Assembly: GCA_001821395.1 (NCBI GenBank) | Contig: MHLM01000007.1 | Location: forward strand, 1-29,245 | DNA from: Candidatus Lloydbacteria bacterium RIFCSPHIGHO2_02_FULL_50_18 | GTDB lineage: Bacteria; Patescibacteriota; Minisyncoccia; Phycocordibacterales; UBA6899 | Reading direction: 5' to 3' | Length of the DNA stretch: 29,245 nucleotides | Part shown: in pieces, positions 1-29,245 of the stretch | How the letters are laid out: each line of letters begins with the position of its first letter | Position numbering within the stretch: position 1 is the first letter of the stretch | Position numbers and translations under genes: made by a program | Notes under the pieces: model-generated | The model's database searches: none | Told to the model about the DNA's origin: nothing | Seen by the model: only the letters and a program-made list of their open reading frames with translations

Positions 1-72
1 TGGGAAACTCCTTGCAAGGTATTCGGAGCATGTTGCGTTTCAAGATAGAATTTAAGAATCCCCATTCGCTCC

Positions 73-309
73 TCACTCAAACCGAATGATGTTGACTGGG
101 CAGGTATCCGACGCTTCTTTGTTTGCTGCACAGTCTCCTTCGTCAATTGCTACGGACACTACGCCGTTCTTATGCAATACACCACCTTCGAGATCAGATT
201 TGCCGTCGTTGTCATTCATTTTCCAATTTTTCGGTGCAAGCAATACGCAGGATCCGCATCCGATACACTTCTCCCGTTGATGATGAATGGTGATTTTCTT
301 TACTCCCAT
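73..309 (-). CDS. small single-cluster [4Fe-4S] ferredoxin
   Basis: 78-aa ORF. Cysteine pattern C-I-G-C-G-S-C plus a distal C-P, typical of bacterial 4Fe-4S ferredoxins. Its start lies 5 nt after the stop of the upstream U32 gene on the same strand, suggesting co-translation. Confidence 0.7.
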   Translation of the reverse strand: MGVKKITIHHQREKCIGCGSCVLLAPKNWKMNDNDGKSDLEGGVLHKNGVVSVAIDEGDCAANKEASDTCPVNIIRFE

Positions 310-314
310 ATGCG

Positions 315-1565
315 CTACTTTTTATCTCTCCAAAGATACACTTCGTCGTTCGGGCGGACGCGCCTTGAAACCGGAATAGTGATAGCGTCTCCTTTCTTCG
401 CACTCGTGACAGAATGTTGATTCACGTCACGCATTTCAGTGACAGTCGCTCCATATACTCCGGTGGTTTGTCCGATGATTTTGATTTCGTCTCCAATGTG
501 CACTGCTTCTGCGTGGAGAAGTATTTCTGCAACACCCGCCTTCGCGAAATAATTTTTTACCACACCAAGTGCGACACGCTCTTTTGTTGCCTGCGAACCT
601 TTTGTGTTGCTGTATGCATCGAGCTCTTTTCCAAGATAGTAGTTGCCGTGCGATTGACCGCGGTTGTATACCGTTTTGAGCTCATCGAAATACGTTTCAA
701 TCTTTTCCTTCGTGTAGGTACCGTTTGCAACATCCTTAAGCGCTTGCTTGTATGCGTGTGTCACGATTTCAACATACTCGGGTGCGCGGCCGCGGCCTTC
801 GATCTTGAAGACCTGCACGCCCGCTGCGAGGAGCTCGGGGATCTTGTCGATCATGCAGATGTCTGCTGCGCTCATCACGAACTGGTTGTCGACAATGAGC
901 TCTTGCCCTGTTTCCACATCAGTCACCTTGTACGCGCGACGGCAATTTTGACGGCATGCTCCACGATTTGCAGACGAGTTGTCGGTATAGATACTCATGA
1001 AGCATCTGCCGGACTGGGCGACACAGAGCGCTCCGTGCACGAAGGCTTCGATCTCCATCATTCTCCCTTCGTTCCCCAAAAGCTTCTCTTCACGAATCTT
1101 TGTTGCAATGGCTTTGATCTGATCGAGGGTGAGTTCGCGCGCGAGCACGACGCGGTTGGTGAGTTTCGCAAAGAATTTCAGGGATTCATAGTTTGAGACG
1201 GAAAACTGCACCGAGACATGCACGGGCATTCCTATCTCGTTGCAATATGCTAGGGTTGCAAAATCAAAACCAATAATCGCGTCGACACCATTTGCCTTTG
1301 CGGCGTCAACAATCTTCTTCATGAGTACGGTGTCATGGTCGTACAAAAGCGTGTTCACGACGAGATACGCTTTGATCTTCGCAGTATGACAAATGTCCGC
1401 GACTGTCTTGATGTCGTCGAGGGTCATGTTGTCTGCAGCGCGAGAACGCATATTGAGTTGCGTGACGCCAAAATAGATACTGTCGCATCCTGCTTCTATA
1501 GCAGCCTGTAGACTTTCCATACTCCCGGCGGGAGCCATTATTTCCGCATTGTGAGGTGAGATCAT
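315..1565 (-). CDS. peptidase U32 family protein (Fe-S enzyme, RlhA/TrhP/YhbU-like)
   Basis: N-terminus ...MAPAGSMESLQAAIEAGCDSIYFG aligns with the U32 family N-terminus (E. coli YhbU MELLCPAGN...AAIENGADAVY). It carries a C-x6-C-x15-C-x3-C motif (CVAQSGRC...C..RQNC) and an EGRGR motif. The ORF-track start at 1628 is a GTG, and the ATG at 1565 (MISPH...) fits the family better. The start is uncertain. Confidence 0.8.
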   Translation of the reverse strand: MISPHNAEIMAPAGSMESLQAAIEAGCDSIYFGVTQLNMRSRAADNMTLDDIKTVADICHTAKIKAYLVVNTLLYDHDTVLMKKIVDAAKANGVDAIIGFDFATLAYCNEIGMPVHVSVQFSVSNYESLKFFAKLTNRVVLARELTLDQIKAIATKIREEKLLGNEGRMMEIEAFVHGALCVAQSGRCFMSIYTDNSSANRGACRQNCRRAYKVTDVETGQELIVDNQFVMSAADICMIDKIPELLAAGVQVFKIEGRGRAPEYVEIVTHAYKQALKDVANGTYTKEKIETYFDELKTVYNRGQSHGNYYLGKELDAYSNTKGSQATKERVALGVVKNYFAKAGVAEILLHAEAVHIGDEIKIIGQTTGVYGATVTEMRDVNQHSVTSAKKGDAITIPVSRRVRPNDEVYLWRDKK

Positions 1566-1793
1566 GGGAAAAAGTCTACGTGGAATCTCGAAAACACGCA
1601 AGAAGCCGAACGAAGGATTATCGCCCACGAATTTCCAATAACCTGTTCACAATGATATAAAAACCGCCTAGCACATGCGTGTGTGTGCCGACGGTTTTGG
1701 ACCATCAAAAGCCTTCGGACTACCAAAATCACAAAACTCAACAGCTTAAACCACAGAATTGCGAGTAACGCTTTTGTACGTTAGTATGCCCTC

Positions 1794-2969
1794 ATGCGTA
1801 TTCTATCTATAGAGACAAGCTGCGACGAGACCGCCATCGCGATCATCGAGACAACGAGCGACCTGCCTCATTGCGCCTTTAAGATACTCGCAAATCAAAC
1901 ACTGACACAGATCGAACTGCACAAACAGTACGGCGGAGTATTCCCCATGATGGCGAAACGCGAACATGCGCGCACACTCGTACCGCTCCTCAAGGTCGCG
2001 CTCAAAGAAGCCGGGCTGTACAAAGAAACAAGCAGGCATGTCATCGAAAGCCCGCTACGGAAGGAGTTTGAACACATGCTCCTGCGAGAGCCGGAGCTCT
2101 ATGCGCAATTCATCGCCGATGTCCCGAACTGGGACCCGCCGCAGATCGACATGATCGCAGTCACGAGCGGCCCCGGACTCGAACCTGCGCTGTGGGTCGG
2201 TATCAATTTTGCGAAAGCGCTTTCACTCGTTTGGAAGACCCCGGTAATCCCGATCAATCACATGGAAGGCCACATGCTCACACCACTGCTTGAACCGACG
2301 GCGGACGGTATGCGACTAATGGAGACGCTCTTCCCCGTCCTCGGCCTACTCGTCTCAGGAGGACATACCGAGCTCGTGCTGATGAAGACATGGGGTACGT
2401 ACGAACTCCTCGGCGAAACAAAGGACGATGCGGTGGGCGAGGCATTTGATAAGGTCGCACGCATCCTCGGACTTCCCTATCCCGGCGGACCCGAGATCGC
2501 ACGACTAGCGCTTCTTGGCACGGGCGGAAAATACACACTTCCCCGTCCGATGCTTCATGCTGAGAACTTCGACTTTTCTTTTTCCGGGCTGAAAACGGCA
2601 GTGCTCTATCTGGCCAAAGATATCGGCGTCCTCTCCGACGAGCAAAAACAAGATATTGCGCGTGAATTTGAAGAAGCATGCGCGGAGGTGCTCACGAAAA
2701 AGACTCGTCGTGCATCGGAAGAATACGGCGCACGAATGATCGTCGTCGGCGGTGGGGTTTCCGCGAATAAGAGACTTCGGGATACGCTCGTAGAAACGAT
2801 GCGGAACGAAGGAAGTAGCGTACCAGTCTATTTTCCGGGTGCAACATTGTCGACCGATAATGCACTCATGATCGCGATCGCCGCGGCGACGAGACAAGGA
2901 CAAAAACCGCAGTCACTCGACCACATCATCGCCAACGGAAATTGGCGCATCACAAGCGTACTCACCTAA
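1794..2969 (+). CDS. tsaD: tRNA N6-adenosine threonylcarbamoyltransferase TsaD (Kae1/Gcp family)
   Basis: N-terminus MRILSIETSCDETAIAII, an HMEGH motif and an SGGV...N C-terminal region. At 391 aa it is longer than typical, with an insertion after about aa 85. Confidence 0.85.
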   Translation: MRILSIETSCDETAIAIIETTSDLPHCAFKILANQTLTQIELHKQYGGVFPMMAKREHARTLVPLLKVALKEAGLYKETSRHVIESPLRKEFEHMLLREPELYAQFIADVPNWDPPQIDMIAVTSGPGLEPALWVGINFAKALSLVWKTPVIPINHMEGHMLTPLLEPTADGMRLMETLFPVLGLLVSGGHTELVLMKTWGTYELLGETKDDAVGEAFDKVARILGLPYPGGPEIARLALLGTGGKYTLPRPMLHAENFDFSFSGLKTAVLYLAKDIGVLSDEQKQDIAREFEEACAEVLTKKTRRASEEYGARMIVVGGGVSANKRLRDTLVETMRNEGSSVPVYFPGATLSTDNALMIAIAAATRQGQKPQSLDHIIANGNWRITSVLT

Positions 2970-2975
2970 TTAAAA

Positions 2976-2998
2976 AACCGCCACAACGGCGGTTTTTT
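2976..2998. terminator. bidirectional rho-independent terminator between tsaD and the giant gene
   Basis: A-tract, stem ccgcc(2978-2982)/ggcgg(2988-2992) with loop acaac, then T6 (2993-2998). It lies between convergent genes. Confidence 0.6.
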
Positions 2999-3020
2999 AA
3001 TTCTTGGTGATATACCGAAT

Positions 3021-6000
3021 TTATTTTACGTCGACCTCATCGATCGTATTGCGTCTCTTCAAGTACAGTCTCGTGAGCAGGAGTGTAAGGATGACAAGCA
3101 CGATGAGGAAATAAACTGAACTATCTGAAAGATGCAGTTTGTCCGATACTGACCCGACCACAGCGGCAAGTCCGCGCTTCGTGCTTGCACCAGCGACGAT
3201 CCCTTCTTCTTTAGTGACACTCGGATCAGTCTGCGTTCCTGAAAGCTCACCTCCCACATGCGGCATTGTTGCCAACAGGTCGGACAGCGCAAGCCTCCCA
3301 CGATTAACGAGCTTCGGTTCCGGTTTTTCCTTTTCATTCACGTCTATGGCTGCGAACACCCCTTCATTGCCGTTATTGACGCTTACCCCATTAGAAGCTC
3401 CATCGTTCGTATTCATTCCCACAAGAGGTAGTACGGAGGTTGTCGTACTGCCTTCTCTGTGGATCTTGTTGATAAGATCTCGGAATGCCGCAACCTCACT
3501 CACCTGCAAAGACGTCAGTGGAAATTCTTGCTTACAATAGAGCTCATTGACCTTCTTTTGTGTTGTGTAATACACATACCCCGTATTGCCCCGTAAATTC
3601 CAGATCGAAAGCACATCGACAGCGTACCTGTCTTGGAATGCGCGCACCGCGGCATCGGTAGTCGTATCGAAGAATCCGTTGACATCGAGCGTCGTGAATC
3701 CTTCGTAATTCCTGAGAAACGTCTGAAGCTTCGTCACTTCAACCGGATTGTTGTTTGCACCAAGCCTCATGTATGCATTGAGATATGAACACTCCGTTGA
3801 TTCACCGAGCACCGCACCCTGCGTCAGCTCAATTCCGATCGCACCCTCCGTGTCGGTCGTTGAGATCGGACGGAAATATGTCGAAACACCGGAAGGTATT
3901 CCCTCGATAGTGACGCTATGTGTCGTCGAGGCAATTGTGTCGGTCGCAGTAGAGAGATCGTATCCATAGAGCGGAGATGCTCCGAGACTCAAGACGGGTA
4001 GAAGTCCGTACGTCACGCGACTGGTCGCAGCGATGTTGGTATCCCAGGTCACCGTCACGGTCGTTGTGCCGGTGCTGGCAAGATGTTCATTGAATATCGC
4101 AAGCGTGACCGATCCCCCCCCGCAGTTAACTGTACAACCACCTCCACCGGGGACAACATTAACCGTACGCGTGACGGGTGTCGCGGCATGACCCTGTGCA
4201 TCAGCAACATTATAGGAAAGTGTATATGCACCGATCACACTTGCATTAACCAAACCACTGACAACAATACTCGAGGTAATGTCTCCGTCTTCCGGATCAT
4301 GCGCTGTTGCCCCGGGGTCAGCAAAGGTCGTATCCATGGTGATGCTCATTGGATCGGCACCAAGGAGCGTGAGCGTCGGACCCGTGTCGCGCTCATCATT
4401 ATCTTGCGGTGAATCACAGCCCGGATCTCGTGGGAAGTCTGCAAATCCGTCGCCATCGTTATCGCTCCCGTCTGAGCACGCTGCAGGAGGCTCGCCGCCA
4501 CAATTTTGCGTACACACGGCGGGAGTAACGTTCACTGTGCGCGACTGTGTGTCTGCCGCAACATCCTGCGAATCAGTGGCATTGTACTCGATCACATATG
4601 CACCTGCGACCGCCGTATTTACGGTACCAAAAATGACGAGCTTCCCGTCGATCTGTCCGTCTTCCTGATCGTGTACGGTTGCATTCGGTTCTCCATAAGA
4701 TGCGCCAACAACGAGATTCATTACGATGTCACCCAACAGCGTGATCATCGGCTTTGCATTTTCGCTATCGTCTTCCGAGGAACTACAACCCGGATCGAGC
4801 GGAAAATCGGTCAACTCATCTCCGTCATTGTCCCTTCCGTCAGAGCAACTTGTAACAACTCTTACGGTACGTATTTTTGTATCAGCGGCGAGACCCTTTG
4901 CATCTGCTGCGTCATAGGTAACCGTGTAAGTACCGAGCACGTTTGTATCAACGACACCCGTCGTCACGAGCGTGATTGCTCCTTCTTCAGGATCAATAGC
5001 CGTTGCGCTCGGATCAATGAATGTCACACCAAGATGGATCTCGAATGGATTGTCACCGAGCACGGTGATGACCGGCTGCTCATTCTCATCGTTATCCTCC
5101 GAAGAGTCACATCCTGCGTCCCGAACCACCTCAATGTTTCCTGAAAAGTCGACATGACCGTCACCATCATTATCGATACCATCATTACACTCCGTAACGG
5201 GAGGGGTCACGTTCACAATGCGCGTCTTTTCAGCGGCTGCAAGCCCCTTCGAATCTGAAACATTATAGTGAAGCGTGTATGAACCAACAATAGACGTATC
5301 AACGGTGTCCGTCATTAAAATACTTGCAGCAGGGATGACACCATCCTCTTCATCAAATGCCGTTGCACCGATATCGGTAAACGTACCACCCTGCGTAATA
5401 CTAAAGGGATTTGCTCCGACCACGGTAATAACGGGAGCGTTGTTCTCATCATTATCATTCGGACCTTCGCATCCTAGATCTCCACCGGCAAAGTCGGTCT
5501 TTCCGTCATGATCATTATCCTTCCCGTCAGCACACGCTGCGACGACGCGAACGATGCGCGTCTTCGTGTCAGCTGAGATATTCAGTGAATCGGTTGCATT
5601 ATAAGTGATCGTGTAATTGTTAAGGACATTTGTATCAAGGACACCCGTCGTCACCAGCTTTGAGAGCGTAATGTCTCCGTCTTCCGGGTCAACCGCAATT
5701 GCTCCTTCATCAGCGTAGGCATCACCAAGCGTAACAATAGCGGGGTCCGCTCCGATGACGGTGATGACCGGCTGCTCATTCTCATCATTATCCTCCGGGC
5801 CCTCACAGCCAGCGTCACCTCCGACGAAATCGGTCTCGCTGTCGTTGTCGTTGTCTTTCCCGTCGCGACATTGCGGTTTATTTGATTCGGTATTCAAGAA
5901 ATTTTGCCCCGCCAATACTGCACCCGGATCAAGATTCAAAAAATAACATCCGTTATACATTGAGCTGACCGGTGACGTCTCCGTCCATCCGCTCCGAGCG

Positions 6001-7649
6001 ACTTCGCAAAGCAGGTAGTTGCCCGGAATAACATCGCTGAACACATATGAACCATCGGCGCTTGTTGTCGTATTCAACGTAAGCCCGTTTCCTGCCACTT
6101 CAGTAAGGGTGATTTCCCAACCTCCTATGCCCACTTCAGCACTATCAACAACGCCATTTGCATTTTCATCGTTAATCTTTTTTCCAGAGACATTGGCAGG
6201 ATCACGCCGACACTCTGTCGTTGCGATACTCTGATAGATAGCAGTGAGATCGGCGCCAGTCGGAGCAAAATAATAATTCGACGGCTGTGATGCGATCTGC
6301 TTCATCAGCGTCGGATTCACGTGGGCGCCCAGCCCGATGGTATAAATGACCGTTCCCAGCGATTTCGCTATCGACGATTGTGTGACCGCAGCAGCACTCG
6401 CAGCCGCAGTAGACACACCCTCTACCTCTGGGACACCGTCCGAGAGCAATATCATCACATGCTTTGTACCGATACGCCCGTTTGCCGTCATCTCTTCCGT
6501 TGCCTTGTTGATCGCTTCGCTAATGTTTGTACCACCAGCCGCGGCAACAGAAGCGAAGCTGGACTTTACCGCAAAAAGATCAGAAGAAAGTGCCGAATTG
6601 AGCGTCGTAGCCGCACTATAGGTCACTACTCCTGCCTTATCAGTTAGTGGTGAAAGACCATCAATGAAAGTTGCTGCGCCGCTCTTTGCCTGGGTCAAAG
6701 GCTGCTCGGGATCTATCCCGTCAAATTTCATGCTCCCTGAACGGTCAATGATCAGCATGACATCAATCGGAGCGAGACATGCCTGTGCGAGTGTAACAGT
6801 GACAATGCGTGTTTTTGTATCAGCGGCAATATTTTGAGAATCAGTTGCGTTGTAGGTGATAGCGTATGTACCCAGTGTGTTCACGTCGACGACGCCGGTC
6901 GCAACGACCTTGTTGTTTATTTGCCCATCTTCAGCATCAAACGCTGTTGCCCCTTGATCGATGTAGATGTTGCCAAGGATGACCTCCACAGGATTATCAC
7001 CGACAATAGTGATCACCGGTTGCTGGTTTCCTGTTGGAGGAGGAGTCGTGCACCCCTCTCCATCAAGAGCAACATGTAGCCCATAAAGCAATCCAGCGGG
7101 ATTCAACTGTGGTGAACTTCCTACTTGTGCCCAATTTTTTACAGTGAAAGAAAGGGTGTTCGCTCCAACATGCAGACCAGAAAGTACATTGTAAGTATCT
7201 TTTTCCCCATCGAAGTAATTATATTCGGTATTATCTCCACCGATCGGATTCCCATTAAGTGCAACAGTATATGAATTATCAGCAGCAATCACGAGCGAAC
7301 CATTAAGTGGGACCGAGGGTAGATCGAATGATCTTGTAAAAGTCACTGTTTCATCGACCGAAGGATCAAGCACGAGATGCGAACTCCATATCCATGTTGC
7401 CCCGGGAATTAACGCTGTCCACCTTACGTTACCATTATACGTCGGCGTAGCATTCACTCCTCCCATGATGGTTGTGTGAATATCAGAAACGATATCAACA
7501 TCACAAACAACGGGCTGATCACTCAGAACGGTCGCATACGCAACCAGAGGTGCACCACCACCTTGCAGCAGCAAAGAAAATGCCATCAGCATTGCGACTG
7601 ATCGCTGTTTTAAAATTTGTTTTTTCGATGAGGTAAATATGGTCTGCAT
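3021..7649 (-). CDS. giant secreted/cell-surface multidomain protein
   Basis: 1542-aa ORF with an N-terminal signal peptide (KKQILKQR then a hydrophobic stretch). VWA domain with an MIDAS-like DRSGSM motif (about nt 6212-6782). SdrD/CnaB-like fold (GGWEITL...DGSYVF). Six tandem repeats, each a Cys/Asp-rich motif (C.DG.DND.DG..DF..D.GC) followed by an Ig-like PVIT..G.NP...GxxYxDxGAxAxDxxDGxI domain. Peptidoglycan-binding-like segment (LQTFLRNYEGF...AVRAFQDRYA). C-terminal hydrophobic helix followed by KRRN. Confidence 0.8.
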   Translation of the reverse strand: MQTIFTSSKKQILKQRSVAMLMAFSLLLQGGGAPLVAYATVLSDQPVVCDVDIVSDIHTTIMGGVNATPTYNGNVRWTALIPGATWIWSSHLVLDPSVDETVTFTRSFDLPSVPLNGSLVIAADNSYTVALNGNPIGGDNTEYNYFDGEKDTYNVLSGLHVGANTLSFTVKNWAQVGSSPQLNPAGLLYGLHVALDGEGCTTPPPTGNQQPVITIVGDNPVEVILGNIYIDQGATAFDAEDGQINNKVVATGVVDVNTLGTYAITYNATDSQNIAADTKTRIVTVTLAQACLAPIDVMLIIDRSGSMKFDGIDPEQPLTQAKSGAATFIDGLSPLTDKAGVVTYSAATTLNSALSSDLFAVKSSFASVAAAGGTNISEAINKATEEMTANGRIGTKHVMILLSDGVPEVEGVSTAAASAAAVTQSSIAKSLGTVIYTIGLGAHVNPTLMKQIASQPSNYYFAPTGADLTAIYQSIATTECRRDPANVSGKKINDENANGVVDSAEVGIGGWEITLTEVAGNGLTLNTTTSADGSYVFSDVIPGNYLLCEVARSGWTETSPVSSMYNGCYFLNLDPGAVLAGQNFLNTESNKPQCRDGKDNDNDSETDFVGGDAGCEGPEDNDENEQPVITVIGADPAIVTLGDAYADEGAIAVDPEDGDITLSKLVTTGVLDTNVLNNYTITYNATDSLNISADTKTRIVRVVAACADGKDNDHDGKTDFAGGDLGCEGPNDNDENNAPVITVVGANPFSITQGGTFTDIGATAFDEEDGVIPAASILMTDTVDTSIVGSYTLHYNVSDSKGLAAAEKTRIVNVTPPVTECNDGIDNDGDGHVDFSGNIEVVRDAGCDSSEDNDENEQPVITVLGDNPFEIHLGVTFIDPSATAIDPEEGAITLVTTGVVDTNVLGTYTVTYDAADAKGLAADTKIRTVRVVTSCSDGRDNDGDELTDFPLDPGCSSSEDDSENAKPMITLLGDIVMNLVVGASYGEPNATVHDQEDGQIDGKLVIFGTVNTAVAGAYVIEYNATDSQDVAADTQSRTVNVTPAVCTQNCGGEPPAACSDGSDNDGDGFADFPRDPGCDSPQDNDERDTGPTLTLLGADPMSITMDTTFADPGATAHDPEDGDITSSIVVSGLVNASVIGAYTLSYNVADAQGHAATPVTRTVNVVPGGGGCTVNCGGGSVTLAIFNEHLASTGTTTVTVTWDTNIAATSRVTYGLLPVLSLGASPLYGYDLSTATDTIASTTHSVTIEGIPSGVSTYFRPISTTDTEGAIGIELTQGAVLGESTECSYLNAYMRLGANNNPVEVTKLQTFLRNYEGFTTLDVNGFFDTTTDAAVRAFQDRYAVDVLSIWNLRGNTGYVYYTTQKKVNELYCKQEFPLTSLQVSEVAAFRDLINKIHREGSTTTSVLPLVGMNTNDGASNGVSVNNGNEGVFAAIDVNEKEKPEPKLVNRGRLALSDLLATMPHVGGELSGTQTDPSVTKEEGIVAGASTKRGLAAVVGSVSDKLHLSDSSVYFLIVLVILTLLLTRLYLKRRNTIDEVDVK
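4200..5900 (-). repeat. intragenic tandem coding repeats (about 290 bp x6) inside the giant protein gene
   Basis: Repeated protein modules (MopE-like motif plus Ig-like domain). The repeats also show up as families of similar spurious plus-strand ORFs in this interval. Confidence 0.6.
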
Positions 7650-7788
7650 AGAGTGGGTAAAGATTAGTGGGTACTAATAATAAAAATTTAAAAAAGATTT
7701 CCACCTCTTTTGGAGGTGAATAATGGCGTAATTTGGAATAACTATTCAAAAACAAGAAACAAAAAGAAAAGATCAAACGATTTCCCGC

Positions 7789-7816
7789 AGTATATATTCT
7801 ATTTACATGTAGTCAA
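7789..7816 (-). promoter_or_regulatory. sigma70-like promoter for the giant surface protein gene
   Basis: Minus strand: -35 TTGACT (plus 7811-7816), 16-nt spacer, -10 TATACT (plus 7789-7794). It is followed by a leader of about 130 nt. Confidence 0.4.
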
Positions 7817-7970
7817 TGTGTGTTTAATTTTTTGATGGCCCAGTTGAGCCATATAAAGGACATTATTTATGTCTTTTATGCTGTCCTATAGAAATCATAA
7901 AGGACATTTATTGCTGTAAAGCCATAAATTATGCCATGCTTCACCTTCAACTATAGATACTGCTTCGTCA

Positions 7971-7979
7971 TGATATAAT
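7971..7979 (+). promoter_or_regulatory. extended -10 promoter (TGATATAAT) of valS, apparently leaderless
   Basis: TGATATAAT ends 6 nt before the valS ATG at 7986, and there is no Shine-Dalgarno site. Confidence 0.4.
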
Positions 7980-7985
7980 TCCGGA

Positions 7986-10181
7986 ATGGATGATAAATTT
8001 CTGACCCCATACAAGCCCGAGGAGACTGAAGAGAAAGTATACAAAGCGTGGCTCGATTCGGGAGTATTCAATCCCGATATTTGTATACAAAAAGGAATCA
8101 CAAAAAATACGGCGGAAACTTTTTCAATGGTCCTTCCTCCGCCAAACGTTACCGGCATACTGCACATGGGTCATGCGGCAATGATCGCGATCGAAGACAT
8201 CATTGTGCGATACGAGCGCATGAACGGAAAAAGAACACTCTGGATCCCCGGGACTGACCATGCCGCGATCGCAACACAATCAAAAGTCGAAAAGATCATC
8301 GAAAAGGAAGGGACGAACAAACATAAACTGGGGCGTGATGCATTCATGATTCGCGTTGAACAGTTCGCGCAAGAAAGTCATGACACGATCGTCAACCAAA
8401 TAAAAAAAATGGGCGCATCGATTGACTGGAGTCGCGAAGCGTTTACGCTTGATGAGAAGCGTAGTCTTGCCGTCCGCACCGCATTCAAGCGCATGTATGA
8501 CGATGGACTCATCTATCGCAGCGCACGCATTGTGAACTGGGACCCGAAAGGACAGACGACGATCTCTGATGATGAGATCGTTCACGAAGAGCGAAAGGCG
8601 ACGATGTATACATTTCGCTATTGGAAAGACTTCCCTATCGCGATCTCAACCACGCGTCCTGAAACAAAAGTCGGCGATGTTGCGGTCGCAGTGCATCCCG
8701 ACGATGCGCGCTACAGCAAGTTTGTCGGACAAATTTTTTCCGGTGAGTTCTGCGGTGTGCCGCTCCATATCACTATTGTTGCAGATGAGTCCGTCGAGAA
8801 AGATTTTGGTACCGGTGCACTTGGTGTCACTCCTGCACACAGTCAGATCGACTGGGAGATCGCTGCGCGGCACAAGCTTTCTCACAAGCAGGTCATCAAT
8901 GAGTATGCGAAGATGATCGTCGGCGACGAACGCCTCATGGGGAAGAAGGTCGGTGAGGCGCGTACCGCCATTGTTGAATGGATTCGCGCAGAGGGTCTTA
9001 TGGAAAAAGACGAAGAAGTGACACAAAATGTCGCAACGGCAGAGCGCACCGGCGGCATTATCGAGCCGCTTCCAAAATTGCAGTGGTGGATCGACGTTGA
9101 AAAAAATTTCGCCATGAAGGGCGATGGGATACCCGGTATCACAAAGGGGCAAAATGCCACACTCAAGGAAGTGATGACTAAGGCGGTCGCAGCGCATGCG
9201 ATCACCATTCTCCCCGAGCGTTTCGAAAAAACGTACTTCCAATGGATCGATAATCTTCGCCCATGGTGCATATCGCGTCAGATATGGTATGGACACCGAA
9301 TCCCCGTCTGGTACAAGGACGAAGAAGTATACTGCGGGATAGAAGCACCAACAGGAGCGGGGTGGACCCAGGATGAGGATACCCTCGATACGTGGTTCTC
9401 TTCCGGACTCTGGTCATTCTCGACCCTCGGTTGGCCGAACATGGAGGCCAAAGATCTCCAGGACTATCATCCGACCAACCTGCTTGAAACAGGGTATGAC
9501 ATCATTTTCTTTTGGGTTGCACGCATGATACTCATGTCCGGATATCACCTCGGCACCGTCCCCTTCCGCACCGTGTATCTTCATGGACTTGTCCGAGACG
9601 CAAAAGGAAAGAAGATGAGCAAGTCACTCGGTAATGCGATCGACCCACTTGAAATGATCGAAAAATATGGCGCGGACGCGACGAGACTTTCTGTCATCAT
9701 CGGGGCAGGACCGGGTTCGGACGTCAGCCTTGCTGAAGACAAAATACGCGGCTATAAAAAATATACGAACAAGATCTGGAATATCGCTCGCTTCATTCTT
9801 TCAAATACTGAAGGGGTGGACTTGTCAACAAAACCGACGCTCACCGCTCGTGAGGTAGAGATATTGTCTGAATTCAATGCGGTGATCGCATACACCGATC
9901 TGCACATACGAGAATTCAAGCTCCACCTGGCGGGAGAAAAGCTCTACGACTACACGTGGCATATCTTTGCGGATATTATTCTCGAAGAGAGCAAGGAAGC
10001 GCTGCTTTCCGATGATAGTGCCGTAAGTACTTCACGCAAATGGCTACTTCGGCACATCTTTGAAGAACTATTAAAATTGCAACACCCCTTCATGCCATTC
10101 GTAACCGAAGAGATATGGGGTTCACTCCCAAACAGAAAACAACCGCTCATTATTACTCCGTGGCCAAAGCAGGCAATATAA
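7986..10181 (+). CDS. valS: valine--tRNA ligase (ValRS), lacking the usual C-terminal coiled-coil domain
   Basis: PPPNVTGILHMGHA (ValRS-type HIGH region), KMSKS, WCISRQ, and an editing-domain segment. The 731-aa protein ends right after the anticodon-binding region. Confidence 0.8.
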   Translation: MDDKFLTPYKPEETEEKVYKAWLDSGVFNPDICIQKGITKNTAETFSMVLPPPNVTGILHMGHAAMIAIEDIIVRYERMNGKRTLWIPGTDHAAIATQSKVEKIIEKEGTNKHKLGRDAFMIRVEQFAQESHDTIVNQIKKMGASIDWSREAFTLDEKRSLAVRTAFKRMYDDGLIYRSARIVNWDPKGQTTISDDEIVHEERKATMYTFRYWKDFPIAISTTRPETKVGDVAVAVHPDDARYSKFVGQIFSGEFCGVPLHITIVADESVEKDFGTGALGVTPAHSQIDWEIAARHKLSHKQVINEYAKMIVGDERLMGKKVGEARTAIVEWIRAEGLMEKDEEVTQNVATAERTGGIIEPLPKLQWWIDVEKNFAMKGDGIPGITKGQNATLKEVMTKAVAAHAITILPERFEKTYFQWIDNLRPWCISRQIWYGHRIPVWYKDEEVYCGIEAPTGAGWTQDEDTLDTWFSSGLWSFSTLGWPNMEAKDLQDYHPTNLLETGYDIIFFWVARMILMSGYHLGTVPFRTVYLHGLVRDAKGKKMSKSLGNAIDPLEMIEKYGADATRLSVIIGAGPGSDVSLAEDKIRGYKKYTNKIWNIARFILSNTEGVDLSTKPTLTAREVEILSEFNAVIAYTDLHIREFKLHLAGEKLYDYTWHIFADIILEESKEALLSDDSAVSTSRKWLLRHIFEELLKLQHPFMPFVTEEIWGSLPNRKQPLIITPWPKQAI

Positions 10182-10222
10182 GACCGAGAGTGCACGATGT
10201 TATTTGTAAAAACCAATAGAGA

Positions 10223-10975
10223 ATGACCGAGATAACGCCAAGTATGGTATTTATCGCTCTGTTAGGGGGGATACTCCCCTCGGTCTTTTGGCTTTGGTTC
10301 TGGCTGAAGGAGGATGATATCCATCCCGAGCCGCGCGGACTGATCATACTCTCTTTTCTTGTGGGAATGCTCGCAACAGCACTTGCATATCCGATCGAAC
10401 AATTCATTGCAGTGAACGTGAACGGAAGCGACCTTCTCCTGCTCTCTCTCTGGGCGATCACGGAGGAAGTACTCAAATTCCTCGGCATTTATTTGATCGC
10501 TCTTCGCAGTAGATACTTCGATGAACCGATCGATGCGGTCATCTACTTCATGACTATCGCACTCGGATTTGCAGCGCTCGAAAATACGATGTTTCTGTTC
10601 AATCCACTTGTCGGCGGCGACACGATGGCGACACTCCTCCTTGGTAATTTCCGATTTATCGGCGCAACGCTGCTTCATGTCGGAGCAAGCGGATTCGTTG
10701 GTGTGATGCTCGCACTCTCATTCTATGAAGTTCGTGCAAAAAGACGCATTGCAAGCATCGTGGGACTCCTTGGCGCGATCACGTTGCATACCTTATTCAA
10801 CTTCTCTATAATTATGAGCGAGGGGGCGTACTTATATCAAATATTCGTCGGATTATGGATATTTGTTATCGGAATCTTGTTTTTCTGTGAAAAGATCAAG
10901 AAACTCGCACCACGAAGTCATGTCGAATATCCGCATACCGGCATCGTTATCAATATCCCCCATAAACTTCTCTAA
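10223..10975 (+). CDS. PrsW-family intramembrane protease (M82-like)
   Basis: Polytopic membrane protein with EExxK (ITEEVLKF), FAALE, LLHVGASG and HTLFN motifs characteristic of PrsW proteases. Confidence 0.55.
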   Translation: MTEITPSMVFIALLGGILPSVFWLWFWLKEDDIHPEPRGLIILSFLVGMLATALAYPIEQFIAVNVNGSDLLLLSLWAITEEVLKFLGIYLIALRSRYFDEPIDAVIYFMTIALGFAALENTMFLFNPLVGGDTMATLLLGNFRFIGATLLHVGASGFVGVMLALSFYEVRAKRRIASIVGLLGAITLHTLFNFSIIMSEGAYLYQIFVGLWIFVIGILFFCEKIKKLAPRSHVEYPHTGIVINIPHKLL

Positions 10976-10977
10976 AT

Positions 10978-11496
10978 ATGGCAGAACGCAAAAAAACTTT
11001 TCTTGAGCGACTCACCGGAACAGTGGTCATTAATGAAAAAGAATCTTTCCCGTCTCACGAGGTTGACATGAAAAAAGAGCAGGAAGAAATATACCACACC
11101 AACGTCGGAACACCTGGTAACGAGAGCGAATCCGCGGAAGACGATGTGGAGTCATTCGATGAAGAGGAGGTCGCCGGACTTGCCATCGATATGTACGAAA
11201 CCGACAATGAACTCATCATCCAAAGCATGATCGCCGGCGTCGCTCCGGAAAATCTACACATCGCGATCACGCGAGACCTCGTCACCATCACCGGTAAACG
11301 CATCGCACCGGGGGTTCCGGAGCATGACTACATCACTCAAGAGCTCTATTGGGGAGTATTTTCACGAGCGATTGCATTACCATTCGAGATCGATACTGAC
11401 GGAGCGGAAGCGGTTGAAAAATTTGGACTACTTATCATTCGACTTCCAAAGATCGACAGAAACAGGGCACAGGAGTTAAAGGTGAAAACGATCTGA
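10978..11496 (+). CDS. Hsp20/alpha-crystallin family small heat-shock protein
   Basis: Alpha-crystallin domain signature (AIDMYETDNELIIQ..IAGV....I..TGKR...F.R.IALP..ID). Its start is 2 nt after the prsW-like stop. Confidence 0.7.
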   Translation: MAERKKTFLERLTGTVVINEKESFPSHEVDMKKEQEEIYHTNVGTPGNESESAEDDVESFDEEEVAGLAIDMYETDNELIIQSMIAGVAPENLHIAITRDLVTITGKRIAPGVPEHDYITQELYWGVFSRAIALPFEIDTDGAEAVEKFGLLIIRLPKIDRNRAQELKVKTI

Positions 11497-11523
11497 CCTT
11501 CGGCTCATATTTGAAATAGCCGT

Positions 11524-11558
11524 CAAAAAAATTCCCGAATCTTCATTCGGGAATTTTG
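11524..11558. terminator. bidirectional rho-independent terminator
   Basis: A6, stem attcccgaa(11531-11539)/ttcgggaat(11546-11554), then TTT. It lies between hsp20 (+) and a convergent minus-strand ORF. Confidence 0.6.
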
Positions 11559-11957
11559 CTAATTTGGATCCTGCGTCGGAAGCGAATTGCCGTATAAACT
11601 GCGATACTCGACAGGGCGACCGGACTCTCTCGCCCGAGTGATCCCCAGTACCATACCGGCAAAGATACCCCGATCGACATAGACCGCCGTTGCATTTGCA
11701 TGCTCACCCCATGCCAATCCTGCGCTGATCCCCAGCTCACGATCCACGGGATCCTTATCGTCAAGGACCCCTTGTTGAGTGTAGAGCAAATGACTTGCAT
11801 AAGGCGCCTCGCGGCGCATAAGTGCATCATGCATACACGCTCGAGCATACGTGATATTTGCTTCCAGTTCTTCGTAACACGCACCCCGATAGGGACTCTC
11901 AATGATAACGAGTCGAAAAGATCTCATTCGAAACCCCACGGTAATCTCTTTTATCAT
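11559..11957 (-). CDS. hypothetical protein; faint resemblance to DUF4406/nucleoside 2-deoxyribosyltransferase-like fold
   Basis: 132-aa ORF. The LVIIESPYRG segment resembles the YxxGP N-terminal motif of that fold, but this is weak. A TAAATT then 6 nt then ATG arrangement sits at 11957. An alternative ATG at 11927 follows a GGGG Shine-Dalgarno-like site. Confidence 0.4.
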   Translation of the reverse strand: MIKEITVGFRMRSFRLVIIESPYRGACYEELEANITYARACMHDALMRREAPYASHLLYTQQGVLDDKDPVDRELGISAGLAWGEHANATAVYVDRGIFAGMVLGITRARESGRPVEYRSLYGNSLPTQDPN

Positions 11958-12042
11958 CCTAACAATTTACCCACGAAACACCAGAAAACCTCAATCGCTG
12001 TGCTTTTCAACCCTTCAAACTCTTTCAGAGTTTGTCCTCGGC

Positions 12043-12069
12043 AAAAAACACCCTTACGGGTGTTTTTTT
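12043..12069. terminator. rho-independent terminator downstream of tRNA-Phe
   Basis: A-run, stem acaccc(12048-12053)/gggtgt(12058-12063) with loop ttac, then T7. It is enclosed by an outer inverted repeat, gtcctcggca/tgccgaggac, that copies the tRNA 3' end. Confidence 0.6.
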
Positions 12070-12073
12070 CTTG

Positions 12074-12146
12074 TGCCGAGGACCAGGGTTGAACTGGTGA
12101 CCCCTCGCTCTTCAGGCGAATGCTCTACCAACTGAGCTACCTCGGC
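12074..12146 (-). tRNA. tRNA-Phe (GAA)
   Basis: The reverse complement folds as a cloverleaf: GCCGAGG TA GCTC AGTTGGTA GAGC A TTCGC CTGAAGA GCGAG GGGTC ACCAG TTCAACC CTGGT CCTCGGC A. The anticodon is GAA and CCA is not encoded. Confidence 0.85.
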
Positions 12147-12286
12147 AAGAGAGGAATAGAATGAGGATATCATATATACTCATTTTTTCCGAACGCCGCC
12201 GTAGGTATGTTTCATACCTCGGCGTTCTACGTATTACTAATCGGTTCAACCCTGAGGTCGCAACGATACGAGCCAGAATATCCTAT

Positions 12287-12571
12287 TTAGCGAACTTTAT
12301 CAAGAAGACCCTGGAGATTCGGTAAAGACGCGGCTCCCGAATCAAGTGTCGAAATAGTATGCACGAGTTTTTGGTATGTCTCAAGATATTTCACCAAATA
12401 GGGCTGTACGAAGTAATACGACCAACCCAATACACCAAGGATCACGAGCCAATAGATAAAGGTAAATATCCGCCCCCACAGCATGCTTCGGTGCATTCCA
12501 CGGAGAATGCGGTTATTTTCCTTTTCGATATCGAGAAGTTTGGTCAATGTGTCATGGTCTGTTTCAGGCAT
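12287..12571 (-). CDS. hypothetical small membrane protein
   Basis: One predicted TM helix (IFTFIYWLVILGVLGW). The ATG at 12571 is preceded by TATACT and 6 nt, a leaderless-type arrangement. The ORF-track start at 12577 is a TTG. Confidence 0.45.
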   Translation of the reverse strand: MPETDHDTLTKLLDIEKENNRILRGMHRSMLWGRIFTFIYWLVILGVLGWSYYFVQPYLVKYLETYQKLVHTISTLDSGAASLPNLQGLLDKVR

Positions 12572-12614
12572 AAACAAAGTATATCAAGAAATAATTGCAC
12601 AACAAACCCTACGT

Positions 12615-12638
12615 GGTGCCCCTGGCCGGAATCGAACG
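12615..12638 (-). pseudogene. tRNA 3'-terminal fragment (T-loop plus acceptor 3' strand plus CCA)
   Basis: Reverse complement reads GTTCGATTCCGGCCAGGGGCACCA. It is similar to, but not identical with, the 3' end of the adjacent tRNA-Arg, and no matching 5' part lies within 80 nt. Confidence 0.45.
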
Positions 12639-12659
12639 CACTATTTTTCCTGCAACAAC

Positions 12660-12734
12660 TGGTGCCCCCAGCGGGAATCGAACCTACATCTACTCCTTAG
12701 GACGGAGCTGTTCTATCCATTGAACTATGGGGGC
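12660..12734 (-). tRNA. tRNA-Arg (CCT)
   Basis: 75-nt cloverleaf: GCCCCCA TA GTTC AATGGATA GAAC A GCTCC GTCCTAA GGAGT AGAT GTAGG TTCGATT CCCGC TGGGGGC A CCA. The anticodon is CCT, CCA is encoded, and the T-stem has one A-C mismatch. Confidence 0.75.
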
Positions 12735-12894
12735 ACAAGTTGTTGCAGGAAATAAAATTAATACAAGAATCAAACTGACATCTCCGCCCTACTGGCGCTG
12801 TACACCTTTTGGCTTTTTGTTTCACTTCGTTCACAAAACGACTCAAAAGGTCTTGCGGTGTGGCCCCATCGGAATGGGTTCCCAAAGCCACACC

Positions 12895-12945
12895 TCACCT
12901 TAGGACGGAGCTGTTCTATCCATTGAACTACAGAGGCGACGAGCG
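12895..12945 (-). pseudogene. tRNA 5'-half fragment (acceptor 5' strand through anticodon loop), paralogous to tRNA-Arg(CCT)
   Basis: 33 nt (D-arm to anticodon loop) are identical to tRNA-Arg(CCT). The acceptor strand is GCCTCTG rather than GCCCCCA. The sequence diverges after the anticodon loop and there is no T-arm. Confidence 0.45.
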
Positions 12946-12962
12946 TGATTTCCCTCAAGAAT

Positions 12963-12990
12963 ATAAAAGTCCACAATTGTGGACTTTTAT
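12963..12990. terminator. palindromic bidirectional terminator
   Basis: aaaagtccaca at tgtggactttt is a perfect 11-bp stem flanked by an A-run and a T-run. It lies downstream of the glutaredoxin-like gene on the minus strand. Confidence 0.55.
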
Positions 12991-13019
12991 ATAGTATGTT
13001 TTCCTACTCTCTTTCGCAA

Positions 13020-13268
13020 CTATGCGGGAACGATACCCAGTAACTCTTGGAGTTTCGATTTATTGAATCCTACTATAATATCCTTATCAATGATGATGAC
13101 GGGGACCCCCATTTGTCCGCTCTTCTCAATCATCTCCTGACGCTTCGCAAGATCTTTCCCTACGTCAAATTCCTGGAATTCGACATTATTTTTTTGAAAA
13201 AATTCTTTCGCCAGCTTGCAATAACCACATGATTCTGTCGAATAAATTTGAACGCTTTTCATAGGCAT
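13020..13268 (-). CDS. glutaredoxin/NrdH-like thioredoxin-fold protein
   Basis: 82-aa ORF with a CGYC redox motif near the N-terminus (VQIYSTESCGYCKLAKEF) and a conserved GVPVIII..D..IVGF segment. Confidence 0.75.
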   Translation of the reverse strand: MPMKSVQIYSTESCGYCKLAKEFFQKNNVEFQEFDVGKDLAKRQEMIEKSGQMGVPVIIIDKDIIVGFNKSKLQELLGIVPA

Positions 13269-13295
13269 CTGGAGTTACCGATTAATCGTGAACGC

Positions 13296-13304
13296 ATTAT
13301 AGCA
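13296..13304 (-). promoter_or_regulatory. extended -10 promoter TGCTATAAT (within the conserved motif TCTCGTGCTATAAT)
   Basis: Plus strand attatagca is TGCTATAAT on the minus strand, about 28 nt upstream of the grx-like start. The same 14-mer recurs at 22054-22067. Confidence 0.45.
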
Positions 13305-13466
13305 CGAGACAACGGGGGGCATGCAAATGGGGAATTTAATACAAGAATTAGTTGCGCGCCGAGCAAAGAGGAACGATCTCTTGAATTTTACATTATAGGG
13401 TGAATGGTCTTCATGAAAATTAAAAAAGAAAACCGCTGGGCGAACCATGCGGCTAAAATTAACACT

Positions 13467-13841
13467 TTAAGGGTAGGGATGCTTTTGCACTATCTCAATA
13501 TTTTCCACCTGAGACAGTTCATCAAAGATGCGTGATACGATCCTCAGCGCCTCAGATGGATCAGCTCCTTCTTTCCAATCAGTACCGCCCTGATTTGCCA
13601 TTCCAGAACCATTTTGCTGTTCATCAATAAGCTTTATCCCACCGGCAGGAATATTGTCTTCCCAATGATTATCGGTATAGTAAATGGAATAATCAACGCA
13701 CGCCACCCCCCTTCTGTCTTCGGAGTCTCCGATACATATCGTAACTCCTTTAAGTTTTTCTCCGTACAGTTCCTTGATTGGGTCAAGGTCTGAACCGTTG
13801 CCATAAGTGCCGCCTCTCATGATCCGAGCGAATTTCGACAT
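13467..13841 (-). CDS. hypothetical protein
   Basis: The start was chosen at MSKFARIM, which is preceded by GGAAGGAGAG 8 nt upstream. There is no recognisable family, and the composition is Gly/Asp-rich. Confidence 0.5.
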   Translation of the reverse strand: MSKFARIMRGGTYGNGSDLDPIKELYGEKLKGVTICIGDSEDRRGVACVDYSIYYTDNHWEDNIPAGGIKLIDEQQNGSGMANQGGTDWKEGADPSEALRIVSRIFDELSQVENIEIVQKHPYP

Positions 13842-13877
13842 TTGAGTCTCTCCTTCCAAGGTTTGATTTTCTTTTTT

Positions 13878-13886
13878 GATTATGCA
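13878..13886 (-). promoter_or_regulatory. candidate -10 (TGCATAATC) for the hypothetical gene at 13841
   Basis: It matches the TGCATAAT element used by the rnpB promoter in this window and lies about 37 nt upstream of the start. Confidence 0.35.
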
Positions 13887-14010
13887 CCATCAAACAAATA
13901 TGTCAAGGCTTGATTAAAATCTTTGCTTAACAATTATCTAGACGTTTAAGCTCAAAAAAATATATTTCAACATCAAAAACACTTCACCTTACTAATACAC
14001 AACGAGACGA

Positions 14011-14283
14011 TGTTAGAATCAGCGATATCCCTGAAGTAGAAACGACGACGAGTGCGCTAAGGCACAAAAAATCTCATTCTATGCGCGTAGGCAAAGCCTC
14101 CCGCACGTCGGTCCTCGAATCAGAGCCGAATGAAGCGGAACGATTTCCCTCAAATTACACGAGGTGCGGAATCAATGCGGGTAAGCAAAGCTTTCCTCGC
14201 ACGGCAAGCTTCGGAAATGGAAATCGTTGCAAATCACAAAAAAACAATAAGAACGAGATATCTCGTTCTTATTGTTTTTTTGT
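14011..14283 (+). ncRNA. candidate structured ncRNA (unknown family) with duplicated hairpin modules
   Basis: An extended -10 TGTTAGAAT (14011-14019) leads to about 250 nt of non-coding sequence. Two related modules (about 14084-14150 and 14174-14230) differ by a compensatory change in one stem-loop (aggc-aaa-gcct versus aagc-aaa-gctt). The region ends at a strong terminator. Confidence 0.3.
14236..14283. terminator. strong bidirectional terminator (17-bp perfect palindrome)
   Basis: A7, then aacaataagaacgagat|atctcgttcttattgtt (14243-14276, no loop, centre gatatc), then T7. It sits between the candidate ncRNA (+) and tRNA-Gly (-). Confidence 0.65.
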
Positions 14284-14312
14284 GATTTGCGGACTTCCGC
14301 TTCACTCAACTC

Positions 14313-14386
14313 TGGTGCGGGTAGGGAGAATCGAACTCCCGTCTCAACCTTGGGAAGGTCGCATTCTACCACTAAACCATACCCGC
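14313..14386 (-). tRNA. tRNA-Gly (CCC)
   Basis: Reverse complement GCGGGTA TG GTTT AGTGGTA GAAT G CGACC TTCCCAA GGTTG AGAC GGGAG TTCGATT CTCCC TACCCGC A CCA. The anticodon is CCC and CCA is encoded. Confidence 0.8.
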
Positions 14387-14392
14387 AAATAT

Positions 14393-14794
14393 TCAATTCG
14401 ACAGACCGACCGCACTCAGAACTTTTTGTGTGACCCCTGGTGTTTCGTCAGGCACTGTGACCGTATGAACCTTCTCAGCTGTTGGGTCAGCAACGATAAT
14501 AACATTTTCCCCCTCTTTCGCAACCATGAATCTGTCCCGGATCTCCCCTTCGATGCCCCGCTCTGTGGAAAGATCAAGAATATCCAGAGAAAGCTCTTTT
14601 TCTCTAGCCTCTAGCTCTGTTAAACGTTGTGTCACAACATCAGTTTTATCCGTTGCGTCCCGGCTCTTCTCATACATCCCCCAGGCACCATTGGCAACCA
14701 TAACAAAAACAACGGCAAGAACGATGATGGTCGGTTTTGCGTACATTGCCCTTCTTACACGATTACGCTCTTTAAAATCTAGCATGCGAGACAT
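14393..14794 (-). CDS. septum formation initiator family protein (FtsB/DivIC-like)
   Basis: Short cytoplasmic N-terminus, one TM helix, a coiled coil (LTELEAREKELSLDILDL), then IEGEIRDRFMVAKEGENVIIV, which matches the DivIC/FtsB C-terminal motif. TATACT then 6 nt then ATG suggests a leaderless transcript. Confidence 0.55.
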   Translation of the reverse strand: MSRMLDFKERNRVRRAMYAKPTIIVLAVVFVMVANGAWGMYEKSRDATDKTDVVTQRLTELEAREKELSLDILDLSTERGIEGEIRDRFMVAKEGENVIIVADPTAEKVHTVTVPDETPGVTQKVLSAVGLSN

Positions 14795-15088
14795 GACTAT
14801 AGTATACCCCGTAGTGAGCCCTCACCGATAATCGAGGGTTGTGTATTTCTCGCCTAGCCAGTAAAATATCGATCGCATACAAGCTCTGGCGCATTAGGTC
14901 TACTACGAGGTATACTATTGAACAATCACCAAAAACATATGTCACTATTTCTCCGAGAAAAAAAGCACAAAAAATGGTTCAATCTTGTCTGGACCATTGT
15001 GGGTATCATGGTCATAAGTAGTATGGTACTCCTCTATCTCCCCGCCTTCCTCTAATAATACCATCTCCAAGAAACCTCTGAACACCAA

Positions 15089-15185
15089 GTCCGGCAAATT
15101 TCGGCTCTGTCATCAGGAAAATATGAAGTCCTATCTCGATAGGTCTTCATATTTTCCTGATGCCCCGCTCGAAATTTTCTCGGAC
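15089..15185. repeat. 97-nt imperfect palindrome with a 52-nt near-perfect core
   Basis: catcaggaaaatatgaag t cctatc tc gatagg t cttcatattttcctgatg (15111-15162, 24 bp paired) is extended by gtccg...cggac arms. It lies in a 540-bp non-coding interval. Confidence 0.55.
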
Positions 15186-15252
15186 TTATGTCCAGACCTT
15201 TCTTGTCGATGGTATAAACTTGATATTCTCGATGCAGTGCGAGACGGCAAGT

Positions 15253-15298
15253 AAAATACCCACAAATTGTACATAAATGTACTACTTGTGGGTATTTT
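15253..15298. terminator. lepA terminator (nested hairpin)
   Basis: Outer stem aaaatacccacaa(15253-15265)/ttgtgggtatttt(15286-15298). Inner stem gtacat aa atgtac. It is U-rich on both strands. Confidence 0.6.
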
Positions 15299-15334
15299 GT
15301 GCAGTCAACGACGCAATGCGCTAGAATTTCTAAT

Positions 15335-17248
15335 TTACTCGTCGGAGCGGATCATCTTGATGAACACATCCGCCGGAATGTTCACATTCCCCATCTCCTG
15401 CATCTTCTTCTTCCCCTTCTTTTGTTTCTCGCGCAATTTCATCTTACGCGTAATGTCGCCACCATAGAGATATCCCGTCACATCTTTTTTGAGTGCAGAA
15501 AGTCGCTCGGACGAAATGATACGACCCATCGCCTTCGCCTGCATCTTGACCACGATCATCTGGCGAGGCATCGACTTGGCCAATTTTTTTACCGCAGCCT
15601 CCGCCTCCTCTTGTGCACGTCTTCGCGAGACAACACGAGAGAATGCCGTCACGGCTTCATCGTTCACGAGAATATCAAGCCGTGTTACATCAGCATCACG
15701 GAAGCCGCCTATCTCGTATGAGAGACTTGCAAAACCGGATGAAATAGACTTGAGCTTATCAAAAAAGCTCCGCATAAGCTCGCGCAAAGGCATCTTAAAT
15801 TCAACCTTAAAACGATTCTCTCCAAAGATCTCCGTGTTCCCCGTCTCTGCCTCATGCTCGAACAAGAGCTGTGTCACCGCACCGAGATAGTCCGGTGGTA
15901 AAATGATCTCACCATCTATCCAGGGTTCGCGCACCGAAACGATCTCGCCATCCTCAGGAAAAAGTGACGGTGAATAGATAATATCGGTTTTTTTGGTACT
16001 TTTCCGAGTGACCTCGTAGGTGATTGTCGGGGTTGTTACCACGAGCTCAAGGTCAAATTCTCGACGTAAGCGCTCCGTAATGATCTCGAGATGGAGCATC
16101 CCAAGAAAGCCACAACGAAATCCGCGACCCAGATTGCCTGATGCCTCCTCTTCAAAGGTCAGCGACGAATCCGAGAGTTGAAGACGCTGTAGCGCAAGGC
16201 GCAACGTCGGAAGATCATCCTGGCTCTCCGGGTACACGGACGCCCACACAACCGGACGGGGCTTTCCGTAGCCAGGAAGTGCAGGGAGCGGATTACGATA
16301 AAAGGTGACCGTATCTCCGACTGCGGCAATACCCGGACGTTTAATTCCGGTCACAATGTAGCCGATCTCTCCGTGAGAAAGGTCGGGCTTCGCAACCTCA
16401 CCAGGGGCAAAGTATCCTGTTTCGAGCGCAAAAAATTTCTCCTTTGCCGCTGAAAAAGTAAGCTCTGAACCTTTCGTGATCGTACCGTCGAGAACGCGCA
16501 CGTAAAGAATAACTCCCCGATGATTGGAATATGAAAAATCAAAGATAAGCGCACGCGCACTCTTCGTGCCGGGAAATTCTTCTTCGGGTGGCGGGATACG
16601 GAGAATGATCGCCTCAAGCAGCGCGTCGACCCCCTCCCCCGTTCTTCCGGAAACGAGCAGTACGCTCTCAGGCGGAACGGAAAGTAGAGCAACGACCTCA
16701 TCGCGCACTTCGTCGACGCGAGCAAGTGGTGAGTCTATTTTTGAGAGGACCGGGATGATGGTGAGCCCATGCTCACGCGCCATGGCGAGCGTAGTGAGCG
16801 TTTGTGCCTGTACCCCCTGCGTCGCATCCACGAGGAGAAGACATCCCTCGACCGCCTTGAGCGCTCGCGAAACCTCATACGAAAAATCGATATGCCCCGG
16901 TGTGTCGATGAGGTTCAGGAGGTAGTGTTCCCCCTTATATTCGTGGTACATACGCACGGGCTGCATCTTGATGGTGATACCGCGCTCGCGCTCAAGTTCC
17001 ATGGAATCAAGAACTTGTTCATGCATTTTTCGCTTTTCGATCGTATGCGTCGTCTCCAGCATGCGATCAGCAAGCGTTGACTTCCCGTGGTCGATATGGG
17101 CTATGATACTAAAGTTTCTGATCAGATTTTTGGACATGGGGCTTGTCATCAGATGACGAACTTTTTTGTTGCGGGGTCCCTGCGACTCGGTCACCATATA
17201 TGAATATGTCTCCCTCATCGCTTTCCCCGCGCCGCAAATTTCATTCAT
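15335..17248 (-). CDS. lepA: translation elongation factor 4 (LepA)
   Basis: NFSIIAHIDHGKSTLADR G1 motif, DTPGHIDF, NKID, EF-G-like domains and a LepA C-terminal domain. The N-terminal extension is uncertain. The ATG at 17248 has TGCTAGTAT 15 nt upstream. Alternative ATGs lie at 17218, 17197 and 17137. Confidence 0.85.
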   Translation of the reverse strand: MNEICGAGKAMRETYSYMVTESQGPRNKKVRHLMTSPMSKNLIRNFSIIAHIDHGKSTLADRMLETTHTIEKRKMHEQVLDSMELERERGITIKMQPVRMYHEYKGEHYLLNLIDTPGHIDFSYEVSRALKAVEGCLLLVDATQGVQAQTLTTLAMAREHGLTIIPVLSKIDSPLARVDEVRDEVVALLSVPPESVLLVSGRTGEGVDALLEAIILRIPPPEEEFPGTKSARALIFDFSYSNHRGVILYVRVLDGTITKGSELTFSAAKEKFFALETGYFAPGEVAKPDLSHGEIGYIVTGIKRPGIAAVGDTVTFYRNPLPALPGYGKPRPVVWASVYPESQDDLPTLRLALQRLQLSDSSLTFEEEASGNLGRGFRCGFLGMLHLEIITERLRREFDLELVVTTPTITYEVTRKSTKKTDIIYSPSLFPEDGEIVSVREPWIDGEIILPPDYLGAVTQLLFEHEAETGNTEIFGENRFKVEFKMPLRELMRSFFDKLKSISSGFASLSYEIGGFRDADVTRLDILVNDEAVTAFSRVVSRRRAQEEAEAAVKKLAKSMPRQMIVVKMQAKAMGRIISSERLSALKKDVTGYLYGGDITRKMKLREKQKKGKKKMQEMGNVNIPADVFIKMIRSDE

Positions 17249-17298
17249 CTGAAGATAAGCCCAATACTAGCACATATAACCCCGAAGAGAACCGTATA

Positions 17299-17326
17299 TG
17301 AAAAAACGAGGCATATGCCTCGTTCC
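17299..17326 (-). terminator. terminator of the small membrane-protein gene
   Basis: aacgaggcat|atgcctcgtt is a perfect 10-bp stem (17305-17324) with an A6 run on the plus strand, which is a U-run on the minus transcript. Confidence 0.55.
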
Positions 17327-17345
17327 CCAATTTAGTAAATGCTTT

Positions 17346-17711
17346 TCAGTGTGAATGGCAACCACAACAGCCGCCTCCCACACTCTCCGTATCAACGTCA
17401 TCCCACTGTGCGCTTGCAGTTGCCAGCAGAGCCACACGGAAGGCAGAGCGACGCCGTAACACCTTGTTGATACCCGCATTAGTTAACACAAAGTCTTGAG
17501 ACACCAACCGAATATACACCAAGAGATATGCGATGATGAACATCACGAATATTGGTGCGACATAGGCACCAGGAACGAATCCCAAGATGACCAGCGTCAG
17601 AAGCGGAGACAATAGCAGGCAGAGCCACTGCGAGACCTGCTTTTCATAGTCCACAGTGTTGTTAAGTTGACATGCCAGCTGAGAAACGAAATCCCTGCGA
17701 ATTTGATTCAT
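17346..17711 (-). CDS. hypothetical membrane protein with C-terminal GGGCCGCHSH tail
   Basis: Two predicted TM helices. It ends in a Cys/His-rich tail, CCGCHSH, reminiscent of metal-binding tails. It is the last gene of the murJ operon. Confidence 0.45.
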   Translation of the reverse strand: MNQIRRDFVSQLACQLNNTVDYEKQVSQWLCLLLSPLLTLVILGFVPGAYVAPIFVMFIIAYLLVYIRLVSQDFVLTNAGINKVLRRRSAFRVALLATASAQWDDVDTESVGGGCCGCHSH

Positions 17712-17782
17712 GATGCTTTGCTCCGAGACAAAAAACTCTCCTTGGATAGTCTAGCGCATCAGTCCCATTCGTCAATCGGCCA

Positions 17783-19462
17783 CTACAGACCCTCCTGTTC
17801 AGCGGCAATGGTCTTGGCCTTCCAGAATTTATGATGAAGCGAGACCCACACCTCTTCGAGTTCTTTATTTTCCATAAGCCGAAGGAGGAATATTCCGGCA
17901 CAGATACCGATCACGCCCGACAAAAGTCCCTGAAAGAAAATACCCAGAAAAAGATCCGTATTCACCACATTCGCAAAGACCTGTAAACTATGATACGCGA
18001 CAAATCCCATGACCACAGAAGCGGTAAAACTGTGAAGAAAGGCCTTTTTTACGCTCGCTCCAAATTTTGGAAATCGTTTCCACATGGAATAAGCGAGGAA
18101 ACATAAGTTTGCGATCATCCCGACCGAATAGCCCAGGGGGAGCATCAGTATCGATGTTCCCAGTATGTCCGGAACGCGCAATAGGGTTTCTGCAAAGTAT
18201 CGGAACGTCAGCTGATGAGAAAAGAGGTAAAGCAGCGCAAATGATGAGCCCACGATCAACACTGCTCCGGATACATTAGCGTAGACGGTAATGCGCGTCT
18301 TCCCCATTGCATAGAATGCCCTCGTATAGAGCAAAACGAGATTTTGCGCGATCACCGATACCGCAAATAACGCGAGCGCGGCAGCGGTGAGCCTTGTTGC
18401 GGTCCAGTCAAATGCGCCGGAACCCAAGATCGTGCGCACTATCTGTGCGCGCAACACGATAAAGAGCATGATGGCGGGAAAAGACCAAAAAATGATGTGC
18501 CGCGTCGCAGTGGTGATCTGTTCAAAAAATGCGTCATGATCGCCCACGCTCCAGAGCTTCGCAAGCGTCGGAAAAGCGGCAACCGAGTAACTCATTCCCA
18601 CGATCGCAAGCGGTATGCTTTGCAGGTTCATGGCAAGCATGAATACGGCGATGGAGCCTACTTCGATCTGTGATGCTAGCGCGATGAGCACCATTGTTCC
18701 CAGATGTGTCGCCGAAAGCGCTAGTGTTCTTGGAATAGAGAGTCTGACGACACGGTATACAACGTGCCTGTCGATGTGCAACGTCACCCTCGGTGTCAAC
18801 CGGGAAGACATCAAGACCGGGAGCTGGATTGATACATGCAGGAGCGCGCCGATGAGAACGCCATAGACGACCCCGACGAGGCCAAAAGTCGGCATGAGAA
18901 ATATGATGCCGATAATGATGCCGATATTGTACAGAACCGGGCCGAGCGCGAACACAAAGAAACGACGGAGCGACTGTGTGATCGCTCCAAATAAATTTGA
19001 GATACCGAGCAAAAATGGGGACAGCAACAGAATGCGGGACAACTGTATAAAGCTGTGTTCTGCGCTTTCAGTAAATCCCGGAACGATGAACCGTGCGAGG
19101 TGCGGAAGTAGGAAGAAAGCCAGCACGCACACAAGCACCATTCCAAGAACGAATGCGGTGAATATGGAATCGATAAAATGCCGCGCCTTCTCTTTGTCAT
19201 GCTCCAACGCGATATGCTCGAGAAGAAAAGGGATGAGCACCGTCACCGCAACGAACGAAGCGACCGATGCGTACAAAAAATCCGGCACGCGAAATGCCGC
19301 ATAGTACACATCGAGCGACGTATTCGCACCAAAATTCTGCGCAAGAAGCCGATCGCGAACAAGCCCGAGCATCTGAGAAAGAAGCGCTGTACCGGCAAGG
19401 AGAAAAGCGGCCTCATGCAGGCCGCTCCACTCCCTGTTAAAAACACGCAACAATCGATCCAT
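17783..19462 (-). CDS. murJ: lipid II flippase MurJ (MviN family)
   Basis: The N-terminal signature LGLVRDRLLAQNFGANTSLDVYYAAFRVPDFLY matches the MurJ consensus (..R.LGF.RD...A..FGA....DAF..AF..P). The protein has about 14 TM segments. Confidence 0.75.
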   Translation of the reverse strand: MDRLLRVFNREWSGLHEAAFLLAGTALLSQMLGLVRDRLLAQNFGANTSLDVYYAAFRVPDFLYASVASFVAVTVLIPFLLEHIALEHDKEKARHFIDSIFTAFVLGMVLVCVLAFFLLPHLARFIVPGFTESAEHSFIQLSRILLLSPFLLGISNLFGAITQSLRRFFVFALGPVLYNIGIIIGIIFLMPTFGLVGVVYGVLIGALLHVSIQLPVLMSSRLTPRVTLHIDRHVVYRVVRLSIPRTLALSATHLGTMVLIALASQIEVGSIAVFMLAMNLQSIPLAIVGMSYSVAAFPTLAKLWSVGDHDAFFEQITTATRHIIFWSFPAIMLFIVLRAQIVRTILGSGAFDWTATRLTAAALALFAVSVIAQNLVLLYTRAFYAMGKTRITVYANVSGAVLIVGSSFALLYLFSHQLTFRYFAETLLRVPDILGTSILMLPLGYSVGMIANLCFLAYSMWKRFPKFGASVKKAFLHSFTASVVMGFVAYHSLQVFANVVNTDLFLGIFFQGLLSGVIGICAGIFLLRLMENKELEEVWVSLHHKFWKAKTIAAEQEGL

Positions 19463-19481
19463 GATGGCCCGTTAGAAGATA

Positions 19482-21983
19482 TTACGGTACGACTCTACCT
19501 GAATTCAATGAATTAAGTGCATCGTTAACAGGCTGGGTCGGCGCAGCGTATTCTTTATCGAACGCCCCGCGTCCTGCCTTCAGATTCTTTATAATCGTAG
19601 CCACCTCTTTGTTCTCGGGGTTCAATGTTTGCACATCAGTGAATTGTTGTAATGCCTCAGCGTTTCTACCCAATCGGTCGTACGCAAGGCCGAGGAAATA
19701 TTTCGCATCAGCGTATGCGGGATTCAAGTAGACCGCCGCCTCGAATTGGTCAGCAGCAGACTGGTAATCGGACTTTGCATAGTAGAGATATCCGAGGGCG
19801 AAGCGCAGGAGAAAGTTGGTCGGCTCTGCGGCGACTCCATTTTGAAGCACACCTATCGCCGCTTCCGGGTTCTTATCTCCGACCTCAATCTGCACGAGGA
19901 ATGAAACCGCCTCAAGGAAGTTCGGTCGCTCAGCTAGCGCTTGATAGAGATACTCCTTTGCCTTATTTCGTTCGCCGGCTACAAATTCCAAGCGAGCGAG
20001 CACGAACAGCACGCGCGGACTCTTAGGATTGAGACGTAATGCCTGGGCATAATTCTCACGTGCCGGTACTGAAGTGTTCTGTATCCCGAGCGAACCAAGC
20101 GTGTCGTAAACACCGCCGAGCTGCAAATAATTCTCGAAGTTCGTTGGATCAAGTACGATTGAACGCTCTGCGCTCTTTCGAGCGGCAAGGATATAGCCAT
20201 TCGCTAACTCCACCGCTTGTTCTTGCGGTAATTTTTGCGTGGCGAGCTGCTGAAGCTTGATGAGTGCAAGATTTGAGATCGCACGTTGATACACATCCCG
20301 CTCCGCAAGCGCGTTCGCTCTCACGAGCGCAGTTTCGGCCATTTCAACATTGCTTTGCCCGATCGCAAGCTGAGCGTCACGGAATGCGACCAATGATGAT
20401 ACCTGGCGATACAATAGGACACTCGACGCAACGACTCCGACCATAACAACAATGATTAGCGGTGTCATCATCATAGAAAGTTTTGAATCACCGACGAATC
20501 GTAAACGGAAACTTCCTACCGCGCCCTCACTTGTGAGAAACGCGATGAGCGCGCCGGTAAAAAGGAATGCGAGCGCAAAGATCGCGATATTCGGCAGGTA
20601 GAAGAACGCAAGGCTCCAGAAATACACTACTAGGAAGAAAAGTGTGAATGCAAGAAATGCAGCAATGCGATCTTTCGCAAAAAGGGCGTAGATACGTCTT
20701 GCTTTCATGAGCAGCAACACGATGAATGCGAGCCAAAGCAGCGTCCCGATAATACCCGTTGTCCCGAAATACGTCGGAATGCGTCCAAGTCCAAAATCGA
20801 ACGTCGAATCCCAGAATGGGGTGCGATTCATATCCGTTGTCTTGAATTTCAAATATCCCGATGAAAAACGGTTCGGACTCGTGCCAAAGAGGGGTGATTC
20901 CTTGAGTGTATTCGCAACGATGTCATACGTAAACTGAGGTGTGAGTACGACCTCGGAATATGGAGATGAATGAAGCACCTTCGCAACGACGCTCGCGATC
21001 GTGCTATTGTCCTTTCCCCAAGATATCGTCGAGAGACCGCTGCCGTAAATAAAGGCAACAAGAAGGAACACCACCGCAAATATCGGAAGATGCCCCGCGA
21101 CGCGCTTGTGAACAGGCTTATGCGGATGATGAGTGCCGCTCGTCTGTGCTTCGTGAATAGCGCGCCTATGTGACCGCTCACCTTCAAATATCGCGAATGC
21201 AGTGAGCGCACTGATAAGCACAAAGAGGATGAACCATAGTACCGTGAAGTCCACCATGACCAGGAAGAAAAGCCCGAGGGAGAGGATGAGGTACGAGGGC
21301 ATGCGGAGTGTTTTGTTTTGAGGAAAGAAATAAAGCGCGGAGAGCACGAGCAGGACCAATCCGCCGACCAAGGATGCCATATCATTCCATTTTCCGACCG
21401 GAGAGGAGACATCACTCGTGAAAATGCCAAAATCCAGAAATCCCGCACCAAAGAAGTGGCGAAGGACCTGATAAAGCATCACAACAAGTCCGGAGAGGAT
21501 GAAGGACACATAGAGCGAGAGGATGCGATCACGACTCGTCAAGACGACGGACCCCATGAACATCAGGAGGAAAAGTACGATGAAAGAATTGACCGTTCCT
21601 ATATCATATCCGCTACCGATGAATGAAAGCATCGGCGTCGGAGATACGATCGCAGCAATAACGAACTGCACCACAAGCAGTGACGAGACTAACAGTAGCG
21701 AACTCTTCGGTACATCAACCTGTCCGTCGCGCAATCGTCCCGCGGCCCATATAAGCACACTCGCCAATACGAGCACTTCGAGTAGGATCATTTTTGCAAA
21801 TTCAGGAGCAATGAGCTGTCCCGGAATGAAGAAAACCGGGAGCAGGAATGAAAGACCGAGTAATATCCAAAAAAGTGATCGATCGGAAAACACCTTATGT
21901 GAAAGCACTTTCCCGAGCAGCATTCTGGCGATCGGCGAGGATTTGACGCGTGTACCGCTATCTCCTTGTTGTTCGTCTGACAT
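19482..21983 (-). CDS. polytopic membrane protein with C-terminal TPR repeats (O-antigen ligase/polymerase-like architecture)
   Basis: The start was chosen at MSDEQQ (ATG 21983), because the upstream part of the ORF-track ORF overlaps the promoter region. About 12 TM helices are followed by roughly 300 aa of TPR-like repeats (AYADAKYFLGLAYDRLGRNAEA...). The gene ends 19 nt upstream of murJ. Confidence 0.55.
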   Translation of the reverse strand: MSDEQQGDSGTRVKSSPIARMLLGKVLSHKVFSDRSLFWILLGLSFLLPVFFIPGQLIAPEFAKMILLEVLVLASVLIWAAGRLRDGQVDVPKSSLLLVSSLLVVQFVIAAIVSPTPMLSFIGSGYDIGTVNSFIVLFLLMFMGSVVLTSRDRILSLYVSFILSGLVVMLYQVLRHFFGAGFLDFGIFTSDVSSPVGKWNDMASLVGGLVLLVLSALYFFPQNKTLRMPSYLILSLGLFFLVMVDFTVLWFILFVLISALTAFAIFEGERSHRRAIHEAQTSGTHHPHKPVHKRVAGHLPIFAVVFLLVAFIYGSGLSTISWGKDNSTIASVVAKVLHSSPYSEVVLTPQFTYDIVANTLKESPLFGTSPNRFSSGYLKFKTTDMNRTPFWDSTFDFGLGRIPTYFGTTGIIGTLLWLAFIVLLLMKARRIYALFAKDRIAAFLAFTLFFLVVYFWSLAFFYLPNIAIFALAFLFTGALIAFLTSEGAVGSFRLRFVGDSKLSMMMTPLIIVVMVGVVASSVLLYRQVSSLVAFRDAQLAIGQSNVEMAETALVRANALAERDVYQRAISNLALIKLQQLATQKLPQEQAVELANGYILAARKSAERSIVLDPTNFENYLQLGGVYDTLGSLGIQNTSVPARENYAQALRLNPKSPRVLFVLARLEFVAGERNKAKEYLYQALAERPNFLEAVSFLVQIEVGDKNPEAAIGVLQNGVAAEPTNFLLRFALGYLYYAKSDYQSAADQFEAAVYLNPAYADAKYFLGLAYDRLGRNAEALQQFTDVQTLNPENKEVATIIKNLKAGRGAFDKEYAAPTQPVNDALNSLNSGRVVP

Positions 21984-22053
21984 AAATTTTTTTGATAAAC
22001 AAATAATAAATACGCACAAAATCTCTTCCTCCAAAGAGAGTAGATTACGCATG

Positions 22054-22062
22054 ATTATAGCA
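22054..22062 (-). promoter_or_regulatory. extended -10 TGCTATAAT for the TPR-membrane/murJ operon
   Basis: This is the same TCTCGTGCTATAAT 14-mer seen at 13296. It lies about 70 nt upstream of the ATG at 21983. Confidence 0.4.
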
Positions 22063-22159
22063 CGAGAAAAAGCATGCCCTTCTATCAAAAAGTGAACAAT
22101 GAAATCATTTGAATACAGAATATTGGACGTATCAAGTCTTTGCTGTTTTATTAAAAAAT

Positions 22160-22200
22160 CACATAAAAGAGAAAAGTTCGCCCTATTTGGACGAACTTTC
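22160..22200 (-). terminator. rnpB terminator
   Basis: On the minus strand: stem aaagttcg/cgaacttt (plus 22173-22180 and 22192-22199), then a T-rich run, immediately after the rnpB 3' end. Confidence 0.5.
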
Positions 22201-22203
22201 CAT

Positions 22204-22553
22204 GCACCTTGTATCGATAAGCCGAATTCTGTCCCCAAAACGCACGCTTTGGGTGGTATCCATTTATCTAGGCTCTCGGTTACCCGAAAGCTCAAGCGGC
22301 ACTTCCCAACTTACGCCAGGACACGGCCTTGCACCCAGGTAAGGATTTAGCCGTTTCACCCCCGCATTTCGGCGGGATTATCCATCGGATAAATCCGGAC
22401 GGATCCCATTTCTTTCGATCTGGGCGTCACTGCTCGCACCTCTATGGTTGCCCACGACGGGCGTTACCCGCTACCCTCTTACCACTTTCATGGTGAGCGT
22501 TCGGACTTTCCTCACTTCCCTTGCGAGAAGCGCGGATACCTAATACAAGGCTT
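22204..22553 (-). ncRNA. rnpB: RNase P RNA (bacterial RnpB)
   Basis: The minus-strand sequence contains GAGGAAAGTCCGAAC (P4 5' strand) and GGGGACAGAATTCGGCTTATCG (the universal ACAGAAnnCGGCUUA P4 3' strand). A P1 helix forms between CCTTGTAT and ATACAAGG. It also has GGTAACGCCCG and TAAATGGATACCACC segments. The region is GC-rich and non-coding, with only spurious ORFs. Confidence 0.8.
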
Positions 22554-22557
22554 TCTG

Positions 22558-22585
22558 ATTATGCAATAAAATCAATATTTTGCAA
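22558..22585 (-). promoter_or_regulatory. rnpB promoter
   Basis: Minus strand: TTGCAA, 16 nt, CATAAT, then 7 nt to the first nucleotide of P1. Confidence 0.5.
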
Positions 22586-22631
22586 ATACTAAAAATCCTA
22601 GGGTACCCCTAGGACTCGAAGATTCCGAAAA

Positions 22632-22676
22632 ATAAAAACCCCGCCTGTCTGCACAGGCAGGCATTGCGGGGTTTTG
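22632..22676. terminator. terminator of the dehydrogenase gene
   Basis: A-run, then ccccgc(22639-22644)...gcgggg(22666-22671) with an inner cctg...cagg stem, then TTTT. Confidence 0.6.
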
Positions 22677-22678
22677 GA

Positions 22679-23833
22679 TCACGTATGTGTGATCATTTCT
22701 TTCTTCATGAATACTGCTTCCGCCATGCGATCGGCAACCACATTGGTCGGAGTTCGAGTTAGCCCACCCTCGGACCGATGAATGATCTCTTCGATCAGTG
22801 CTTCATTTTGGAGACAGCCATCTTCAACATACTTGAGGTCATAGGGCAAGGTTCCTTGCTCGTGAAGACGCTGACAGTAGACGTCCCAGAGACCGCGATT
22901 ATTGATCACGTAATCCGGCGCGTAAACGATCCGACGCAGAAGCAGGGAGGCCCCATCGACAGCGGGGTCAAACAAAACGTTATTCGCTGATCCGGCAATA
23001 ATGGAAAGTGAGGGCGGGAAGTGCGCGATCAGGTCTTGACCAACGGTACCCCCCATCGCACAGGGCGCATAGATCTCCACATCGGGGAATCGTTCCGCTT
23101 TGCCGTCTTCAGTAAGACGCACAACCTTTGCACCATACTCATCCTGTGCACGGAGTAATGCCTCCACTTCCCTCTCGGTGACACTGCGATTTGAGACATA
23201 AAGTAGAGCACCCTCCTTGTGCAGAAGCTGCATGAGCGGAAAACCTACCTTGCCGATACCTTCAACATAAACGCTTCTTCCTTCGAGTGCATTCGAGCCA
23301 AACGCAGCACGGAGTGCCCCCTTCATGCCCGCGAGCACGCCGAGTGCGGTCAAGGGTGACGGATCACCACCGTAAGGATGCCCAACCATTTCCCCGCAAG
23401 CGTGCTTTGTGAATTTTCGCATCTCGTGCACGTCGGGCACATAGGTGCCGACGTCTTCAGCAATGATGTACCGACCTGCTAATGTTTCGACAAAACGACC
23501 CATTGAAGCAAACTGCTGTTTACGCAGGCGCTTGTCCTGACGCATCGGGACCATGACACTCTTCCCGCCGCCCAAAGGAAGTCCGCCGTTGTAGTAATCG
23601 GTCATGGCCGCTTTATAGGTCATGCCACGCGACAATCGCGCCACATCAACGAACGCATCCTGAAACGCAGGGTAAAGAGCTCTCCGACAACCGCCGAGCG
23701 CTGGGCCAAGATTGGTGTTATGGATCGCAATAATCGCGATGATCCCCGCACCTTTGTCTTCCCACGTGTGCAATTCTTCGTAACCACGAAACAGCGACAA
23801 CAATGATCCGGATACAGGTATGTTCTTAGACAT
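22679..23833 (-). CDS. Glu/Leu/Phe/Val dehydrogenase family protein (leucine dehydrogenase-like)
   Basis: GPALGGCRR (compare LeuDH GPALGGTRM), a GGGK catalytic-lysine motif and a GIGKVG Rossmann motif. The start was set at the ATG 5 nt downstream of AAGGAGG (23833). The longer ORF-track N-terminus is probably untranslated. Confidence 0.8.
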   Translation of the reverse strand: MSKNIPVSGSLLSLFRGYEELHTWEDKGAGIIAIIAIHNTNLGPALGGCRRALYPAFQDAFVDVARLSRGMTYKAAMTDYYNGGLPLGGGKSVMVPMRQDKRLRKQQFASMGRFVETLAGRYIIAEDVGTYVPDVHEMRKFTKHACGEMVGHPYGGDPSPLTALGVLAGMKGALRAAFGSNALEGRSVYVEGIGKVGFPLMQLLHKEGALLYVSNRSVTEREVEALLRAQDEYGAKVVRLTEDGKAERFPDVEIYAPCAMGGTVGQDLIAHFPPSLSIIAGSANNVLFDPAVDGASLLLRRIVYAPDYVINNRGLWDVYCQRLHEQGTLPYDLKYVEDGCLQNEALIEEIIHRSEGGLTRTPTNVVADRMAEAVFMKKEMITHT

Positions 23834-24001
23834 TATGTCCTCCTTGTAGTCAAACAAACTATCCATCCACAATGCTACGCCATTCATGTTTCTTGTAAAG
23901 AAAAATGATGTCATCGTCGATGAACCACGATCCGATCGGAACGACTCTTCTGATGCGTATCTTGATGATCAAACCAAGAAAATTTGAGGGTGATTCACAT
24001 A

Positions 24002-24029
24002 TTGTATTTTTATAACTTCCGAGTAGTAT
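24002..24029 (+). promoter_or_regulatory. promoter of small membrane protein gene A (TTGTAT, 16 nt, TAGTAT)
   Basis: It is conserved in position and sequence with copy B (TTGCAT, 16 nt, TAGCAT at 26800-26827). It lies 30 nt upstream of a GGAGG Shine-Dalgarno site. Confidence 0.4.
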
Positions 24030-24059
24030 GAAAACTGGATATTTTTCATGGAGGTAAAA

Positions 24060-24236
24060 ATGAGTTTCGAAACCGCTGCGGGCCTCTGGCTCCTGATAGG
24101 ATTGATCTGTGTGATTATGATCGCAAAAACACAAGATAACTCCAATAAGGATGATCTCTTGTTTAGCATCTTCTTGATCTTTTTCGGCCCCTTAAATCTG
24201 CTCATCCTGCTACTGATCCGTAGCTGTCGCGATTGA
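24060..24236 (+). CDS. small two-helix membrane protein (paralog A; possibly PLDc_N-like)
   Basis: 58 aa: MSFETAAGLWLLIGLICVIMIAKTQ..LFSIFLIFFGPLNLLILLLIRS. It is paralogous to the ORF at 26858. A GGAGG site lies 7 nt upstream. Confidence 0.5.
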   Translation: MSFETAAGLWLLIGLICVIMIAKTQDNSNKDDLLFSIFLIFFGPLNLLILLLIRSCRD

Positions 24237-24249
24237 CTGGTGATAAAGA

Positions 24250-24285
24250 AAAGAACCAAGACAAGAACCTTGGTTCTTTATTTTT
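24250..24285. terminator. terminator (ccaag-core hairpin)
   Basis: gaaccaag(24253-24260)/cttggttc(24269-24276) followed by tttattttt. It lies between convergent genes. Confidence 0.6.
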
Positions 24286-24315
24286 ACCGTCCCAAAAGAT
24301 TACTATGAGATAATC

Positions 24316-25281
24316 CTAGCGGATACCCGTTTGCGCCTTGATCCGATCCTGAAGTATCTTGATCTGCGCGAGTAATTTCTGGATCAGGATCGCGCGTTGC
24401 TCTTGCTCAGAATAGAAAGATTTATATTCAAGCAGCACGCCGGAGGAGATTCCGCGATTGAGGGCCTCGCGCGTGGCAGGACCCACGATACCGACAGGAT
24501 CGATCATTTGCCGTTTCTGAAAAGCGATCACCGCCTCGCGGGTGAGCGGACCGAAATACCCTGTTATGTTTTCCTTTTGCAATAATCCCAGCACCTTGAG
24601 GACTATCTGTAGCTGACGGACCTCTTCTCCGCTTGAGCCCAGCTCAAGCATCGTCTTAAAAATATCATTCGGACGACCGTCAACCACCCTCTCGAGCTGT
24701 AGTCGCATATCGGGAGTGATCCCAAGCTTTGCATTGCTCGACCGATAGACGCCGGTCGACGCGATCAGACTCGGATACGGATCAATGGCCTGCCGATTGG
24801 GATCATGTATCTCGAAGTGTAAGTGCGACACGGTGTTCTCCGCATTCCCGCTATCACCGACCCACCCCAAGAGCTGCCCCCTTGTCACCGACTGCCCGCG
24901 ATCAAGACCTGATGCATAGGCATTCATCTCTCCACCTTTTCCGTCATCGGTGCCGGGGGTATCATTGTTCAAATGAAAATAAAGGTATTGGTATCCTTCA
25001 GAGTCGACAATAGATATCTCATATCCCCACGCCGCTTCGGGTGAAATGATAAAATTCACCGTTCCGTTCACTGCCGAAACAACAGGGGTCATCTTTGCGG
25101 CAATGATGTCATTACCCAGATGTTTTCTCGTTCCTCCGCCTCGCGGTGCTCCAAAATCGCTGAAAAAATTGTTCGGTCCGTTCACGGGAAACTCGATCGA
25201 GCGGACAACCTCTGCATTCACGGAGAGCGGAATAAGCAGCAGAGAGAGGGCAATATAAAATAAGTAGAGATGTTTCATCAT
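24316..25281 (-). CDS. secreted M23 family metallopeptidase with C-terminal peptidoglycan-binding domain
   Basis: Signal peptide MMKHLYLFYIALSLLLIPLSVNA. HLGNDI and GDSGNAENTVSHLHFEI (HxH) LytM/M23 motifs. A C-terminal PG_binding_1-like segment (GYFGPLTREAVIAFQ). TATAAT then 6 nt then ATG at 25281. Confidence 0.8.
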   Translation of the reverse strand: MMKHLYLFYIALSLLLIPLSVNAEVVRSIEFPVNGPNNFFSDFGAPRGGGTRKHLGNDIIAAKMTPVVSAVNGTVNFIISPEAAWGYEISIVDSEGYQYLYFHLNNDTPGTDDGKGGEMNAYASGLDRGQSVTRGQLLGWVGDSGNAENTVSHLHFEIHDPNRQAIDPYPSLIASTGVYRSSNAKLGITPDMRLQLERVVDGRPNDIFKTMLELGSSGEEVRQLQIVLKVLGLLQKENITGYFGPLTREAVIAFQKRQMIDPVGIVGPATREALNRGISSGVLLEYKSFYSEQEQRAILIQKLLAQIKILQDRIKAQTGIR

Positions 25282-25334
25282 CTTTCCATTATAACCCACG
25301 CGAGCCCCCATTTGCCGTTCACGATCCTTTTATC

Positions 25335-25361
25335 AAAAAACCGCCGATGTTAGTCGGCGGG
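25335..25361 (-). terminator. terminator of hypothetical gene 25370-26290
   Basis: A6 on the plus strand, then ccgccga/tcggcgg stem (25341-25347 and 25354-25360). This gives a U-run on the minus transcript. Confidence 0.6.
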
Positions 25362-25369
25362 ATATAGAA

Positions 25370-26290
25370 CTAAATCTGCGGCAAAGCACTGAAGAGCTTC
25401 ACCCGACGCACCTGAATTTGCGATTGGAAAGATACAGGTCCAAAAAATCGCGAAGTAACTGCCATGTGGTCAGCACCAAAAGCGTCCTTTCCAAAATTCA
25501 CCACCGGCATTTCTCCATTGAAAGTGCTGCCACACGTTGCGAACACACCAGTGAACGACGCGAGGTTTGGCTCGAACTCTCGGATGTCTCTTCTAAAGTG
25601 GTGAGCAGCGTCACGACGATACAAACAATAGGCCACCCAGAGCAGATGCTCGCGGAGAGTCATGCACGACCCTCGATAGCGCCGTTCGTCTCTTATCGAC
25701 GACGGTATCGTTTCAGAAATTTTCGTAGAGAACGACGCGATGTAATTCTCTCGGGGGCGCGCGATATTCAGTGCAGGGTCCCAGAGGTCTCCTTTCAAAT
25801 TCGTAAACTTCCCATTTTTAAAGTCGACTATATCGACGCCATGTTTTTGGATGACCTTAGCGATGTTTTCAATGCAAACCTTTGTCGCTACGCGAATCGG
25901 GGTGACATATGTGTACACCTTTGCATCAGGGAGTCGAACTCGAGAAAAATCAGGATCAACCTGAAATTCATCCGCATAAAATTCACTCCATGGATCAAGA
26001 AATTCGCGATCACGATAACATGCGAGGAACGTGGAGGCACAATGGTAGTCAATTTCGTTTAGGCCATAAGTGCTCAATCGTGCCCGCAACTCTTCGGGGT
26101 GATCGATCAGATGCTGCATCTCCGCCTTTGAAAGTTCTGGTAACACTTGAAGCAATTTGGCATCAAATTCGCGCACCTGTTCCGGACGAGCCGATTGAGA
26201 AACTTCCTTCGATACTTCTGTCGGTTGAGCTGATTGTGAATCTTTCTCTGATACTTCTGGCACTTCTTGCCGTTGAGCTGACTCAGTCAT
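25370..26290 (-). CDS. hypothetical protein with acidic low-complexity N-terminus
   Basis: The start was set at MTESAQ (ATG 26290, AAAGGAG 8 nt upstream). The N-terminal 60 aa are encoded by about 2.5 copies of an imperfect 39-bp tandem repeat (26191-26288). The C-terminal 240 aa show no recognisable family. Confidence 0.5.
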   Translation of the reverse strand: MTESAQRQEVPEVSEKDSQSAQPTEVSKEVSQSARPEQVREFDAKLLQVLPELSKAEMQHLIDHPEELRARLSTYGLNEIDYHCASTFLACYRDREFLDPWSEFYADEFQVDPDFSRVRLPDAKVYTYVTPIRVATKVCIENIAKVIQKHGVDIVDFKNGKFTNLKGDLWDPALNIARPRENYIASFSTKISETIPSSIRDERRYRGSCMTLREHLLWVAYCLYRRDAAHHFRRDIREFEPNLASFTGVFATCGSTFNGEMPVVNFGKDAFGADHMAVTSRFFGPVSFQSQIQVRRVKLFSALPQI

Positions 26291-26562
26291 GAGCTGGACT
26301 CCTTTGGTTGGTTGATGAAAAAGAACCGTGATGAGCGTTGACCCATCACCCACCATATTCAGCTTTTTCAACAATTTGTCAATTCGACGCACGGCACACT
26401 GAAAACCCAGGTGGTACTCATAATATTATCCGACGGCTACCTTTGAAGTTACGTGAAACTGACGAAGGGACGGTTGTCTCGCATTGCACAAAGACGAACT
26501 TTGCATGGAAACCTGCGGTCGAGAAAACAATTGTGCCCTATGAGTATGTGGAGATAAAAACG

Positions 26563-26602
26563 AATTACCTTATAATACGCCATGGCGTATTATAAGGTAA
26601 TT
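26563..26602. repeat. 40-bp perfect palindrome (20-bp arms, no spacer)
   Basis: aattaccttataatacgcca|tggcgtattataaggtaatt. Each arm contains a TATAAT box. It lies in a 465-bp intergenic region. Confidence 0.6.
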
Positions 26603-26799
26603 ATTATCGGAGAGGTTGGGGAAAGAAAACAGGAAGAAAAAATATGTTATTCATCCTTTTTTTCACCTTGAGAGTTGAATTGCGTATTTCATCTGCCTTC
26701 CATTTACATTTGCCCTACTGAGCTAAATGATTGAAGTAAGCCACCCAAACAGGCGGCTTTTTTATGATCAAACGACAGAACACGAACGTGATTCGCATA

Positions 26800-26827
26800 T
26801 TGCATTCTTGGTTCTTCCGAGTAGCAT
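26800..26827 (+). promoter_or_regulatory. promoter of small membrane protein gene B (TTGCAT, 16 nt, TAGCAT)
   Basis: Paralogous to the promoter at 24002-24029. Confidence 0.4.
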
Positions 26828-26857
26828 GAAGCTCGGGTCTGTTTCTGGGGAGCAAAA

Positions 26858-27046
26858 ATGAGTATCGGTAGCATCACTGGTATCTGGCTGTTAATCGGTT
26901 TGATATGCTCGTTCGTGATCGCAAGGGCGCATGGCCCTGCTTTGCGTATCATGAGAGAGGAACCTGGGACTACTGCTGTTTTGGTTCTTCTCGGTCCGAT
27001 CAGCCTGCTCGTTCTTTTGCTGATGTGTTTCATGAGCGATGGATAG
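26858..27046 (+). CDS. small two-helix membrane protein (paralog B)
   Basis: 62 aa: MSIGSITGIWLLIGLICSFVIARAH..AVLVLLGPISLLVLLLMCF. The upstream 70 nt are about 75% identical to the copy A leader. A GGGGAG Shine-Dalgarno site is present. Confidence 0.5.
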   Translation: MSIGSITGIWLLIGLICSFVIARAHGPALRIMREEPGTTAVLVLLGPISLLVLLLMCFMSDG

Positions 27047-27056
27047 ACATGGTAAT

Positions 27057-27086
27057 ACAACCAAGGCAAATGCCTTGGTTTTTTCA
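27057..27086. terminator. bidirectional terminator (ccaagg-core hairpin)
   Basis: aaccaaggca aa tgccttggtt (27059-27080) followed by tttt. It overlaps the stop codon of the convergent minus-strand ORF. Confidence 0.6.
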
Positions 27087-27290
27087 CAACGGGAGATCTT
27101 CTGTTCGATTCCTGTCGTCCAACTCCCTACTTTTCTCCTTTTTTGCCTTGAGGGATCTGAGTCTGCTCTCCGCAAGCGAGGTCCAGCTGAGCACCCCGAT
27201 AGCAGAACGCACCGCCTCCGTCTCCTCCTCATTCAGAACCCCCTTCTCAATAAGCCCCAAGAGTACCTCGATCGCCTTTTTATCGTCCAT
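27084..27290 (-). CDS. hypothetical small protein
   Basis: 68 to 74 aa (MDDKKAIEVLLGLIEKG...), charged C-terminus. The start is uncertain: 27290 is preceded by TACATT and 6 nt, and 27308 by GAGGG. Confidence 0.35.
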   Translation of the reverse strand: MDDKKAIEVLLGLIEKGVLNEEETEAVRSAIGVLSWTSLAESRLRSLKAKKEKSRELDDRNRTEDLPL

Positions 27291-27425
27291 GAGATAAATG
27301 TAGCACATCGATCACGTTGATCCCTCATTTTTCGAGAGGTTCGGAGGGACTTGTGTATTTTCAAATTACATACTATAACGCAATTAGCTCAGTCGTCCTT
27401 CAACCTCCAACACATAAGGAGATCT

Positions 27426-27890
27426 ATGATGAAGATGTTCATTCAAACCACCAGAAACCTTGGATTGGCGCTGGTATCGTTGATCGCAGTGATCGCATTT
27501 GCAGCCGGCCCCGTGCGAGGACCATTCTCGATCGGCGATGGTGATGCTCTTGTACGTACGATCACCAAGTCTGACTCGATGGAGCCGTTCACGGACATGG
27601 AGACAGCGCGCGTATCATTCTTTTCGGTGGCCGTGTTCAAAAAAAACACTGCCTTCGCAAAGAAGGGTGAGATGGCGCTCATCCTTTCAACCGTCACATG
27701 CACGGACAAAACAATCCGACGCACAATGATCGAGAAGGTGCCGGTCGGAAGCAGTACGGCAATACGACTTTTTCAAAATGACGAAGGGATCGCCCAGTCG
27801 ATGCAAGCACAAAGATTCAGGAAGCCCACATCGGCCGAGCTATCGGAAGTAGAGAGCGTTTGTCGAGACTACTGGCGGCCGACGAATTAA
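27426..27890 (+). CDS. hypothetical secreted protein
   Basis: The start was set at MMKMFIQ... (AAGGAGA 6 nt upstream). Signal peptide LGLALVSLIAVIAFAAGP. No recognised family. Confidence 0.5.
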   Translation: MMKMFIQTTRNLGLALVSLIAVIAFAAGPVRGPFSIGDGDALVRTITKSDSMEPFTDMETARVSFFSVAVFKKNTAFAKKGEMALILSTVTCTDKTIRRTMIEKVPVGSSTAIRLFQNDEGIAQSMQAQRFRKPTSAELSEVESVCRDYWRPTN

Positions 27891-27894
27891 ACAT

Positions 27895-27937
27895 AGGGGG
27901 GCGAGAAGAAGGGGTGATATCGATCGCCCCTTTTTTA
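27895..27937 (+). terminator. rho-independent terminator
   Basis: ggggcga...tcgcccc stem (27897-27903 and 27924-27930) followed by T6. Confidence 0.6.
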
Positions 27938-27981
27938 TTTTTTGATACTACAATGCGCGCCACGCAGCAAGTGCCCTCACT

Positions 27982-28287
27982 TCACTGCGTATCTCCGTCA
28001 GTCTTTTTTGGAATACCCCACTGCCAGCGAGGACGTTCACCTTTACGATAGCAAATGAGGAGGAGGACAGTAAGCAACACGAAAGGCAACATAAAGTTAA
28101 AGAAAGTTTCGCGCGTTGATGAATTCTCGTCAAGCGTGAGTGAAAGCCGGAGAAGCGCTGCAACGTACAGCACAATAGCCAACCAGCCCTGCCACGTCAC
28201 GGGAGTCCAACCCCATCCAAACAACTTTCTTTTGAACCAATATCCATGTGGATTATCTTTCAAATATTCAATGTATCGTTTCAGCAT
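27982..28287 (-). CDS. hypothetical membrane protein
   Basis: 101 aa. A Trp-rich N-terminus (YWFKRKLFGWGWTPVTWQGW) followed by two TM helices. An extended -10 TGATAGAAT then 6 nt then ATG. Confidence 0.45.
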   Translation of the reverse strand: MLKRYIEYLKDNPHGYWFKRKLFGWGWTPVTWQGWLAIVLYVAALLRLSLTLDENSSTRETFFNFMLPFVLLTVLLLICYRKGERPRWQWGIPKKTDGDTQ

Positions 28288-28394
28288 AGGTAAATTCTAT
28301 CACGTCGATCCTTTTTTACTGTCCATAAGATCAGTTAAACAGATCAATGGAGCTTAAATCAATGGCGATTATCCCAATTTTCAGCGCACCCCCT

Positions 28395-28421
28395 CTTATC
28401 CAAGGTGGAACCTTGGATAAG
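28395..28421. repeat. hairpin cttatccaagg-tggaa-ccttggataag (upstream member of inverted hairpin pair)
   Basis: 11-bp perfect stem. A 21-nt core, atccaaggtggaaccttggat, is the exact reverse complement of the core at 29060-29080. Confidence 0.55.
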
Positions 28422-28549
28422 TAAGGCGGACTTTGTACACGAGACCAACCTTGACCAATAGTGATTCGACGTCTGCTCGGGTGGGGTGTATTCTGTAATG
28501 AAGAACGATGAGCGGAATGCTCGTCGTATGAACAGCTAATTATGTTGCC

Positions 28550-28993
28550 ATGTCCTATCATGAAGAACTGTCACCGAGTGAGAGCGCCAAAAAACTCCCC
28601 GAAGGAAGTAAGGCGGAAAAGATCAGAAATGGGGTTGAGGTGAGACTTGAAGAAATTACTTCCGCCATCGCAGAAGGACACCCAAGTCTTACTCGTCTTG
28701 AACTCACAGAGGTAGGACAAAACATTATTGCACTTTTTGACGAACTCTTAGACGAACTACCGGACGATTTTGCGAACGAGCACCCCACCATTGAACACTC
28801 GGCCCCAGCCGATGAGCTTGAAAAAGGACCGGTTGCTATCGGAGATAACCGCTCAAAACGTTTTTGGGAAATCGATAGCGAGATAGAGGCACTCCTCAAA
28901 AAATTCGATGCGCTCTACGAAGCGCAGGGGCAGGAGCCCGAGATACAGACCGATGGCATTGTCGTGCAACAGGACAAACCCACGATGCAATAA
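28550..28993 (+). CDS. hypothetical acidic protein
   Basis: 147 aa, Glu/Asp-rich, with no recognised family. It is bracketed by the inverted hairpin pair. Confidence 0.45.
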   Translation: MSYHEELSPSESAKKLPEGSKAEKIRNGVEVRLEEITSAIAEGHPSLTRLELTEVGQNIIALFDELLDELPDDFANEHPTIEHSAPADELEKGPVAIGDNRSKRFWEIDSEIEALLKKFDALYEAQGQEPEIQTDGIVVQQDKPTMQ

Positions 28994-29057
28994 AACCCAC
29001 AAAAATGGGGATTCTCGTTTCCGAATGGTGCTTATCCCCGTTTTCTCAGCGCGACCA

Positions 29058-29086
29058 AATAATCCAAGGTTCCACCTTGGATTATT
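29058..29086. terminator. hairpin aataatccaagg-ttcca-ccttggattatt (terminator; downstream member of hairpin pair)
   Basis: 12-bp perfect stem followed by ttag. It lies 65 nt after the stop of the 28550-28993 gene. Confidence 0.55.
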
Positions 29087-29245
29087 TTAGTAATGAGACC
29101 TTATCCATATTTCTCACAAGACCACACATTCAGATAAAATGGAGGGGTCACGATTCATTCTAGCTTGAACTGCAACACCTCCCGAACACCACGCACGGAG
29201 TAGACCAATGGAGGATTCTGCGCGGTCGATGGTTCAATCTCCACA

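Follow-up and report, generated by a model that had tools for sequence, protein, structure and literature searches.

Candidate leaderless gene starts with a -10 element six nucleotides before ATG in a Candidatus Lloydbacteria contig

Introduction

In TA-led genes, the motif TANNNT precedes the start codon, with its first T about 12 nt upstream (Zheng et al. 2011, PMC3160421), and the group C genomes of GeneMarkS-2 have a Pribnow box 6-8 nt upstream of the start (Lomsadze et al. 2018, PMC6028130). TSS-mapped leaderless cases have been described in M. tuberculosis, in which about one gene in four has its TSS on the start codon (Cortes et al. 2013, PMC3898074). The contig analyzed here resembles the TA-led/group C genomes (Actinobacteria, Deinococcus-Thermus) in the position of the first T of TANNNT about 12 nt before the start, the gap of 6-8 nt, the lack of a Shine-Dalgarno (SD) site, the co-existence of SD-led genes, and the occurrence of the arrangement in approximately 25-50% of operons and at their first genes only. 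It differs from them in three respects. The host is a medium-GC (49%) member of CPR/Parcubacteria, a lineage not named in those surveys (supplementary genome tables aside); the hexamer has an informative middle (TAtaaT-like); and operon-internal genes are without an SD, whereas those of group C are described as SD-led.

As in M. tuberculosis, TANNNT is the prevailing -10 of the promoters and no -35 stands out, and tRNA synthetase genes, often leaderless in that organism, are represented here by the candidate valS (PMC3898074). In contrast, the TSSs were mapped in M. tuberculosis but are predicted from sequence here, and TGn-extended TANNNT promoters account for 7% in M. tuberculosis (PMC3898074) compared with 4 of 8 sites here and about 36% in relatives. 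Start codons also differ: GTG and ATG are used equally freely in M. tuberculosis, and the candidates of the contig all use ATG. The AUG requirement for a leaderless start is strict in E. coli and relaxed in mycobacteria. Parcubacteria possess reduced ribosomes, often without bS21 and with a short bS1, and 16S sequences with a detected anti-SD motif make up only about half of the total (PMC9297842).

Results

Candidate leaderless starts

The window, the whole stretch of 29,245 nt, is a single contig of 29 kb that carries about 22 genes and comes from a groundwater Candidatus Lloydbacteria MAG (Parcubacteria/Paceibacteria, CPR; 49% GC). It was compared with about 250 kb from more than 20 related Parcubacteria contigs, and GGAG, GAGG or AGGA at 4-14 nt before a start was scored as an SD. 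A first-pass annotation had placed TAnnnT, 6 nt and ATG at eight gene starts, none with an SD. The arrangement was found at all eight sites and at the coordinates given, 11957 and 27290 being the weaker cases, and none of them had GGAG, GAGG or AGGA at a usable distance. One further candidate, the U32 peptidase gene, had been overlooked. The nine candidates are as follows.

1563..1578, - strand: U32 peptidase (gene 315-1565); TAGACT, 7 nt, ATG 1565
1782..1796, + strand: tsaD (gene 1794-2969); TAGTAT 1782-1787, 6 nt, ATG 1794
7971..7988, + strand: valS (gene 7986-10181); TGATATAAT 7971-7979, 6 nt, ATG 7986
11955..11969, - strand: DUF7768 gene, start doubtful; TAAATT 11969-11964, 6 nt, ATG 11957
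12569..12586, - strand: hyp94 (gene 12287-12571); TGATATACT 12586-12578, 6 nt, ATG 12571
14792..14806, - strand: divIC/ftsB-like (gene 14393-14794); TATACT 14806-14801, 6 nt, ATG 14794
25279..25293, - strand: M23 peptidase (gene 24316-25281); TATAAT 25293-25288, 6 nt, ATG 25281
27288..27305, - strand: orf68 (gene 27084-27290); TGCTACATT 27305-27297, 6 nt, ATG 27290
28285..28302, - strand: small membrane protein (gene 27982-28287); TGATAGAAT 28302-28294, 6 nt, ATG 28287

All nine use ATG, while the SD-led TPR gene described below uses TTG, and all are positioned after a divergent gene, a tRNA, a terminator or a long gap. The N-termini of tsaD, valS, hyp94, divIC, M23, orf68 and the membrane protein align with those of their homologues, but that from 11957 does not. 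Among the orthologues (about 20 contigs), the conserved N-terminal ATG is likewise preceded at 6-9 nt by a -10, often TGn-extended, although the flanks have diverged.

The tsaD N-terminus MRILSIETSCDE is conserved in eight orthologues; an in-frame stop lies four codons upstream of ATG 1794, and no other start was found within 40 codons. A -10-like box is present 6-10 nt upstream in four of seven relatives. In the closest relative, L001, the -10 is at 28 nt upstream, and the arrangement is therefore evolutionarily labile. For valS, the start was readable in 10 related loci, at least 7 of which have a TGn-extended -10 at 6-9 nt before ATG, and a search for an alternative in-frame start found none. 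The gene hyp94, directly downstream of tRNA-Arg, keeps TGnTAnnnT 6-7 nt before ATG in all eight related loci, in which the flanks have diverged, and the -10 of the divIC/ftsB-like gene is kept at 6-9 nt in five of five. The M23 gene is located about 40 nt behind an intrinsic terminator, whose hairpin at 25341-25360 precedes the start; its signal peptide begins at MMKHL, the upstream ATG 25311 is ATT in L014, and a -10 is found 6-9 nt upstream in five of eight related loci. In L014, orf68 also retains TGCTACATT, 6 nt and ATG, and an in-frame TAA separates the upstream ATG from the equivalent of ATG 27290. For the small membrane protein, ATG 28287 agrees with the N-terminus of the family, MLKxYIEYLKDNP, and with its length of about 96-104 aa, and the homologue in L032 has TGcTATACT, 6 nt and ATG.

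The comparison with relatives thus supported the starts 25281, 27290 and 12571, which the first-pass annotation had preferred over longer ORF calls. Public gene calls differ from the favored starts for at least four genes of the contig (M23, orf68, the dehydrogenase and the TPR gene). For the U32 peptidase, the long ORF call starts at GTG 1628, and the N-terminus from the putative start ATG 1565 is MISPHNAEIMAPAGS; U32 peptidases carry an (E)LLAPAG motif close to the N-terminus.

The DUF7768 gene is the exception. The TAAATT box is probably a promoter, but ATG 11957 is probably not the normal start of this family, judging from homologues that begin 2-6 residues before RLVIIESPY; the family N-terminus corresponds to ATG 11927, 10 codons downstream. 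The ORF that begins at the upstream ATG of L023 is just 8 codons long, with TGA immediately before the main ATG, and L024 and L025 use a 31-nt leader or AAGGAGG instead. These features favor a mixed case, in which the boxes are real promoters but some of the 5'-terminal AUGs are unproductive, the transcript having a short leader or mini-ORF and the protein starting from a downstream codon. At the other seven sites, however, the homologue-aligned N-terminus begins at the ATG after the box, and no SD was found at downstream in-frame starts except weak GAGG cores inside orf68, which makes the mixed case very unlikely. The leaderless reading, proposed earlier for all eight sites, was supported by all in-silico tests run at seven, which would yield leaderless, or at most 3-nt-leader, transcripts, and became doubtful at 11957.

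Placement of the motif

The chance model was based on dinucleotide shuffles. The loose pattern TANNNT-N6-ATG occurred in 11 copies on both strands of the window, compared with 12.1±3.6 in the shuffles, so the bare pattern is not over-represented. This agrees with a chance or selection artefact, in which ATGs were picked that happened to follow TAnnnT, a pattern common in 49% GC DNA. The same explanation is favored by the three of eight starts that had been picked against the longest ORF, and by a perfect TATAAT, 5 nt and ATG on both arms of the terminator palindrome 26563-26602, surely not a gene start. Nevertheless, 8 of the 11 copies were located at gene starts, and all eight open ORFs of at least 68 aa. 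When starts were defined blind to the motif, by taking the first ATG of each ORF of 80 aa or more, the motif was present at 6/60 starts and 5/1043 other ATGs (Fisher p=7.6e-6); in the set of 22 curated starts, the values were 8/22 and 3/1081 (Fisher p=1e-12). The extended pattern TGNTANNNT-N6-ATG occurred in five copies against 0.95 expected, a number reached by none of 100 shuffles. The histogram of the -10-to-ATG spacing in the window had a lone spike at 6 nt (6 versus a background of 0.8). The distinctive feature of TAnnnT, 6 nt and ATG is its placement at gene starts, not its copy number. With the motif-blind test still giving p=8e-6 (rounded), an identical spacing spike in independent genomes, orthologous conservation, and all three corrected starts backed by relatives, the chance explanation was not supported and is hardly credible.

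Promoter anatomy and spacing

Alignment of 91 candidate sites revealed T at -15 in 57% and G at -14 in 52%, along with a weak TT at -35/-34 (T in about 50%). This is therefore the anatomy of a sigma-70 promoter, not of a ribosome-binding site. Within the window, the -10 is TGn-extended at four of the eight sites (7971, 12586, 27305 and 28302). A two-hexamer promoter scan, which was overall not above chance, picked up none of the eight because the -35 is too weak. The boxes resemble the extended -10 (TGnTATAAT) of E. coli and Gram-positives, in which TG at -15/-14 offsets a weak -35 and the TSS is 7 nt after the hexamer, although those promoters normally drive leadered, SD-containing mRNAs.

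In the relatives, the first ATG of ORFs of 80 aa or more was preceded by TANNNT at a distance of 6 nt in 35 cases against a background of 8.9 (p=3e-11), and the TGn-extended form at 6-9 nt in 33 against 3.7 expected. No TGn-extended box was found at 4-5 nt before ATG in the relatives, and counts were at the background level from 10 nt on. This sharp lower limit of 6 nt would place the A of ATG at the canonical +1. The spacing is 8-9 nt in many relatives, which implies a leader of 1-3 nt unless the TSS shifts. The gene of RNase P RNA provided a control and a proxy for a mapped transcript 5' end.

22546..22566, - strand: RNase P RNA (22202-22551); -10-like TGCATAAT box, hexamer CATAAT 22563-22558

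The box is located exactly 6 nt before the 5' end of the RNA, and both box and spacing are kept in L014; the promoter scan also finds TTGCAA/TTTGCA as a -35.

SD-led genes and genes with neither signal

A strong SD had been reported at 23833, 26290, 27426 and 13841, and the sequences were indeed AAGGAGG, AAGGAG, AAGGAG and GAAGGAG, respectively. With the TPR gene, the SD-led genes are as follows.

13841..13906, - strand: SD-led comparator; TTGACA-16-CATAAT promoter (13906-13879), leader of about 30 nt, GGAAGGAGAG, ATG 13841
22017..22062, - strand: TPR gene; TGCTATAAT (22062-22054), leader, GGAGG, TTG 22019
23831..23899, - strand: Glu/Leu/Phe/Val-dehydrogenase-like gene; TTTACA-16-TAGCAT promoter, AAGGAGG, ATG 23833
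26288..26310, - strand: hypothetical protein, 306 aa; AAAGGAG, ATG 26290
27405..27428, + strand: hypothetical protein, 154 aa; TAAGGAG, ATG 27426

The long-ORF start of the TPR gene (22295) falls within RNase P RNA, and the layout of this gene is identical in L014. TGnTAnnnT boxes are also present 15-35 nt before SD-led or otherwise leadered genes. When ORFs of the relatives were classified by a -10 at 6-9 nt and by an SD, one had both, 95 had only the -10 and 44 had only the SD (odds ratio 0.06, p=6e-5); the two signals are mutually exclusive.

The first-pass annotation claimed two initiation modes, but two is an undercount, as both an ATG-proximal -10 and an SD are missing from about seven genes (the surface protein gene at 7649, prsW, hsp20, grx, lepA, murJ and orf147). 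The three operon-internal genes of the window, prsW, hsp20 and murJ, lack both the -10 box and the SD. As grx, murJ, hsp20, prsW and the surface protein gene are clearly leadered without an SD, the organism must be able to initiate translation on leaders independently of an SD. This observation, together with the reported lack of the anti-SD motif in about half of Parcubacteria 16S sequences (PMC9297842), is in favor of promoters located further upstream, with TAnnnT acting in the 5' UTR as an A/T-rich, unstructured, SD-independent ribosome-loading element similar to the non-SD motifs known from Bacteroidetes or cyanobacteria (GeneMarkS-2 group B/X). The motifs of group B (Bacteroidetes) are likewise A/T-rich, close to the start codon and without an SD. 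However, they also precede internal genes and cannot be promoters, whereas the motif of the contig is missing from the three internal genes and is accompanied by TG at -15/-14 and TT at -35/-34, promoter features without a role in ribosome binding; a non-SD ribosome-binding motif of the group B type does not fit these features. The -10-like box 6 nt before RNase P RNA, the hard lower spacing limit of 6 nt, which fits the geometry of RNA polymerase, and the position of M23 about 40 nt behind a terminator also argue against ribosome loading, which we regard as unlikely.

Discussion

About half of the transcription units of the contig carry the known signature of leaderless mRNA, a -10 element 6 nt before ATG and no SD. 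To the leaderless reading itself we assign a probability of roughly 0.8, as we infer from these sequence features where transcription starts and how the ribosome engages the mRNA. The housekeeping sigma-70-type RNA polymerase would recognize the TAnnnT -10, often TGn-extended and with a vestigial -35, at about half of the units. Since the hexamer ends 6 nt before the start codon, transcription would begin at the A of ATG, and the mRNA would therefore lack a 5' UTR and an SD. The ribosome would engage the 5'-terminal AUG directly, as described for such mRNAs in other organisms (70S or 30S-IF2-fMet-tRNA binding). The contig also has units with a promoter 25-40 nt upstream and an AAGGAGG-type SD, and a third set of genes, including all three operon-internal ones, has neither signal.

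The leaderless mechanism itself is already known and is not new; the novelty would be its occurrence in the CPR/Parcubacteria lineage. In the literature, we found no report of the leaderless signature in the Parcubacteria lineage, and no TSS or N-terminal peptide data for the Lloydbacteria organism or any Parcubacterium. It is conceivable, at somewhat less than even odds, that leaderless initiation is a major lineage-wide mode for the first genes of units across Paceibacteria/Parcubacteria, perhaps in the wider CPR, and no peculiarity of this contig. If so, this would be the third large clade of bacteria in which about 40-50% of units are leaderless, and Prodigal-style annotation of CPR MAGs would systematically misplace N-termini.

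Nearly all CPR/Patescibacteria are uncultured, and their genes are predicted by automatic callers built on the assumption of a ribosome-binding site. Should about half of CPR units prove leaderless, mis-annotation would affect many N-termini, signal peptides and intergenic 'regulatory' regions in MAGs, and the -10-to-ATG rule would offer a cheap correction of start annotation. The arrangement also gives a concrete hypothesis for how lineages losing the anti-SD motif or bS21 may still initiate translation and, given the depth and great size of the CPR radiation among bacteria, would be a data point for the debate on ancestral leaderless initiation.

Gene content and initiation signals

The window has a GC content of 49%, and ValRS, TsaD and their neighbours showed synteny with Parcubacteria GW2011_GWA2_47_7 and with Lloydbacteria, Kaiserbacteria and 'Patescibacteria group' MAGs, which places the window in a CPR/Patescibacteria genome. 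Approximately 18-20 transcription units were distinguished, with 8-9 leaderless candidates among them.

Genes and initiation signals in the window (numbers after gene names are start-codon positions)
Protein genes: U32 peptidase, TsaD, 1542-aa Ig-like/VWA surface protein, ValRS, PrsW, Hsp20, DUF7768, glutaredoxin, DivIC/FtsB-like, LepA, MurJ, TPR protein, Glu/Leu/Phe/Val-dehydrogenase-like, M23 peptidase, several small hypotheticals
RNA genes: three tRNAs; RNase P RNA, 22202-22551, minus strand
Leaderless candidates: tsaD 1794, valS 7986, hyp94 12571, divIC 14794, M23 25281, orf68 27290, membrane protein 28287, U32 peptidase 1565, possibly DUF7768 11957
Shine-Dalgarno (SD)-led genes (n=6): 13841, 17711, 22019, 23833, 26290, 27426

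All nine leaderless candidates start with ATG, and the SD-led TPR gene starts with TTG. The first-pass annotation had proposed two co-existing initiation modes, which was right but incomplete, as about seven further genes had neither an ATG-proximal -10 nor an SD.

Location of the box before start codons

The arrangement of TAnnnT, 6 nt and ATG, previously described at eight starts including the weaker cases 11957 and 27290, was read exactly as claimed at all of them, four having the extended form TGnTAnnnT. As also claimed, no SD core lay at a usable distance at any of the eight, and the four comparison genes said to have strong SD sites all carried AAGGAG(G) 5-9 nt upstream of ATG. The total of TANNNT-N6-ATG was not enriched (11 in the window vs 12.1±3.6 in dinucleotide shuffles); the motif is noteworthy for its location alone, not its number, and ORFs of ≥68 aa begin at eight of these 11 copies. 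When starts were defined blind to the motif, as the first ATG of each ORF of ≥80 aa with spurious ORFs counted too, 6 of 60 carried it, compared with 5 of the remaining 1043 ATGs (p=7.6e-6). The corresponding values for curated starts were 8/22 vs 3/1081 (p=1e-12). The extended pattern was observed five times in the window vs 0.95 expected, and the histogram of -10-to-ATG distances displayed one spike, at 6 nt. A further match at 3470-3487 (plus strand; TGATAAGAT, 6 nt, ATG), antisense within the surface-protein gene, opens an ORF of just 21 codons and is either chance or an antisense promoter.

Support for the start codons

For tsaD and valS, a stop 4-5 codons upstream closes the reading frame, and no alternative start is available in frame within 40 codons. 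The orthologues keep the N-termini MRILSIETSCDE (tsaD) and MDDKFLxPYKPEETE (valS). The start corrections made in the first-pass annotation for M23 (25281), orf68 (27290) and hyp94 (12571) agreed with the relatives. The public gene call starts M23 at ATG 25311 (331 aa); this codon is ATT in L014, the closest relative, and all M23 homologues start at an M-K/R-hydrophobic signal peptide corresponding to 25281 in the window. In L014, an in-frame TAA also separates the upstream ATG of orf68 from the equivalent of 27290. The hyp94 orthologues share the same MPE/MS starting residues, and both the length and the N-terminus of the membrane protein from 28287 fit a large family.

The DUF7768 site differed. 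Proteins of this family start 2-6 residues ahead of the RLVIIESPY motif, pointing to ATG 11927 in the window, which argues against 11957 as a leaderless start. In L023, a related locus that is 86% identical, the upstream ATG opens a mere 8-codon ORF with TGA immediately before the main ATG. Two other related loci, L024 and L025, have TGcTAAAAT 31 nt upstream and AAGGAGG, respectively. Thus, seven of the eight sites hold, and 11957 is doubtful as a productive start; the TAAATT before it may well be the promoter of DUF7768.

The U32 peptidase gene, absent from the first-pass list, has TAGACT 7 nt upstream of ATG 1565; this candidate lacks comparative support because no U32 orthologues were present among the related loci fetched. 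Another gene, orf147 (28550), was left uncounted because the AATTAT/TAATTA box located 6-7 nt before it departs from the canonical form and the upstream ~85 nt are conserved with a mini-ORF (window 28470-28549; L014 2530-2610). This mini-ORF, MKNDERNARRMNS, has 13-14 codons and stops 7 nt short of the orf147 ATG, and its substitutions between the window and L014 are mostly synonymous; it could encode an upstream leader peptide.

Promoter features of the box

The analysis extended to over 20 related contigs, approximately 250 kb in total. At 6 nt before ORF-first ATGs, TANNNT was counted 35 times where the background gives 8.9 (p=3e-11), and the counts at 7-9 nt formed a shoulder. Boxes with the TGn extension occurred 33 times at 6-9 nt vs 3.7 expected, were never found at 4-5 nt, and fell to the background level from 10 nt on. 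The geometry of RNA polymerase predicts such a sharp cut-off at 6 nt if the A of ATG is +1. In an alignment of 91 candidate sites, 57% had T at -15 and 52% had G at -14, and a weak preference for T was seen at both -35 and -34 (about 50%), all in the canonical register. These features argue against the alternative that the box is a ribosome-binding element, which has no reason for them.

The box was kept at orthologous starts in 8/8 loci for hyp94, 5/5 for divIC, at least 7/10 for valS, 5/8 for M23 and 4/7 for tsaD, with diverged spacers and flanks. Box and SD were mutually exclusive: one ORF had both, 95 the box only and 44 the SD only (odds ratio 0.06, p=6e-5). The box was absent at all three operon-internal genes, prsW, hsp20 and murJ, and an intrinsic terminator lies ~45 nt upstream of the M23 box.

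Boxes of this kind also precede transcripts outside the leaderless set. RNase P RNA has a related -10-like box, TGCATAAT, at a distance of 6 nt from its 5' end, both in the window (22546-22566, minus strand) and in L014 (~8060-8084), which suggests that transcription begins at the 5' end of the mature RNA. The long ORF call of the TPR gene (TTG 22295) extends into this RNA gene. The TGCATAAT box was also found upstream of hyp124, and tRNAs of the relatives had -10-like boxes, several TGn-extended, at variable distances. In the leadered TPR, grx and lepA genes, with or without SD, a TGn-extended -10 is located 15-35 nt upstream; for lepA, TGCTAGTAT is found 15 nt upstream of the putative start, ATG 17248. 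Conservation of the LepA N-terminus, however, sets in at about codons 34-38, and no internal ATG of lepA has a clear initiation signal.

A two-hexamer sigma-70 scan found none of the eight sites and was overall not above chance, and so provides no argument for or against -10-only promoters; it does recover the promoters of SD-led genes and RNase P RNA.

Other intergenic features

A perfect 40-bp palindrome at 26563-26602, with the halves AATTACCTTATAATACGCCA and TGGCGTATTATAAGGTAATT, is followed by CGTTTTTAT on the minus strand. Each arm contains TATAAT, 5 nt and ATG, as face-to-face promoters or mini-genes would. This possibility was rejected on the basis of the T-run, a terminator-like call, and L014, in which the palindrome is still perfect through four mirrored (compensatory) substitutions. 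Its most likely identity is that of an intrinsic terminator with a long stem or an RNA hairpin, and the arms of the palindrome are a useful case of a false-positive -10/ATG pair. Its flanks of ~0.4 kb and ~1.2 kb, including a 306-aa gene (25370-26290), are absent from L014.

The sequence GGATCnACGTGAT occurs twice in identical form (27311-27323 and 28299-28311, minus strand), at orf68 and at the membrane protein, where it overlaps the -10 or sits immediately upstream of it. M23 is preceded by a less exact copy, and eight matches with ≤2 mismatches were found vs 3.9 expected. L014 does not keep the sequence upstream of orf68; it may be an operator common to these genes.

A membrane protein of 62 aa is likely encoded at 26858-27046 (plus strand), behind a GGGGAG SD, and a product of the same length is present among the public calls. 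This gene and orf68 converge, with a bidirectional terminator between them (27052-27087).

In the lepA upstream region and adjoining ORF (window ~17130-17300 and 17267-17479; related locus L001, 17717-17896), the window was 100% identical to contig LCOM01000023, LepA itself being 93% and other shared genes 61-85% identical. This pattern points either to an exchange in the recent past or, at the end of the contig, to an assembly that is shared or chimeric. A related Parcubacteria contig, L018, carries a group I intron (434-675; Rfam RF00028, 66 bits).

Genes with neither signal

Before the glutaredoxin gene, TGCTATAAT is located at ~27-33 nt and the leader contains no SD (window 13262-13304, minus strand). 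The leader (attaa..c.gtaac.c) is conserved in the orthologues of three relatives (L001, L004 and L012), and may either have a regulatory function as a small leader or allow initiation independently of SD. The operon-internal prsW, hsp20 and murJ also lack SD (10182-10222, 10976-10977 and 19463-19481), with a gap of 2 nt between the prsW stop and the hsp20 start. In two related loci (L002 and L003) the prsW ATG is at the extreme end of the valS alignment, so that valS and prsW abut or overlap. These arrangements suggest coupling by termination-reinitiation, or some other mode that does not depend on SD. At 13-16 nt upstream of prsW, the window shares a conserved TGTTATTTG with L001 and L004. 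In another relative, L005 (2498-2580), the tsaD ATG lies ~7 nt past a tRNA 3' end with no promoter box between them, where tRNA 3' processing could yield a near-leaderless tsaD mRNA.

Proposed leaderless expression and comparison with known systems

Leaderless expression is the best reading of the candidate sites: a -10-dominated sigma-70 promoter would place +1 on the A of ATG, and the ribosome would engage the 5'-terminal AUG. The interpretation, already offered in the first-pass annotation, is supported in silico by N-termini, promoter features, orthologue retention and SD exclusion.

The signature itself is already published. It matches TANNNT with the first T ~12 nt upstream of the start (Zheng et al. 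2011, PMC3160421) and GeneMarkS-2 'group C', with a Pribnow box 6-8 nt upstream of the start (PMC6028130). TSS mapping validated it in M. tuberculosis, a species in which the -10 also dominates the promoters and genes for tRNA synthetases are frequently leaderless (PMC3898074); TSSs are mapped there, whereas we infer TSS position and the mode of ribosome loading here. The present case differs from these systems in the CPR host lineage, a much higher TGn-extended share and internal genes without SD. A search of the accessible literature on CPR, including Patescibacteria, Parcubacteria and Saccharibacteria, revealed no paper that describes leaderless mRNAs. In the nearest context, just 48% of Parcubacteria 16S sequences had a detected anti-SD motif, and bS21 is often missing and bS1 short in these bacteria (Tsurumaki et al. 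2022, PMC9297842); the AAGGAGG sites in the window imply that this organism retained the anti-SD. The evolutionary angle of the signature in this lineage is modest, and its practical value lies in the annotation of CPR genomes.

Follow-up and report, generated by a model that had tools for sequence, protein, structure and literature searches.

How ultrasmall CPR/Patescibacteria recognise and hold their hosts is described as largely unknown (PMC12206443). A single large gene, here called gene X, brings this question to a window of 29,245 nucleotides (the whole stretch of DNA analysed) from Candidatus Lloydbacteria bacterium RIFCSPHIGHO2_02_FULL_50_18: is its product a device for attachment to other cells, or does it serve another purpose at the cell surface? 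A literature search on VWA adhesins of the CPR found no paper on the gene X family. The features of the locus are as follows, all on the reverse strand and listed in the direction of reading.

7789..7816, reverse strand: promoter-like TTGACT-16-TATACT, near-consensus (sequence inspection)
7700..7720, reverse strand: leader hairpin CACCTCC/GAGGTGG, then a T-run
3021..7649, reverse strand: whole gene X, 1542 codons plus stop (open reading frame list and translation)
7533..7649, reverse strand: signal peptide, aa 1-39, with K/R-rich n-region, hydrophobic core and AYA|T (read from sequence)
7035..7532, reverse strand: lectin-type beta-sandwich resembling CBM67, aa 40-205, between the Cys pair C49/C200 (profile, AF2, Foldseek)
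6789..7025, reverse strand: Ig-like domain 0 (PF16403), aa 209-287 (Pfam)
6204..6788, reverse strand: VWA domain, MIDAS complete, between the Cys pair C291/C480 (Pfam and alignment)
5874..6203, reverse strand: SdrD_B/CnaB-type domain with EF-hand-like loop DENANGVVDSAE, aa 483-592 (Pfam and motif)
5541..5870, reverse strand: composite unit 1, aa 594-703 (an Ig-like domain preceded by an acidic Cys-clamped motif)
5196..5534, reverse strand: composite unit 2, aa 706-818
4854..5189, reverse strand: composite unit 3, aa 821-932
4515..4847, reverse strand: composite unit 4, aa 935-1045
4494..4514, reverse strand: CTQNCGG mini-loop linker, aa 1046-1052
4146..4478, reverse strand: composite unit 5, aa 1058-1168
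4113..4136, reverse strand: CTVNCGGG linker, aa 1172-1179
3810..4112, reverse strand: FN3-like beta-sandwich, aa 1180-1280
3525..3809, reverse strand: helical domain of PG_binding_1-like type, aa 1281-1375, between the Cys pair C1287/C1372
3174..3524, reverse strand: a single helix and, after it, a disordered tether rich in G/S/T/N/V, aa 1376-1492
3024..3173, reverse strand: conserved pre-TM helix (STKRGLAAVVGSVSDK), TM helix at aa 1512-1530 and basic tail KRRN...

Gene X is a real gene. Its frame is uninterrupted over 1542 aa (open reading frame list and translation), and the exact 4629-nt sequence is also present in two other assemblies (L001 and L002): a 140 kb MEGAHIT contig from ENA and a Logan contig, with 0 mismatches between the 11.4-kb Logan locus and the window. 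The identical protein has been read on 7 contigs. The first-pass annotation had expressed concern that the gene might be an artefact of collapsed repeats, and had regarded these repeats as recent copies of about 290 bp. The gene is indeed repetitive internally, but the repeat units are merely 57-68% identical in DNA, their longest common exact word is 29 nt and their order is the same in orthologues, where composite unit 5 is 79-83% identical to the unit at the same position (P0002, P0003 and P0005). Assembly collapse is therefore unlikely, and it is practically negligible, as a probability, that the open reading frame is a pseudogene or was created by repeats that are chimeric or have collapsed. 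The period is 324-372 nt, with detectable pieces of just 38-65 nt, and TRF detected no array of this period, the sole match being a 20-nt run of a 6-nt unit. The unit identities and the TRF result rule out recent tandem DNA repeats, and the repeats are better regarded as ancient. It had also been stated that no single family covers the whole protein. This holds for Pfam and NCBIfam, yet full-length homologues exist, one of them 58% identical across 98% of the length. In the database, gene call P0001 begins at M20; a start at M1 (position 7649) is supported instead, because the signal-peptide pattern MxNIF...AFSxxLQ...PLxAYA recurs in most full-length homologues, a recurrence which also bears out the signal peptide itself.

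The protein is built from known parts, arranged in the order signal peptide, CBM67-like module, Ig-like domain, VWA, SdrD_B, five units of acidic Cys-clamped motif plus Ig-like domain, FN3-like domain, PG_binding_1-like domain, disordered tether, TM helix and basic tail. Much of this map had been drawn in the first-pass annotation, which had named the signal peptide, Ig-like, VWA and SdrD/CnaB-like domains, Cys/Asp motifs, linkers, the PG_binding_1-like segment and the TM helix with KRRN, and these have been recovered. The N-terminal domain, previously left as unknown, can now be described as a CBM67-like calcium lectin module. Its profile (A1) matches residues 134-231 of PDB entry 3w5m, the CBM67 region of SaRha78A, with an E-value of 1.4e-19, and POL lectins with an E-value of 1e-14, while its AF2 model (pLDDT 92) retrieves 3w5n and 3w5m at Foldseek ranks 1-2 (E 2e-6). 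Both the sequence and the predicted fold resemble the founding CBM67. The residues AAD124-N125 align with SAD179-N180 of SaRha78A and are invariant in 31 sequences; the acidic pair of the putative Ca2+/sugar site is conserved. A role for this pair in CBM67 is said to have been described by Fujimoto in 2013. CBM67 is a calcium-dependent sugar-binding module (PMC4690510; PMC11512411), and the acidic pair of CBM67-type modules has been reported as the Ca2+/sugar site (PMC11512411).

Beyond the first Ig-like domain, a VWA domain (PF00092) has been detected at aa 296-472 with 68.2 bits against a gathering cut-off of 23.8 (E 1e-18). It has the complete DxSxS...T...D arrangement of a MIDAS (D302, S304, S306, T374 and D404), in agreement with the MIDAS-like motif noticed earlier, and among 44 aligned VWA sequences these residues are retained in 42-44. 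It is followed by an SdrD_B domain (PF17210) at aa 493-560, with 45.4 bits against a cut-off of 29.7 (E 1e-11); an EF-hand-like loop such as DENANGVVDSAE is typical of this family.

The central part of the protein comprises the repeats. Six matches to Bact_surface_Ig-like (PF16403, formerly DUF5011) reach 298.5 bits in total (E 8e-91), above the cut-off, and the fifth copy is modelled by AF2 with a pLDDT of 81-90. One of the six Ig-like domains lies N-terminal of the VWA domain and five follow SdrD_B, each of the latter preceded by a Cys/Asp motif (aa 594, 706, 821, 935 and 1058), so that the six composite repeats plus one additional Ig-like domain proposed earlier are corrected to five units and six Ig-like domains in total. 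The Gly/Cys-rich linkers lie at aa 1046 and aa 1172, and the CTQNCGG type is conserved in homologues. Altogether, the 22 Cys residues fall into pairs bracketing domains, and the ectodomain is markedly acidic (197 D+E vs 69 K+R). The Cys/Asp motifs match NF033662, the acidic double-disulfide repeat of NCBIfam, in five stretches (66.8 bits in total vs a cut-off of 41), spanning model positions 5-28 or 5-29 of 32, or in one copy 5-20 only; it is the central part of the model that is matched, and each copy holds two Cys, equivalent to one disulfide, where the family name implies two. No paper on an "acidic double-disulfide repeat" came up in a literature search.

These motifs had been called MopE-like and had been proposed for a Pfam check against MopE and TSP3 families. 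The Cys/Asp motifs bear a superficial likeness to CDGxDNDCDG, a "putative metal-binding motif", and only this likeness favours MopE-type copper sites on a metal-scavenging surface protein. Nonetheless, neither Cu-binding_MopE (PF11617) nor the thrombospondin type-3 repeat TSP_3 (PF02412) was matched at E<=10 by the whole protein, the isolated units or 32 motif instances. Apart from its pair the motif contains no Cys, the "DNDCDG" position included, and neither His nor Met, and its potential ligands are all O-donors (Asp/Asn), typical of Ca2+, all of which makes a copper function very improbable. The motif is probably better described as an NF033662 match and a calcium motif resembling TSP3 and the teneurin C-rich domain. 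Its profile (A3) is invariant at C2, D4, G5, D7, N8, D9, D11, D15, D19, C22, D27 and E30, and the best PDB matches are the calmodulin EF-hand loop (E 0.15) and the teneurin-4 C-rich domain (E 1.3), neither of them significant. In AF2 predictions of aa 1050-1542 the motif has a pLDDT below 50 and is not modelled. Asp/Asn residues in the C-rich domain of teneurin-4 coordinate two Ca2+ in a manner similar to TSP type-3 repeats, with a C838-C857 disulfide (PMC9058538).

Towards the C-terminus, an FN3-like domain missed in the earlier note occupies aa ~1180-1280. This region has a weak Pfam match to Pur_ac_phosph_N, AF2 predicts strands with block-mean pLDDT mostly of 60-85 and one low loop, and Foldseek retrieves Ig-FN3 tandems. 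The match of the following domain to PG_binding_1 (PF01471) scores 24.7 bits in the whole protein, marginal to the cut-off of 23, and 30.6 bits in the isolated segment, covering model positions 4-41 of 57 only; its profile (A5) matches the peptidoglycan-binding domain of SleB (6tci) with an E-value of 0.0044. The tether has an AF2 pLDDT below 50 at aa ~1400-1492, and the pre-TM region is conserved as STKxGLAAV..S.S. Searches of the whole protein detected neither a sortase/LPXTG motif (LPx[TSA][GANS]) nor an RTX nonapeptide (GGxGxD), and the C-terminus is the TM helix. Sortase, RTX, lipoprotein, PEP-CTERM and PGF-CTERM signals were considered, and none was present at a plausible position.

The surroundings of the gene are conserved to a large extent. 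The order Hsp20-PrsW-LeuRS, gene X, TsaD has been kept across Parcubacteria; of 80 loci taken from GTDB species genomes, 37 have both LeuRS and TsaD flanks, even where TsaD is as little as 40% identical, and in most of these 37 loci the gap between the two is filled by one large open reading frame. At this locus the signal peptide, the FN3-PGB module and the TM anchor are kept, while the head varies (491-2039 aa). The FN3-PGB module is conserved better than any other part, with 72-83% identity for PGB against 36-69% for head parts, and at E<=1e-30 at least 489 protein clusters contain it. Head composition differs even between close relatives, with TsaD 82-86% identical, and PA14, a glycan-binding fold, has been added in some homologues. 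The minimal form (L074) comprises 491 aa, with signal peptide, FN3, PGB and TM helix and without an adhesive head. Because such minimal versions exist at a housekeeping locus, the ancestral role of the scaffold may have been structural and not adhesive. An ATTGACA/TTTGACA box with a downstream TATAAT-like hexamer is found upstream of six orthologues, and a leader hairpin persists with a different sequence in some orthologues. An Rfam search of the 5' leader found no riboswitch or known RNA; the whole leader folds no better than shuffled sequences (z = -0.09) and only the local hairpin stands out. A diversity-generating retroelement was also considered and ruled out: the window holds no repeat pair of TR/VR type, and none of the open reading frames scanned has a reverse-transcriptase domain.

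Fibrillar adhesins combine stalk repeats, an adhesive domain and an anchor, and all three appear to be united here in one secreted protein. It is probable that gene X, in a Lloydbacteria-like member of the Parcubacteria (CPR), encodes a calcium-dependent fibrillar adhesin with a type-I membrane anchor and a tether to peptidoglycan. The architecture upholds the earlier description as a modular, adhesin-like surface protein of a small-genome bacterium, and it is from this anatomy that we infer adhesion itself. The protein would be exported by the Sec pathway and then held by its C-terminal helix in the membrane, with KRRN towards the cytoplasm, while the tether and the PG-binding domain would secure its base to the wall. 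A stalk tens of nanometres long could be formed by the FN3 domain together with the five Ig units, and its joints would be stiffened by Ca2+ bound to the DxDNDxDGxxD loops, each stapled by one disulfide. At the distal tip, a Ca2+-dependent glycan site with the AADN acidic pair of the CBM67-like module would accompany the integrin-like VWA MIDAS metal site, at which a protein ligand would be bound through one of its acidic side chains, and by means of these sites the cell may adhere to a host, a partner cell or a surface coated with glycans. Since the locus is fixed and the anchor conserved while the head varies, target specificity is probably set by the head, and the protein is a good candidate for host attachment.

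Two other functions have to be weighed against the adhesin. The protein could be mainly a structural component of the envelope, either a membrane-to-wall tether or a spacer of S-layer-like type, with the ectodomain secondary and cell adhesion not its function. The fixed position between LeuRS and TsaD, the head-free minimal form, the high conservation and wide occurrence of the FN3-PGB module and the near-consensus promoter-like site with similar boxes in orthologues all agree with this proposal. It is nonetheless unlikely, since the membrane-distal end carries two classic ligand-binding modules, the role of a pure spacer does not readily account for a complete MIDAS and the conserved acidic pair of the lectin module, and the head changes between close relatives as would be expected of a specificity determinant. 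The S-layer version in particular has to contend with 22 Cys residues, and no self-assembly domain was detected. Alternatively, the head might bind environmental polysaccharides, or mineral and organic particles, for scavenging of nutrients or anchoring in biofilms and not a host, a proposal consistent with the occurrence of CBM67 modules in rhamnosidases and fungal lectins, whose sugar ligands are free or polymeric, and with PA14 in some homologues. Domain searches found no catalytic domain in the protein, however, and no glycan-use genes among the neighbours. Furthermore, all cultivated Patescibacteria are described as obligate episymbionts (PMC12206443), and capture of this kind seems quite improbable.

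Returning to the adhesin, a broader proposal can be put forward tentatively. Gene X may possibly be a display scaffold throughout Parcubacteria, with the family signal peptide, FN3-PGB module, tether and TM helix as its constant parts, in which head cassettes (CBM67-like, VWA-SdrD_B, PA14 and others) would be exchanged between lineages at the leuS-tsaD locus, the head being the main determinant of which host cell an ultrasmall episymbiont can attach to, and in which the conserved promoter, palindrome and leader hairpin might gate expression. The protein and its locus family offer a concrete and testable candidate for host attachment, with two separable binding modules at the tip and a stalk predicted to be calcium-dependent. 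The anchor of FN3, PGB, tether and TM helix occurs in hundreds of protein clusters and bears no family name. Should the composition of the head prove to follow host range, hosts of uncultured Parcubacteria could be predicted from metagenomes with the leuS-X-tsaD locus as a marker; should it not, the family is still a widespread envelope component, with no family of the searched libraries covering the whole unit.

Several known systems share parts of this design. Gram-positive fibrillar adhesins include the MSCRAMM SdrD and the pilus-tip VWA adhesins RrgA, GBS104 and EbpA. As in these proteins, the signal peptide is followed by a distal region predicted to bind ligands, a rod built of Ig-like/CnaB-type repeats which Ca2+ would stabilise, and a wall-proximal anchor, and a MIDAS-bearing VWA lies beside a CnaB/SdrD_B-type domain. 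In contrast, the gene X protein has no LPXTG/sortase signal and is anchored by its own TM helix and PG_binding_1-like domain, its stalk consists of Ig-like domains (PF16403) with acidic, disulfide-clamped motifs as connectors, and its tip carries a CBM67-like lectin. Among the RTX (type 1 secreted) giant adhesins such as MpIBP, LapA and FrhA, the distal ligand-binding modules can include sugar-binding and VWA domains. They share with the gene X protein, as predicted here, a long Ca2+-rigidified Ig-like extender, ligand-binding modules grouped at the distal end and a very acidic composition, and differ in that gene X lacks RTX nonapeptides and a T1SS signal, is reversed in orientation (N-terminus distal, C-terminus anchored) and belongs to a cell with a Gram-positive-like CPR envelope. 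The location of ligand-binding domains at the distal tips of RTX adhesins is described in a preprint (bioRxiv 10.1101/2025.09.30.679566).

At the level of single modules, the N-terminal domain shares the beta-jelly-roll fold and the conserved W-I-W and AAD(N/D) motifs with the CBM67 of SaRha78A from Streptomyces avermitilis (3w5m/3w5n) and with POL, a tandem CBM67-like lectin (6kbj, 6t1d). It is distinguished from both by the bracketing Cys pair and an extra conserved NPAG motif, and from SaRha78A by having no glycosidase attached. The Cys/Asp motif differs from the teneurin C-rich domain (7plp) in having two Cys and one disulfide, not six Cys, and in forming a 32-aa connector between bacterial Ig-like domains, and the resemblance to this domain is not significant at the sequence level, as noted above, nor does the motif match the TSP_3 family of Pfam. 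The pattern C-x-D-x-x-D-N-D-G-D-G-x-x-D...D-x-x-C is shared, the first Cys pairs in teneurin-4 with a Cys past the loop, an arrangement that the gene X motif resembles, and all five motif stretches find a counterpart in NF033662.

Gene X is a single unbroken ORF (3021..7649, minus strand) that encodes 1542 amino acids according to the ORF list and its translation, whereas the database copy of its protein, P0001, has 1523 residues and starts at M20. An N-terminal pattern, MxNIF...AFSxxLQ...PLxAYA, is common to most full-length homologues and is matched by gene X only if it is read from M1 (MQTIF...MLMAFSLLLQGGGAPLVAYA), a start which also supplies the basic n-region needed for a Sec signal. On these two grounds the start has been kept at 7649 (M1) rather than M20, and the protein is read as beginning with a putative signal peptide. 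The features found along it are listed below.

Features of the gene X protein (minus strand; amino acid positions from M1)
six stretches: Bact_surface_Ig-like (PF16403), Pfam, E 8e-91
211, 627, 739, 859, 967, 1091: starts of Ig-like domains
296-472: VWA, Pfam, E 1e-18
493-560: SdrD_B, Pfam, E 1e-11
five stretches: NF033662 'acidic double-disulfide repeat', NCBIfam, 66.8 bits, cut-off 41
594, 706, 821, 935, 1058: Cys/Asp motifs, pattern scan
1046: CTQNCGG linker
1172: CTVNCGGG linker
within 1050-1542: Ig-like domain, well modelled by AlphaFold2
~1185-1278: FN3-like sandwich, AlphaFold2; tandem Ig-FN3 pattern in Foldseek
~1300-1398: helical domain, AlphaFold2
1304-1342: PG_binding_1, Pfam, marginal at 24.7 bits, cut-off 23
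~1400-1492: disordered stretch, AlphaFold2
after ~1492: short helix, then a long helix spanning the hydrophobic residues, AlphaFold2
1512-1530: hydrophobic stretch followed by KRRN, the sole strongly hydrophobic one at the C-terminus

The architecture noticed in the first-pass annotation is real and its domain map is mostly correct, subject to corrections. The VWA, Ig-like and SdrD-type modules that it had proposed are all matched by Pfam, and its transmembrane helix with KRRN and its CTVNCGGG linkers, one of them in the form CTQNCGG, are present. It had counted six repeats of Cys/Asp motif and Ig-like domain plus one Ig-like domain; with five motifs and six Ig-like domains, there are therefore five such units and a lone Ig-like domain ahead of VWA. 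The 22 cysteines fall into pairs flanking domains (49/200, 291/480, 548/568, 1287/1372), five motif pairs and two CxxxC loops, and the ectodomain is strongly acidic, with 197 D+E against 69 K+R. The MIDAS-like motif proposed for VWA proved to be a complete MIDAS (D302, S304, S306, T374, D404), kept in 42-44 of 44 aligned VWA sequences. The following SdrD_B domain opens with DENANGVVDSAE, which matches the EF-hand loop pattern DxNxNGxxDxxE.

The N-terminal domain, previously described as unknown, is CBM67-like. A profile of 31 homologous segments matches SaRha78A, a rhamnosidase of Streptomyces avermitilis, in its CBM67 region (3w5m, residues 134-231) at E 1.4e-19, as well as the two-domain mushroom lectin POL (6kbj, 6t0q, 6t1d) at E 1e-14. 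The AlphaFold2 model is a confident beta-sandwich (pLDDT 92), for which Foldseek against the PDB ranked 3w5n and 3w5m first and, after them, sugar-binding domains from GH2 and GH78 enzymes. CBM67 is a sugar-binding module dependent on calcium (PMC4690510), whose Ca2+/sugar site has been described as a conserved acidic pair (PMC11512411). The family-invariant AAD-N aligns with S-A-D179-N180 of SaRha78A. In SaRha78A, D179 and N180 are reportedly that Ca2+/sugar pair (Fujimoto et al. 2013).

The Cys/Asp motif has the consensus xCSDGxDNDGDGxxDYPxDxGCDxPxDNxENxKP (70 distinct instances in homologues), with C2, D4, G5, D7, N8, D9, D11, D15, D19, C22, D27 and E30 invariant. It had been called MopE/TSP3-like; neither Pfam model (MopE or TSP_3) matches, only EF-hand weakly, and of the two names TSP3-like is the nearer. 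Against the PDB, the best match of the motif profile was calmodulin loop II DADGDGTIDFPE (E 0.15, not significant for such a short profile), followed by the C-rich domain of teneurin-4 (7plp; E 1.3, likewise not significant), with closely corresponding residues. At 1.5 A, the teneurin structure shows calcium coordinated by D840, D843, N844, D845, D847, D851 and D854, with two of the three ions held in the manner of thrombospondin type-3 repeats, and a disulfide between C838 and C857 (PMC9058538). These ligands are the counterparts of the invariant D4, D7, N8, D9, D11, D15 and D19, and C838-C857 that of C2-C22. Because of this correspondence, each motif, left unmodelled by AlphaFold2 (pLDDT <50), is read as a probable calcium-binding connector with one disulfide clamp.

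The C-terminal third was modelled by AlphaFold2 on residues 1050-1542 with 17 homologues. The PG-binding-like segment claimed earlier stands above the PG_binding_1 cut-off, marginally so in the whole protein and at 30.6 bits when scanned alone. A profile of FN3 and this PG_binding_1-like domain (PGB) matches SleB, a spore cortex-lytic enzyme, in its PG-binding domain (6tci; E 0.0044); weaker matches are an endolysin and the Streptomyces D-Ala-D-Ala carboxypeptidase. Run against 1.84 billion cluster representatives, the profile matched 489 proteins at E<=1e-30, or 4942 with the threshold at E<=1e-10; the best-scoring full-length ones mostly carry the module in their C-terminal third.

The repeats had been thought recent, with a length of about 290 bp, and prone to assembly collapse. 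TRF detected no tandem array of the unit period, its sole match being a 6-nt unit repeated over 20 nt, and the repeat finder returned only 38-65-nt pieces spaced 324-372 nt apart at 62-85% identity. Between whole units, identity is 57-68% for DNA and 41-62% for protein, and the longest exact word common to two of them has 29 nt. Unit 5 has 79-83% identity to its same-position counterparts in the homologues P0002, P0003 and P0005, more than to any paralogous unit; the duplications are therefore older than these species. The exact complete 4629-nt gene also occurs in a 140-kb ENA contig and in a Logan contig (11.4-kb locus, zero mismatches against the window), and the identical protein on seven contigs. 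These repeats are old rather than recent, and it is very unlikely that the gene arose as an assembly artefact.

Metagenome bins of Parcubacteria/Paceibacterota supply the closest homologues (44-66% identity), and the nearest named genomes are Candidatus Lloydbacteria. About twenty proteins have the same signal peptide and the order [motif-Ig]n-FN3-PGB-tether-TM, with differing heads (the membrane-distal N-terminal modules): P0004, whose genome has an 86% identical TsaD (L006), is without VWA and SdrD_B, P0010 is without VWA and P0002 without the CBM67-like domain, and P0003 has an added PA14. An extra module of ~30 residues, GCxDPxAxNYNxLANKDDGSC, lies between the last Ig-like domain and FN3 in P0002, P0004, P0009, P0012 and P0014 (C-terminal alignment, columns ~160-190); the gene X protein lacks it.

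Gene X is surrounded by ordinary core genes, namely those for U32 peptidase, TsaD, LeuRS, PrsW, Hsp20, LepA, MurJ, an M23 peptidase carrying PG_binding_1, RNase P RNA and three tRNAs. The order Hsp20-PrsW-LeuRS / X / TsaD is repeated around P0003 and P0010. A scan with the C-terminal profile, using one genome per GTDB species, confirmed 298 loci, of which 80 were fetched; at least one flanking gene was found in 54 and both LeuRS and TsaD in 37, among which TsaD identity goes down to 40%. As loci were chosen by the C-terminal module, its presence is by construction, that of the synteny is not. In most loci with both flanks the gap is filled by one large ORF of 491 to 2039 aa, and most of these keep an N-terminal signal peptide or hydrophobic stretch, a PGB that as a rule follows an FN3, and a TM helix at the C-terminus, around a variable middle part, the shortest (L074) being SP-FN3-PGB-TM only.

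Further observations concern this neighborhood. LeuRS (window 7986-10181, plus strand) has a bimodal identity to L003-L084 among close relatives, about 68-82% or about 41-43%; the adjoining PrsW and TsaD stay 61-88% identical in those same genomes, which suggests that part of the lineage has had its leuS replaced by another type. Past the window end on the same contig, at 15923-16572 of L001, a second large protein (773 aa, weak PG_binding_1 and fn3 matches) lies some 5 kb from gene X on the TsaD side, past the U32 peptidase; it could be a paralogue that uses this anchor too. The orthologous locus of P0010 (L004) has genes for a T4SS_pilin-like protein and a sortase (12119-12484 and 16494-16617) a few kb downstream of tsaD; the ORFs scanned in the window include neither.

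A sigma-70-like promoter close to consensus, TTGACT-16-TATACT, is located at window 7789-7816 (minus strand), about 140 nt 5' of the gene X ATG, and an ATTGACA/TTTGACA box with a downstream TATAAT-like hexamer occupies the same place in six orthologous loci (L003, L004, L006, L012, L016, L020). The leader (7700-7720, minus strand) contains a terminator-like 8-bp hairpin, CACCTCC-AAAAG-GAGGTGG, followed by a T-run, its 5' arm resembling an anti-Shine-Dalgarno and its 3' arm a Shine-Dalgarno sequence; it has no Rfam match, and a hairpin of different sequence with a T-run also occurs in L006, L016 and L020. Directly upstream of the -35 box in L003 and L006 is a palindrome, AGGACA-N7-TGTCCT, and the leuS/X intergenic region (~7870-7935) has TGTCCT...AGGACA...TGTCCT at other spacings, a candidate operator for divergent leuS/X promoters. 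Elsewhere in the window, a bacterial class A RNase P RNA (22202-22551, minus strand, 119 bits) extends over the 5' end of the TPR protein ORF 19482..22295, whose start therefore lies downstream of the listed TTG. A 40-nt piece overlapping the tRNA-Arg(CCT) gene recurs at 12695-12734 and 12898-12937 (203 nt apart, 93% identity) and could be an integration or att site remnant, and an imperfect inverted repeat (15058-15215; 78-nt arms, 74% complementary, 2-nt gap) lies directly downstream of lepA (15335..17248, minus strand).

In its anatomy the protein fits a fibrillar adhesin: the base would be fixed in membrane and wall, the stalk would be stiffened by calcium and the distal head would present a lectin-type site and a MIDAS site. 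Adhesion is proposed, with somewhat better than even confidence, as the function of this long form. A structural role of the scaffold is also in play, considering its conservation at a housekeeping locus, head-less forms included. The gene X protein contains no LPXTG, RTX/T1SS signal or lipobox. The main additions to the earlier picture are that the head is CBM67-like, that the connectors are read as calcium sites and that the leuS-X-tsaD locus is conserved, with heads that may be exchangeable. From the characterised adhesin classes it differs in its anchor, formed by its own TM helix and a PG-binding domain, and also in its connectors.

What the first reader, a model, noticed from the sequence alone, without database searches (positions are those of the whole stretch)
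12615..12945. tRNA-Arg(CCT) nested inside a disrupted paralogous tRNA, with inverted repeats forming a long precursor stem
Three facts come directly from the sequence. First, an intact tRNA-Arg(CCT) at 12660-12734 is flanked by a 13-14-bp inverted repeat (ttcctgcaacaac at 12648-12660 and gttgttgcaggaa at 12738-12750) that would extend its acceptor stem. Second, about 160 nt upstream in transcript orientation lies a copy of its 5' half, with 33 nt identical from the D-arm through the anticodon loop, but with acceptor strand GCCTCTG. Third, just downstream lies a 3' terminal tRNA fragment (T-loop, CAGGGGC, A, CCA). The acceptor strands of these two fragments are perfectly complementary to each other over 7 bp and not to the intact tRNA. 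So the two fragments are halves of one ancestral tRNA that now bracket a functional gene. This could be a remnant of insertion or recombination at a tRNA gene, or a processing scaffold.
Basis: seen in the sequence. Interest (0 to 1): 0.6.

Follow-up and report, generated by a model that had tools for sequence, protein, structure and literature searches.

The report
Broken tRNA gene flanking its replacement
In this tiny-genome (Patescibacteria) bacterium, an old tRNA-Arg gene was split by a 113-base structured repeat element and survives only as pieces around an intact replacement copy; the same layout recurs at many genes across the phylum, which points to an undescribed small mobile or recombination-prone element.

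Summary
An intact tRNA-Arg(CCT) lies at 12734..12660 on the minus strand. A 5' copy (positions 1-40) lies 163 nt upstream. A T-loop-to-CCA fragment lies 23 nt downstream. A 25-nt inverted repeat encloses the intact gene. Five independent assemblies carry the identical sequence.

The two fragments pair with each other through two compensatory changes relative to the inner gene. The sequence between them is not filler. Bases 12897..12785 belong to a conserved structured element, which I call E. It reads ..RG|UGAG, hairpin, CGC-AAGACC, long stem, GGUGUACWG, hairpin. E has no Rfam match. A search for its core found more than 118 Patescibacteria metagenome contigs and no viral contigs.

E sits beside tRNAs of about 20 isotypes. 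In 16 of 93 copies, a truncated 5' part of a gene runs into E and a complete copy of that gene follows. These genes include tRNAs, RNase HII, MsrA and a kinase. Locus L136 reproduces the full nested layout. L040 has E at the same tRNA-Arg site.

Deleting E never restores a tRNA, so E is not a spliced intron. The best reading is that a resident tRNA was disrupted at the DNA level by E and an intact, homeologous copy compensates. How E moves is unknown.

The parts
12961..12992 (.). Perfect 16+16 palindrome (terminator-like hairpin) between the glutaredoxin-like gene (13020-13268, minus) and the tRNA locus. It marks the ancestral start of the locus.
   Evidence: The same hairpin precedes the single tRNA-Arg in relative L125.
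12898..12937 (-). Outer tRNA-Arg(CCT) 5' part, positions 1-40 (acceptor GCCTCTG, D arm, anticodon stem 5' strand, loop, GG). It ends at the junction ..AAGG|TGAG.
   Evidence: Positions 8-40 are identical to the inner tRNA.
12785..12897 (-). Element E (113 nt): UGAG; H1 (12893-12857, GGUGUGGC..GGGAACCCAUUCCGAUGGG..GCCACACC); GC-AAGACC (12856-12849); long P stem (12851-12804); GUAC-AG; H3 hairpin (12797-12785).
   Evidence: Alignment with 83 other copies. H3 covaries. Covariance model R1 scores it 61 bits, but it was a seed member. No Rfam match.
12763..12784 (-). Continuation of the disrupted tRNA after E: G-AGAT (variable loop), GTCAG TTTGATT CTTGT (decayed T arm). Homology then stops.
   Evidence: Local alignment to tRNA positions 24-60. 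17/18 identity to the T arms of the L040, L059 and L101 tRNA-Arg genes.
12735..12762 (-). AT-rich spacer plus the left arm of the inverted repeat (TTTCCTGCAACAAC, 12752-12739) and TTGT.
12660..12734 (-). Intact inner tRNA-Arg(CCT) with encoded CCA (acceptor GCCCCCA/TGGGGGC). This is the presumed functional gene.
   Evidence: ARAGORN. Rfam tRNA, 60 bits. Its T arm GTAGG/CCCGC is shared with several Patescibacteria species.
12646..12659 (-). Right arm of the inverted repeat (GTTGTTGCAGGAAA), directly after the CCA.
   Evidence: I1. It pairs with the left arm in the MFE fold.
12614..12641 (-). Outer tRNA 3' fragment: GTGCG (does not pair with CCGGC), T-loop TTCGATT, CCGGC, acceptor CAGGGGC, A, CCA.
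   Evidence: Its acceptor strand is complementary to 12937-12931.

Best explanation
The window comes from a Candidatus Lloydbacteria (Patescibacteria) genome. The conserved gene order glutaredoxin - tRNA-Arg(CCU) - small membrane protein once held a single tRNA gene. That resident ('outer') gene is now dead.

A 113-nt structured repeat element, E, sits between tRNA position 40 and about position 44. The gene then runs on through a decayed T arm, stops, and its true 3' end (T-loop to CCA) lies 138 nt further on. Between the two T-loops lies a complete tRNA-Arg(CCU) gene of slightly different sequence, framed by 14-nt inverted repeats. This inner gene supplies the function.

Shown:
- The pieces and their homologies.
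- E is a member of a large, structurally conserved family.
- The layout 'truncated copy | E | intact copy' recurs at many tRNA genes and several protein genes.
- The truncated and intact copies are often different alleles.
- Removing E never restores a tRNA.

Inferred:
- E is a non-autonomous mobile or recombination-prone DNA element with a fixed 5' end that lands after RG.
- Because these genomes carry single-copy essential genes, an E-disrupted copy is recovered only where an intact, often horizontally acquired (homeologous), copy lies beside it. Most likely the two were joined by recombination within the gene.
- The whole region is probably read from the outer gene's promoter, and RNase P and 3' trimming release the inner tRNA.
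- The 25-bp leader-trailer stem is most simply the inverted-repeat ends of the inserted tRNA-carrying segment. A role as an RNase III-type processing stem is possible.
For: - Observation and authenticity.
- Organism and synteny: the neighbouring protein is named Candidatus Lloydbacteria. The Grx-tRNA-Arg-p96 order is conserved in dozens of Patescibacteria species. The closest relatives carry one intact tRNA at this spot (L125, L126), and the outer 5' piece lies just after the hairpin shared with L125.
- E is a family. The core was first seen in L034, L062, L088, L106 and L122. An 84-sequence alignment shows invariant UGAG / AAGACCUU / AAGGUGUAC / GUA motifs, and H1 and P are paired but variable in sequence. 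Three H3 pairs carry 23-39 of 84 double changes. P stems in the 23 of 84 copies that could be parsed have a median z of -5.
- tRNA linkage: 57 of 122 copies lie within 400 nt of a tRNA of about 20 isotypes, and 51 of those are co-oriented with it.
- Recurrent layout: 16 of 93 copies carry a duplicated block that ends exactly at E. The loci are tRNA-Gly, Ser, Ala, Asn, Pro, Val and Thr, plus RNase HII, MsrA and a kinase, where the two copies have different N-terminal alleles.
- Full parallel at L136: outer acceptor GCGGAGA/UCUCCGC versus inner GGAAGGG/CCCUUCC.
- L040 has E at the same 40|44 site in a second, foreign-type tRNA-Arg copy next to an intact one.
- L224 is a discrete 85-nt insertion, with no target duplication, that splits a histidine-kinase gene (read by eye).
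- Not an intron: no tRNA is restored by removing E at any offset in about 120 copies, and a control shows the parser works.
Against: - No transposase, integrase or reverse transcriptase recurs near E, so mobility is inferred only from distribution.
- No clean pair of filled and empty orthologous sites was obtained.
- Most E copies (76 of 93) are intergenic, carry no duplication and are often closed by a flank-to-flank stem. E could therefore be an ordinary small-RNA or 5'-UTR module, with the duplications as a side effect.
- Positions 8-40 of the outer and inner copies are identical, which needs gene conversion or a recent origin.
- The order of events (E first or inner copy first) cannot be told.
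- No expression data are available.
Confidence: 0.6

Rival explanations
1. The whole 12937-12614 stretch is one intron-containing tRNA gene (a 'twintron-like' precursor). E and the inner tRNA are removed by self-splicing or by an endonuclease and ligase, yielding two tRNA-Arg molecules.
For: - Group I introns are common in Patescibacteria tRNA genes (PMC13011429).
- The outer acceptor halves pair, and the precursor folds strongly.
- A 10-bp pairing links the 5' exon CUCCGUCCUA to UAGGGCGGAG at the 3' end of E.
- E begins with (G)UGAG at a fixed junction.
Against: - No Intron_gpI or other ribozyme match, even at E<=10.
- The insertion point is 40/44 in the anticodon stem, not in the anticodon loop.
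- Joining the outer pieces lacks positions 41-52 or has a broken T stem.
- Removing E never restores a tRNA in about 120 copies.
- Junction positions vary from tRNA position 7 to 53, and E also lies antisense in a kinase gene.
Confidence: 0.05
2. These are classical scars of integrase-mediated integration and excision at a tRNA gene. The T-loop-to-3'-end repeat is an attL/attR pair left by a degraded island, and E is merely island-end or attP-arm sequence.
For: - Direct repeats of the tRNA 3' part lie 100-165 nt downstream of intact tRNA-Arg genes in 11 other species.
- The two T-arm pieces in the window could be read as hybrid att sites: host-left plus foreign-right at 12779-12763, and foreign-left plus host-right at 12641-12625.
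- T arms are natural core sites for tyrosine recombinases (own knowledge, Williams 2002).
Against: - Only 138 nt lie between the two T-loops, and no integrase is anywhere near.
- 5' gene fragments are duplicated as well, which 3'-directed integrases do not produce.
- E also occurs far from tRNAs and at protein genes.
- The hybrid-att reading of the two T arms is not unique, because each is also one or two mutations from known T-arm types.
Confidence: 0.15
3. A local tandem triplication of the tRNA gene was followed by decay. E is a resident small-RNA gene or leader that happens to lie there, with no mobility involved.
For: - Tandem units occur elsewhere: L131 (two), L144 (two to three) and L086 (a 183-bp tandem duplication).
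- Most E copies look like self-contained structured RNAs, and AT-rich sequence follows them.
Against: - The outer and inner copies differ by compensatory acceptor changes rather than random decay. At L136, L232, L144 and L210 the two copies are clearly different alleles.
- E interrupts the tRNA copy at a precise point, and the tRNA sequence resumes after it.
- E is found at hundreds of unrelated loci.
Confidence: 0.12
4. The 25-bp leader-trailer stem is a selected processing signal (an RNase III-type site, as for rRNA) that frees the inner tRNA from a long, structured co-transcript. This is the functional 'processing scaffold' idea, and it is compatible with the main explanation.
For: - The stem is nearly perfect (24 of 25) and forms in the MFE and centroid structures.
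- No sigma-70-like promoter is detected between E and the inner tRNA, so co-transcription from upstream is plausible.
Against: - No comparable leader-trailer pairing at the analogous loci L133, L136, L145, L181, L212 and L245.
- All five available copies are identical, so there is no covariation to test.
- Inverted repeats at the ends of an inserted DNA segment explain it equally well.
Confidence: 0.15

Closest known systems
Group I introns in Patescibacteria tRNA genes (Nakagawa et al. 2026, PMC13011429)
   Same: Same phylum. Both are a structured non-coding RNA-like insert of about 100-260 nt that interrupts tRNA genes and makes them invisible to tRNA finders.
   Different: Those introns match Rfam Intron_gpI, sit in the anticodon loop (33/34 to 36/37), and leave exons that rejoin into a working tRNA, as shown by in vitro splicing. 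E has no Rfam match. Its junctions range from position 7 to 53, it also lies in protein genes and intergenic DNA, its removal never restores a tRNA, and an intact second copy always lies alongside.
Integrase att duplications at tRNA genes (genomic islands and prophages; Williams 2002, own knowledge)
   Same: A partial tRNA copy in direct repeat lies next to an intact tRNA, with breakpoints in or near the T-loop.
   Different: No integrase and no island is present. Only 23 nt lie between the intact gene and its downstream 3' fragment, and 138 nt between the two T-loops. 5' parts are duplicated too. The disrupted gene is not rebuilt by the element; a whole extra tRNA is present instead. A conserved structured element sits at the junction.
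MITEs and palindrome-associated elements derived from IS200/IS605 (PATEs, REP/RAYT-type repeats; own knowledge)
   Same: Short (85-125 nt), non-coding and multi-copy. Hairpins lie near both ends, the ends are defined, there is a preferred short left-flank motif (RG), and the one clean case shows no target duplication.
   Different: The two hairpins are unrelated to each other. No Y1 transposase or TnpB was found nearby. The internal junction sequences are conserved and H3 covaries. The tie to truncated-plus-intact gene pairs is not a known property of PATEs.
Homology-facilitated illegitimate recombination after natural transformation (de Vries & Wackernagel 2002; Prudhomme 2002; own knowledge)
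   Same: It would give a foreign allele joined by homology on one side and by a 1-3-nt microhomology (G/GG) on the other. It can leave partial duplications of the resident gene.
   Different: It does not explain why one junction is always the first base of E, nor why 10-25 nt of the gene always follow E.

Membership tests
Group I intron in a tRNA gene | Match to the group I catalytic core (Rfam RF00028) | tested here: not met
   No hit at gathering score or at E<=10 in the window region, nor at gathering score in ten relative loci or at E<=1 in nine E-bearing metagenome loci.
Group I intron in a tRNA gene | Exons that form an intact tRNA once the insert is removed | tested here: not met
   7,059 in-silico removals across about 120 copies gave no junction-spanning tRNA. 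In the window, joining 1-40 to either downstream piece leaves a defective molecule.
Group I intron in a tRNA gene | Insertion in the anticodon loop (33/34-36/37, PMC13011429) | tested here: not met
   The junction follows position 40 in the window and in L040. Elsewhere it follows positions 7, 24, 37, 41, 46 and 53.
Integrase att remnant at a tRNA gene | Direct repeat of the tRNA 3' part flanking the inserted DNA | tested here: met
   A 24-nt repeat at 88% identity, 12614-12637 versus 12660-12683. Exact 15-23-nt repeats occur in 11 other species.
Integrase att remnant at a tRNA gene | Integrase gene or island content between or beside the repeats | tested here: not met
   Only short non-coding DNA lies between the repeats. 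No recombinase family recurs near E in 118 loci.
MITE / IS200-IS605-derived palindromic element | Many copies at unrelated loci with defined ends | tested here: met
   More than 118 contigs, 122 distinct copies, and a fixed UGAG start and H3 end.
MITE / IS200-IS605-derived palindromic element | Cognate transposase (Y1 TnpA or TnpB) in the same genomes, with autonomous copies sharing the ends | tested here: inconclusive
   None lies within 2.5 kb of E copies. Whole genomes could not be searched.
MITE / IS200-IS605-derived palindromic element | Filled versus empty orthologous sites showing precise insertion | tested here: inconclusive
   One inferred case, an 85-nt insert that splits a histidine-kinase reading frame in L224. 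L125 (with E) and L126 (without E at this site) are too diverged to serve as a clean pair.
Known self-cleaving ribozymes (hammerhead, twister, pistol, hatchet, HDV) | Match to the family covariance model | tested here: not met
   No Rfam 15 hit for E in the window or in 19 other loci.
Archaeal-type split or BHB-intron tRNA | Bulge-helix-bulge at the exon-intron junctions and a splicing endonuclease in the organism | not tested
   The organism is bacterial (class A RNase P RNA). No BHB search was done. The variable junction positions argue against it.

The most novel reading that the evidence does not exclude
E is a new kind of small catalytic or guide-bearing mobile element. It could be a ribozyme that cuts or ligates at its own 5' end (..RG|UGAG). 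Alternatively it could be an RNA scaffold whose 3' flank (always 10-25 nt of the target gene, often the tRNA T-loop region, sometimes masked by an antisense copy upstream) acts as a guide for a trans-encoded nuclease or recombinase. In either case it would drive targeted breakage and allele replacement of tRNA genes and of the 5' ends of other genes in Patescibacteria.
Probability: 0.2. Interest if true: 0.9.

Novelty: new variant of a known kind. Interest (0 to 1): 0.7.

Why it matters
Patescibacteria have some of the smallest bacterial genomes and mostly single-copy tRNA genes, yet this locus keeps a dead tRNA gene wrapped around a live one. I found no description of the element at the break in Rfam 15 or in three literature searches. 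It is conserved in structure across much of the phylum and recurs at the junction between truncated and intact copies of essential genes.

If E is mobile, it is a new small repeat family that shapes gene order, creates tRNA pseudogenes that confuse annotation, and marks sites where alleles from relatives have been taken up. If E is catalytic or guide-bearing, it would be a new RNA-based mechanism of gene targeting.

In either case it gives a concrete, testable handle on how recombination and horizontal exchange work in organisms that cannot yet be grown alone.

Tried and rejected
- Group I intron or known ribozyme: no Rfam match in the window (E<=10), in nine E-bearing metagenome loci (E<=1), or at gathering score in ten relative loci.
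- Spliceable intron: in-silico excision of E at all plausible offsets never restored a tRNA.
- Assembly artefact: rejected, because five independent contigs are identical. For the same reason these contigs give no covariation.
- Linked transposase or integrase: clustering 982 ORFs within 2.5 kb of E found only housekeeping families. A LAGLIDADG-like ORF occurs at a few loci only.
- E as an insert in protein-coding frames: most copies are intergenic.
- Conserved sequence beyond H3: none, only AT-rich DNA.
- Phage origin: 0 hits in IMG/VR with the core pattern.
- Promoter scan of 12450-13100: no sigma-70-type site.
- Literature: three full-text searches found only the group I intron paper and nothing on this element. 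One search call failed on syntax.
- My regex for parsing H1, P and H3 failed on most sequences. Only the P and H3 statistics for 23 copies are usable.
- The automated junction mapper mis-placed some E starts, so junction positions are partly read by eye.
- I considered reading the two T-arm pieces as attL/attR hybrids. I kept it only as a possibility, because each is also one or two mutations from known T-arm types.

Full report
**1. What is in the sequence**

- Read on the minus strand, the window has a single detectable tRNA-Arg(CCT) at 12734..12660 with encoded CCA (ARAGORN; Rfam tRNA 60 bits).
- A 40-nt copy of its first 40 positions lies at 12937..12898. Positions 8-40 are identical, and the acceptor strand is GCCTCTG instead of GCCCCCA.
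- A 24-nt copy of its 3' end lies at 12637..12614 (T-loop, CCGGC, CAGGGGC, A, CCA).
- A 25-nt, 96% complementary inverted repeat encloses the intact gene.
- The outer strands GCCUCUG and CAGGGGC pair over 7 bp. Relative to the inner gene, pairs 6-67 and 7-66 are changed on both sides.
- Four more contigs from other samples carry the identical 456 nt, so the locus is real.
- The RNA folds much better than shuffles (z = -5.5).

**2. A fourth tRNA piece**

- Local alignment of the region against the inner tRNA finds a further degenerate piece at 12801..12767.
- Its distal part, AGAT GTCAG TTTGATT CTTGT (12783..12763), is a variable loop plus T arm. It matches the T arms of other Patescibacteria tRNA-Arg genes at 17 of 18 positions.
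- The upstream copy is therefore not a bare 5' half. It is a tRNA gene interrupted after position 40 that resumes at about position 44 and then breaks off after the T arm.

**3. Organism and ancestral state**

- The downstream 94-aa protein is annotated as Candidatus Lloydbacteria.
- The order DivIC - (p130) - glutaredoxin - tRNA-Arg(CCT) - p96 is widely conserved.
- The closest relatives found through the p96 protein have one intact tRNA-Arg at this place (L125 at 76% and L126-128 at 68% protein identity).
- L125 shares the palindromic hairpin (window 12961-12992), and its tRNA starts 21 nt after it. In the window the outer 5' fragment starts 23 nt after the hairpin.
- The outer fragment thus sits where the single ancestral gene sat.

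**4. The intervening sequence is a conserved element**

- In several other species, an intact tRNA-Arg is followed 100-165 nt later by an exact 15-23-nt copy of its own 3' end.
- In five of these species the DNA in between shares a core with window 12854..12785.
The same search of viral contigs returned none.
- Eighty-four copies align as ..GG|UGAG - H1 hairpin - CGC - AAGACCUU - P stem - AAGGUGUAC(A/U)G - H3 hairpin.
- H1 and P differ in sequence between copies but stay paired. The P stems that could be parsed have a median z of -5.
- H3 has three base pairs with 23-39 of 84 sequences changed on both sides.
- Nothing is conserved beyond H3.
- I call this 85-125-nt unit E. The window copy is 12897..12785. 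Its large H1 (GGGAACCCAUUCYGAUGGG) is shared with L133, L158, L194, L229 and L238.
- E matches no Rfam 15 family in the window or in 19 other loci.
- Three literature searches found only the 2026 paper on group I introns in Patescibacteria tRNA genes.

**5. Where E lies**

- Of 122 distinct copies, 57 lie within 400 nt of a tRNA of about 20 isotypes, and 51 of those are co-oriented with it.
- Most copies are intergenic, often 20-60 nt upstream of a start codon.
- In L224, an 85-nt E splits a histidine-kinase reading frame on the opposite strand. The protein motif is restored if E is removed, and there is no target duplication. This indicates a discrete insertion with ends UGAG...H3 (read by eye).
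- No transposase, integrase or reverse transcriptase recurs within 2.5 kb. A LAGLIDADG-like ORF occurs at only a few loci.
- A covariance model of E finds it in the 8-kb neighbourhood of tRNA-Arg(CCT) in 16 of 120 GTDB species.

**6. The nested layout recurs**

- In 16 of 93 copies with enough flank, the sequence that runs into the first base of E is the 5' part of a gene whose complete copy follows E within about 25-80 nt.
- tRNA examples are Gly (L133, L181), Ser (L136, L145), Ala (L131, two tandem units), Asn (L207, L241), Pro (L212), Val (L245) and Thr (L232).
- Protein examples are RNase HII (L210, L236), MsrA (L142) and a P-loop kinase (L144, tandem).
- The junction is always ..RG|UGAG, but the position within the gene varies (tRNA positions 7 to 53).
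- After E, the interrupted copy continues for 10-25 nt and then breaks.
- The two copies are often different alleles. They have different N-termini with synonymous differences in rnhB and the kinase. They share only about 60-75% identity in tRNA-Ser at L136 and tRNA-Thr at L232.
- L136 reproduces the window fully: an outer 5' part with acceptor GCGGAGA, then E, then an intact tRNA-Ser with acceptor GGAAGGG/CCCUUCC, then a second structured element, then an outer 3' fragment ending UCUCCGC-A, which pairs with the outer 5' part and not with the inner one. L145 is similar.
- In L040 (Parcubacteria RAAC4_OD1_1), an intact tRNA-Arg is followed by a second tRNA-Arg copy of a different allele type. 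Its 5' half has decayed, and it carries E at the same place as the window (CCTGAGG|TGAG ... |TAGATG, with an intact 3' half).

**7. Not an intron**

- I removed E in silico from every copy at 5 x 12 offset combinations (7,059 constructs).
- ARAGORN found no tRNA spanning any junction. It did find 185 ordinary tRNAs in the same constructs and the control tRNA, so the pipeline works.
- In the window, joining 1-40 to 12784... lacks 2-3 nt of the anticodon stem and has no acceptor 3' strand. Joining 1-40 to 12636... lacks positions 41-52.
- E-containing copies are therefore pseudogenes, and the neighbouring intact copy is the working gene.

**8. Explanation**

- The best-supported reading is damage and rescue at the DNA level. 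The resident tRNA-Arg gene carries an E insertion at 40/44, and an intact tRNA-Arg gene of slightly different sequence lies between its T arm and its true 3' end.
- Whether E or the inner gene arrived first cannot be told.
- Different alleles occur side by side, the fixed end of E shows G/GG microhomology, and the layout recurs at protein genes. Together these suggest recombination with DNA from relatives, with E marking one end of the exchanged segment. Candidate routes are homology-facilitated illegitimate recombination or Campbell-type integration of small circles. This step is inference.
- The inner gene probably relies on read-through from the outer promoter, because no promoter-like site was found between them. 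This too is inference.
- The 25-bp stem may simply be the inverted ends of the inserted segment. A processing role is possible but has no comparative support.

**9. Related architecture**

- Downstream of intact tRNAs, E and at least one other structured core (GGCGAGGYGGGGU...CUUAGUGACUCGUGAC; L007, L026, L050, L145) occur between an antisense copy and a sense copy of the tRNA's own T-loop-to-3'-end.
- Both copies track the local tRNA sequence. For example, tRNAs with T-stem 3' strand CCTGC or CCCGC have antisense copies reading GCAGG or GCGGG.
- The window's tRNA-Phe has the antisense part of this arrangement without a core.
- This hints at function by base-pairing or at a recombination site built on the T arm. 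I could not resolve it.

**10. Verdict**

- The 'insertion/recombination remnant' reading is supported. The 'processing scaffold' reading is not.
- The main added finding is element E and the phylum-wide recurrence of the layout.

Noticed in passing
window 11995-12060 (minus strand, just downstream of tRNA-Phe 12073-12146): After tRNA-Phe and its terminator comes an inverted copy of the tRNA's own 3' end, split by a hairpin: GCCGAGGAC - AAACTCTGAAAGAGTTTG - AAGGGTTGAA. This is the same 'antisense of the tRNA 3' part' arrangement seen upstream of E cores in other genomes, but here without a core.
   Followed up: partly
L007 ~440-600, L050 ~7790-7900, L145 (after tRNA-Ser), L026 ~1000-1100: A second conserved structured core (..GGCGAGGYGGGGUMGCGAGCACUUAUG ... 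CUUAGUGACUCGUGAC..) lies between antisense and sense copies of a tRNA 3' end. It also has no Rfam hit at gathering score.
   Followed up: partly
L086 4790-5300 (Saccharibacteria MAG DALYDK010000011): A 183-bp tandem duplication covers the leader plus positions 1-52 of tRNA-Arg(CCT). An 18-nt copy of the tRNA 3' end lies 157 nt downstream. This is a different, E-less way of scattering tRNA fragments at the same gene.
   Followed up: partly
L002 (ena:ERZ27254752 k141_1104469) 37-3982: This contig carries the glutaredoxin - tRNA - p94 block twice in inverted orientation. That is either a palindromic assembly artefact or a real inverted duplication in one population.
   Followed up: no
E hairpin H3, e.g. 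window 12797-12785; consensus NNNC-UGUAA-GNNN: The H3 loop CUGUAAG has the form of a 7-nt anticodon loop (C32 U33 G34 U35 A36 A37), with the UGU motif that tRNA-guanine transglycosylase recognises. This may be coincidence.
   Followed up: no
L216 1007-1699, L219 799-1476, L010 5134-5682: HTH plus LAGLIDADG-like ORFs (about 230 aa) lie next to tRNA/E loci in a few contigs. They are too few to link to E.
   Followed up: partly
window 22202-22551 (minus): Class A RNase P RNA scores only 119 bits against a gathering score of 100. This suggests a divergent Patescibacteria form.
   Followed up: no
L129 1-460 (JGI Ga0485834_0118616): Two tandem copies of the window-subtype E, each followed by a terminator-like hairpin, lie directly upstream of the p96 homologue. 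The contig starts inside the first copy, so it is unknown whether a tRNA precedes them.
   Followed up: partly

Follow-up and report, generated by a model that had tools for sequence, protein, structure and literature searches.

What occupies the non-coding DNA behind the tRNA-Gly(CCC) gene in the stretch of 29,245 nt analysed here (the window)? An earlier note had proposed that positions 14011-14283 encode a structured non-coding RNA, read from the plus strand and built of two tandem modules with compensatory base changes. We propose, with a probability of about 50 %, that the interval is the 3' flank of tRNA-Gly(CCC), where gene-less modules linked to the tRNA 3' end are stacked together with a terminator, and that it is not a free-standing two-module sRNA gene.

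The interval had been described as 370 bp long and free of ORFs. The gap between genes is in fact 471 nt long (13842-14312) and contains mechanical ORFs of 177, 51 and 36 aa, although none of these is kept in homologs. The features that border it are the following:

13467-13841, minus strand: 124-aa gene, function unassigned, forming the left border of the gap
13906-13879, minus strand: candidate promoter of the 124-aa gene, TTGACA-16-CATAAT (promoter scan, 11 of 12 consensus positions)
14313-14386, minus strand: tRNA-Gly(CCC) with encoded CCA (ARAGORN; Rfam tRNA, 67.5 bits)

Upstream of the tRNA gene and on the same strand lie lepA and divIC, and the order lepA, divIC, tRNA-Gly(CCC), glutaredoxin, tRNA-Arg(CCT), tRNA-Phe(GAA) recurs across Paceibacteria loci. 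The LepA relatives of the window are all metagenome-assembled genomes of the candidate phyla radiation (CPR, Patescibacteria), and the window itself is Paceibacteria-like. The candidate promoter of the 124-aa gene, for whose product Pfam gave no match, is the left limit of the non-coding stack. Rfam was run at gathering and permissive thresholds on the window, the intergenic region and the modules of relatives described below. Over the whole window only RNase P RNA and three tRNAs were reported, and in the intergenic region the best matches reached 23-26 bits against thresholds of 60-70; none of these is real, and they are due to a long palindrome. The statement that the interval is not a known RNA therefore stands, as no family reached threshold in either the window or the intergenic region.

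Comparison with related loci, using blastn and nhmmer, delimits the sole part of the intergenic region that has homologs:

14116-14312, minus strand: conserved unit (the unit), about 197 nt, beginning at the first base after the tRNA CCA

Among the DivIC and LepA relatives looked up, only three independent lineages were seen to carry the unit: the window, L087 (at 8917-9129; LepA 84 % identical) and L174/L175 (at 6605-6805), the latter being Parcubacteria GW2011_GWA2_47_7 (LepA 93 %). The homologs are 77-78 % identical by blastn over about 200-216 nt, with nhmmer E values of 1e-63 to 1e-66; three further loci identical to L087 (L189-L191) and six identical to the window (L081-L086) add no variation. 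Homology is confined to 14116-14312 and the tRNA, and all sequence to the left is unalignable. The unit is single-copy in all DNA examined: nhmmer searches over 2.2 Mb of related loci turned up no other copy, a scan of viral contigs with the unit motif and the module motif gave no match, and no homolog of the intergenic region was found by blastn and nhmmer at 80 genome loci (LepA 64-83 %), the best of which (L001) stops 349 nt past lepA. Its presence is patchy, since it is found in the relatives with LepA identities of 93 % and 84 % and absent from those with 91 % (L169) and 86 % (L178), where other modules occupy the site. Inside the unit, the block 14177-14228 differs from L087 at 3 positions and from L174 at about 8; it appears too conserved for a neutral scar, which suggests a function.

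These lineages also bear on the possibility of a small plus-strand protein gene, either the 36-aa ORF (14175-14285) or the 51-aa ORF (14130-14285). The ATG at 14175 has GAGGTG 8 nt upstream, a stretch resembling RVSKAFLAR.ASEM.IVA is readable in all three lineages, and third codon positions take 4 of the 8 substitutions in the conserved block. However, the start varies between ATG, AGG and CTG, the upstream frame is disrupted by a 2-nt indel, the place of the stop differs in each lineage (the window ORF crosses the terminator stem), and Pfam gives no match. The coding reading was rejected on the grounds that start, frame and stop are unconserved and that Pfam is silent, and we regard such a gene as highly improbable.

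The unit comprises a palindromic terminator, an outer helix (H1), an inner helix (H2), a hairpin called module 2 and a variable hairpin, at the following positions:

14295-14312, minus strand: 5' strand of H1, GAGTTGAGTGAAGCGGAA on the tRNA strand, pairing with 14123-14140 (inverted repeat I2)
14229-14290, both strands: palindrome, predicted bidirectional intrinsic terminator, with arms 14229-14259 and 14260-14290 (inverted repeat I1)
14219-14228, minus strand: 5' strand of H2, AACGATTTCC on the tRNA strand, a 10-nt perfect inverted repeat (I10) with 14139-14148
14176-14202, unstranded: module 2 hairpin, whose 3' arm (14176-14185) is CTTACCCGCA on the tRNA strand and whose 5' arm is the complement
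14148-14164, unstranded: variable hairpin, unrelated in sequence in the three lineages, each of which has 4-6 bp at the same place
14123-14148, minus strand: 3' strands of H2 (14139-14148) and H1 (14123-14140), contiguous on the tRNA strand

Read on the minus strand, H1 is an 18-bp outer helix that spans the palindrome, so that a hairpin sits on its 5' strand, while H2, an inner helix of 8-10 bp contiguous with H1 on the 3' strand, encloses the two inner hairpins, module 2 and the variable hairpin. The latter is weak in all lineages (-1.5 to -4.7 kcal/mol).

The palindrome had been noted as a perfect 17-bp palindrome flanked by A7 and T7. It is perfect and has both runs, but its arms are really 31 nt each and 100 % complementary, with nine further pairs outside the A7/T7 runs. 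Among 29 pairs counted across the three lineages, 12 are changed on both sides and 97.7 % of cells remain paired; the claim of a terminating hairpin is thereby borne out, its pairing having been kept through many two-sided changes. With A7 and T7 on either side of its GC-containing inner stem, the palindrome has the look of an intrinsic terminator for both directions, and it most likely ends the divIC-tRNA-Gly transcript. A plus-strand sRNA would likewise be given an intrinsic terminator at its 3' end (hairpin, then T7), although the minus strand is served equally. The element from 14229 to 14290 resembles other bidirectional intrinsic (Rho-independent) terminators in its GC-containing stem, its A7/T7 flanks and its place directly behind a tRNA gene, whereas its stem of 31 bp is far beyond what termination needs and is nested in two more conserved helices. 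Long A-rich/T-rich perfect palindromes are found behind tRNA genes in many of the related loci.

Which strand, if any, carries a functional fold? The whole interval has a strong fold score on both strands (z of -7.9 on the plus and -7.4 on the minus strand), and this is due to the palindrome. The body of the proposed plus-strand RNA (14025-14228), taken without the terminator, has a z of only -0.94, with 35 of 200 shuffled sequences folding equally well, so that it shows no stability beyond that of shuffled sequence. For the unit on the minus strand the z is -12.07. With GAAA in place of the palindrome, the minus strand has a z of -4.5 and the plus strand one of -3.2, and the minus-strand fold is the more stable by 8 kcal/mol (-53.3 vs -45.3 kcal/mol). 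Over the 16 pairs counted in H1, 97.9 % of cells are paired on the minus and 91.7 % on the plus strand, with two pairs changed on both sides; for the 8 pairs counted in the almost invariant H2, the figures are 100 % and 95.8 %. Both helices pair worse on the plus strand because four G:U cells turn into A:C, and the earlier choice of the plus strand as the structured one thus finds no support in the long-range helices. All G:U cells in H1 and H2 (four, a small count) lie on the tRNA strand and none the other way, which is a hint of RNA. RNAalifold energies do not separate the strands (-89.5 minus, -94.1 plus). Taken over three lineages, the conserved helices do no more than lean towards the minus strand, that of the tRNA.

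The unit could, then, be transcribed from the minus strand behind tRNA-Gly, as a 3' trailer or by read-through, into an RNA with a nested fold that might take part in tRNA 3'-end processing or be set free as a stable RNA. In addition to the better pairing and the more stable palindrome-free fold on that strand, H1 begins at the first base past the CCA, the block 14177-14228 is strongly conserved, the topology of the fold is that of the tRNA-trailing modules of relatives, and one class of those modules (type B, see below) lies on the tRNA-sense strand. On the other hand, H1 and H2 could form only if transcription passed through the strong terminator enclosed by the fold; the comparison covers three lineages, in which H2 is almost invariant and H1 has its two two-sided changes; and the G:U bias amounts to four cells. 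A minus-strand RNA and the insertion of modules are compatible readings and do not exclude each other. We consider a functional minus-strand RNA unlikely.

The case for two modules on the plus strand was founded on a putative promoter and on two related stem-loops, for which two more features are required:

14011-14019, plus strand: TGTTAGAAT, extended -10-like motif and putative promoter, present in the letters and not called by the scan
14082-14106, unstranded: module 1 hairpin, on the tRNA strand GTGCGGGAGG + CTTTG + CCTACGCGCA, specific to the lineage of the window

The extended -10 motif is thus present as such, whereas no plus-strand promoter was called there by the scan, whose best site near 14011 is the minus-strand TTGACA-16-CATAAT (13906-13879); as a promoter it also finds no backing in L087 and L174, which cannot be aligned to the left of about 14116. 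Both stem-loops are present, gcg-t-aggc-aaa-gcct-cc-cgc at 14085-14104 and gcg-ggt-aagc-aaa-gctt-tcct-cgc at 14177-14200, and the two segments are indeed related, as a 25-nt direct repeat that is 80 % identical at a spacing of 94 nt (14078-14102 and 14172-14196). The motif common to both has two matches in 29 kb and none elsewhere, with about 0.23 expected by chance; at least two matches were obtained in 2 of 100 shuffles.

The relationship between the two segments evidently leads back to the tRNA. The last ten bases of tRNA-Gly, CCTACCCGCA, occur with at most one mismatch at four places in 29 kb, where about one is expected: twice in the tRNA itself, namely in its 3' strand and, on the opposite DNA strand, in its 5' strand, and then in module 1 at 14082-14091 and in module 2 at 14176-14185. 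Both module copies have the orientation of the tRNA. On the tRNA strand, module 1 starts with the complement of the tRNA acceptor end, which carries one deletion, and continues through a loop into a 9/10 copy of the last 10 nt, and CTTACCCGCA in module 2 is likewise a 9/10 copy of those 10 nt. Each module therefore corresponds to the acceptor 3' strand of the tRNA paired with its complement, and the impression of a two-module sRNA with compensatory changes results from two hairpins of common origin in the acceptor end of tRNA-Gly. Only the last 10 nt of the tRNA are kept in the module copies of the window, the T-loop part being without significance; as judged from the sequences, the last 10-21 nt of tRNA-Gly are the source of the repeats in the window and its relatives.

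The compensatory change does exist, in that the inner stems are AGGC/GCCT in one module and AAGC/GCTT in the other, but it lies between paralogous copies and not between orthologs. We take the paired g>a / c>t difference as complementarity kept between paralogs, and it should not be counted as evidence for the proposed RNA; template switching can also be a source of kept complementarity in DNA palindromes. Module 2 hardly varies between the orthologs of the three lineages and shows no covariation: 7 of 9 pairs are unchanged, none has a two-sided change and L174 breaks one, which does not point to selection on the structure of the modules. Module 1 has no ortholog in L087 or L174 in the alignment of both lineages, so that the two-module architecture falls away outside the window lineage. 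At its position, L087 has CGATTCCCCCTACGTG, a decayed copy of the 3' end of its own tRNA.

The sRNA first proposed, or a shorter one, could still be read from the plus strand, starting at TGTTAGAAT or at another lineage-specific promoter and running through module 2 and the conserved GGCAAGCTTCGGAAATGGAAATCG stretch to the terminator. Such a transcript could draw on the -10-like motif and on the T7 that follows the terminator hairpin, and the plus strand is simpler to transcribe because on the minus strand the stretch sits between the terminator and the next promoter (13906-13879). Further, a pair of module 2 that is G:U on the plus strand in the window and L087 is G:C in L174, an HMM built from the 5' module of relatives matches module 2 on the plus strand, and the RNAalifold energies of the two strands are alike. 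Against this, neither the promoter motif nor module 1 is conserved, the body folds no better than shuffled sequence, module 2 is without covariation among orthologs, no Rfam family matches, and H1 has A:C mismatches on the plus strand and its partner strand (14295-14312) beyond the terminator, outside the proposed RNA. We regard this sRNA as improbable. What remains of the original proposal is that a conserved, structure-forming non-coding element overlaps the interval.

We now return to stacked modules at the tRNA 3' end as the preferred reading, for which the relatives provide the clearest material. In L174/L175, two perfect 21-nt copies of TTCGATTCTCCCTACCCGCAC, the tRNA 3' end, start 183 nt apart: tRNA-Gly is followed by a 183-nt insertion that contains a palindromic terminator and a structured module and has the second TTCGATTCTCCCTACCCGCAC copy as its end, past which comes the same sequence that is found behind the tRNA of the window (GAGTTGAGTGAAGCGGAAGTC, palindrome and onward). 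The window and L087 are unoccupied for this insertion. The arrangement bears the mark of site-specific insertion, with the T-loop-to-3'-end core of a tRNA gene as the target. In L087 the unit is followed by a 15/19 copy of the 3' end of that lineage's own tRNA. No precise empty site for the 197-nt unit itself was found among the relatives examined, and its status as an insertion rests on this flanking repeat together with its patchy distribution; we infer that it arrived by the same kind of insertion. No integrase or recombinase gene lies within the intergenic region (13842-14312) or adjoins it. A large serine recombinase gene was found beside tRNA-Gly in L167 and only there; like the many assembly breaks described below, it is a sign of integration activity at this tRNA.

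Similar modules are found in the relatives both at the tRNA-Gly site and behind many other tRNA genes. They are structured, gene-less and 100-190 nt long, a direct repeat of the T-loop-to-3'-end sequence of the tRNA concerned marks their borders, and close relatives differ in having or lacking them, with clean boundaries. At 20-190 nt downstream of the gene, a direct copy (at least 16/20) of the 3' end of that tRNA was found for 15 of 62 tRNA-Gly, 8 of 92 tRNA-Arg, 5 of 68 tRNA-Phe, 2 of 6 tRNA-Glu and 2 of 4 tRNA-Leu genes. On the tRNA strand, the order of parts is palindromic terminator, complement of the acceptor 3' strand, hairpin, complement of the T region, two-hairpin core and direct copy of the tRNA end, and the clamp or flanking strands often match the tRNA that they adjoin. 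One core, type B, can be aligned between modules behind Gly, Glu and Phe tRNAs; it shows clear covariation, having a 3-bp helix in which four pair types occur, and a conserved G:U pair on the tRNA-sense strand. A covariance model (R1) built from 8 type-B members gave about 34 matches in related loci, of which 29 lie 19-172 nt downstream of a tRNA, always on its strand and behind eight tRNA specificities; it has no match in the window at E values up to 1. No Rfam family was found at the four places tested in the relatives' modules, and the literature searched contained no description of such tRNA-trailing modules.

How closely does the unit of the window correspond to these modules? It agrees with their general architecture, a resemblance of architecture and not of sequence. 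An HMM of the relatives' 5' module matches module 2 with an E value of 0.03 for the intergenic region and of 2 for the whole window, and does not match module 1; as the match is weak and limited to module 2, the common descent of the modules in the window and in relatives stays a matter of inference. Nor are H1 and H2 of the window built from the last 19-23 nt of the tRNA and their complement, the tRNA-end copies being found in modules 1 and 2 instead: H1 is unrelated to the tRNA sequence, and AACGATTTCC of H2 has merely a loose resemblance to the T-loop region. Note also that H1 runs from the tRNA end across module 2, which is not easily squared with modules 1 and 2 marking separate insertions.

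In the mechanism that we propose, insertion into the T-loop-to-3'-end core of the tRNA gene would be site-specific and would recur, in the manner of tRNA-targeting integrative elements; each insertion would leave the tRNA restored and a copy of its 3' end shifted downstream. With the modules would come the terminator that ends the divIC-tRNA-Gly transcript, and the hairpins would arise from inverted copies of the tRNA end. Complementarity might then be kept up either by selection on a single-stranded tRNA-sense fold (RNA, or single-stranded DNA during recombination) or by template switching that corrects palindromes, and module 1 and the -10-like motif would be decaying, lineage-specific remnants. 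More tentatively, and at rather less than even odds, the unit and the 100-190-nt modules of relatives may form one undescribed gene-less class that inserts at tRNA 3' ends and stacks like cassettes; the tRNA-sense fold with its clamp (a copy of the last ~20 nt of the tRNA and the complement) may in that case be functional, as a folded single-strand recombination site like attC or as an RNA that mimics tRNA.

Several known systems resemble this arrangement in part. Cis-mobilizable elements are flanked by att sites, and attC sites and the CTX-phage attP hairpin are folded single-strand recombination sites. The modules are like these integron and phage sites in being imperfect palindromes, with structure conserved over sequence and strand-specific features, that are stacked at one fixed insertion point; this is an analogy only, and no integron integrase or Xer-type partner was identified for the modules. 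Small RNAs are also known to be produced from tRNA 3' trailers, for example from the 3' external transcribed spacer of leuZ in E. coli. These share with the unit a non-coding sequence directly downstream of a tRNA on the same strand, whereas the sequence here lies beyond a terminator. Like miniature inverted-repeat transposable elements (MITEs) and cis-mobilizable elements, the unit is short, gene-less and repeat-bounded, with terminal inverted complementarity (H1, 18 bp); unlike MITEs it is not dispersed and is tied to the 3' end of one tRNA. Identification as a MITE was rejected, given one copy per locus and none elsewhere in the 2.2 Mb of related loci or the viral contigs. The group I introns of Patescibacteria tRNA genes (PMC13011429), which sit at anticodon-loop position 35/36, are unrelated.

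The closest likeness is to tRNA-targeting islands, as in the Islander type and the tycheposons of Prochlorococcus, where a direct repeat running from the T-loop to the 3' end of the tRNA also bounds the insertion, the tRNA stays intact and presence varies between close relatives. Successive integrations at tRNA sites that leave partial tRNAs behind are documented (10.1101/2020.12.28.424599), and several repeats are stacked behind one tRNA in the present case too, as when newcomers displace older ones (10.1101/2020.12.28.424599; PMC4383910). The present modules differ from such islands: they measure only 100-200 nt, have neither an integrase nor a cargo gene, adopt conserved multi-helix folds and usually bear an inverted copy of the tRNA end too, with which the direct one pairs. 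The general kind, in which integration at a tRNA gene leaves a displaced fragment of the tRNA, is known; the present case departs from it in being very small and gene-less and in having a conserved fold with the inverted copy. CPR genomes are very compact, yet structured non-coding modules of 100-200 nt are kept behind many of their tRNA genes. Should they be mobile, organisms in which little is known of mobile DNA would have a site-specific element of unusually small size; should they be RNAs, a new class of RNA linked to tRNAs would be at hand. The module family of the relatives merits a dedicated study in either case, and for the window itself the reading as stacked modules averts the false annotation of a two-module sRNA.

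The modules also account for the breaking or folding back of assemblies of such genomes at tRNA genes. Many assemblies break at tRNA-Gly or just past it, and many contigs of the DivIC and LepA relatives end at it or near it. One contig identical to the window (L081) is a fold-back chimeric assembly centred on the palindrome, and three other identical contigs end inside the tRNA. Elsewhere in the window, behind tRNA-Phe, the first half of the module architecture of relatives is present.

In the related loci (L-numbers) that were compared with the window, tRNA genes representing at least eight specificities are followed, at a distance of 19-172 nt, by structured modules of one core type, here called type B. 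The strand of these modules is, without exception, that of the neighbouring tRNA. Their clamp consists of the last ~20 nt of the tRNA together with the complement of those nucleotides, and their core comprises a 3-bp helix showing four pair types as well as a second helix, GGUCGC/GUGACC, in which the G:U pair is kept. The covariance model returned ~34 type B matches in 2.2 Mb of loci, and comparison of these modules with Rfam gave no match.

Examples of type B modules in related loci
L080:8533-8670
L124:8789-8934
L162:8590-8735
L075:11494-11591
L178:6034-6169
L077:21575-21682
L132:9702-9878

Beyond the terminator behind tRNA-Phe, the window carries an inverted complement of the 3' end of this same tRNA, interrupted by a hairpin. 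This flank (12006-12072) corresponds to the first half of the module architecture of the relatives, and it is without a second copy of the tRNA end.

Features of the window near tRNA-Phe, tRNA-Arg and tRNA-Gly
12006-12072, minus strand: downstream flank of tRNA-Phe
12006-12015: second piece of the tRNA-Phe end complement, AAGGGTTGAA
12016-12033: hairpin splitting the tRNA-Phe end complement
12034-12042: first piece of the tRNA-Phe end complement, GCCGAGGAC
12043-12072: palindromic terminator behind tRNA-Phe
12073-12146, minus strand: tRNA-Phe
12660-12734, minus strand: tRNA-Arg(CCT)
14299-14307: motif GTGAAGCGG, directly after tRNA-Gly

In L174 (6399-6603; L175 is identical), a clean 183-nt insertion at the 3' end of tRNA-Gly is bounded by a 21-nt perfect repeat of the tRNA end and is followed by the tRNA flank as found in the window; beyond that flank comes another module, now decayed, which brings the stack at this single tRNA-Gly to three. 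L167 (3393-5106), from a relative with DivIC at 77%, has a 250-nt insertion upstream of tRNA-Gly, flanked by a duplicate of the first 20 nt of the tRNA, and a gene for a large serine recombinase (418 aa) just downstream of it; the 11-mers GCAAAGCCTCC and GCAAATCACAA are common to this insertion and the intergenic region of the window. The near-identical strains L147 and L149 differ in one place only (8434-8480), in the module that follows tRNA-Gly: its 5' strand is a perfect complement of the tRNA-Gly end (19/19) in L149 and an unrelated 12-nt stretch in L147. This difference resembles the outcome of a recent conversion or template switch. Several lineages (the window, L002, L124, L147/L149 and L079) share a short motif of the form GAGCGAAGCG, of which GTGAAGCGG is the window form, immediately behind tRNA-Gly; it also recurs at loop positions of some modules.

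Partial tRNA repeats are also present around tRNA-Arg(CCT) in the window, in the sparsely coding stretch 12147-13467. A diverged second copy of a tRNA-Arg 3' end lies 20 nt downstream of the gene (12616-12641), and 33 nt of its anticodon/D region (12695-12727) recur without a mismatch ~200 nt upstream, at 12898-12930. Between relatives, tRNA-Arg, tRNA-Phe and sometimes tRNA-Gly are flipped in orientation with their order unchanged (L007, L020, L024, L025, L039, L040 and others), a pattern suggestive of local inversions within this tRNA-rich region.

Assemblies break at the tRNA-Gly locus, probably owing to palindromes and strain heterogeneity. One public contig, L081 (ENA k141_1104469), is a fold-back (inverted duplicate) chimera whose joint falls exactly at the 62-nt palindrome 14229-14290, and many further assemblies, from this organism and its relatives, stop within or just after tRNA-Gly (L084-L086, L179-L188).

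Elsewhere in the window, the bacterial class A RNase P RNA (22202-22551, minus strand) reaches no more than 119 bits, the threshold being 100, and a mechanical 937-aa ORF (19482-22295) overlaps its 3' part.

Follow-up and report, generated by a model that had tools for sequence, protein, structure and literature searches.

Bidirectional intrinsic terminators, stem-loops flanked by complementary A- and T-tracts between convergent genes, are kept by compensatory change (PMC5381666). Hairpins also occur at gene ends in the form of those bacterial MITEs that fold over their whole length: Correia/nemis of Neisseria, the enterobacterial ERIC, YPAL of Yersinia and the terminator-like SPRITE of pneumococci are about 130–170 bp long, lie in intergenic or 3'UTR positions and form one long hairpin. 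Such elements are co-transcribed with their neighbours, have a short A/T-rich duplication and −10-like boxes at their ends and are defined as multi-copy repeat families whose termini are conserved and whose parent IS is often known; the copy number of a MITE can be one per genome (PMC10969869). Whole-length-hairpin MITEs and SPRITE are reported to influence the 3' ends of mRNAs, by termination or by processing with RNase III or RNase E (PMC10969869; PMC3049150). Finally, template switching converts imperfect repeats into more perfect ones, as at the quasipalindrome (QP) mutational hotspots of E. coli (PMC7202029).

The palindrome considered here lies in a 29,245-nt stretch of DNA (the window, meaning the whole stretch that was analysed) from Candidatus Lloydbacteria bacterium RIFCSPHIGHO2_02_FULL_50_18, an uncultured organism known only from environmental metagenome assemblies. 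Like the bidirectional terminators it is placed between convergent genes, with complementary A- and T-tracts flanking a stem-loop, but its pairing runs about 65 nt further on each side, to 158 nt, its inner stem is AT-rich (G–C pairs at five of 11 positions), its longest T-run is 4 and a consensus terminator scan did not call its core. It has the size, the position and the long hairpin of the MITEs, possibly the A/T-rich duplication and likewise the −10-like boxes, but no second copy, parent IS or family member was found for it in the collections searched, and it is best conserved at its centre rather than at its termini. With the products of quasipalindrome template switching it shares an imperfect inverted repeat around a perfect centre; the documented events, however, change short patches, a few nucleotides long, within repeats of some 20–40 bp and do not create a foldback of 158 bp. 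Its two main parts are as follows.

15058–15215, no strand assigned: full imperfect palindrome (foldback), two 78-nt arms with TC between them, from repeat finding and folds
15111–15162, no strand assigned: near-perfect core of 52 nt, with 24 of 25 arm positions paired

An inverted-repeat search of the window delimited the arms at 15058–15135 and 15138–15215; they are 74% complementary without gaps and 78.75% with four gaps. A preliminary description of this DNA had reported an extended palindrome of 97 nt, which is real but falls short of the 158 bp now found. Its 18-bp perfect stem and 52-nt near-perfect core are both borne out: CATCAGGAAAATATGAAG (15111–15128) and CTTCATATTTTCCTGATG (15145–15162) are exact reverse complements within 15111–15162. 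CATCAGGAAAATATGAAG and its reverse complement are the sole two matches in the window when up to three mismatches are allowed, and two matches of the 18-mer were seen in none of 100 shuffles. The core stem goes on through CCTAT/ATAGG to a CTCG loop, as had been proposed for cctatc/gatagg, but the supposed bulges are a symmetric 1×1 T·T internal mismatch. The outer gtccg/cggac pairing was found as well. The ends form terminal inverted repeats, TACCATC...GATGGTA, and the arms pair over their full length, which is trivial for any palindrome.

The predicted folds are very stable. The RNA minimum free energy of the 196-nt palindrome region is −79.5 kcal/mol on the plus strand and −91.7 kcal/mol on the minus strand (z = −12.7 and −12.6, respectively; none of 200 shuffles was equally stable), and the DNA fold of the palindrome gives −47.8 kcal/mol (z = −12.1). 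The structure is far beyond chance. Pairing is uneven along the arms: the core has one mismatch in 25 positions and the outer arms have 17 in about 53 (Fisher p = 0.008). Each outer arm measures about 53 nt and is, without gaps, roughly 68% paired. A core that is better paired than the outer arms fits the expectation if only the centre is maintained.

The lepA–DivIC gap that holds the palindrome is 100% identical across at least eight contigs of the same organism (Logan SRR2090153, SRR2090155, SRR3989344 and SRR3989338; ENA ERZ27254845, a 140-kb contig, and ERZ27254752). Since it is identical in all samples that carry the palindrome, it holds no information on selection. A search for further copies, as the preliminary description had proposed, found none in the window plus about 3 kb more of the same genome (some 3% of a genome of roughly 1 Mb), nor in about 60 kb from relatives, and neither the phage nor the plasmid collections had a blastn match to the 540-bp gap. 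The collections of IMG/VR, GTDB representatives and metagenome contigs were scanned with the exact 18-mer of the core, which was present at 22 IMG/VR, 83 GTDB-representative and at least 118 metagenome loci, always singly and in one orientation. Among these listed loci none has the 18-mer in both orientations and the matches are chance ones only; blastn of the whole palindrome against 232 loci found it only in the same organism. Of the properties that, by the preliminary description, would leave a stable hairpin of unknown significance, uniqueness and lack of conservation were observed, as far as the sequence searched and the relatives compared extend. The palindrome is apparently single-copy and lineage-specific, and belongs to no detectable RNA, protein or repeat family.

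Reading frames cross the palindrome on both strands.

15123–15254, plus strand: ORF across the palindrome, 43 aa, with AGGA 4 nt ahead of its ATG
Minus strand: mirror ORF across the palindrome, 32 aa, with AGGA 4 nt ahead of its ATG

The Shine–Dalgarno-like AGGA on each strand would suit small proteins, either a type I toxin, as had been suggested earlier, or a pair of overlapping mirror ORFs. However, the mirror peptides agree at only 53% of residues while their DNA is about 78% identical, which means that nearly every difference between the arms alters an amino acid, and they are hydrophilic where a toxin of this type would usually be hydrophobic. At E ≤ 1 neither matches Pfam. A profile built from both peptides was run against 5.8 billion proteins and gave no candidate homologue, and so no further copy of the palindrome by way of spuriously called ORFs; the frames themselves were never called on any contig. 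With no coding constraint to be seen, a coding or toxin function is effectively refuted and we give it hardly any credence.

The genes and the gene-end hairpin around the palindrome are the following.

14393–14794, minus strand: DivIC/FtsB-family gene (Pfam DivIC, 1.2e-06, 28.6 bits against a cut-off of 28.9; homologues), divergent from the small ORF
14939–15055, plus strand: 38-aa membrane-peptide gene, MSLFLREKKHKKWFNLVWTIVGIMVISSMVLLYLPAFL, 64–97% identical in L031, L026, L243, L241, L239 and L029
15253–15298, no strand assigned: lepA 3' hairpin with A4/T4 flanks, of the bidirectional-terminator type, 37 nt from the palindrome
15335–17248, minus strand: lepA (Pfam GTP_EFTU and LepA_C), convergent with the small ORF

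The 540-bp gap between lepA and the DivIC gene had been taken as non-coding. This does not hold for the whole of it, because of the conserved 38-aa ORF at 14939–15055 on the plus strand. The peptide begins with a basic N-terminus, after which comes a single hydrophobic segment that probably spans the membrane, and it matches no Pfam family. Its gene adjoins the DivIC gene divergently in six of six relatives, even in L239, where lepA is elsewhere. Gene callers missed or mis-called it on some contigs; it is called in L233, and on one contig an antisense ORF is called instead. We regard the peptide as a candidate small division-associated membrane protein. This conserved peptide, whose gene is always paired with that of DivIC/FtsB, is a more useful by-product of the analysis than the palindrome, which is remarkable for its length but ordinary in kind, and matters little by itself. 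The stop codon of the 38-aa gene (15053–15055) is followed by a second TAA, and the palindrome begins at 15058, 2 nt past the stop. On its other side the palindrome is 119 nt beyond the stop of lepA, which is read from the minus strand.

The divergent promoter region of the DivIC gene and the small ORF contains, at 14799–14918, a 17-nt inverted repeat, ATAGTATACCCCGTAGT / ACTACGAGGTATACTAT, around 86 nt. This segment is common to the window, L031 and L026. It looks like an older insertion of about 100 bp with a GTATAC duplication, because L028 has a single ATAGTATACTAT palindrome.

The relatives used for comparison have DivIC proteins that are 89% (L031), 77% (L026; GCA_043719805.1) and 67% (L028–L030; GCA_002429425.1) identical to that of the window. 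The gene order MurJ, hypothetical, LepA, gap, DivIC is kept, MurJ and LepA being seen in L026 and L028–L030; the L031 contig spans the gap and DivIC only. The palindrome is absent from all of these, and also from three more distant relatives (L241, L239 and L243). Over the promoter region and the small ORF, L031 and L026 align well with the window (76–89% identity), and a short motif beside the lepA hairpin, GATGCAGTGCGAGA, is common to the three. From the stop of the small ORF to GATGCAGTGCGAGA the sequence is unrelated in every genome compared, and in the window the palindrome fills this variable interval almost exactly (15056–15219). The relatives offer no clean empty site, because the whole interval differs between genomes. 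Downstream of the small ORF each relative has, instead of the palindrome, an ordinary hairpin with a T-run.

L028: terminator AAAAACCGCCAT..ATGACGGTTTTT
L031: terminator GCCCTGCG..CGTAGGGCATTTTTTTT
L026: terminator GGCCCG..CGGGCCTATTTTT
L241: terminator AAAAAAACTGCT..AGCAGTTTT
L239: terminator TAGGG..CCCTATTTT

In L031 and L026 the terminator is at the lepA-proximal end of the variable interval and is followed by the shared lepA-side hairpin. Since the terminators of the relatives are in this slot, the palindrome core occupies the position of the plus-strand terminator. The 3' ends of bacterial genes turn over fast, and here there is a different terminator in each relative and a giant foldback in this lineage. 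The interval has also lost coding sequence. Between lepA and the small ORF, L028 (3510–3755) and L241 (9454–9756) have a conserved ORF of 81–100 aa, MYHIVHFHADGGQ.C.PGVR.FDD..., 60% identical between them, which is undetectable in the window, L031 and L026; the interval of the palindrome therefore once held a gene.

The relatives have a further conserved element of about 110–125 nt directly 3' of lepA (L026 3226–3351, L028 3243–3368 and L031 1 to about 120), bracketed by a 15–17-nt inverted repeat, GTAGCAG...CTGCTAC. The window genome lacks this element. Rfam has nothing like it at E ≤ 1, and an alignment fold gave only a weak consensus structure.

Within the core, three elements are arranged as in a terminator.

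15118–15124, no strand assigned: A-tract AAAATAT, the mirror of the T-tract, which would act as the minus-strand T-tract
15125–15148, no strand assigned: inner hairpin GAAG(T)CCTAT-CTCG-ATAGG(T)CTTC, −8.4 kcal/mol, the proposed terminator stem-loop with an 11-bp stem
15149–15155, no strand assigned: T-tract ATATTTT, which on the plus strand adjoins the end of the inner hairpin; the tail of the lepA hairpin is likewise TATTTT

The preliminary description had set a simple terminator aside on the grounds that no U-tract follows. None does follow the full stem, but ATATTTT lies inside the 3' arm, immediately after the 11-bp hairpin. This exclusion was the weakest part of the earlier reading, given that the core is built like the hairpins of lepA and glutaredoxin and sits in the terminator slot of the relatives. 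The lepA hairpin consists of A4, a long stem, a 1×1 mismatch, 5 bp, a tetraloop and TATTTT. In the glutaredoxin hairpin (12961–12992), which has A4/T4 flanks, the inner stem has −8.1 kcal/mol, compared with −8.4 kcal/mol in the palindrome core, so that the A-tract, stem and T-tract build is shared by all three. The hairpin after tRNA-Gly (14229–14290) has A7/T7 flanks. The core is much weaker than the canonical terminators of several genes of the window, in which the stem is G+C-rich and the tail is T5–T6.

Our preferred reading, which we hold tentatively and at somewhat less than even confidence, is that the core is a 3'-end hairpin of the bidirectional-terminator type, serving the small membrane-peptide gene and acting as a back-up for lepA, within a foldback that is otherwise non-essential. 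From the anatomy of the core we infer that on the plus strand the inner hairpin would form just ahead of the U-rich tail and make or stabilize the 3' end of the small-gene mRNA, and that on the minus strand the mirror image of the core could back up the lepA terminator. The outer arms would be a historical extension that is not needed for termination; they may have come with an inserted element or have arisen at the hairpin, which would have nucleated an inverted duplication or a template switch. A transcript that reads through would fold into the complete 75-bp hairpin, a plausible substrate for RNase III.

Besides the build of the core, its better pairing and the plain terminators of the relatives, two further observations favour this reading. 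Firstly, the palindrome starts 2 nt past the stop of a small ORF that is conserved beside DivIC in all six relatives. Secondly, another hairpin of the window, that after tRNA-Gly, is also inside a longer perfect palindrome, of 62 bp. Counting against it are the negative consensus scan, the AT-rich stem with its short T-run and the stronger terminators elsewhere in the window. Complicating factors are that the bidirectional hairpin at 15253–15298 is already 37 nt further on, so that a second terminator is not obviously needed, and that termination does not account for the 106 nt of the outer arms. Moreover, the palindrome is absent from all relatives, so that any function it has can be dispensed with or is of very recent date.

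The origin of the outer arms brings in two further explanations, of which the first concerns the ends of the palindrome.

15056–15058, no strand assigned: TAA left of TACCATC, a possible 3-bp target-site duplication, weak and attributable to chance; also the second stop of the small ORF
15215–15217, no strand assigned: TAA right of GATGGTA, the partner of the possible duplication

A MITE-like non-autonomous foldback of the nemis/Correia, ERIC or SPRITE kind may have inserted at TAA after the small ORF, with terminator or promoter activity as a by-product. Such an insertion overlaps with the terminator explanation, as a possible origin of the foldback. The length of 158 bp, the intergenic 3'-UTR site and the whole-length hairpin are typical of bacterial MITEs (reviewed in PMC10969869), and the palindrome occurs in one species and is absent from relatives with 89, 77 and 67% identical DivIC. 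TAA flanks both ends, TAA|TACCATC...GATGGTA|TAA, but as a target-site duplication, for which the preliminary description had recommended looking, a 3-bp match is weak evidence and its left copy is a stop codon. Outward-facing extended −10-like boxes are present at both ends, TGGTATAAA on the plus strand, read from the sequence, and TGGTATTAT on the minus strand; a promoter scan gave TTCAGA-16-TATTAT with TG for the minus-strand site, the number of such hits being at the level of shuffled sequence. The genome contains at least one IS, which is IS30-like. The palindrome ends are, however, unrelated to its terminal inverted repeat, TTCATTCTAGCTTGAACTGCAACA (the only IS seen, L236 1408–2525), no second copy was found in the sequence or collections searched by exact 18-mer or blastn, and conservation peaks at the centre of the palindrome and not at the termini, where a transposase would bind. 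The suggestion of a MITE, already made in the preliminary description, draws on the absence from relatives and on the weak TAA flanks but has gained no support and no second copy; we consider it possible but doubtful.

The IS30-like element itself encloses the end of the window. Positions from about 28990 to 29245 are within it, and the element encodes a 332-aa transposase with HTH_38 and rve_3 domains and has 24-nt terminal inverted repeats (L236 1408–2525). Another assembly has a different junction, at L235 10602–11677, where an NYN-domain gene is followed by a 103-bp repeat of window 29024–29126 and then by window 1–56, inverted. The differing junction points to a rearrangement or a strain difference at the IS30-like element.

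The second explanation for the arms starts from a small hairpin, such as an older terminator, whose flank was copied in situ by fold-back at the hairpin, leaving a palindrome without function. The arms would since have decayed, and the tip would have been kept perfect by repeated template switches of the quasipalindrome-correcting kind; template switching is known to make quasipalindromes more perfect (PMC7202029). The 21–26% divergence of the arms is close to the 22% non-coding divergence from the closest relative, L031, as would be expected if the duplication post-dates the split. Mismatches in the outer arms are clustered (19 mismatches in nine runs, p = 0.03), a pattern to be expected of patchy copying, and the palindrome replaces the entire variable interval and is not nested in remnants of it. 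Long perfect palindromes are also unusually numerous in the window (62, 40 and 32 bp), with one more of 38 bp at the end of contig L236, compared with the relatives, and their perfection extends further than any function would require. Against these points, spontaneous palindromes of such a size are rare in bacteria, the mechanism is carried over by analogy from work on E. coli, and neither arm is significantly similar to the L031 or L026 interval in local alignments against shuffles. The arms being unlike the interval of the relatives, no ancestral template is identifiable and the evidence does not choose between insertion and in-situ origin. An in-situ origin is compatible with a terminator function of the core; as a complete account of the palindrome we think it unlikely.

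A homology of the arms to the L031 and L026 interval had appeared suggestive by eye and was dropped when the alignments proved not significant against shuffles.

The other perfect palindromes are without spacers. That of 62 bp (14229–14290) lies 22 nt 3' of tRNA-Gly and has the A7/T7 terminator-like core within a longer dyad. Positions 1197–1248 of L243 are homologous to it (79% over 120 nt), with symmetric changes at the centre on both arms, GAGAT|ATCTC versus GAGCT|AGCTC, which keep the palindrome; L031, L029 and L026 have unrelated, ordinary terminators after tRNA-Gly. A 40-bp palindrome at 26563–26602 (AATTACCTTATAATACGCCATGGCG...) has TATAAT boxes on both strands and T5 after it on the minus strand. 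The 32-bp palindrome, at 12961–12992, is 28 nt past the glutaredoxin stop, and that of 38 bp occupies L236 3600–3637, the extreme end of a contig from the same organism. The density of perfect palindromes is higher here than in the loci of the relatives.

These observations would fit an organism that grows its 3'-end hairpins into long palindromes genome-wide, with the 158-bp foldback as the extreme case; alternatively, the foldback would be the founding copy of a new mobile family with its own terminator and outward promoters. Growth of this kind might proceed by unchecked hairpin-templated copying, possibly in consequence of missing palindrome-cleaving or exonuclease functions. We regard this wider proposal as quite improbable. 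If the richness in palindromes proved to be general in this genome, it could help to show how long palindromes are generated and tolerated in small genomes that are poor in repair functions.

A long hairpin of a similar size was noted in L026 at 6331–6491. It is about 160 nt long (−91.3 kcal/mol, z = −8.5), its outer stem is perfect over 18 bp, and its core is terminator-like with A5/T5. A VTT-domain gene stops 47 nt before it, and a serine recombinase gene lies downstream. It is one of the hairpins on which the proposal of genome-wide palindrome growth draws. As a family member it was rejected, because only the CTCG tip and the TC spacer are common to the two; it is an analogue without homology.

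The very stable fold on both strands and the position of the palindrome in the 3' region of a conserved small gene would also suit a structured regulatory RNA, whether an sRNA in the form of a long hairpin, a 3'UTR element processed by RNase III or an antisense RNA that regulates the small ORF or lepA. Hairpin MITEs such as Correia are RNase III substrates (PMC10969869), and the promoter-like site on the minus strand reads into the small-ORF antisense. This promoter-like hit is at chance level, however, and Rfam has no family for the palindrome, which leaves the sRNA proposed in the preliminary description without a match: in Rfam 15 at the gathering threshold the whole window gave only RNase P and three tRNAs, and at E ≤ 10 the gap gave only chance hairpins of miRNA type, at 15–25 bits against gathering scores of 53–93. 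Since the palindrome is not conserved in relatives there is no covariation to draw on, and a hand count of G·U-compatible mismatches (three on the plus strand, two on the minus strand) indicates no strand preference as RNA. A regulatory RNA is in our judgement very unlikely.

The last explanation treats the palindrome as a DNA dyad bound by protein, either an operator or an att- or attC-like site on which a serine or tyrosine recombinase would act. The 52-bp near-perfect dyad around a central, non-palindromic TC resembles in size and layout the att sites of large serine recombinases, and there are duplications of tRNA fragments nearby and, in the relative L026, a serine recombinase nearby. The preliminary description had listed attachment sites and operators among its suggestions. 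The attC R''/R' motifs (RYYYAAC...GTTRRRY) are absent from the palindrome ends, the ORFs of the window include no integrase or recombinase and no regulator gene is adjacent, and a search for a second half-site or a partner site found neither. Relatives normally share functional operators and att sites, whereas the palindrome is not conserved. We judge a protein-binding site to be a very improbable explanation. The dif, origin and terminus readings were rejected, the first description's origin-like site among them, as the cumulative GC skew is monotonic over the window and shows no switch.

The tRNA-Arg(CCT) gene at 12660–12734 on the minus strand has complementary arms of 25 nt, 12646–12670 and 12728–12752 (96%), which extend its acceptor stem. 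Copies of parts of a tRNA-Arg flank it: a 40-nt 5' half at 12898–12937 (93%) and a 24-nt 3' end at 12614–12637 (88%). The acceptor strands of these flanking copies, GCCTCTG and CAGGGGC, are complementary to each other and not to the intact tRNA-Arg. The flanking pieces look like what is left of a second tRNA-Arg gene, divided on either side of the intact one.

Follow-up and report, generated by a model that had tools for sequence, protein, structure and literature searches.

Two copies of a small gene

The window that we analyzed, a 29,245-nt stretch of a Candidatus Lloydbacteria genome, contains two copies of a small unit on the forward strand. The units are about 340 nt each (23962-24287 for copy A and 26761-27086 for copy B) and can be aligned from around position -100 through the terminator. 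The initial annotation had described a duplicated, self-contained cassette, and all of the elements that it listed are present at the positions it gave. Each unit consists of a promoter-like region, a Shine-Dalgarno site, a two-helix membrane protein, and an intrinsic terminator. The gene of copy A (24060..24236, + strand) encodes a protein of 58 amino acids (P0002) and is called in the ENA and Logan assemblies. The gene of copy B (26858..27046, + strand) encodes a protein of 62 amino acids (P0001), which is a hypothetical protein in the NCBI MAG; the NCBI annotation covers copy B alone. Each unit is bounded by its promoter-like region and its terminator, and the neighboring genes are convergent, so both units are monocistronic. 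This small gene is an old duplicate pair with a conserved control region in common, and it is real yet fairly ordinary.

As initially described, each copy faces a convergent gene. Copy A faces an M23 peptidase with a PG_binding_1 domain (24316..25281, - strand; identified from Pfam matches and homologs), and copy B faces a charged protein of 74 amino acids (27084..27308, - strand). Between the copies lies the gene for a 306-amino-acid protein (25370..26290, - strand) that is not at the corresponding position in two sister lineages, L022 and L024. Directly upstream of copy B (26679..26765, + strand) are the last 15 codons of a multi-transmembrane gene (26679-26726, with the frame read from the sequence) and its terminator (26740-26765). 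That gene is intact in L024, as an ORF of 145 amino acids, and the flank of copy B is 83% identical to L024. The 74-amino-acid gene is conserved in both L022 and L024, neither of which has an intact cassette. A palindrome at 26563-26602 looks like the ancestral terminator of the 74-amino-acid gene, and cassette B lies between the two. Read-through from the 74-amino-acid gene across copy B is conceivable. The surrounding genes are housekeeping genes (RNase P RNA, MurJ, LepA, and a class I tRNA synthetase).

Evidence that both copies encode proteins

The two peptides are 38% identical (E = 5e-12 by BLASTP), and they do share WLLIGLIC and GP..LL.LLL, as the initial annotation had it. Each has two hydrophobic segments. 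The AlphaFold2 prediction has helices at residues 3-25 and 30-57 (pLDDT 75), so both proteins are predicted to be helical hairpins. Constraint on the protein surface is strongest in helix 1 (G-x-WLLIGLIC) and at the GP kink in helix 2.

Could these instead be spurious ORFs, carried by a non-coding element that is repeated (for example, a MITE, a regulatory repeat, or an sRNA gene)? No intact homolog was found anywhere, NCBI annotated just one of the two ORFs, and the coding DNA of A and B is barely alignable at the nucleotide level (E = 0.59). But the protein similarity persists while the DNA is saturated: between A and B, pS is 0.75 and pN is 0.35. In helix 1, the corresponding values are 0.81 and 0.22, and the eight codons for WLLIGLIC contain six synonymous-site differences and no replacement differences. 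Identity at codon positions 1, 2, and 3 is 57%, 69%, and 41%, so that conservation is highest at the second position and lowest at the third, and the only indel between the coding sequences is 9 nt and in-frame. Both copies have a canonical Shine-Dalgarno site at a canonical spacing, and terminal inverted repeats are absent. From their coordinates, the long antisense ORFs are the expected shadow frame, with third positions in common. The pattern of codon substitutions contradicts the spurious-ORF explanation, which we find extremely unlikely. Because pS is saturated while pN is much lower, copies A and B are, judging by their substitutions, real coding genes.

A conserved region upstream of both genes

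The conserved 5' regions (23962..24059 for copy A and 26761..26857 for copy B, both + strand) were studied with alignments, motif searches, and leader folding, and for copy A also by comparison with other candidate promoters. The 70 nt before each start codon (23990-24059 and 26788-26857) align without gaps, as initially reported, but the identity is 50/70 or 71%, rather than about 75%. The next-best 70-mer, on either strand of the whole window, matches at 33/70 positions. A BLASTN comparison of the 100 nt upstream of A with B gave 76% identity over 72 nt (E = 7.8e-9), and homology reaches to about -100 (ATGATCAAAC). Two blocks stand out: GTGATTCRCATATTGYATTYTT (23990-24011 in copy A and 26788-26809 in copy B, + strand) and CTTCCGAGTAGYATGAA (24016-24032 and 26814-26830, + strand). 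A motif search found these blocks at copies A and B only, and 0/100 shuffles contained two matches. Since the upstream region is 71% identical while third codon positions are 41% identical and synonymous sites are saturated, these 70 nt must be under constraint.

What is this region for? In a sigma-70-type promoter, 16-18 nt separate the -35 and -10 hexamers, and transcription starts about 7 nt farther downstream. We could read such boxes in both copies, in the form TTGYAT-16-TAGYAT, with the identical 16-nt spacer that the initial annotation had noticed: TTGTAT at 24002-24007 and TAGTAT at 24024-24029 in copy A, and TTGCAT at 26800-26805 and TAGCAT at 26822-26827 in copy B (all + strand). The block that spans this candidate promoter is 45 nt long. 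These hexamers are a poor match to the Escherichia coli consensus (3/6 and 4/6), and they fell below the threshold of a consensus promoter scan and were not flagged. They do resemble two further candidate promoters that we read by eye elsewhere in the window: that of TsaD (TTGCGA-17-TAGTAT) and that of RNase P RNA (TTGCAA-16-CATAAT). The leader had been described as 30 nt long; this figure spans the stretch between the -10 box and the ATG, and counted from a likely start site, the leader would be about 22-25 nt. It contains the Shine-Dalgarno site, which is GGAGG in copy A (24050-24054, + strand) and GGGGAG in copy B (26847-26852, + strand), in both cases 5 nt before the ATG.

Leader folds were no more stable than shuffled sequences (z = +1.0 for the leader of copy A, and -0.07, +0.4, and -0.8), and an Rfam search at E <= 10 gave no relevant match in the cassette region. 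Because the leaders fold like shuffles and the boxes are like other candidate promoters in the window, we take the block for a promoter, possibly with an operator, rather than for an RNA element. We looked for a dyad or a repeat that would define an operator and found none. Nevertheless, conservation of the bases that surround and separate the hexamers is far higher than at synonymous sites, from which we infer an operator that is common to both copies.

Alternatively, transcription might begin upstream of 23990 and 26788, and the block might be a riboregulator within the 5' UTR. CUUCC and AUUYUU would pair with the Shine-Dalgarno site and the start codon (GGAGG-YAAAAAUG) and gate translation, with an alternative hairpin (UCCGAG...CUCGGG) as the switch. 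RNAalifold does predict a CUUCC:GGAGG stem that extends to the AUG, with three pairs changed on both sides and two on one side, but its folding term is just -8.1 kcal/mol over 120 nt, the single-sequence folds are not above shuffles (z = +0.4 and -0.8), and a comparison of two sequences has almost no statistical power. A terminator-like hairpin with a U-rich tail was flagged in copy B (26816-26837), whereas the alternative hairpin, as read from the sequence, has only 4 bp in copy A. The spacer between the hexamers is perfectly conserved (CTTCCGAG), which a plain promoter would not need. On the other hand, a conserved pair of hexamers that looks like a promoter is missing upstream of the block but present within it, where it resembles other candidate promoters of the window, and Rfam has no match. 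We consider a riboregulator unlikely.

Terminators

Both genes end at hairpins followed by T runs, as expected for Rho-independent terminators and as the initial annotation had proposed. Terminator A (24250..24287) has a hairpin at 24250-24279 with an A-rich stretch on one side and a T-rich tail on the other; its z score is -4.65, and 0/200 shuffles were as good. It was flagged on both strands, so it looks bidirectional and common to copy A and the convergent M23 gene, and it has been kept beside the M23 gene in L022 and L024. Terminator B (27059..27086, + strand) has a hairpin at 27059-27080, AACCAAGGC-AAAT-GCCTTGGTT, and then a T run (z = -3.62; again, 0/200 shuffles were as good). The tail of this terminator extends into the stop codon of the convergent 74-amino-acid gene. 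The two terminators are 81% identical over 26 nt.

A search for homologs

We found no intact homolog among 1.84 billion representative proteins or in Pfam, NCBIfam, PHROGs, PADLOC, PDB, phages, or plasmids. For the small peptides, PHROGs gave nothing significant (the best E value was 0.013, for a family annotated as of unknown function), and neither PADLOC nor the viral contigs and phage genomes had any match to the cassette. A faint resemblance to PLDc_N had been suggested, and there is a likeness, as both have two transmembrane helices in about 60 amino acids. However, the Gly-Pro is inside helix 2 here and in the loop in PLDc_N, and PF13396 is not listed for either peptide (hmmscan against Pfam-A with E <= 1). 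At this threshold, the best Pfam-A matches of both peptides are unrelated families and are below the cut-off. The suggested resemblance is thus not supported. In NCBIfam, copy A has a weak match to TsaT (NF047370; 18.1 bits, E = 0.0027), with residues 9-52 aligned to positions 14-58 of the profile, but the cut-off is 80 bits and copy B is not matched. The likeness of copy A to TsaT is probably compositional.

The initial annotation had let the standing of these peptides depend on conservation outside this genome. That holds for no intact gene; that the genes are nevertheless real and old is shown by the pattern of codon substitutions and by the decayed orthologs whose remnants are described below. 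We think that the protein is probably specific to one narrow clade of Candidatus Lloydbacteria.

Remnants in sister lineages

Using the M23 peptidase gene as a synteny anchor, we found decayed remnants of the cassette in the two sister lineages. The remnant in L024 is a chimera with a B-type 5' part, an A-type 3' part, and an internal deletion. Of the 16 positions that distinguish A from B, 12 have the B base in the 5' part, whose flank is 83% identical to that of B. The 3' part is 71-85% identical to A as against 50-54% to B. The deletion removed the Shine-Dalgarno site, the ATG, and helix 1. For what remains (LVPVIPLNLLVLLLIQSYRD*), pS relative to A is 0.54 and pN is 0.16. In L022, only a decayed stub of helix 2 (the 3' end) and the terminator are left, beside the M23 gene. 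More distant relatives have no trace of the cassette, and M23 orthologs (66-89% identical) persist without any intact cassette.

Of the 49 upstream positions at which A and B agree, 13 have changed in the L024 pseudogene, including some in the -35 box (now CGGCAT) and in the -10 box (now TAGCTT). So the upstream element appears to lose its constraint once the coding sequence is lost. The remnants in two sister lineages indicate that the pair is older than those lineages, is dispensable, and is sited in a rearrangement hotspot. Also, the chimeric remnant suggests that the ancestral order was memb -> B -> A -> <- M23. Given the losses in two sister lineages, these genes could be weakly useful here.

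What might these proteins do?

The persistent tail-to-tail arrangement with the M23 gene raises the question of whether the small protein is a partner of this M23/PG_binding_1 hydrolase: a holin- or pinholin-like exporter, a membrane anchor, an inhibitor, or an immunity factor. Copy A and the remnants in L022 and L024 are always in this arrangement and share a terminator with the hydrolase gene, but the genes are convergent rather than co-transcribed, the M23 orthologs persist without the cassette, and no hydrolase adjoins copy B. The M23 protein matches phage endolysin PHROGs, and the size and two-helix layout of the peptides fit class II holins. But the N-terminus of the M23 protein reads, by eye, as a Sec signal peptide (MKHLYLFYIALSLLLIPLSVNA), so this protein would not need a holin. 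Furthermore, the small peptides have no matches in PHROGs, phages, or viral contigs, there is no lysis cassette, endolysin co-transcription, or phage or prophage context, and the surroundings are the housekeeping genes mentioned above. A partnership with the hydrolase is very unlikely, and the initial suggestion of a holin-like protein is not supported.

The same annotation raised the idea of a toxin. Under this explanation, the units are membrane-active toxin cassettes, similar to type I toxin-antitoxin loci or to TsaT, which is a small membrane toxin of a type II system. An antisense RNA, a neighboring antitoxin, or read-through from the convergent gene would restrain them, and selfish or addictive behavior would explain why they are duplicated and decay often. 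There are similarities to type I loci such as zor-orz, ibs-sib, and ldr-rdl, which have short hydrophobic ORFs as diverged duplicates, a 5' non-coding part that is better conserved than the coding sequence, a patchy distribution, and frequent decay. Our peptides are small and hydrophobic (58 and 62 amino acids, with two hydrophobic helices), duplicated, lineage-restricted, and decayed in sister lineages, and their 5' region is the better-conserved part. However, most known type I toxins have one transmembrane helix rather than two, and known type I toxin mRNAs have sequestered, structured 5' UTRs. Here, a strong, optimally spaced Shine-Dalgarno site is exposed in a short leader that folds no better than shuffles. 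The promoter scan found no promoter-like site on the minus strand within either cassette, and Rfam has no matching sRNA. Because copy B lies between the 74-amino-acid gene and its apparent ancestral terminator (26563-26602), antisense read-through is conceivable there, but terminator A looks efficiently bidirectional, which would block read-through into copy A. As for TsaT, its profile has 60 positions, and the match to copy A spans both hydrophobic segments, but as noted above, this match, the sole one to any toxin family, is far below the cut-off and does not extend to copy B. Also, no antitoxin ORF is adjacent and co-transcribed, and PADLOC found nothing. Toxin cassettes of these kinds seem unlikely to us as well.

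A bolder version has the pair as a membrane-active effector or toxin module that is specific to the Candidate Phyla Radiation, and is either self-addictive or directed at the host cell of this bacterium, which is presumably an episymbiont, with the upstream block as the operator of a dedicated switch. If so, then copy B, inserted in the 3' end of the 74-amino-acid gene, would also be silenced by antisense read-through, and the repeated independent destruction in sister lineages would reflect a cost of carriage. We are quite doubtful of this idea.

Instead, we think that these are probably ancient paralogous, independently transcribed single-gene units that encode clade-specific small hairpin membrane proteins of the modulator type. 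In each unit, the sigma-70-type promoter (TTGYAT, 16 nt, TAGYAT) would drive transcription of a leader that is short and unstructured and contains a strong Shine-Dalgarno site, the coding sequence, and the Rho-independent terminator. One trans-acting regulator at the common operator would co-regulate both paralogs. The protein would insert in the membrane as a two-helix hairpin. The constraint on helix 1 and the GP kink suggests a specific helix-helix contact, through which the protein could self-associate or bind a larger membrane protein. As we identified no homolog or partner, we argue by exclusion, and our best guess is that the protein is a small membrane modulator and not an enzyme, a toxin, or a holin. 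These would be accessory genes that two sister lineages lost by deletion or replacement in a locus that often rearranges.

Bacterial small membrane proteins such as AcrZ, KdpF, CydX, and MgtS modulate larger membrane complexes. Like our proteins, they have fewer than 70 amino acids and are almost wholly transmembrane, have short genes of their own with normal Shine-Dalgarno sites, are conserved on one helix face, lack enzymatic motifs, and are dispensable. On the other hand, they mostly have a single helix and are encoded in or beside their partner's operon, while our cassettes encode two helices, are monocistronic, and have no identifiable partner or sequence relationship to them.

On present evidence, this locus touches no long-standing question. 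If the peptides are expressed, they are one more orphan family in the largely uncharted small membrane proteome of the Candidate Phyla Radiation. The 45-nt block is a usable handle for finding the regulator. Also, the locus is a clean natural experiment, in that both the protein and the cis-regulatory sequences of the paralogs were kept long after synonymous sites became saturated. With the cassette decayed to two different degrees in the sister lineages, the locus is a small case study of gene turnover in reduced genomes.

Two copies of a small coding unit

The initial annotation was right to call this a duplicated cassette: upstream DNA, peptides and terminators are all matched between the two units, A and B. 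Each is about 340 nt long and contains one gene for a two-helix membrane protein; both are on the + strand, 2.8 kb apart. Unit A has a conserved 5' region (23962-24059) with the Shine-Dalgarno sequence GGAGG (24050-24054), a coding sequence for 58 amino acids (24060-24236), and a terminator hairpin with a T-rich tail (24250-24279). In unit B the corresponding features are at 26761-26857, 26847-26852 (GGGGAG), 26858-27046 (62 amino acids), and 27059-27080, with a T run to 27086. A is convergent with an M23/PG_binding_1 peptidase gene (24316-25281, - strand), and B with a gene for a 74-aa charged protein (27084-27308, - strand). The interval from A to B holds the M23 gene and a gene for a 306-aa protein of no assigned function, and the surrounding genes are housekeeping (RNase P RNA, MurJ, LepA, and a class I tRNA synthetase). 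The window has no third copy of the cassette, and base composition does not indicate an island.

The 70 nt upstream of the two start codons align without gaps and are identical at 50 of 70 positions (71%), while the next-best 70-mer on either strand of the window matches at 33 of 70. With the 100 nt upstream of A as the query, BLASTN finds B at E = 7.8e-9, and a motif search of the window finds the two conserved upstream blocks at A and B alone. The terminator hairpins have AACCAAG...CCTTGGTT arms in common, and they fold far better than shuffled sequences do (z = -4.65 for A and -3.62 for B).

Both small ORFs are coding. The peptides are 38% identical (E = 5e-12); they have eight identical residues in a row in helix 1 (WLLIGLIC) and the pattern GP..LL.LLL in helix 2. 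As nucleotides, the coding sequences can hardly be aligned (E = 0.59), and identity is 57%, 69%, and 41% at the first, second, and third codon positions. By the Nei-Gojobori method, synonymous differences are at saturation (pS = 0.75) and pN is 0.35; restricted to helix 1, pS is 0.81 and pN is 0.22. The WLLIGLIC codons differ by six synonymous changes and no replacements. The sole indel between the coding sequences is 9 nt, in the inter-helix loop, and both genes have a canonical Shine-Dalgarno sequence 5 nt before the ATG.

Two other kinds of ORF were considered and set aside. Long antisense ORFs run over the cassettes (23969-24259 and 26704-27087), and these are shadow frames rather than genes: they have their third codon positions in common with the sense frame, a frame that stays open whenever the sense protein is poor in Tyr, His or Gln. 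An upstream ORF that contains DSHI(V/A)FL in both copies was treated as chance, as its starts and stops differ between the copies.

An orphan pair of predicted small membrane proteins

Hydropathy and AlphaFold2 agree on a two-helix hairpin (pLDDT 75, with helices at 3-25 and 30-57). Helix 1, with G8, G14, and C17, presents the most constrained face; taken with the GP kink, this suggests a specific helix-helix contact. Few tryptic peptides are predicted from the loop and termini (for example, TQDNSNK and IMREEPGTTAVLVLLGPISLLVLLLMCFMSDG).

We found no intact homologue of these peptides. A word-indexed search of 5.8 billion clustered proteins, with a two-sequence profile at E <= 10, and an exhaustive HMMER search of 1.84 billion representative proteins both returned A and B alone. 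Genome, metagenome, and viral contigs scanned with back-translated patterns, the PDB searched by sequence, and phage and plasmid genomes searched with tblastn gave no homologue either. Searches of Pfam, NCBIfam, PHROGs, and PADLOC gave nothing at or near the cut-off, and the only family-level signal was a score of 18 bits for NCBIfam toxin_TsaT, where the cut-off is 80. When the AlphaFold2 hairpin was compared to the PDB with Foldseek, only generic helical hairpins were returned (E > 6). Literature searches on TsaT and on CPR small membrane proteins yielded nothing usable. Searches with the DNA motif of the upstream block gave no matches in JGI metagenomes and two in genome contigs (a Bacteroidota MAG and a Verrucomicrobiota MAG), both inside unrelated coding regions and judged to be chance. 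Two other membrane proteins look similar by eye, namely a 101-aa protein with two TM segments (27982-28287) and a 145-aa protein on the related contig L024, and were rejected as relatives (hhalign probabilities of 1.5% and 0.6%). The contigs that do encode identical peptides (L001-L013) represent one population, with over 99% identity, and inside the cassettes they match the window exactly. The 306-aa neighbour has its homologues in unrelated contexts, without the cassette. A and B are a lineage-specific pair of orphan paralogues in a rearrangement-prone locus.

As to function, it had been proposed from the sequence that these proteins resemble PLDc_N proteins or are toxin-like or holin-like. 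The Pfam search, which included PF13396, had no match at or near the cut-off for the peptides and does not support a PLDc_N relationship. Several points speak against a toxin: the strong Shine-Dalgarno sequence, which is exposed in an unstructured leader, the failure to find an antisense promoter, the apparently bidirectional terminator at A, and the absence of an antitoxin ORF or a PADLOC match. A holin or a partner of M23 also seems a poor fit: A is convergent to M23, which on reading has an apparent signal peptide, the context is one of housekeeping genes, M23 orthologues persist without the cassette, and copy B adjoins no hydrolase. With modest confidence, we suggest that A and B encode accessory small membrane modulators and are regulated together. 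The evolutionary footprint of the pair is clean, but the feature is unsurprising and bears on no open question.

The conserved upstream block

Because the upstream DNA is 71% identical while synonymous sites are saturated, this non-coding DNA is under selection. It contains -35-like and -10-like hexamers (TTGTAT-16-TAGTAT in A and TTGCAT-16-TAGCAT in B) that resemble the best candidate promoters read by eye elsewhere in the window, for TsaD (TTGCGA-17-TAGTAT) and for RNase P RNA (TTGCAA-16-CATAAT). They fall below the threshold of an E. coli-style promoter scan. The spacer between the hexamers, CTTCCGAG, is perfectly conserved between A and B, and a GTGATTC block sits upstream of the -35 box.

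We favour a promoter plus operator over a structured 5' UTR. If the block acted in the RNA, then it might do so by sequestering the ribosome binding site: RNAalifold pairs CUUCC with the Shine-Dalgarno sequence, and three of the pairs have changed on both sides. However, the folding term is only -8 kcal/mol, the sequences folded singly do no better than shuffled ones whether or not the block is included (z = +1.0, -0.07, +0.4, and -0.8), and an Rfam search of the region had no match. Under the promoter-plus-operator reading, the spacer and the GTGATTC block would be the contacts for one regulator that is common to A and B. The upstream blocks have no inverted repeat or dyad that would define an operator.

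A pseudogene bears on what the block serves. There are 49 upstream positions that have stayed identical in A and B since their old duplication; in the cassette pseudogene on contig L024, 13 of these 49 are altered, and both hexamers are affected (CGGCAT and TAGCTT). Thus, constraint on the block appears to be tied to the coding sequence and to go once that is lost. This would fit a cis-regulatory element of this gene, and it fits less well an independent sRNA or a site that serves the neighbours.

We also note that upstream of 1794, 7986, 25281, and 28287, a good -10-like box (TAGTAT, TATAAT, or TAGAAT) lies 6-8 nt before the ATG, without a Shine-Dalgarno sequence. These genes encode TsaD, the class I tRNA synthetase, M23, and the 101-aa membrane protein, and the arrangement suggests leaderless mRNAs. 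In contrast, cassette genes A and B have clear Shine-Dalgarno sequences.

Remnants in relatives and the history of the locus

Contigs from relatives were chosen via close homologues of the M23 neighbour. In L024, whose M23 is 89% identical, the order is the 74-aa gene, M23, an opposite-strand ORF for a 145-aa multi-TM protein with its terminator, and a GDH-like gene. The 145-aa ORF is intact (1869-2306, - strand) and its product belongs to no Pfam family. Over the 3' end of this ORF and its terminator, the minus strand of L024 is 83% identical to the window just upstream of B, where 15 codons of an L024-type ORF remain (26679-26726). The remnant with its terminator (26679-26765) is in frame, reading through YFICLPFTFALLS to a stop codon, and the terminator is AAGCCACCCAAACAGGCGGCTTTTTT.

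The L024 cassette appears to be a fusion. Its 5' block is B-type: of the 16 sites that distinguish A from B, it matches B at 12. A gap of about 140-160 nt removes the Shine-Dalgarno sequence, the ATG, and helix 1, and is followed, beside M23, by an A-type 3' stub of the coding sequence and the terminator, a part that has 71-85% identity to A as against 50-54% to B. The junction is in imperfect microhomology between the B promoter region and the A coding sequence. The stub still reads LVPVIPLNLLVLLLIQSYRD and then a stop, and compared to A it has pS of 0.54 and pN of 0.16, so the gene was probably still functional not very long ago. The simplest ancestor would be a tandem array of the multi-TM gene, B, and A, all pointing towards a convergent M23.

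In L022 (GW2011_GWA2_47_7; M23 88% identical), only a decayed stub of helix 2 and the shared terminator remain beside M23. There, a conserved hairpin comes straight after the 74-aa gene and M23 is next, without copy B or the 306-aa gene. More distant relatives, with M23 66-79% identical, have no trace of the cassette.

The window has a perfect 40-nt palindrome (26563-26602, AATTACCTTATAATACGCCATGGCGTATTATAAGGTAATT; L022 4071-4171), followed on the - strand by CGTTTTTATC. In L022, four mirrored double substitutions keep its symmetry perfect (AATTATCCCATGATACGCCATGGCGTATCATGGGATAATT), and its position 4 nt past the homologue of the 74-aa gene means that it is probably the ancestral terminator of that gene. 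Cassette B and its flanks (26653-27131) separate this hairpin from the gene in the window, and they have replaced the last codons of the gene.

Between the M23 and GDH-like genes is a slot (23915-24059 in the window, 5454-6304 in L022, and 1626-2461 in L024) whose content differs among these three close relatives. The window has cassette A there, L022 has an 88-aa ORF that is unrelated and on the opposite strand, and L024 has the 145-aa ORF with the dead cassette; in contigs L026 and L027, the GDH-like gene itself is missing. The slot is thus a place where genes turn over often, a local hotspot.

Other features of the window

A tRNA-Arg(CCT) gene (12660-12734, - strand) is nested, within 12612-12937, between two partial copies of itself: a 5' half (12898-12937, 93% identical) and a 3' end (12614-12637, 88% identical). 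By eye, the acceptor arms of the outer halves are complementary (GCCTCTG and CAGGGGC). One possibility is a second tRNA gene, split by an insertion of about 260 nt that carries a replacement copy; another is an integration scar.

Near the end of the window is a sequence of about 30-100 nt (29024-29149 and 28398-28418) of which a 6-kb stretch of L022 has four or more copies, in both orientations (5-254, 1065-1165, 1932-2623, and 5632-5678). These genomes may thus have a small repeat that is dispersed or MITE-like. Finally, the periodic DNA repeats of 324-372 nt at 4183-6967 are accounted for by the gene for a 1542-aa surface protein (3021-7649, - strand) with VWA, SdrD_B-like, and six Bact_surface_Ig-like repeats and a PG_binding_1 segment.

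Follow-up and report, generated by a model that had tools for sequence, protein, structure and literature searches.

A perfect 40-bp palindrome in a Lloydbacteria genome, its family in the CPR and the association of the family with genes for short PaaX-like proteins

The CPR/Patescibacteria account for much of the diversity of bacteria, and gene regulation in them is almost unknown. The window analysed here, a contig of 29,245 nt from Candidatus Lloydbacteria bacterium RIFCSPHIGHO2_02_FULL_50_18 (MHLM01000007.1, assembly GCA_001821395.1), carries in one of its intergenic spacers a perfect palindrome of 40 bp with a TATAAT hexamer in each arm, which raises the question of what role such a sequence plays and which protein, if any, recognizes it. 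The original prediction, made from the sequence alone, proposed an operator of a dimeric regulator overlapping divergent promoters. In this paper, we report a computational analysis of the palindrome, of related sites in genome and metagenome collections and of the genes that lie beside them.

The palindrome and its surroundings in the window

The window belongs to the chromosome of a bacterium with a small genome and includes RNase P RNA, three tRNAs, LeuRS, LepA, MurJ and TsaD. The palindrome occupies positions 26563-26602 and consists of two 20-nt arms, AATTACCTTATAATACGCCA and TGGCGTATTATAAGGTAATT, that are 100% complementary with a spacer of 0 nt, just as had been described from the sequence. 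Its limits are exact, the next two bases outwards (g at 26562 and a at 26603) being already unpaired. In 29,245 bases, the number of perfect palindromes of 40 bp expected by chance was calculated as approximately 3e-8 (29245 x 4^-20), the half-site was found in 0 of 100 shuffled sequences with three mismatches allowed, and the single-stranded DNA of the palindrome folds at -16.5 kcal/mol (z = -7.4). Three parts can be distinguished: the family core ATAATACGC-CATG-GCGTATTAT at 26572-26593, of a CATG-centred subtype; within it TACGC-N4-GCGTA at 26576-26589, the smallest centre common to all subtypes and present only once in the window; and two lineage-specific outer arms, the left AATTACCTT at 26563-26571 and its mirror AAGGTAATT at 26594-26602. 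The two hexamers are located at 26571-26576 on the plus strand and at 26594-26589 on the minus strand.

The spacer sequence (26291-26858) is 100% identical across five independent assemblies, and Logan contigs (k=31) end within the palindrome with a 30-nt overlap, as is expected of a true palindrome in a de Bruijn graph of short reads; the palindrome is therefore no assembly artefact.

On one side of the palindrome lies a minus-strand gene for a 306-aa protein and to its right are ORFs of 62, 74, 153 and 101 aa, none of the five having a match to a Pfam family. The spacer between the called genes measures 567 bp (26291-26857); the 465 bp given originally is the distance to the point, near 26761, at which homology with a duplicated cassette begins. 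The 306-aa gene has its own TTGACA promoter and leader, which are separately conserved and lie approximately 200 nt from the palindrome. A promoter-like TGGAGA-16 nt-TATAAT with 10 of 12 matches is present on the plus strand at 26549-26576, its -10 hexamer lying inside the left arm and its TGGAGA matching the -35 consensus at four of six positions, whereas the minus strand has no -35 element (one of six matches). Transcription might thus start from this element near the centre of the palindrome, the element itself being weak as promoter evidence in a family that has no -35 enrichment (see below). The expectation of an operator is the part of the original prediction that the family best supports; the divergent promoters that it was thought to overlap were not found, with the promoter of the 306-aa gene at such a distance and a -35-like hexamer on the plus strand only.

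Downstream of the palindrome on the plus strand, a 25-codon ORF MLFILFFTLRVELRISSAFHLHLPY at 26644-26721, preceded by AGGAAG and putatively coding, is the candidate product of a short transcript. It is followed at 26738-26763 by a terminator-like hairpin, AAGCCACC-caaaca-GGCGGCTT and a T run (-12.7 kcal/mol, z = -3.0), which is missing from the consensus terminator scan because its stem has one mismatch, and which would close a transcript of approximately 180 nt begun near the centre of the palindrome. Nothing equivalent to the region 26603-26765 exists in the paralogous cassette A. The predicted RNA fold of the putative 193-nt transcript was no better than that of shuffled sequences (z = -1.0).

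Homologues of the 306-aa protein number only four among 5.8 billion proteins. In one of these loci (L014; protein 54% identical), the contig starts inside the same palindrome, and 29 of the 29 available bases are identical, the left outer arm included; the C(G/A)TTTTTA that follows the palindrome is also kept. The next ~150 nt of the spacer are rearranged with large indels, and conservation resumes at the promoter and leader belonging to the 306-aa gene. The left outer arm is also nearly whole in another Lloydbacteria locus, L024 (CTACCTT), and the palindrome is absent from L013, where the protein is 59% identical. Such complete identity at an orthologous position points to selection and not to decay, and, as far as these alignments go, the pattern in L014 is that of an exact sequence selectively retained, which is more than a mere hairpin.

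A family of perfect palindromes in CPR genomes

A search for further copies of the half-site, as the original prediction had suggested, gave no second copy within the window even with three mismatches allowed, but proved productive elsewhere. The 20-nt core TAATACGCCATGGCGTATTA occurs at 10 loci in a collection of species-representative genomes against ~0.5 expected (calculated as 596e9/4^20), and nine of the 10 are in CPR MAGs (Saccharibacteria, Jorgensenbacteria, Lloydbacteria and unclassified Patescibacteria), with up to three sites per MAG and two sites inside 2.8 kb at one locus. All of the CPR genome sites are perfect spacer-less palindromes with arms of 15-27 nt; the outer arms vary between genomes and slightly between the copies of one genome, each copy nonetheless being symmetric. 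The family can be written as ATAATACGC-N4-GCGTATTAT with lineage-specific symmetric outer arms and a total length of 36-46 bp. With the central four nucleotides left free, the metagenome collection yielded at least 119 loci comprising at least 132 sites in at least 109 distinct contexts, mostly from aquifers. Together with the retention of the site in L014, these occurrences clearly supply both the recurrence and the conservation in relatives that had been looked for.

The centres among the matches listed were TATA (39), CATG (21), GATC (11) or single-mismatch hybrids of these such as GATA and GGTC. Families of outer arms in the metagenome matches listed are lineage-specific and each recurs at many unrelated loci, and in a lineage from Hainich, centres of all three types are enclosed by the identical outer arm ATACACAAAT. 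The only match to the 20-nt core in a viral collection lies inside a tail-fibre CDS and is attributable to chance. Rfam gave nothing at the gathering score at the site or at related loci, and only sub-threshold noise (miRNA, GcvB) at the E-value level; nothing relevant was returned when 8 million full texts were searched for the motif, for the combination of PaaX and Patescibacteria, and for palindromes or transcription-factor motifs of the CPR. The palindrome in the window is, as judged by its sequence, one copy of a previously undescribed CPR palindrome family.

The same 18-nt pattern is matched in six soil contigs (L034, L071, L090, L100, L140 and L147) by TetR operators, located between the -35 and -10 elements of the regulator's own gene. 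These are textbook operators of a dimeric repressor and resemble the CPR sites in pattern; they differ in having arms of only ~11 nt, non-symmetric centres, and another regulator family and other phyla. This match is a coincidental likeness of sequence amplified by orthologous contigs.

Whether the symmetry is a property of RNA or of DNA was judged from 110 sites among the matches listed. Watson-Crick pairing stands at 76-93% for positions 12-18 from the centre and at 41-55% for positions 19-23, background being reached by position 24. The centres are self-complementary in 70% of these sites against 6% expected, and the mismatches in the matches listed show no enrichment for G·T/wobble pairs (18:25:67 against 1:1:4 at random). 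In an RNA hairpin, wobble pairing would be tolerated and nothing would favour self-complementarity of the loop. The lack of wobble bias and the self-complementary centres therefore place the constraint on a DNA duplex or a DNA hairpin.

The sites were also examined for their placement. Among the matches listed, 5 of 60 symmetric sites lie within ORFs, and the intergenic ones divide into 28 in tandem, 14 in convergent and 13 in divergent spacers, counts that mirror the intergenic bases available (59/22/19% tandem/convergent/divergent). The divergent setting that had been expected is consequently no more frequent than the convergent one. There is no enrichment for a -35 hexamer 16-18 nt from the arm box relative to displaced-window controls, and T-runs are absent on either side of most copies. 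Taken together, the placement, the lack of -35 enrichment and the scarcity of T-runs indicate that the family as a whole is neither promoter-like nor terminator-like. A functional theme among the neighbours was found neither for the CATG-type sites nor for all sites among the matches listed.

These observations bear on the view of the arm hexamers as sigma-70 -10 boxes, which we rejected for want of -35 enrichment; many copies, moreover, have AATAAT or CATAAT in place of the TATAAT that was originally read as a -10 element in each arm. A protein-independent symmetric promoter, in which the TATAAT of each arm fires towards the centre to give back-to-back transcripts, would make use of the hexamer in both orientations and of the plus-strand TGGAGA at the window site; such a promoter would still want for a minus-strand -35 element in the window, would have to operate between convergent genes as well, and leaves the symmetric lineage-specific outer arms unexplained. 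We regard it as highly improbable.

A hairpin acting in RNA, either as an intrinsic and possibly bidirectional terminator or as a stability element for a minus-strand transcript entering from the right, is somewhat better founded at the window site itself. A terminator scan of the window lists the palindrome as terminator-like on the minus strand with an 18-pair stem and the T5 run CGTTTTTATC (26556-26560, 3' of the palindrome on that strand), and this run is retained in L014 (CATTTTTAC) and L024 (TATATTTTTG), which is the basis of the proposal; many family sites also follow stop codons. The stem, however, is AT-rich, no minus-strand gene terminates just upstream of the palindrome in the window, and many copies elsewhere abut start codons or sit between divergent genes. 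As a reading of the whole family, termination was rejected on account of the few T-runs, the intolerance of wobble pairs and the self-complementary centres, the supposed loop being self-complementary in 70% of the copies among the matches listed; for the window site, we consider it decidedly improbable. The window copy thus combines the T5 run of an intrinsic terminator on the minus strand with an AT-rich stem and a self-complementary loop.

The least probable of the readings, and one that we consider barely tenable, is that of a target for a site-specific recombinase or telomere resolvase (dif/Xer-like or tel-like). Protelomerase targets are typically spacer-less perfect palindromes, and the palindrome presumably bears a loose resemblance to telO of N15. 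The family sites, though, recur several times in a genome and even within 3 kb, the leading families of neighbours include neither recombinases nor resolvases, and the contigs run on into unrelated sequence on both sides; a Xer site would have an 11-6-11 organization with asymmetric arms and one copy per replicon, none of which applies here. LexA was also set aside as a possible binder, since Patescibacteria LexA is cited among direct-repeat motifs.

Short PaaX-like proteins encoded beside the palindromes

No neighbour is common to the 10 loci of the genome collection, and a link to a protein appeared only with the larger metagenome set. An all-against-all comparison of ORFs near the sites produced a single recurrent family of ~190 aa and ~40% mean identity, encoded 11-156 nt from the palindrome at 16 loci among the matches listed. 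This protein, termed here short PaaX-like, combines a winged-helix-like N-terminal half with a Cas2-like PaaX_M domain, the latter detected as the Pfam 'central Cas2-like domain' (PF20803) with E values of 1e-16 to 1e-23. PaaX_M proteins were also the top family among the immediate neighbours of the matches listed (9 of 120 non-redundant neighbours in 110 families), and transposase or recombinase families were not represented in the top 25 of these. At E <= 1e-10, there are 2,242 homologous proteins in the CPR, with several paralogues per MAG.

In public databases the homologues are named either 'Cas2' or 'PaaX'. We rejected both names on the basis of curated-model scores that are below or at the borderline of the cutoffs: 38-48 bits for TIGR02277 (PaaX) against a cutoff of 264.55, with no match to PaaX_C, and 22-27 bits for the Cas2 model against a cutoff of 24.5, with only the first ~40 model residues aligned. 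A search of PDB sequences with one protein gave no match, and a profile search gave only weak matches to Rv0674 and PaaX. Foldseek placed PaaX of E. coli W (8a39) and Rv0674 (3kfw) first, followed by many Cas2 chains; the AF2 model is only moderate (pLDDT 61), and these fold matches accordingly have low TM-scores. In a profile alignment, the Asp of Cas2-type strand beta-1 (FDI) and the motif LQxSVW/QxSVW are kept in the short PaaX-like proteins, whereas PaaX and Rv0674 have neither. The sequence of the winged helix changes in step with the arm family of the adjacent palindromes, a correspondence that is confounded by phylogeny.

For the converse test, six genes for short PaaX-like proteins were picked only for their long contigs and without reference to the motif. 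A strong inverted repeat was present within 130 nt upstream of three of the first four, compared to 4 of 79 control genes from the same loci, and the two genes fetched later fit the same bracketing pattern. Overall, two related palindromes bracket about 15 of 19 distinct genes of this type, the upstream one ending -12 to +124 nt from the ATG, often abutting it, and the downstream one beginning 13-128 nt past the stop codon. The bracketing palindromes are spacer-less and 36-56 bp long (e.g. with arms meeting as ...ACTTTACGCTA and TAGCGTAAAGT... or as ...CAAAGCCA and TGGCTTTG...), most have the TACGC-N4-GCGTA centre, and the unit of palindrome, gene and palindrome measures about 675-840 bp. At locus L159, the upstream and downstream palindromes are exact reverse complements in the manner of terminal inverted repeats. 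At locus L022, the gene is accompanied by CCATGG-centred palindromes, the subtype found in the window, and no CATG-type site with the arm sequence of the window lies beside a gene of this type among the matches listed.

The upstream palindrome of locus L035 abuts an extended -10 element, TGGTATAAT, and in L152, L155, L159 and L161 a (T)TGTCAAT -35-like box is located at the left edge of the palindrome with the ATG abutting. On this evidence the upstream palindrome covers the core promoter of the short PaaX-like gene, a classical autorepressor layout.

The bracketed units occur in unrelated contexts, one of them within a ribosomal-protein cluster between L2 and S19, and this invites comparison with mobile elements. 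Like REP/REPIN-RAYT systems, the CPR palindromes are short intergenic repeats of species-specific sequence with many copies per genome and an associated gene flanked by two inverted copies. Unlike REPs, which are imperfect hairpins, they are perfect and spacer-less with no GTAG-type head, and have a core that is conserved across classes; copies number at least three in one MAG, and the protein has a winged helix-turn-helix and a Cas2-like domain, with no HUH/Y1 transposase in the top 25 families of the 120 neighbours. In contrast to insertion sequences and MITEs, there are no target-site duplications, as no direct repeats were found outside 11 bracketed modules. The C-terminal domain resembles Cas2 in its ferredoxin-like fold, beta-1 Asp and QxSVF/W motif, and differs in being fused to a winged helix, in its borderline match over ~40 model residues and in having no Cas1 nearby; the genes tabulated for the six contexts that were fetched include neither Cas1 nor any other CRISPR-associated family.

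It is accordingly conceivable, although we consider it unlikely, that the unit is a selfish cassette, mobile or addictive, and that the site in the window is a solo remnant or landing site with no role for its neighbours, solos being left or created by recombination between the bracketing palindromes or possibly by an active Cas2-like nuclease. The bracketing on both sides of about 15 of 19 genes, the exactly reverse-complementary pair in L159, the paralogues in each MAG amid over 2,200 homologues in unrelated settings, the perfect palindromes with copy-specific symmetric extensions and the retention of Cas2-type residues would all suit such a cassette, as would the distribution of solo sites across all spacer types in proportion to the available bases among the matches listed. 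A yet more doubtful elaboration is that the bracketed genes form a new selfish or mobile CPR module, in which a sequence-specific nuclease of Cas2 type targets the ~40-bp palindromes of its own module, repair through hairpins or template switching maintains and extends the symmetry and the solos are footprints or landing pads. Against the selfish cassette, upstream palindromes coincide with promoter elements as operators should, and no presence/absence polymorphism was found. It is the lack of target-site duplications, the absence of transposase and recombinase families from the leading neighbours and the complete conservation of the window site at its orthologous position in the diverged L014 that lead us to rank this reading second.

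The window site as a possible operator

The window itself has no gene for a short PaaX-like protein: a tblastn search of the 29-kb sequence with the family gave no match, which counts against an operator model. A segment of the window at 7986-13265 (LeuRS, PrsW, HSP20 and a glutaredoxin-like ORF) is, however, syntenic with the Taylorbacteria locus L159, where a bracketed short PaaX-like gene adjoins glutaredoxin; this places the organism close to lineages in which the protein is present.

It could be argued that a different dimeric regulator binds the site and that the likeness of the CATG subtype to sites beside short PaaX-like genes is coincidental. None of ~14 CATG-type sites with the ATAATACGC core among the matches listed adjoins such a gene, and the TetR operators of soil bacteria demonstrate that coincidences with the 18-nt pattern do occur. 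The CATG sites nevertheless agree with the TATA and GATC sites in the 9-nt core, in the architecture of the arms and in length and symmetry, the Hainich lineage combines all three centres with one outer arm, and the short PaaX-like gene of L022 carries CCATGG-centred palindromes. We consider another regulator improbable.

The explanation that we prefer, and to which we give about an even chance of being correct, is that the palindrome in the window is a solo site of a dimeric short PaaX-like protein encoded elsewhere, which probably represses an adjacent short transcript. The identity of the binder as a short PaaX/Cas2-like protein we hold, taken by itself, to be similarly balanced between right and wrong. 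The palindromes of 36-46 bp found across the CPR would be the cognate binding sites of the dimeric ~190-aa protein, whose gene would lie in the same genome outside the window. By analogy with PaaX of E. coli, two winged helices may read the lineage-specific outer arms (ATTACC...GGTAAT) and the body of the dimer may span the conserved centre. From the position of the palindrome we infer that the bound protein would cover the plus-strand TGGAGA-N16-TATAAT and the start point. The short transcript from 26583 to ~26763, comprising the 25-codon ORF and its terminator, would then be repressed or blocked, and possibly also read-through into the gene of the 62-aa membrane protein. It is the promoter-like element, the AGGAAG, the 25-codon ORF, the terminator-like hairpin and the absence of the region from cassette A that led us to propose a repressed transcript of ~180 nt.

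PaaX of E. coli, in which a winged helix at the N terminus is followed by a dimerisation domain, binds at Pa, Pz and Px a 39-bp operator, TGATTC-N27-GAATCA, with half-sites at its outer ends, and represses its own promoter by steric hindrance (PMC9493321). The CPR sites (36-46 bp, 40 bp in the window) are of comparable length and likewise have their variable, specific part in the outer arms; the CPR protein has by Pfam and fold an N-terminal winged helix and a Cas2-like domain; and an operator on the regulator's own promoter is suggested at the family level only (L035 and L152/L155/L159/L161), the copy in the window being solo. The differences are that the CPR protein, at ~190 aa and far below the TIGR02277 cutoff, does not have the C-terminal ligand-binding/effector domain, that paa genes are absent from the window and from every fetched context, that the CPR sites are perfect throughout with a conserved centre in place of an arbitrary N27, and that the CPR system includes many solo sites and the bracketing of genes on both sides.

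Some features do not sit easily with a plain operator. The family sites show no preference for promoter-bearing spacers, have no -35 enrichment and have neighbours with no common theme. In the ACACAA arm family, 9-10 of 18 copies have a C-rich symmetric extension of at least 3 nt past the shared arm; a pooled test of copy-specific symmetric extension did not reach significance (p = 0.99), the effect being confined to that arm family. The perfect symmetry over 40 bp, the extensions in the ACACAA family and the second palindrome after nearly every short PaaX-like gene exceed what a plain operator model accounts for. They point to selection acting on DNA cruciforms or hairpins, to a mechanism that makes the sequence symmetric (template switching at hairpins, for instance) or to the selfish cassette discussed above.

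The reading of the system that these comparisons best support remains that of a repressor and its operator, of PaaX architecture but with unusual properties. The occurrence in one protein of PaaX architecture and Cas2 catalytic-site residues bears on the relationship between Cas2 and PaaX, and a mobile ancestor becomes conceivable in view of the palindromes that bracket the genes; should the selfish module be the true explanation, these proteins would be the closest free-living relatives of Cas2 for which a DNA target is defined. Short PaaX-like proteins are at present mis-annotated as 'Cas2' or 'PaaX', and palindromes that break short-read assemblies, as seen in the Logan contigs that end inside them, matter for the reconstruction of CPR genomes. 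With over 2,200 homologues and hundreds of sites across CPR classes, and with a putative recognition element of exceptional length and perfection, the pair of protein and site would be among the first directly testable CPR-wide systems of gene regulation or DNA organization.

Neighbourhood of the target palindrome

The target palindrome, the perfect spacer-less 40-bp site at window 26563-26602, carries a central CCATGG that supplies an ATG on both strands, and two mirror ORFs arise from this arrangement, both starting MAYYKVI: one of 29 aa on the plus strand (window 26582-26671) and one of 44 aa on the minus strand (window 26449-26583). Both are probably spurious. To the right lies one of two copies of a duplicated cassette (window 23960-24290 and, as copy B, window 26761-27090), each consisting of approximately 100 nt of upstream sequence, a small membrane ORF of 58-62 aa and a terminator hairpin. 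The copies are 71% identical at the DNA level and 37% at the protein level, and the stretch that holds the target palindrome and a 25-codon ORF (window 26644-26721, plus strand) adjoins copy B only.

On the left side, the minus-strand gene coding for a 306-aa protein belongs to a family with a conserved upstream unit, found at window 26291-26390 (minus strand) and in relatives at L013 960-1070, L014 130-226 and L017 7650-7760. The order of its elements is TTGACAAA(A/T)TGT, a hairpin, a T-run, CAACCAACCAAAGGAG and the ATG. The hairpin shows compensatory changes among the copies and was scored as terminator-like in a terminator scan; taken as a whole, the unit resembles a leader or an attenuator.

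Variable genes interrupt the conserved ribosomal-protein cluster of several CPR relatives, separating L2 from S19. At locus L161 (1154-4500) this gap holds a palindrome-bracketed PaaX-like gene, coding for a winged-helix and Cas2-like protein, together with two hypothetical genes. At L015 (5128-6306) and L017 (3851-8657), the window's 306-aa protein has homologues nearby.

Other palindromes and repeats in the window

A perfect spacer-less palindrome of 62 bp, with GCAAATCACAAAAAAACAATAAGAACGAGAT before its centre and ATCTCG... after it, was observed at window 14229-14290, 22 nt past the 3' end of tRNA-Gly(CCC) (window 14313-14386, minus strand); in sequence it bears no relation to the target palindrome. 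Another, of 32 bp (window 12961-12992; arms ATATAAAAGTCCACAA and TTGTGGACTTTTATAT), is placed between a glutaredoxin-like ORF with a CGYC motif (window 13020-13262, minus strand) and a partial tRNA-Arg copy. In L028, a Patescibacteria locus, the analogous place between tRNA-Gly(CCC) and tRNA-Arg(CCT) is taken by a member of the target's palindrome family. By eye, a 33-nt stretch of tRNA-Arg(CCT), ccttaggacggagctgttctatccattgaacta, was seen as a direct repeat 203 nt away (window 12695-12727 and 12898-12930), which could be a trace left by an integration event or a duplication at this tRNA gene. Two long inverted repeats, each with a 2-nt gap, lie just upstream of lepA, one with 78-nt arms of 74% complementarity (window 15058-15215) and the other with 22-nt arms of 91% complementarity (window 15253-15298).

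Unrelated palindromic operators

Soil metagenome contigs L034, L071, L090, L100, L140 and L147 encode a TetR-family regulator (TetR_N and TetR_C_13 domains) whose own promoter carries a ATAATACGC-N4-GCGTATTAT site flanked by a TTGAC -35 and the -10 element. This site is an unrelated operator that fits the same 18-nt pattern as the target family. At L156 (13493-14081), a perfect 15+15 palindrome with arms ATATATCTAAAGTAT and ATACTTTAGATATAT lies upstream of two genes, the first coding for 90 aa and the second for a toxin of the ParE/YafQ type; this palindrome is probably a toxin-antitoxin autoregulatory operator and, as such, indicates that operators with perfect palindromic symmetry are common in such genomes.

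Family palindromes and short-read assembly

In Logan contigs L004, L009, L011, L012 and L014, the k=31 assemblies stop within the palindrome, and for this reason the site of L014, a diverged relative that shares the target palindrome, is known from one side. Palindromes of this family thus systematically fragment short-read CPR assemblies.
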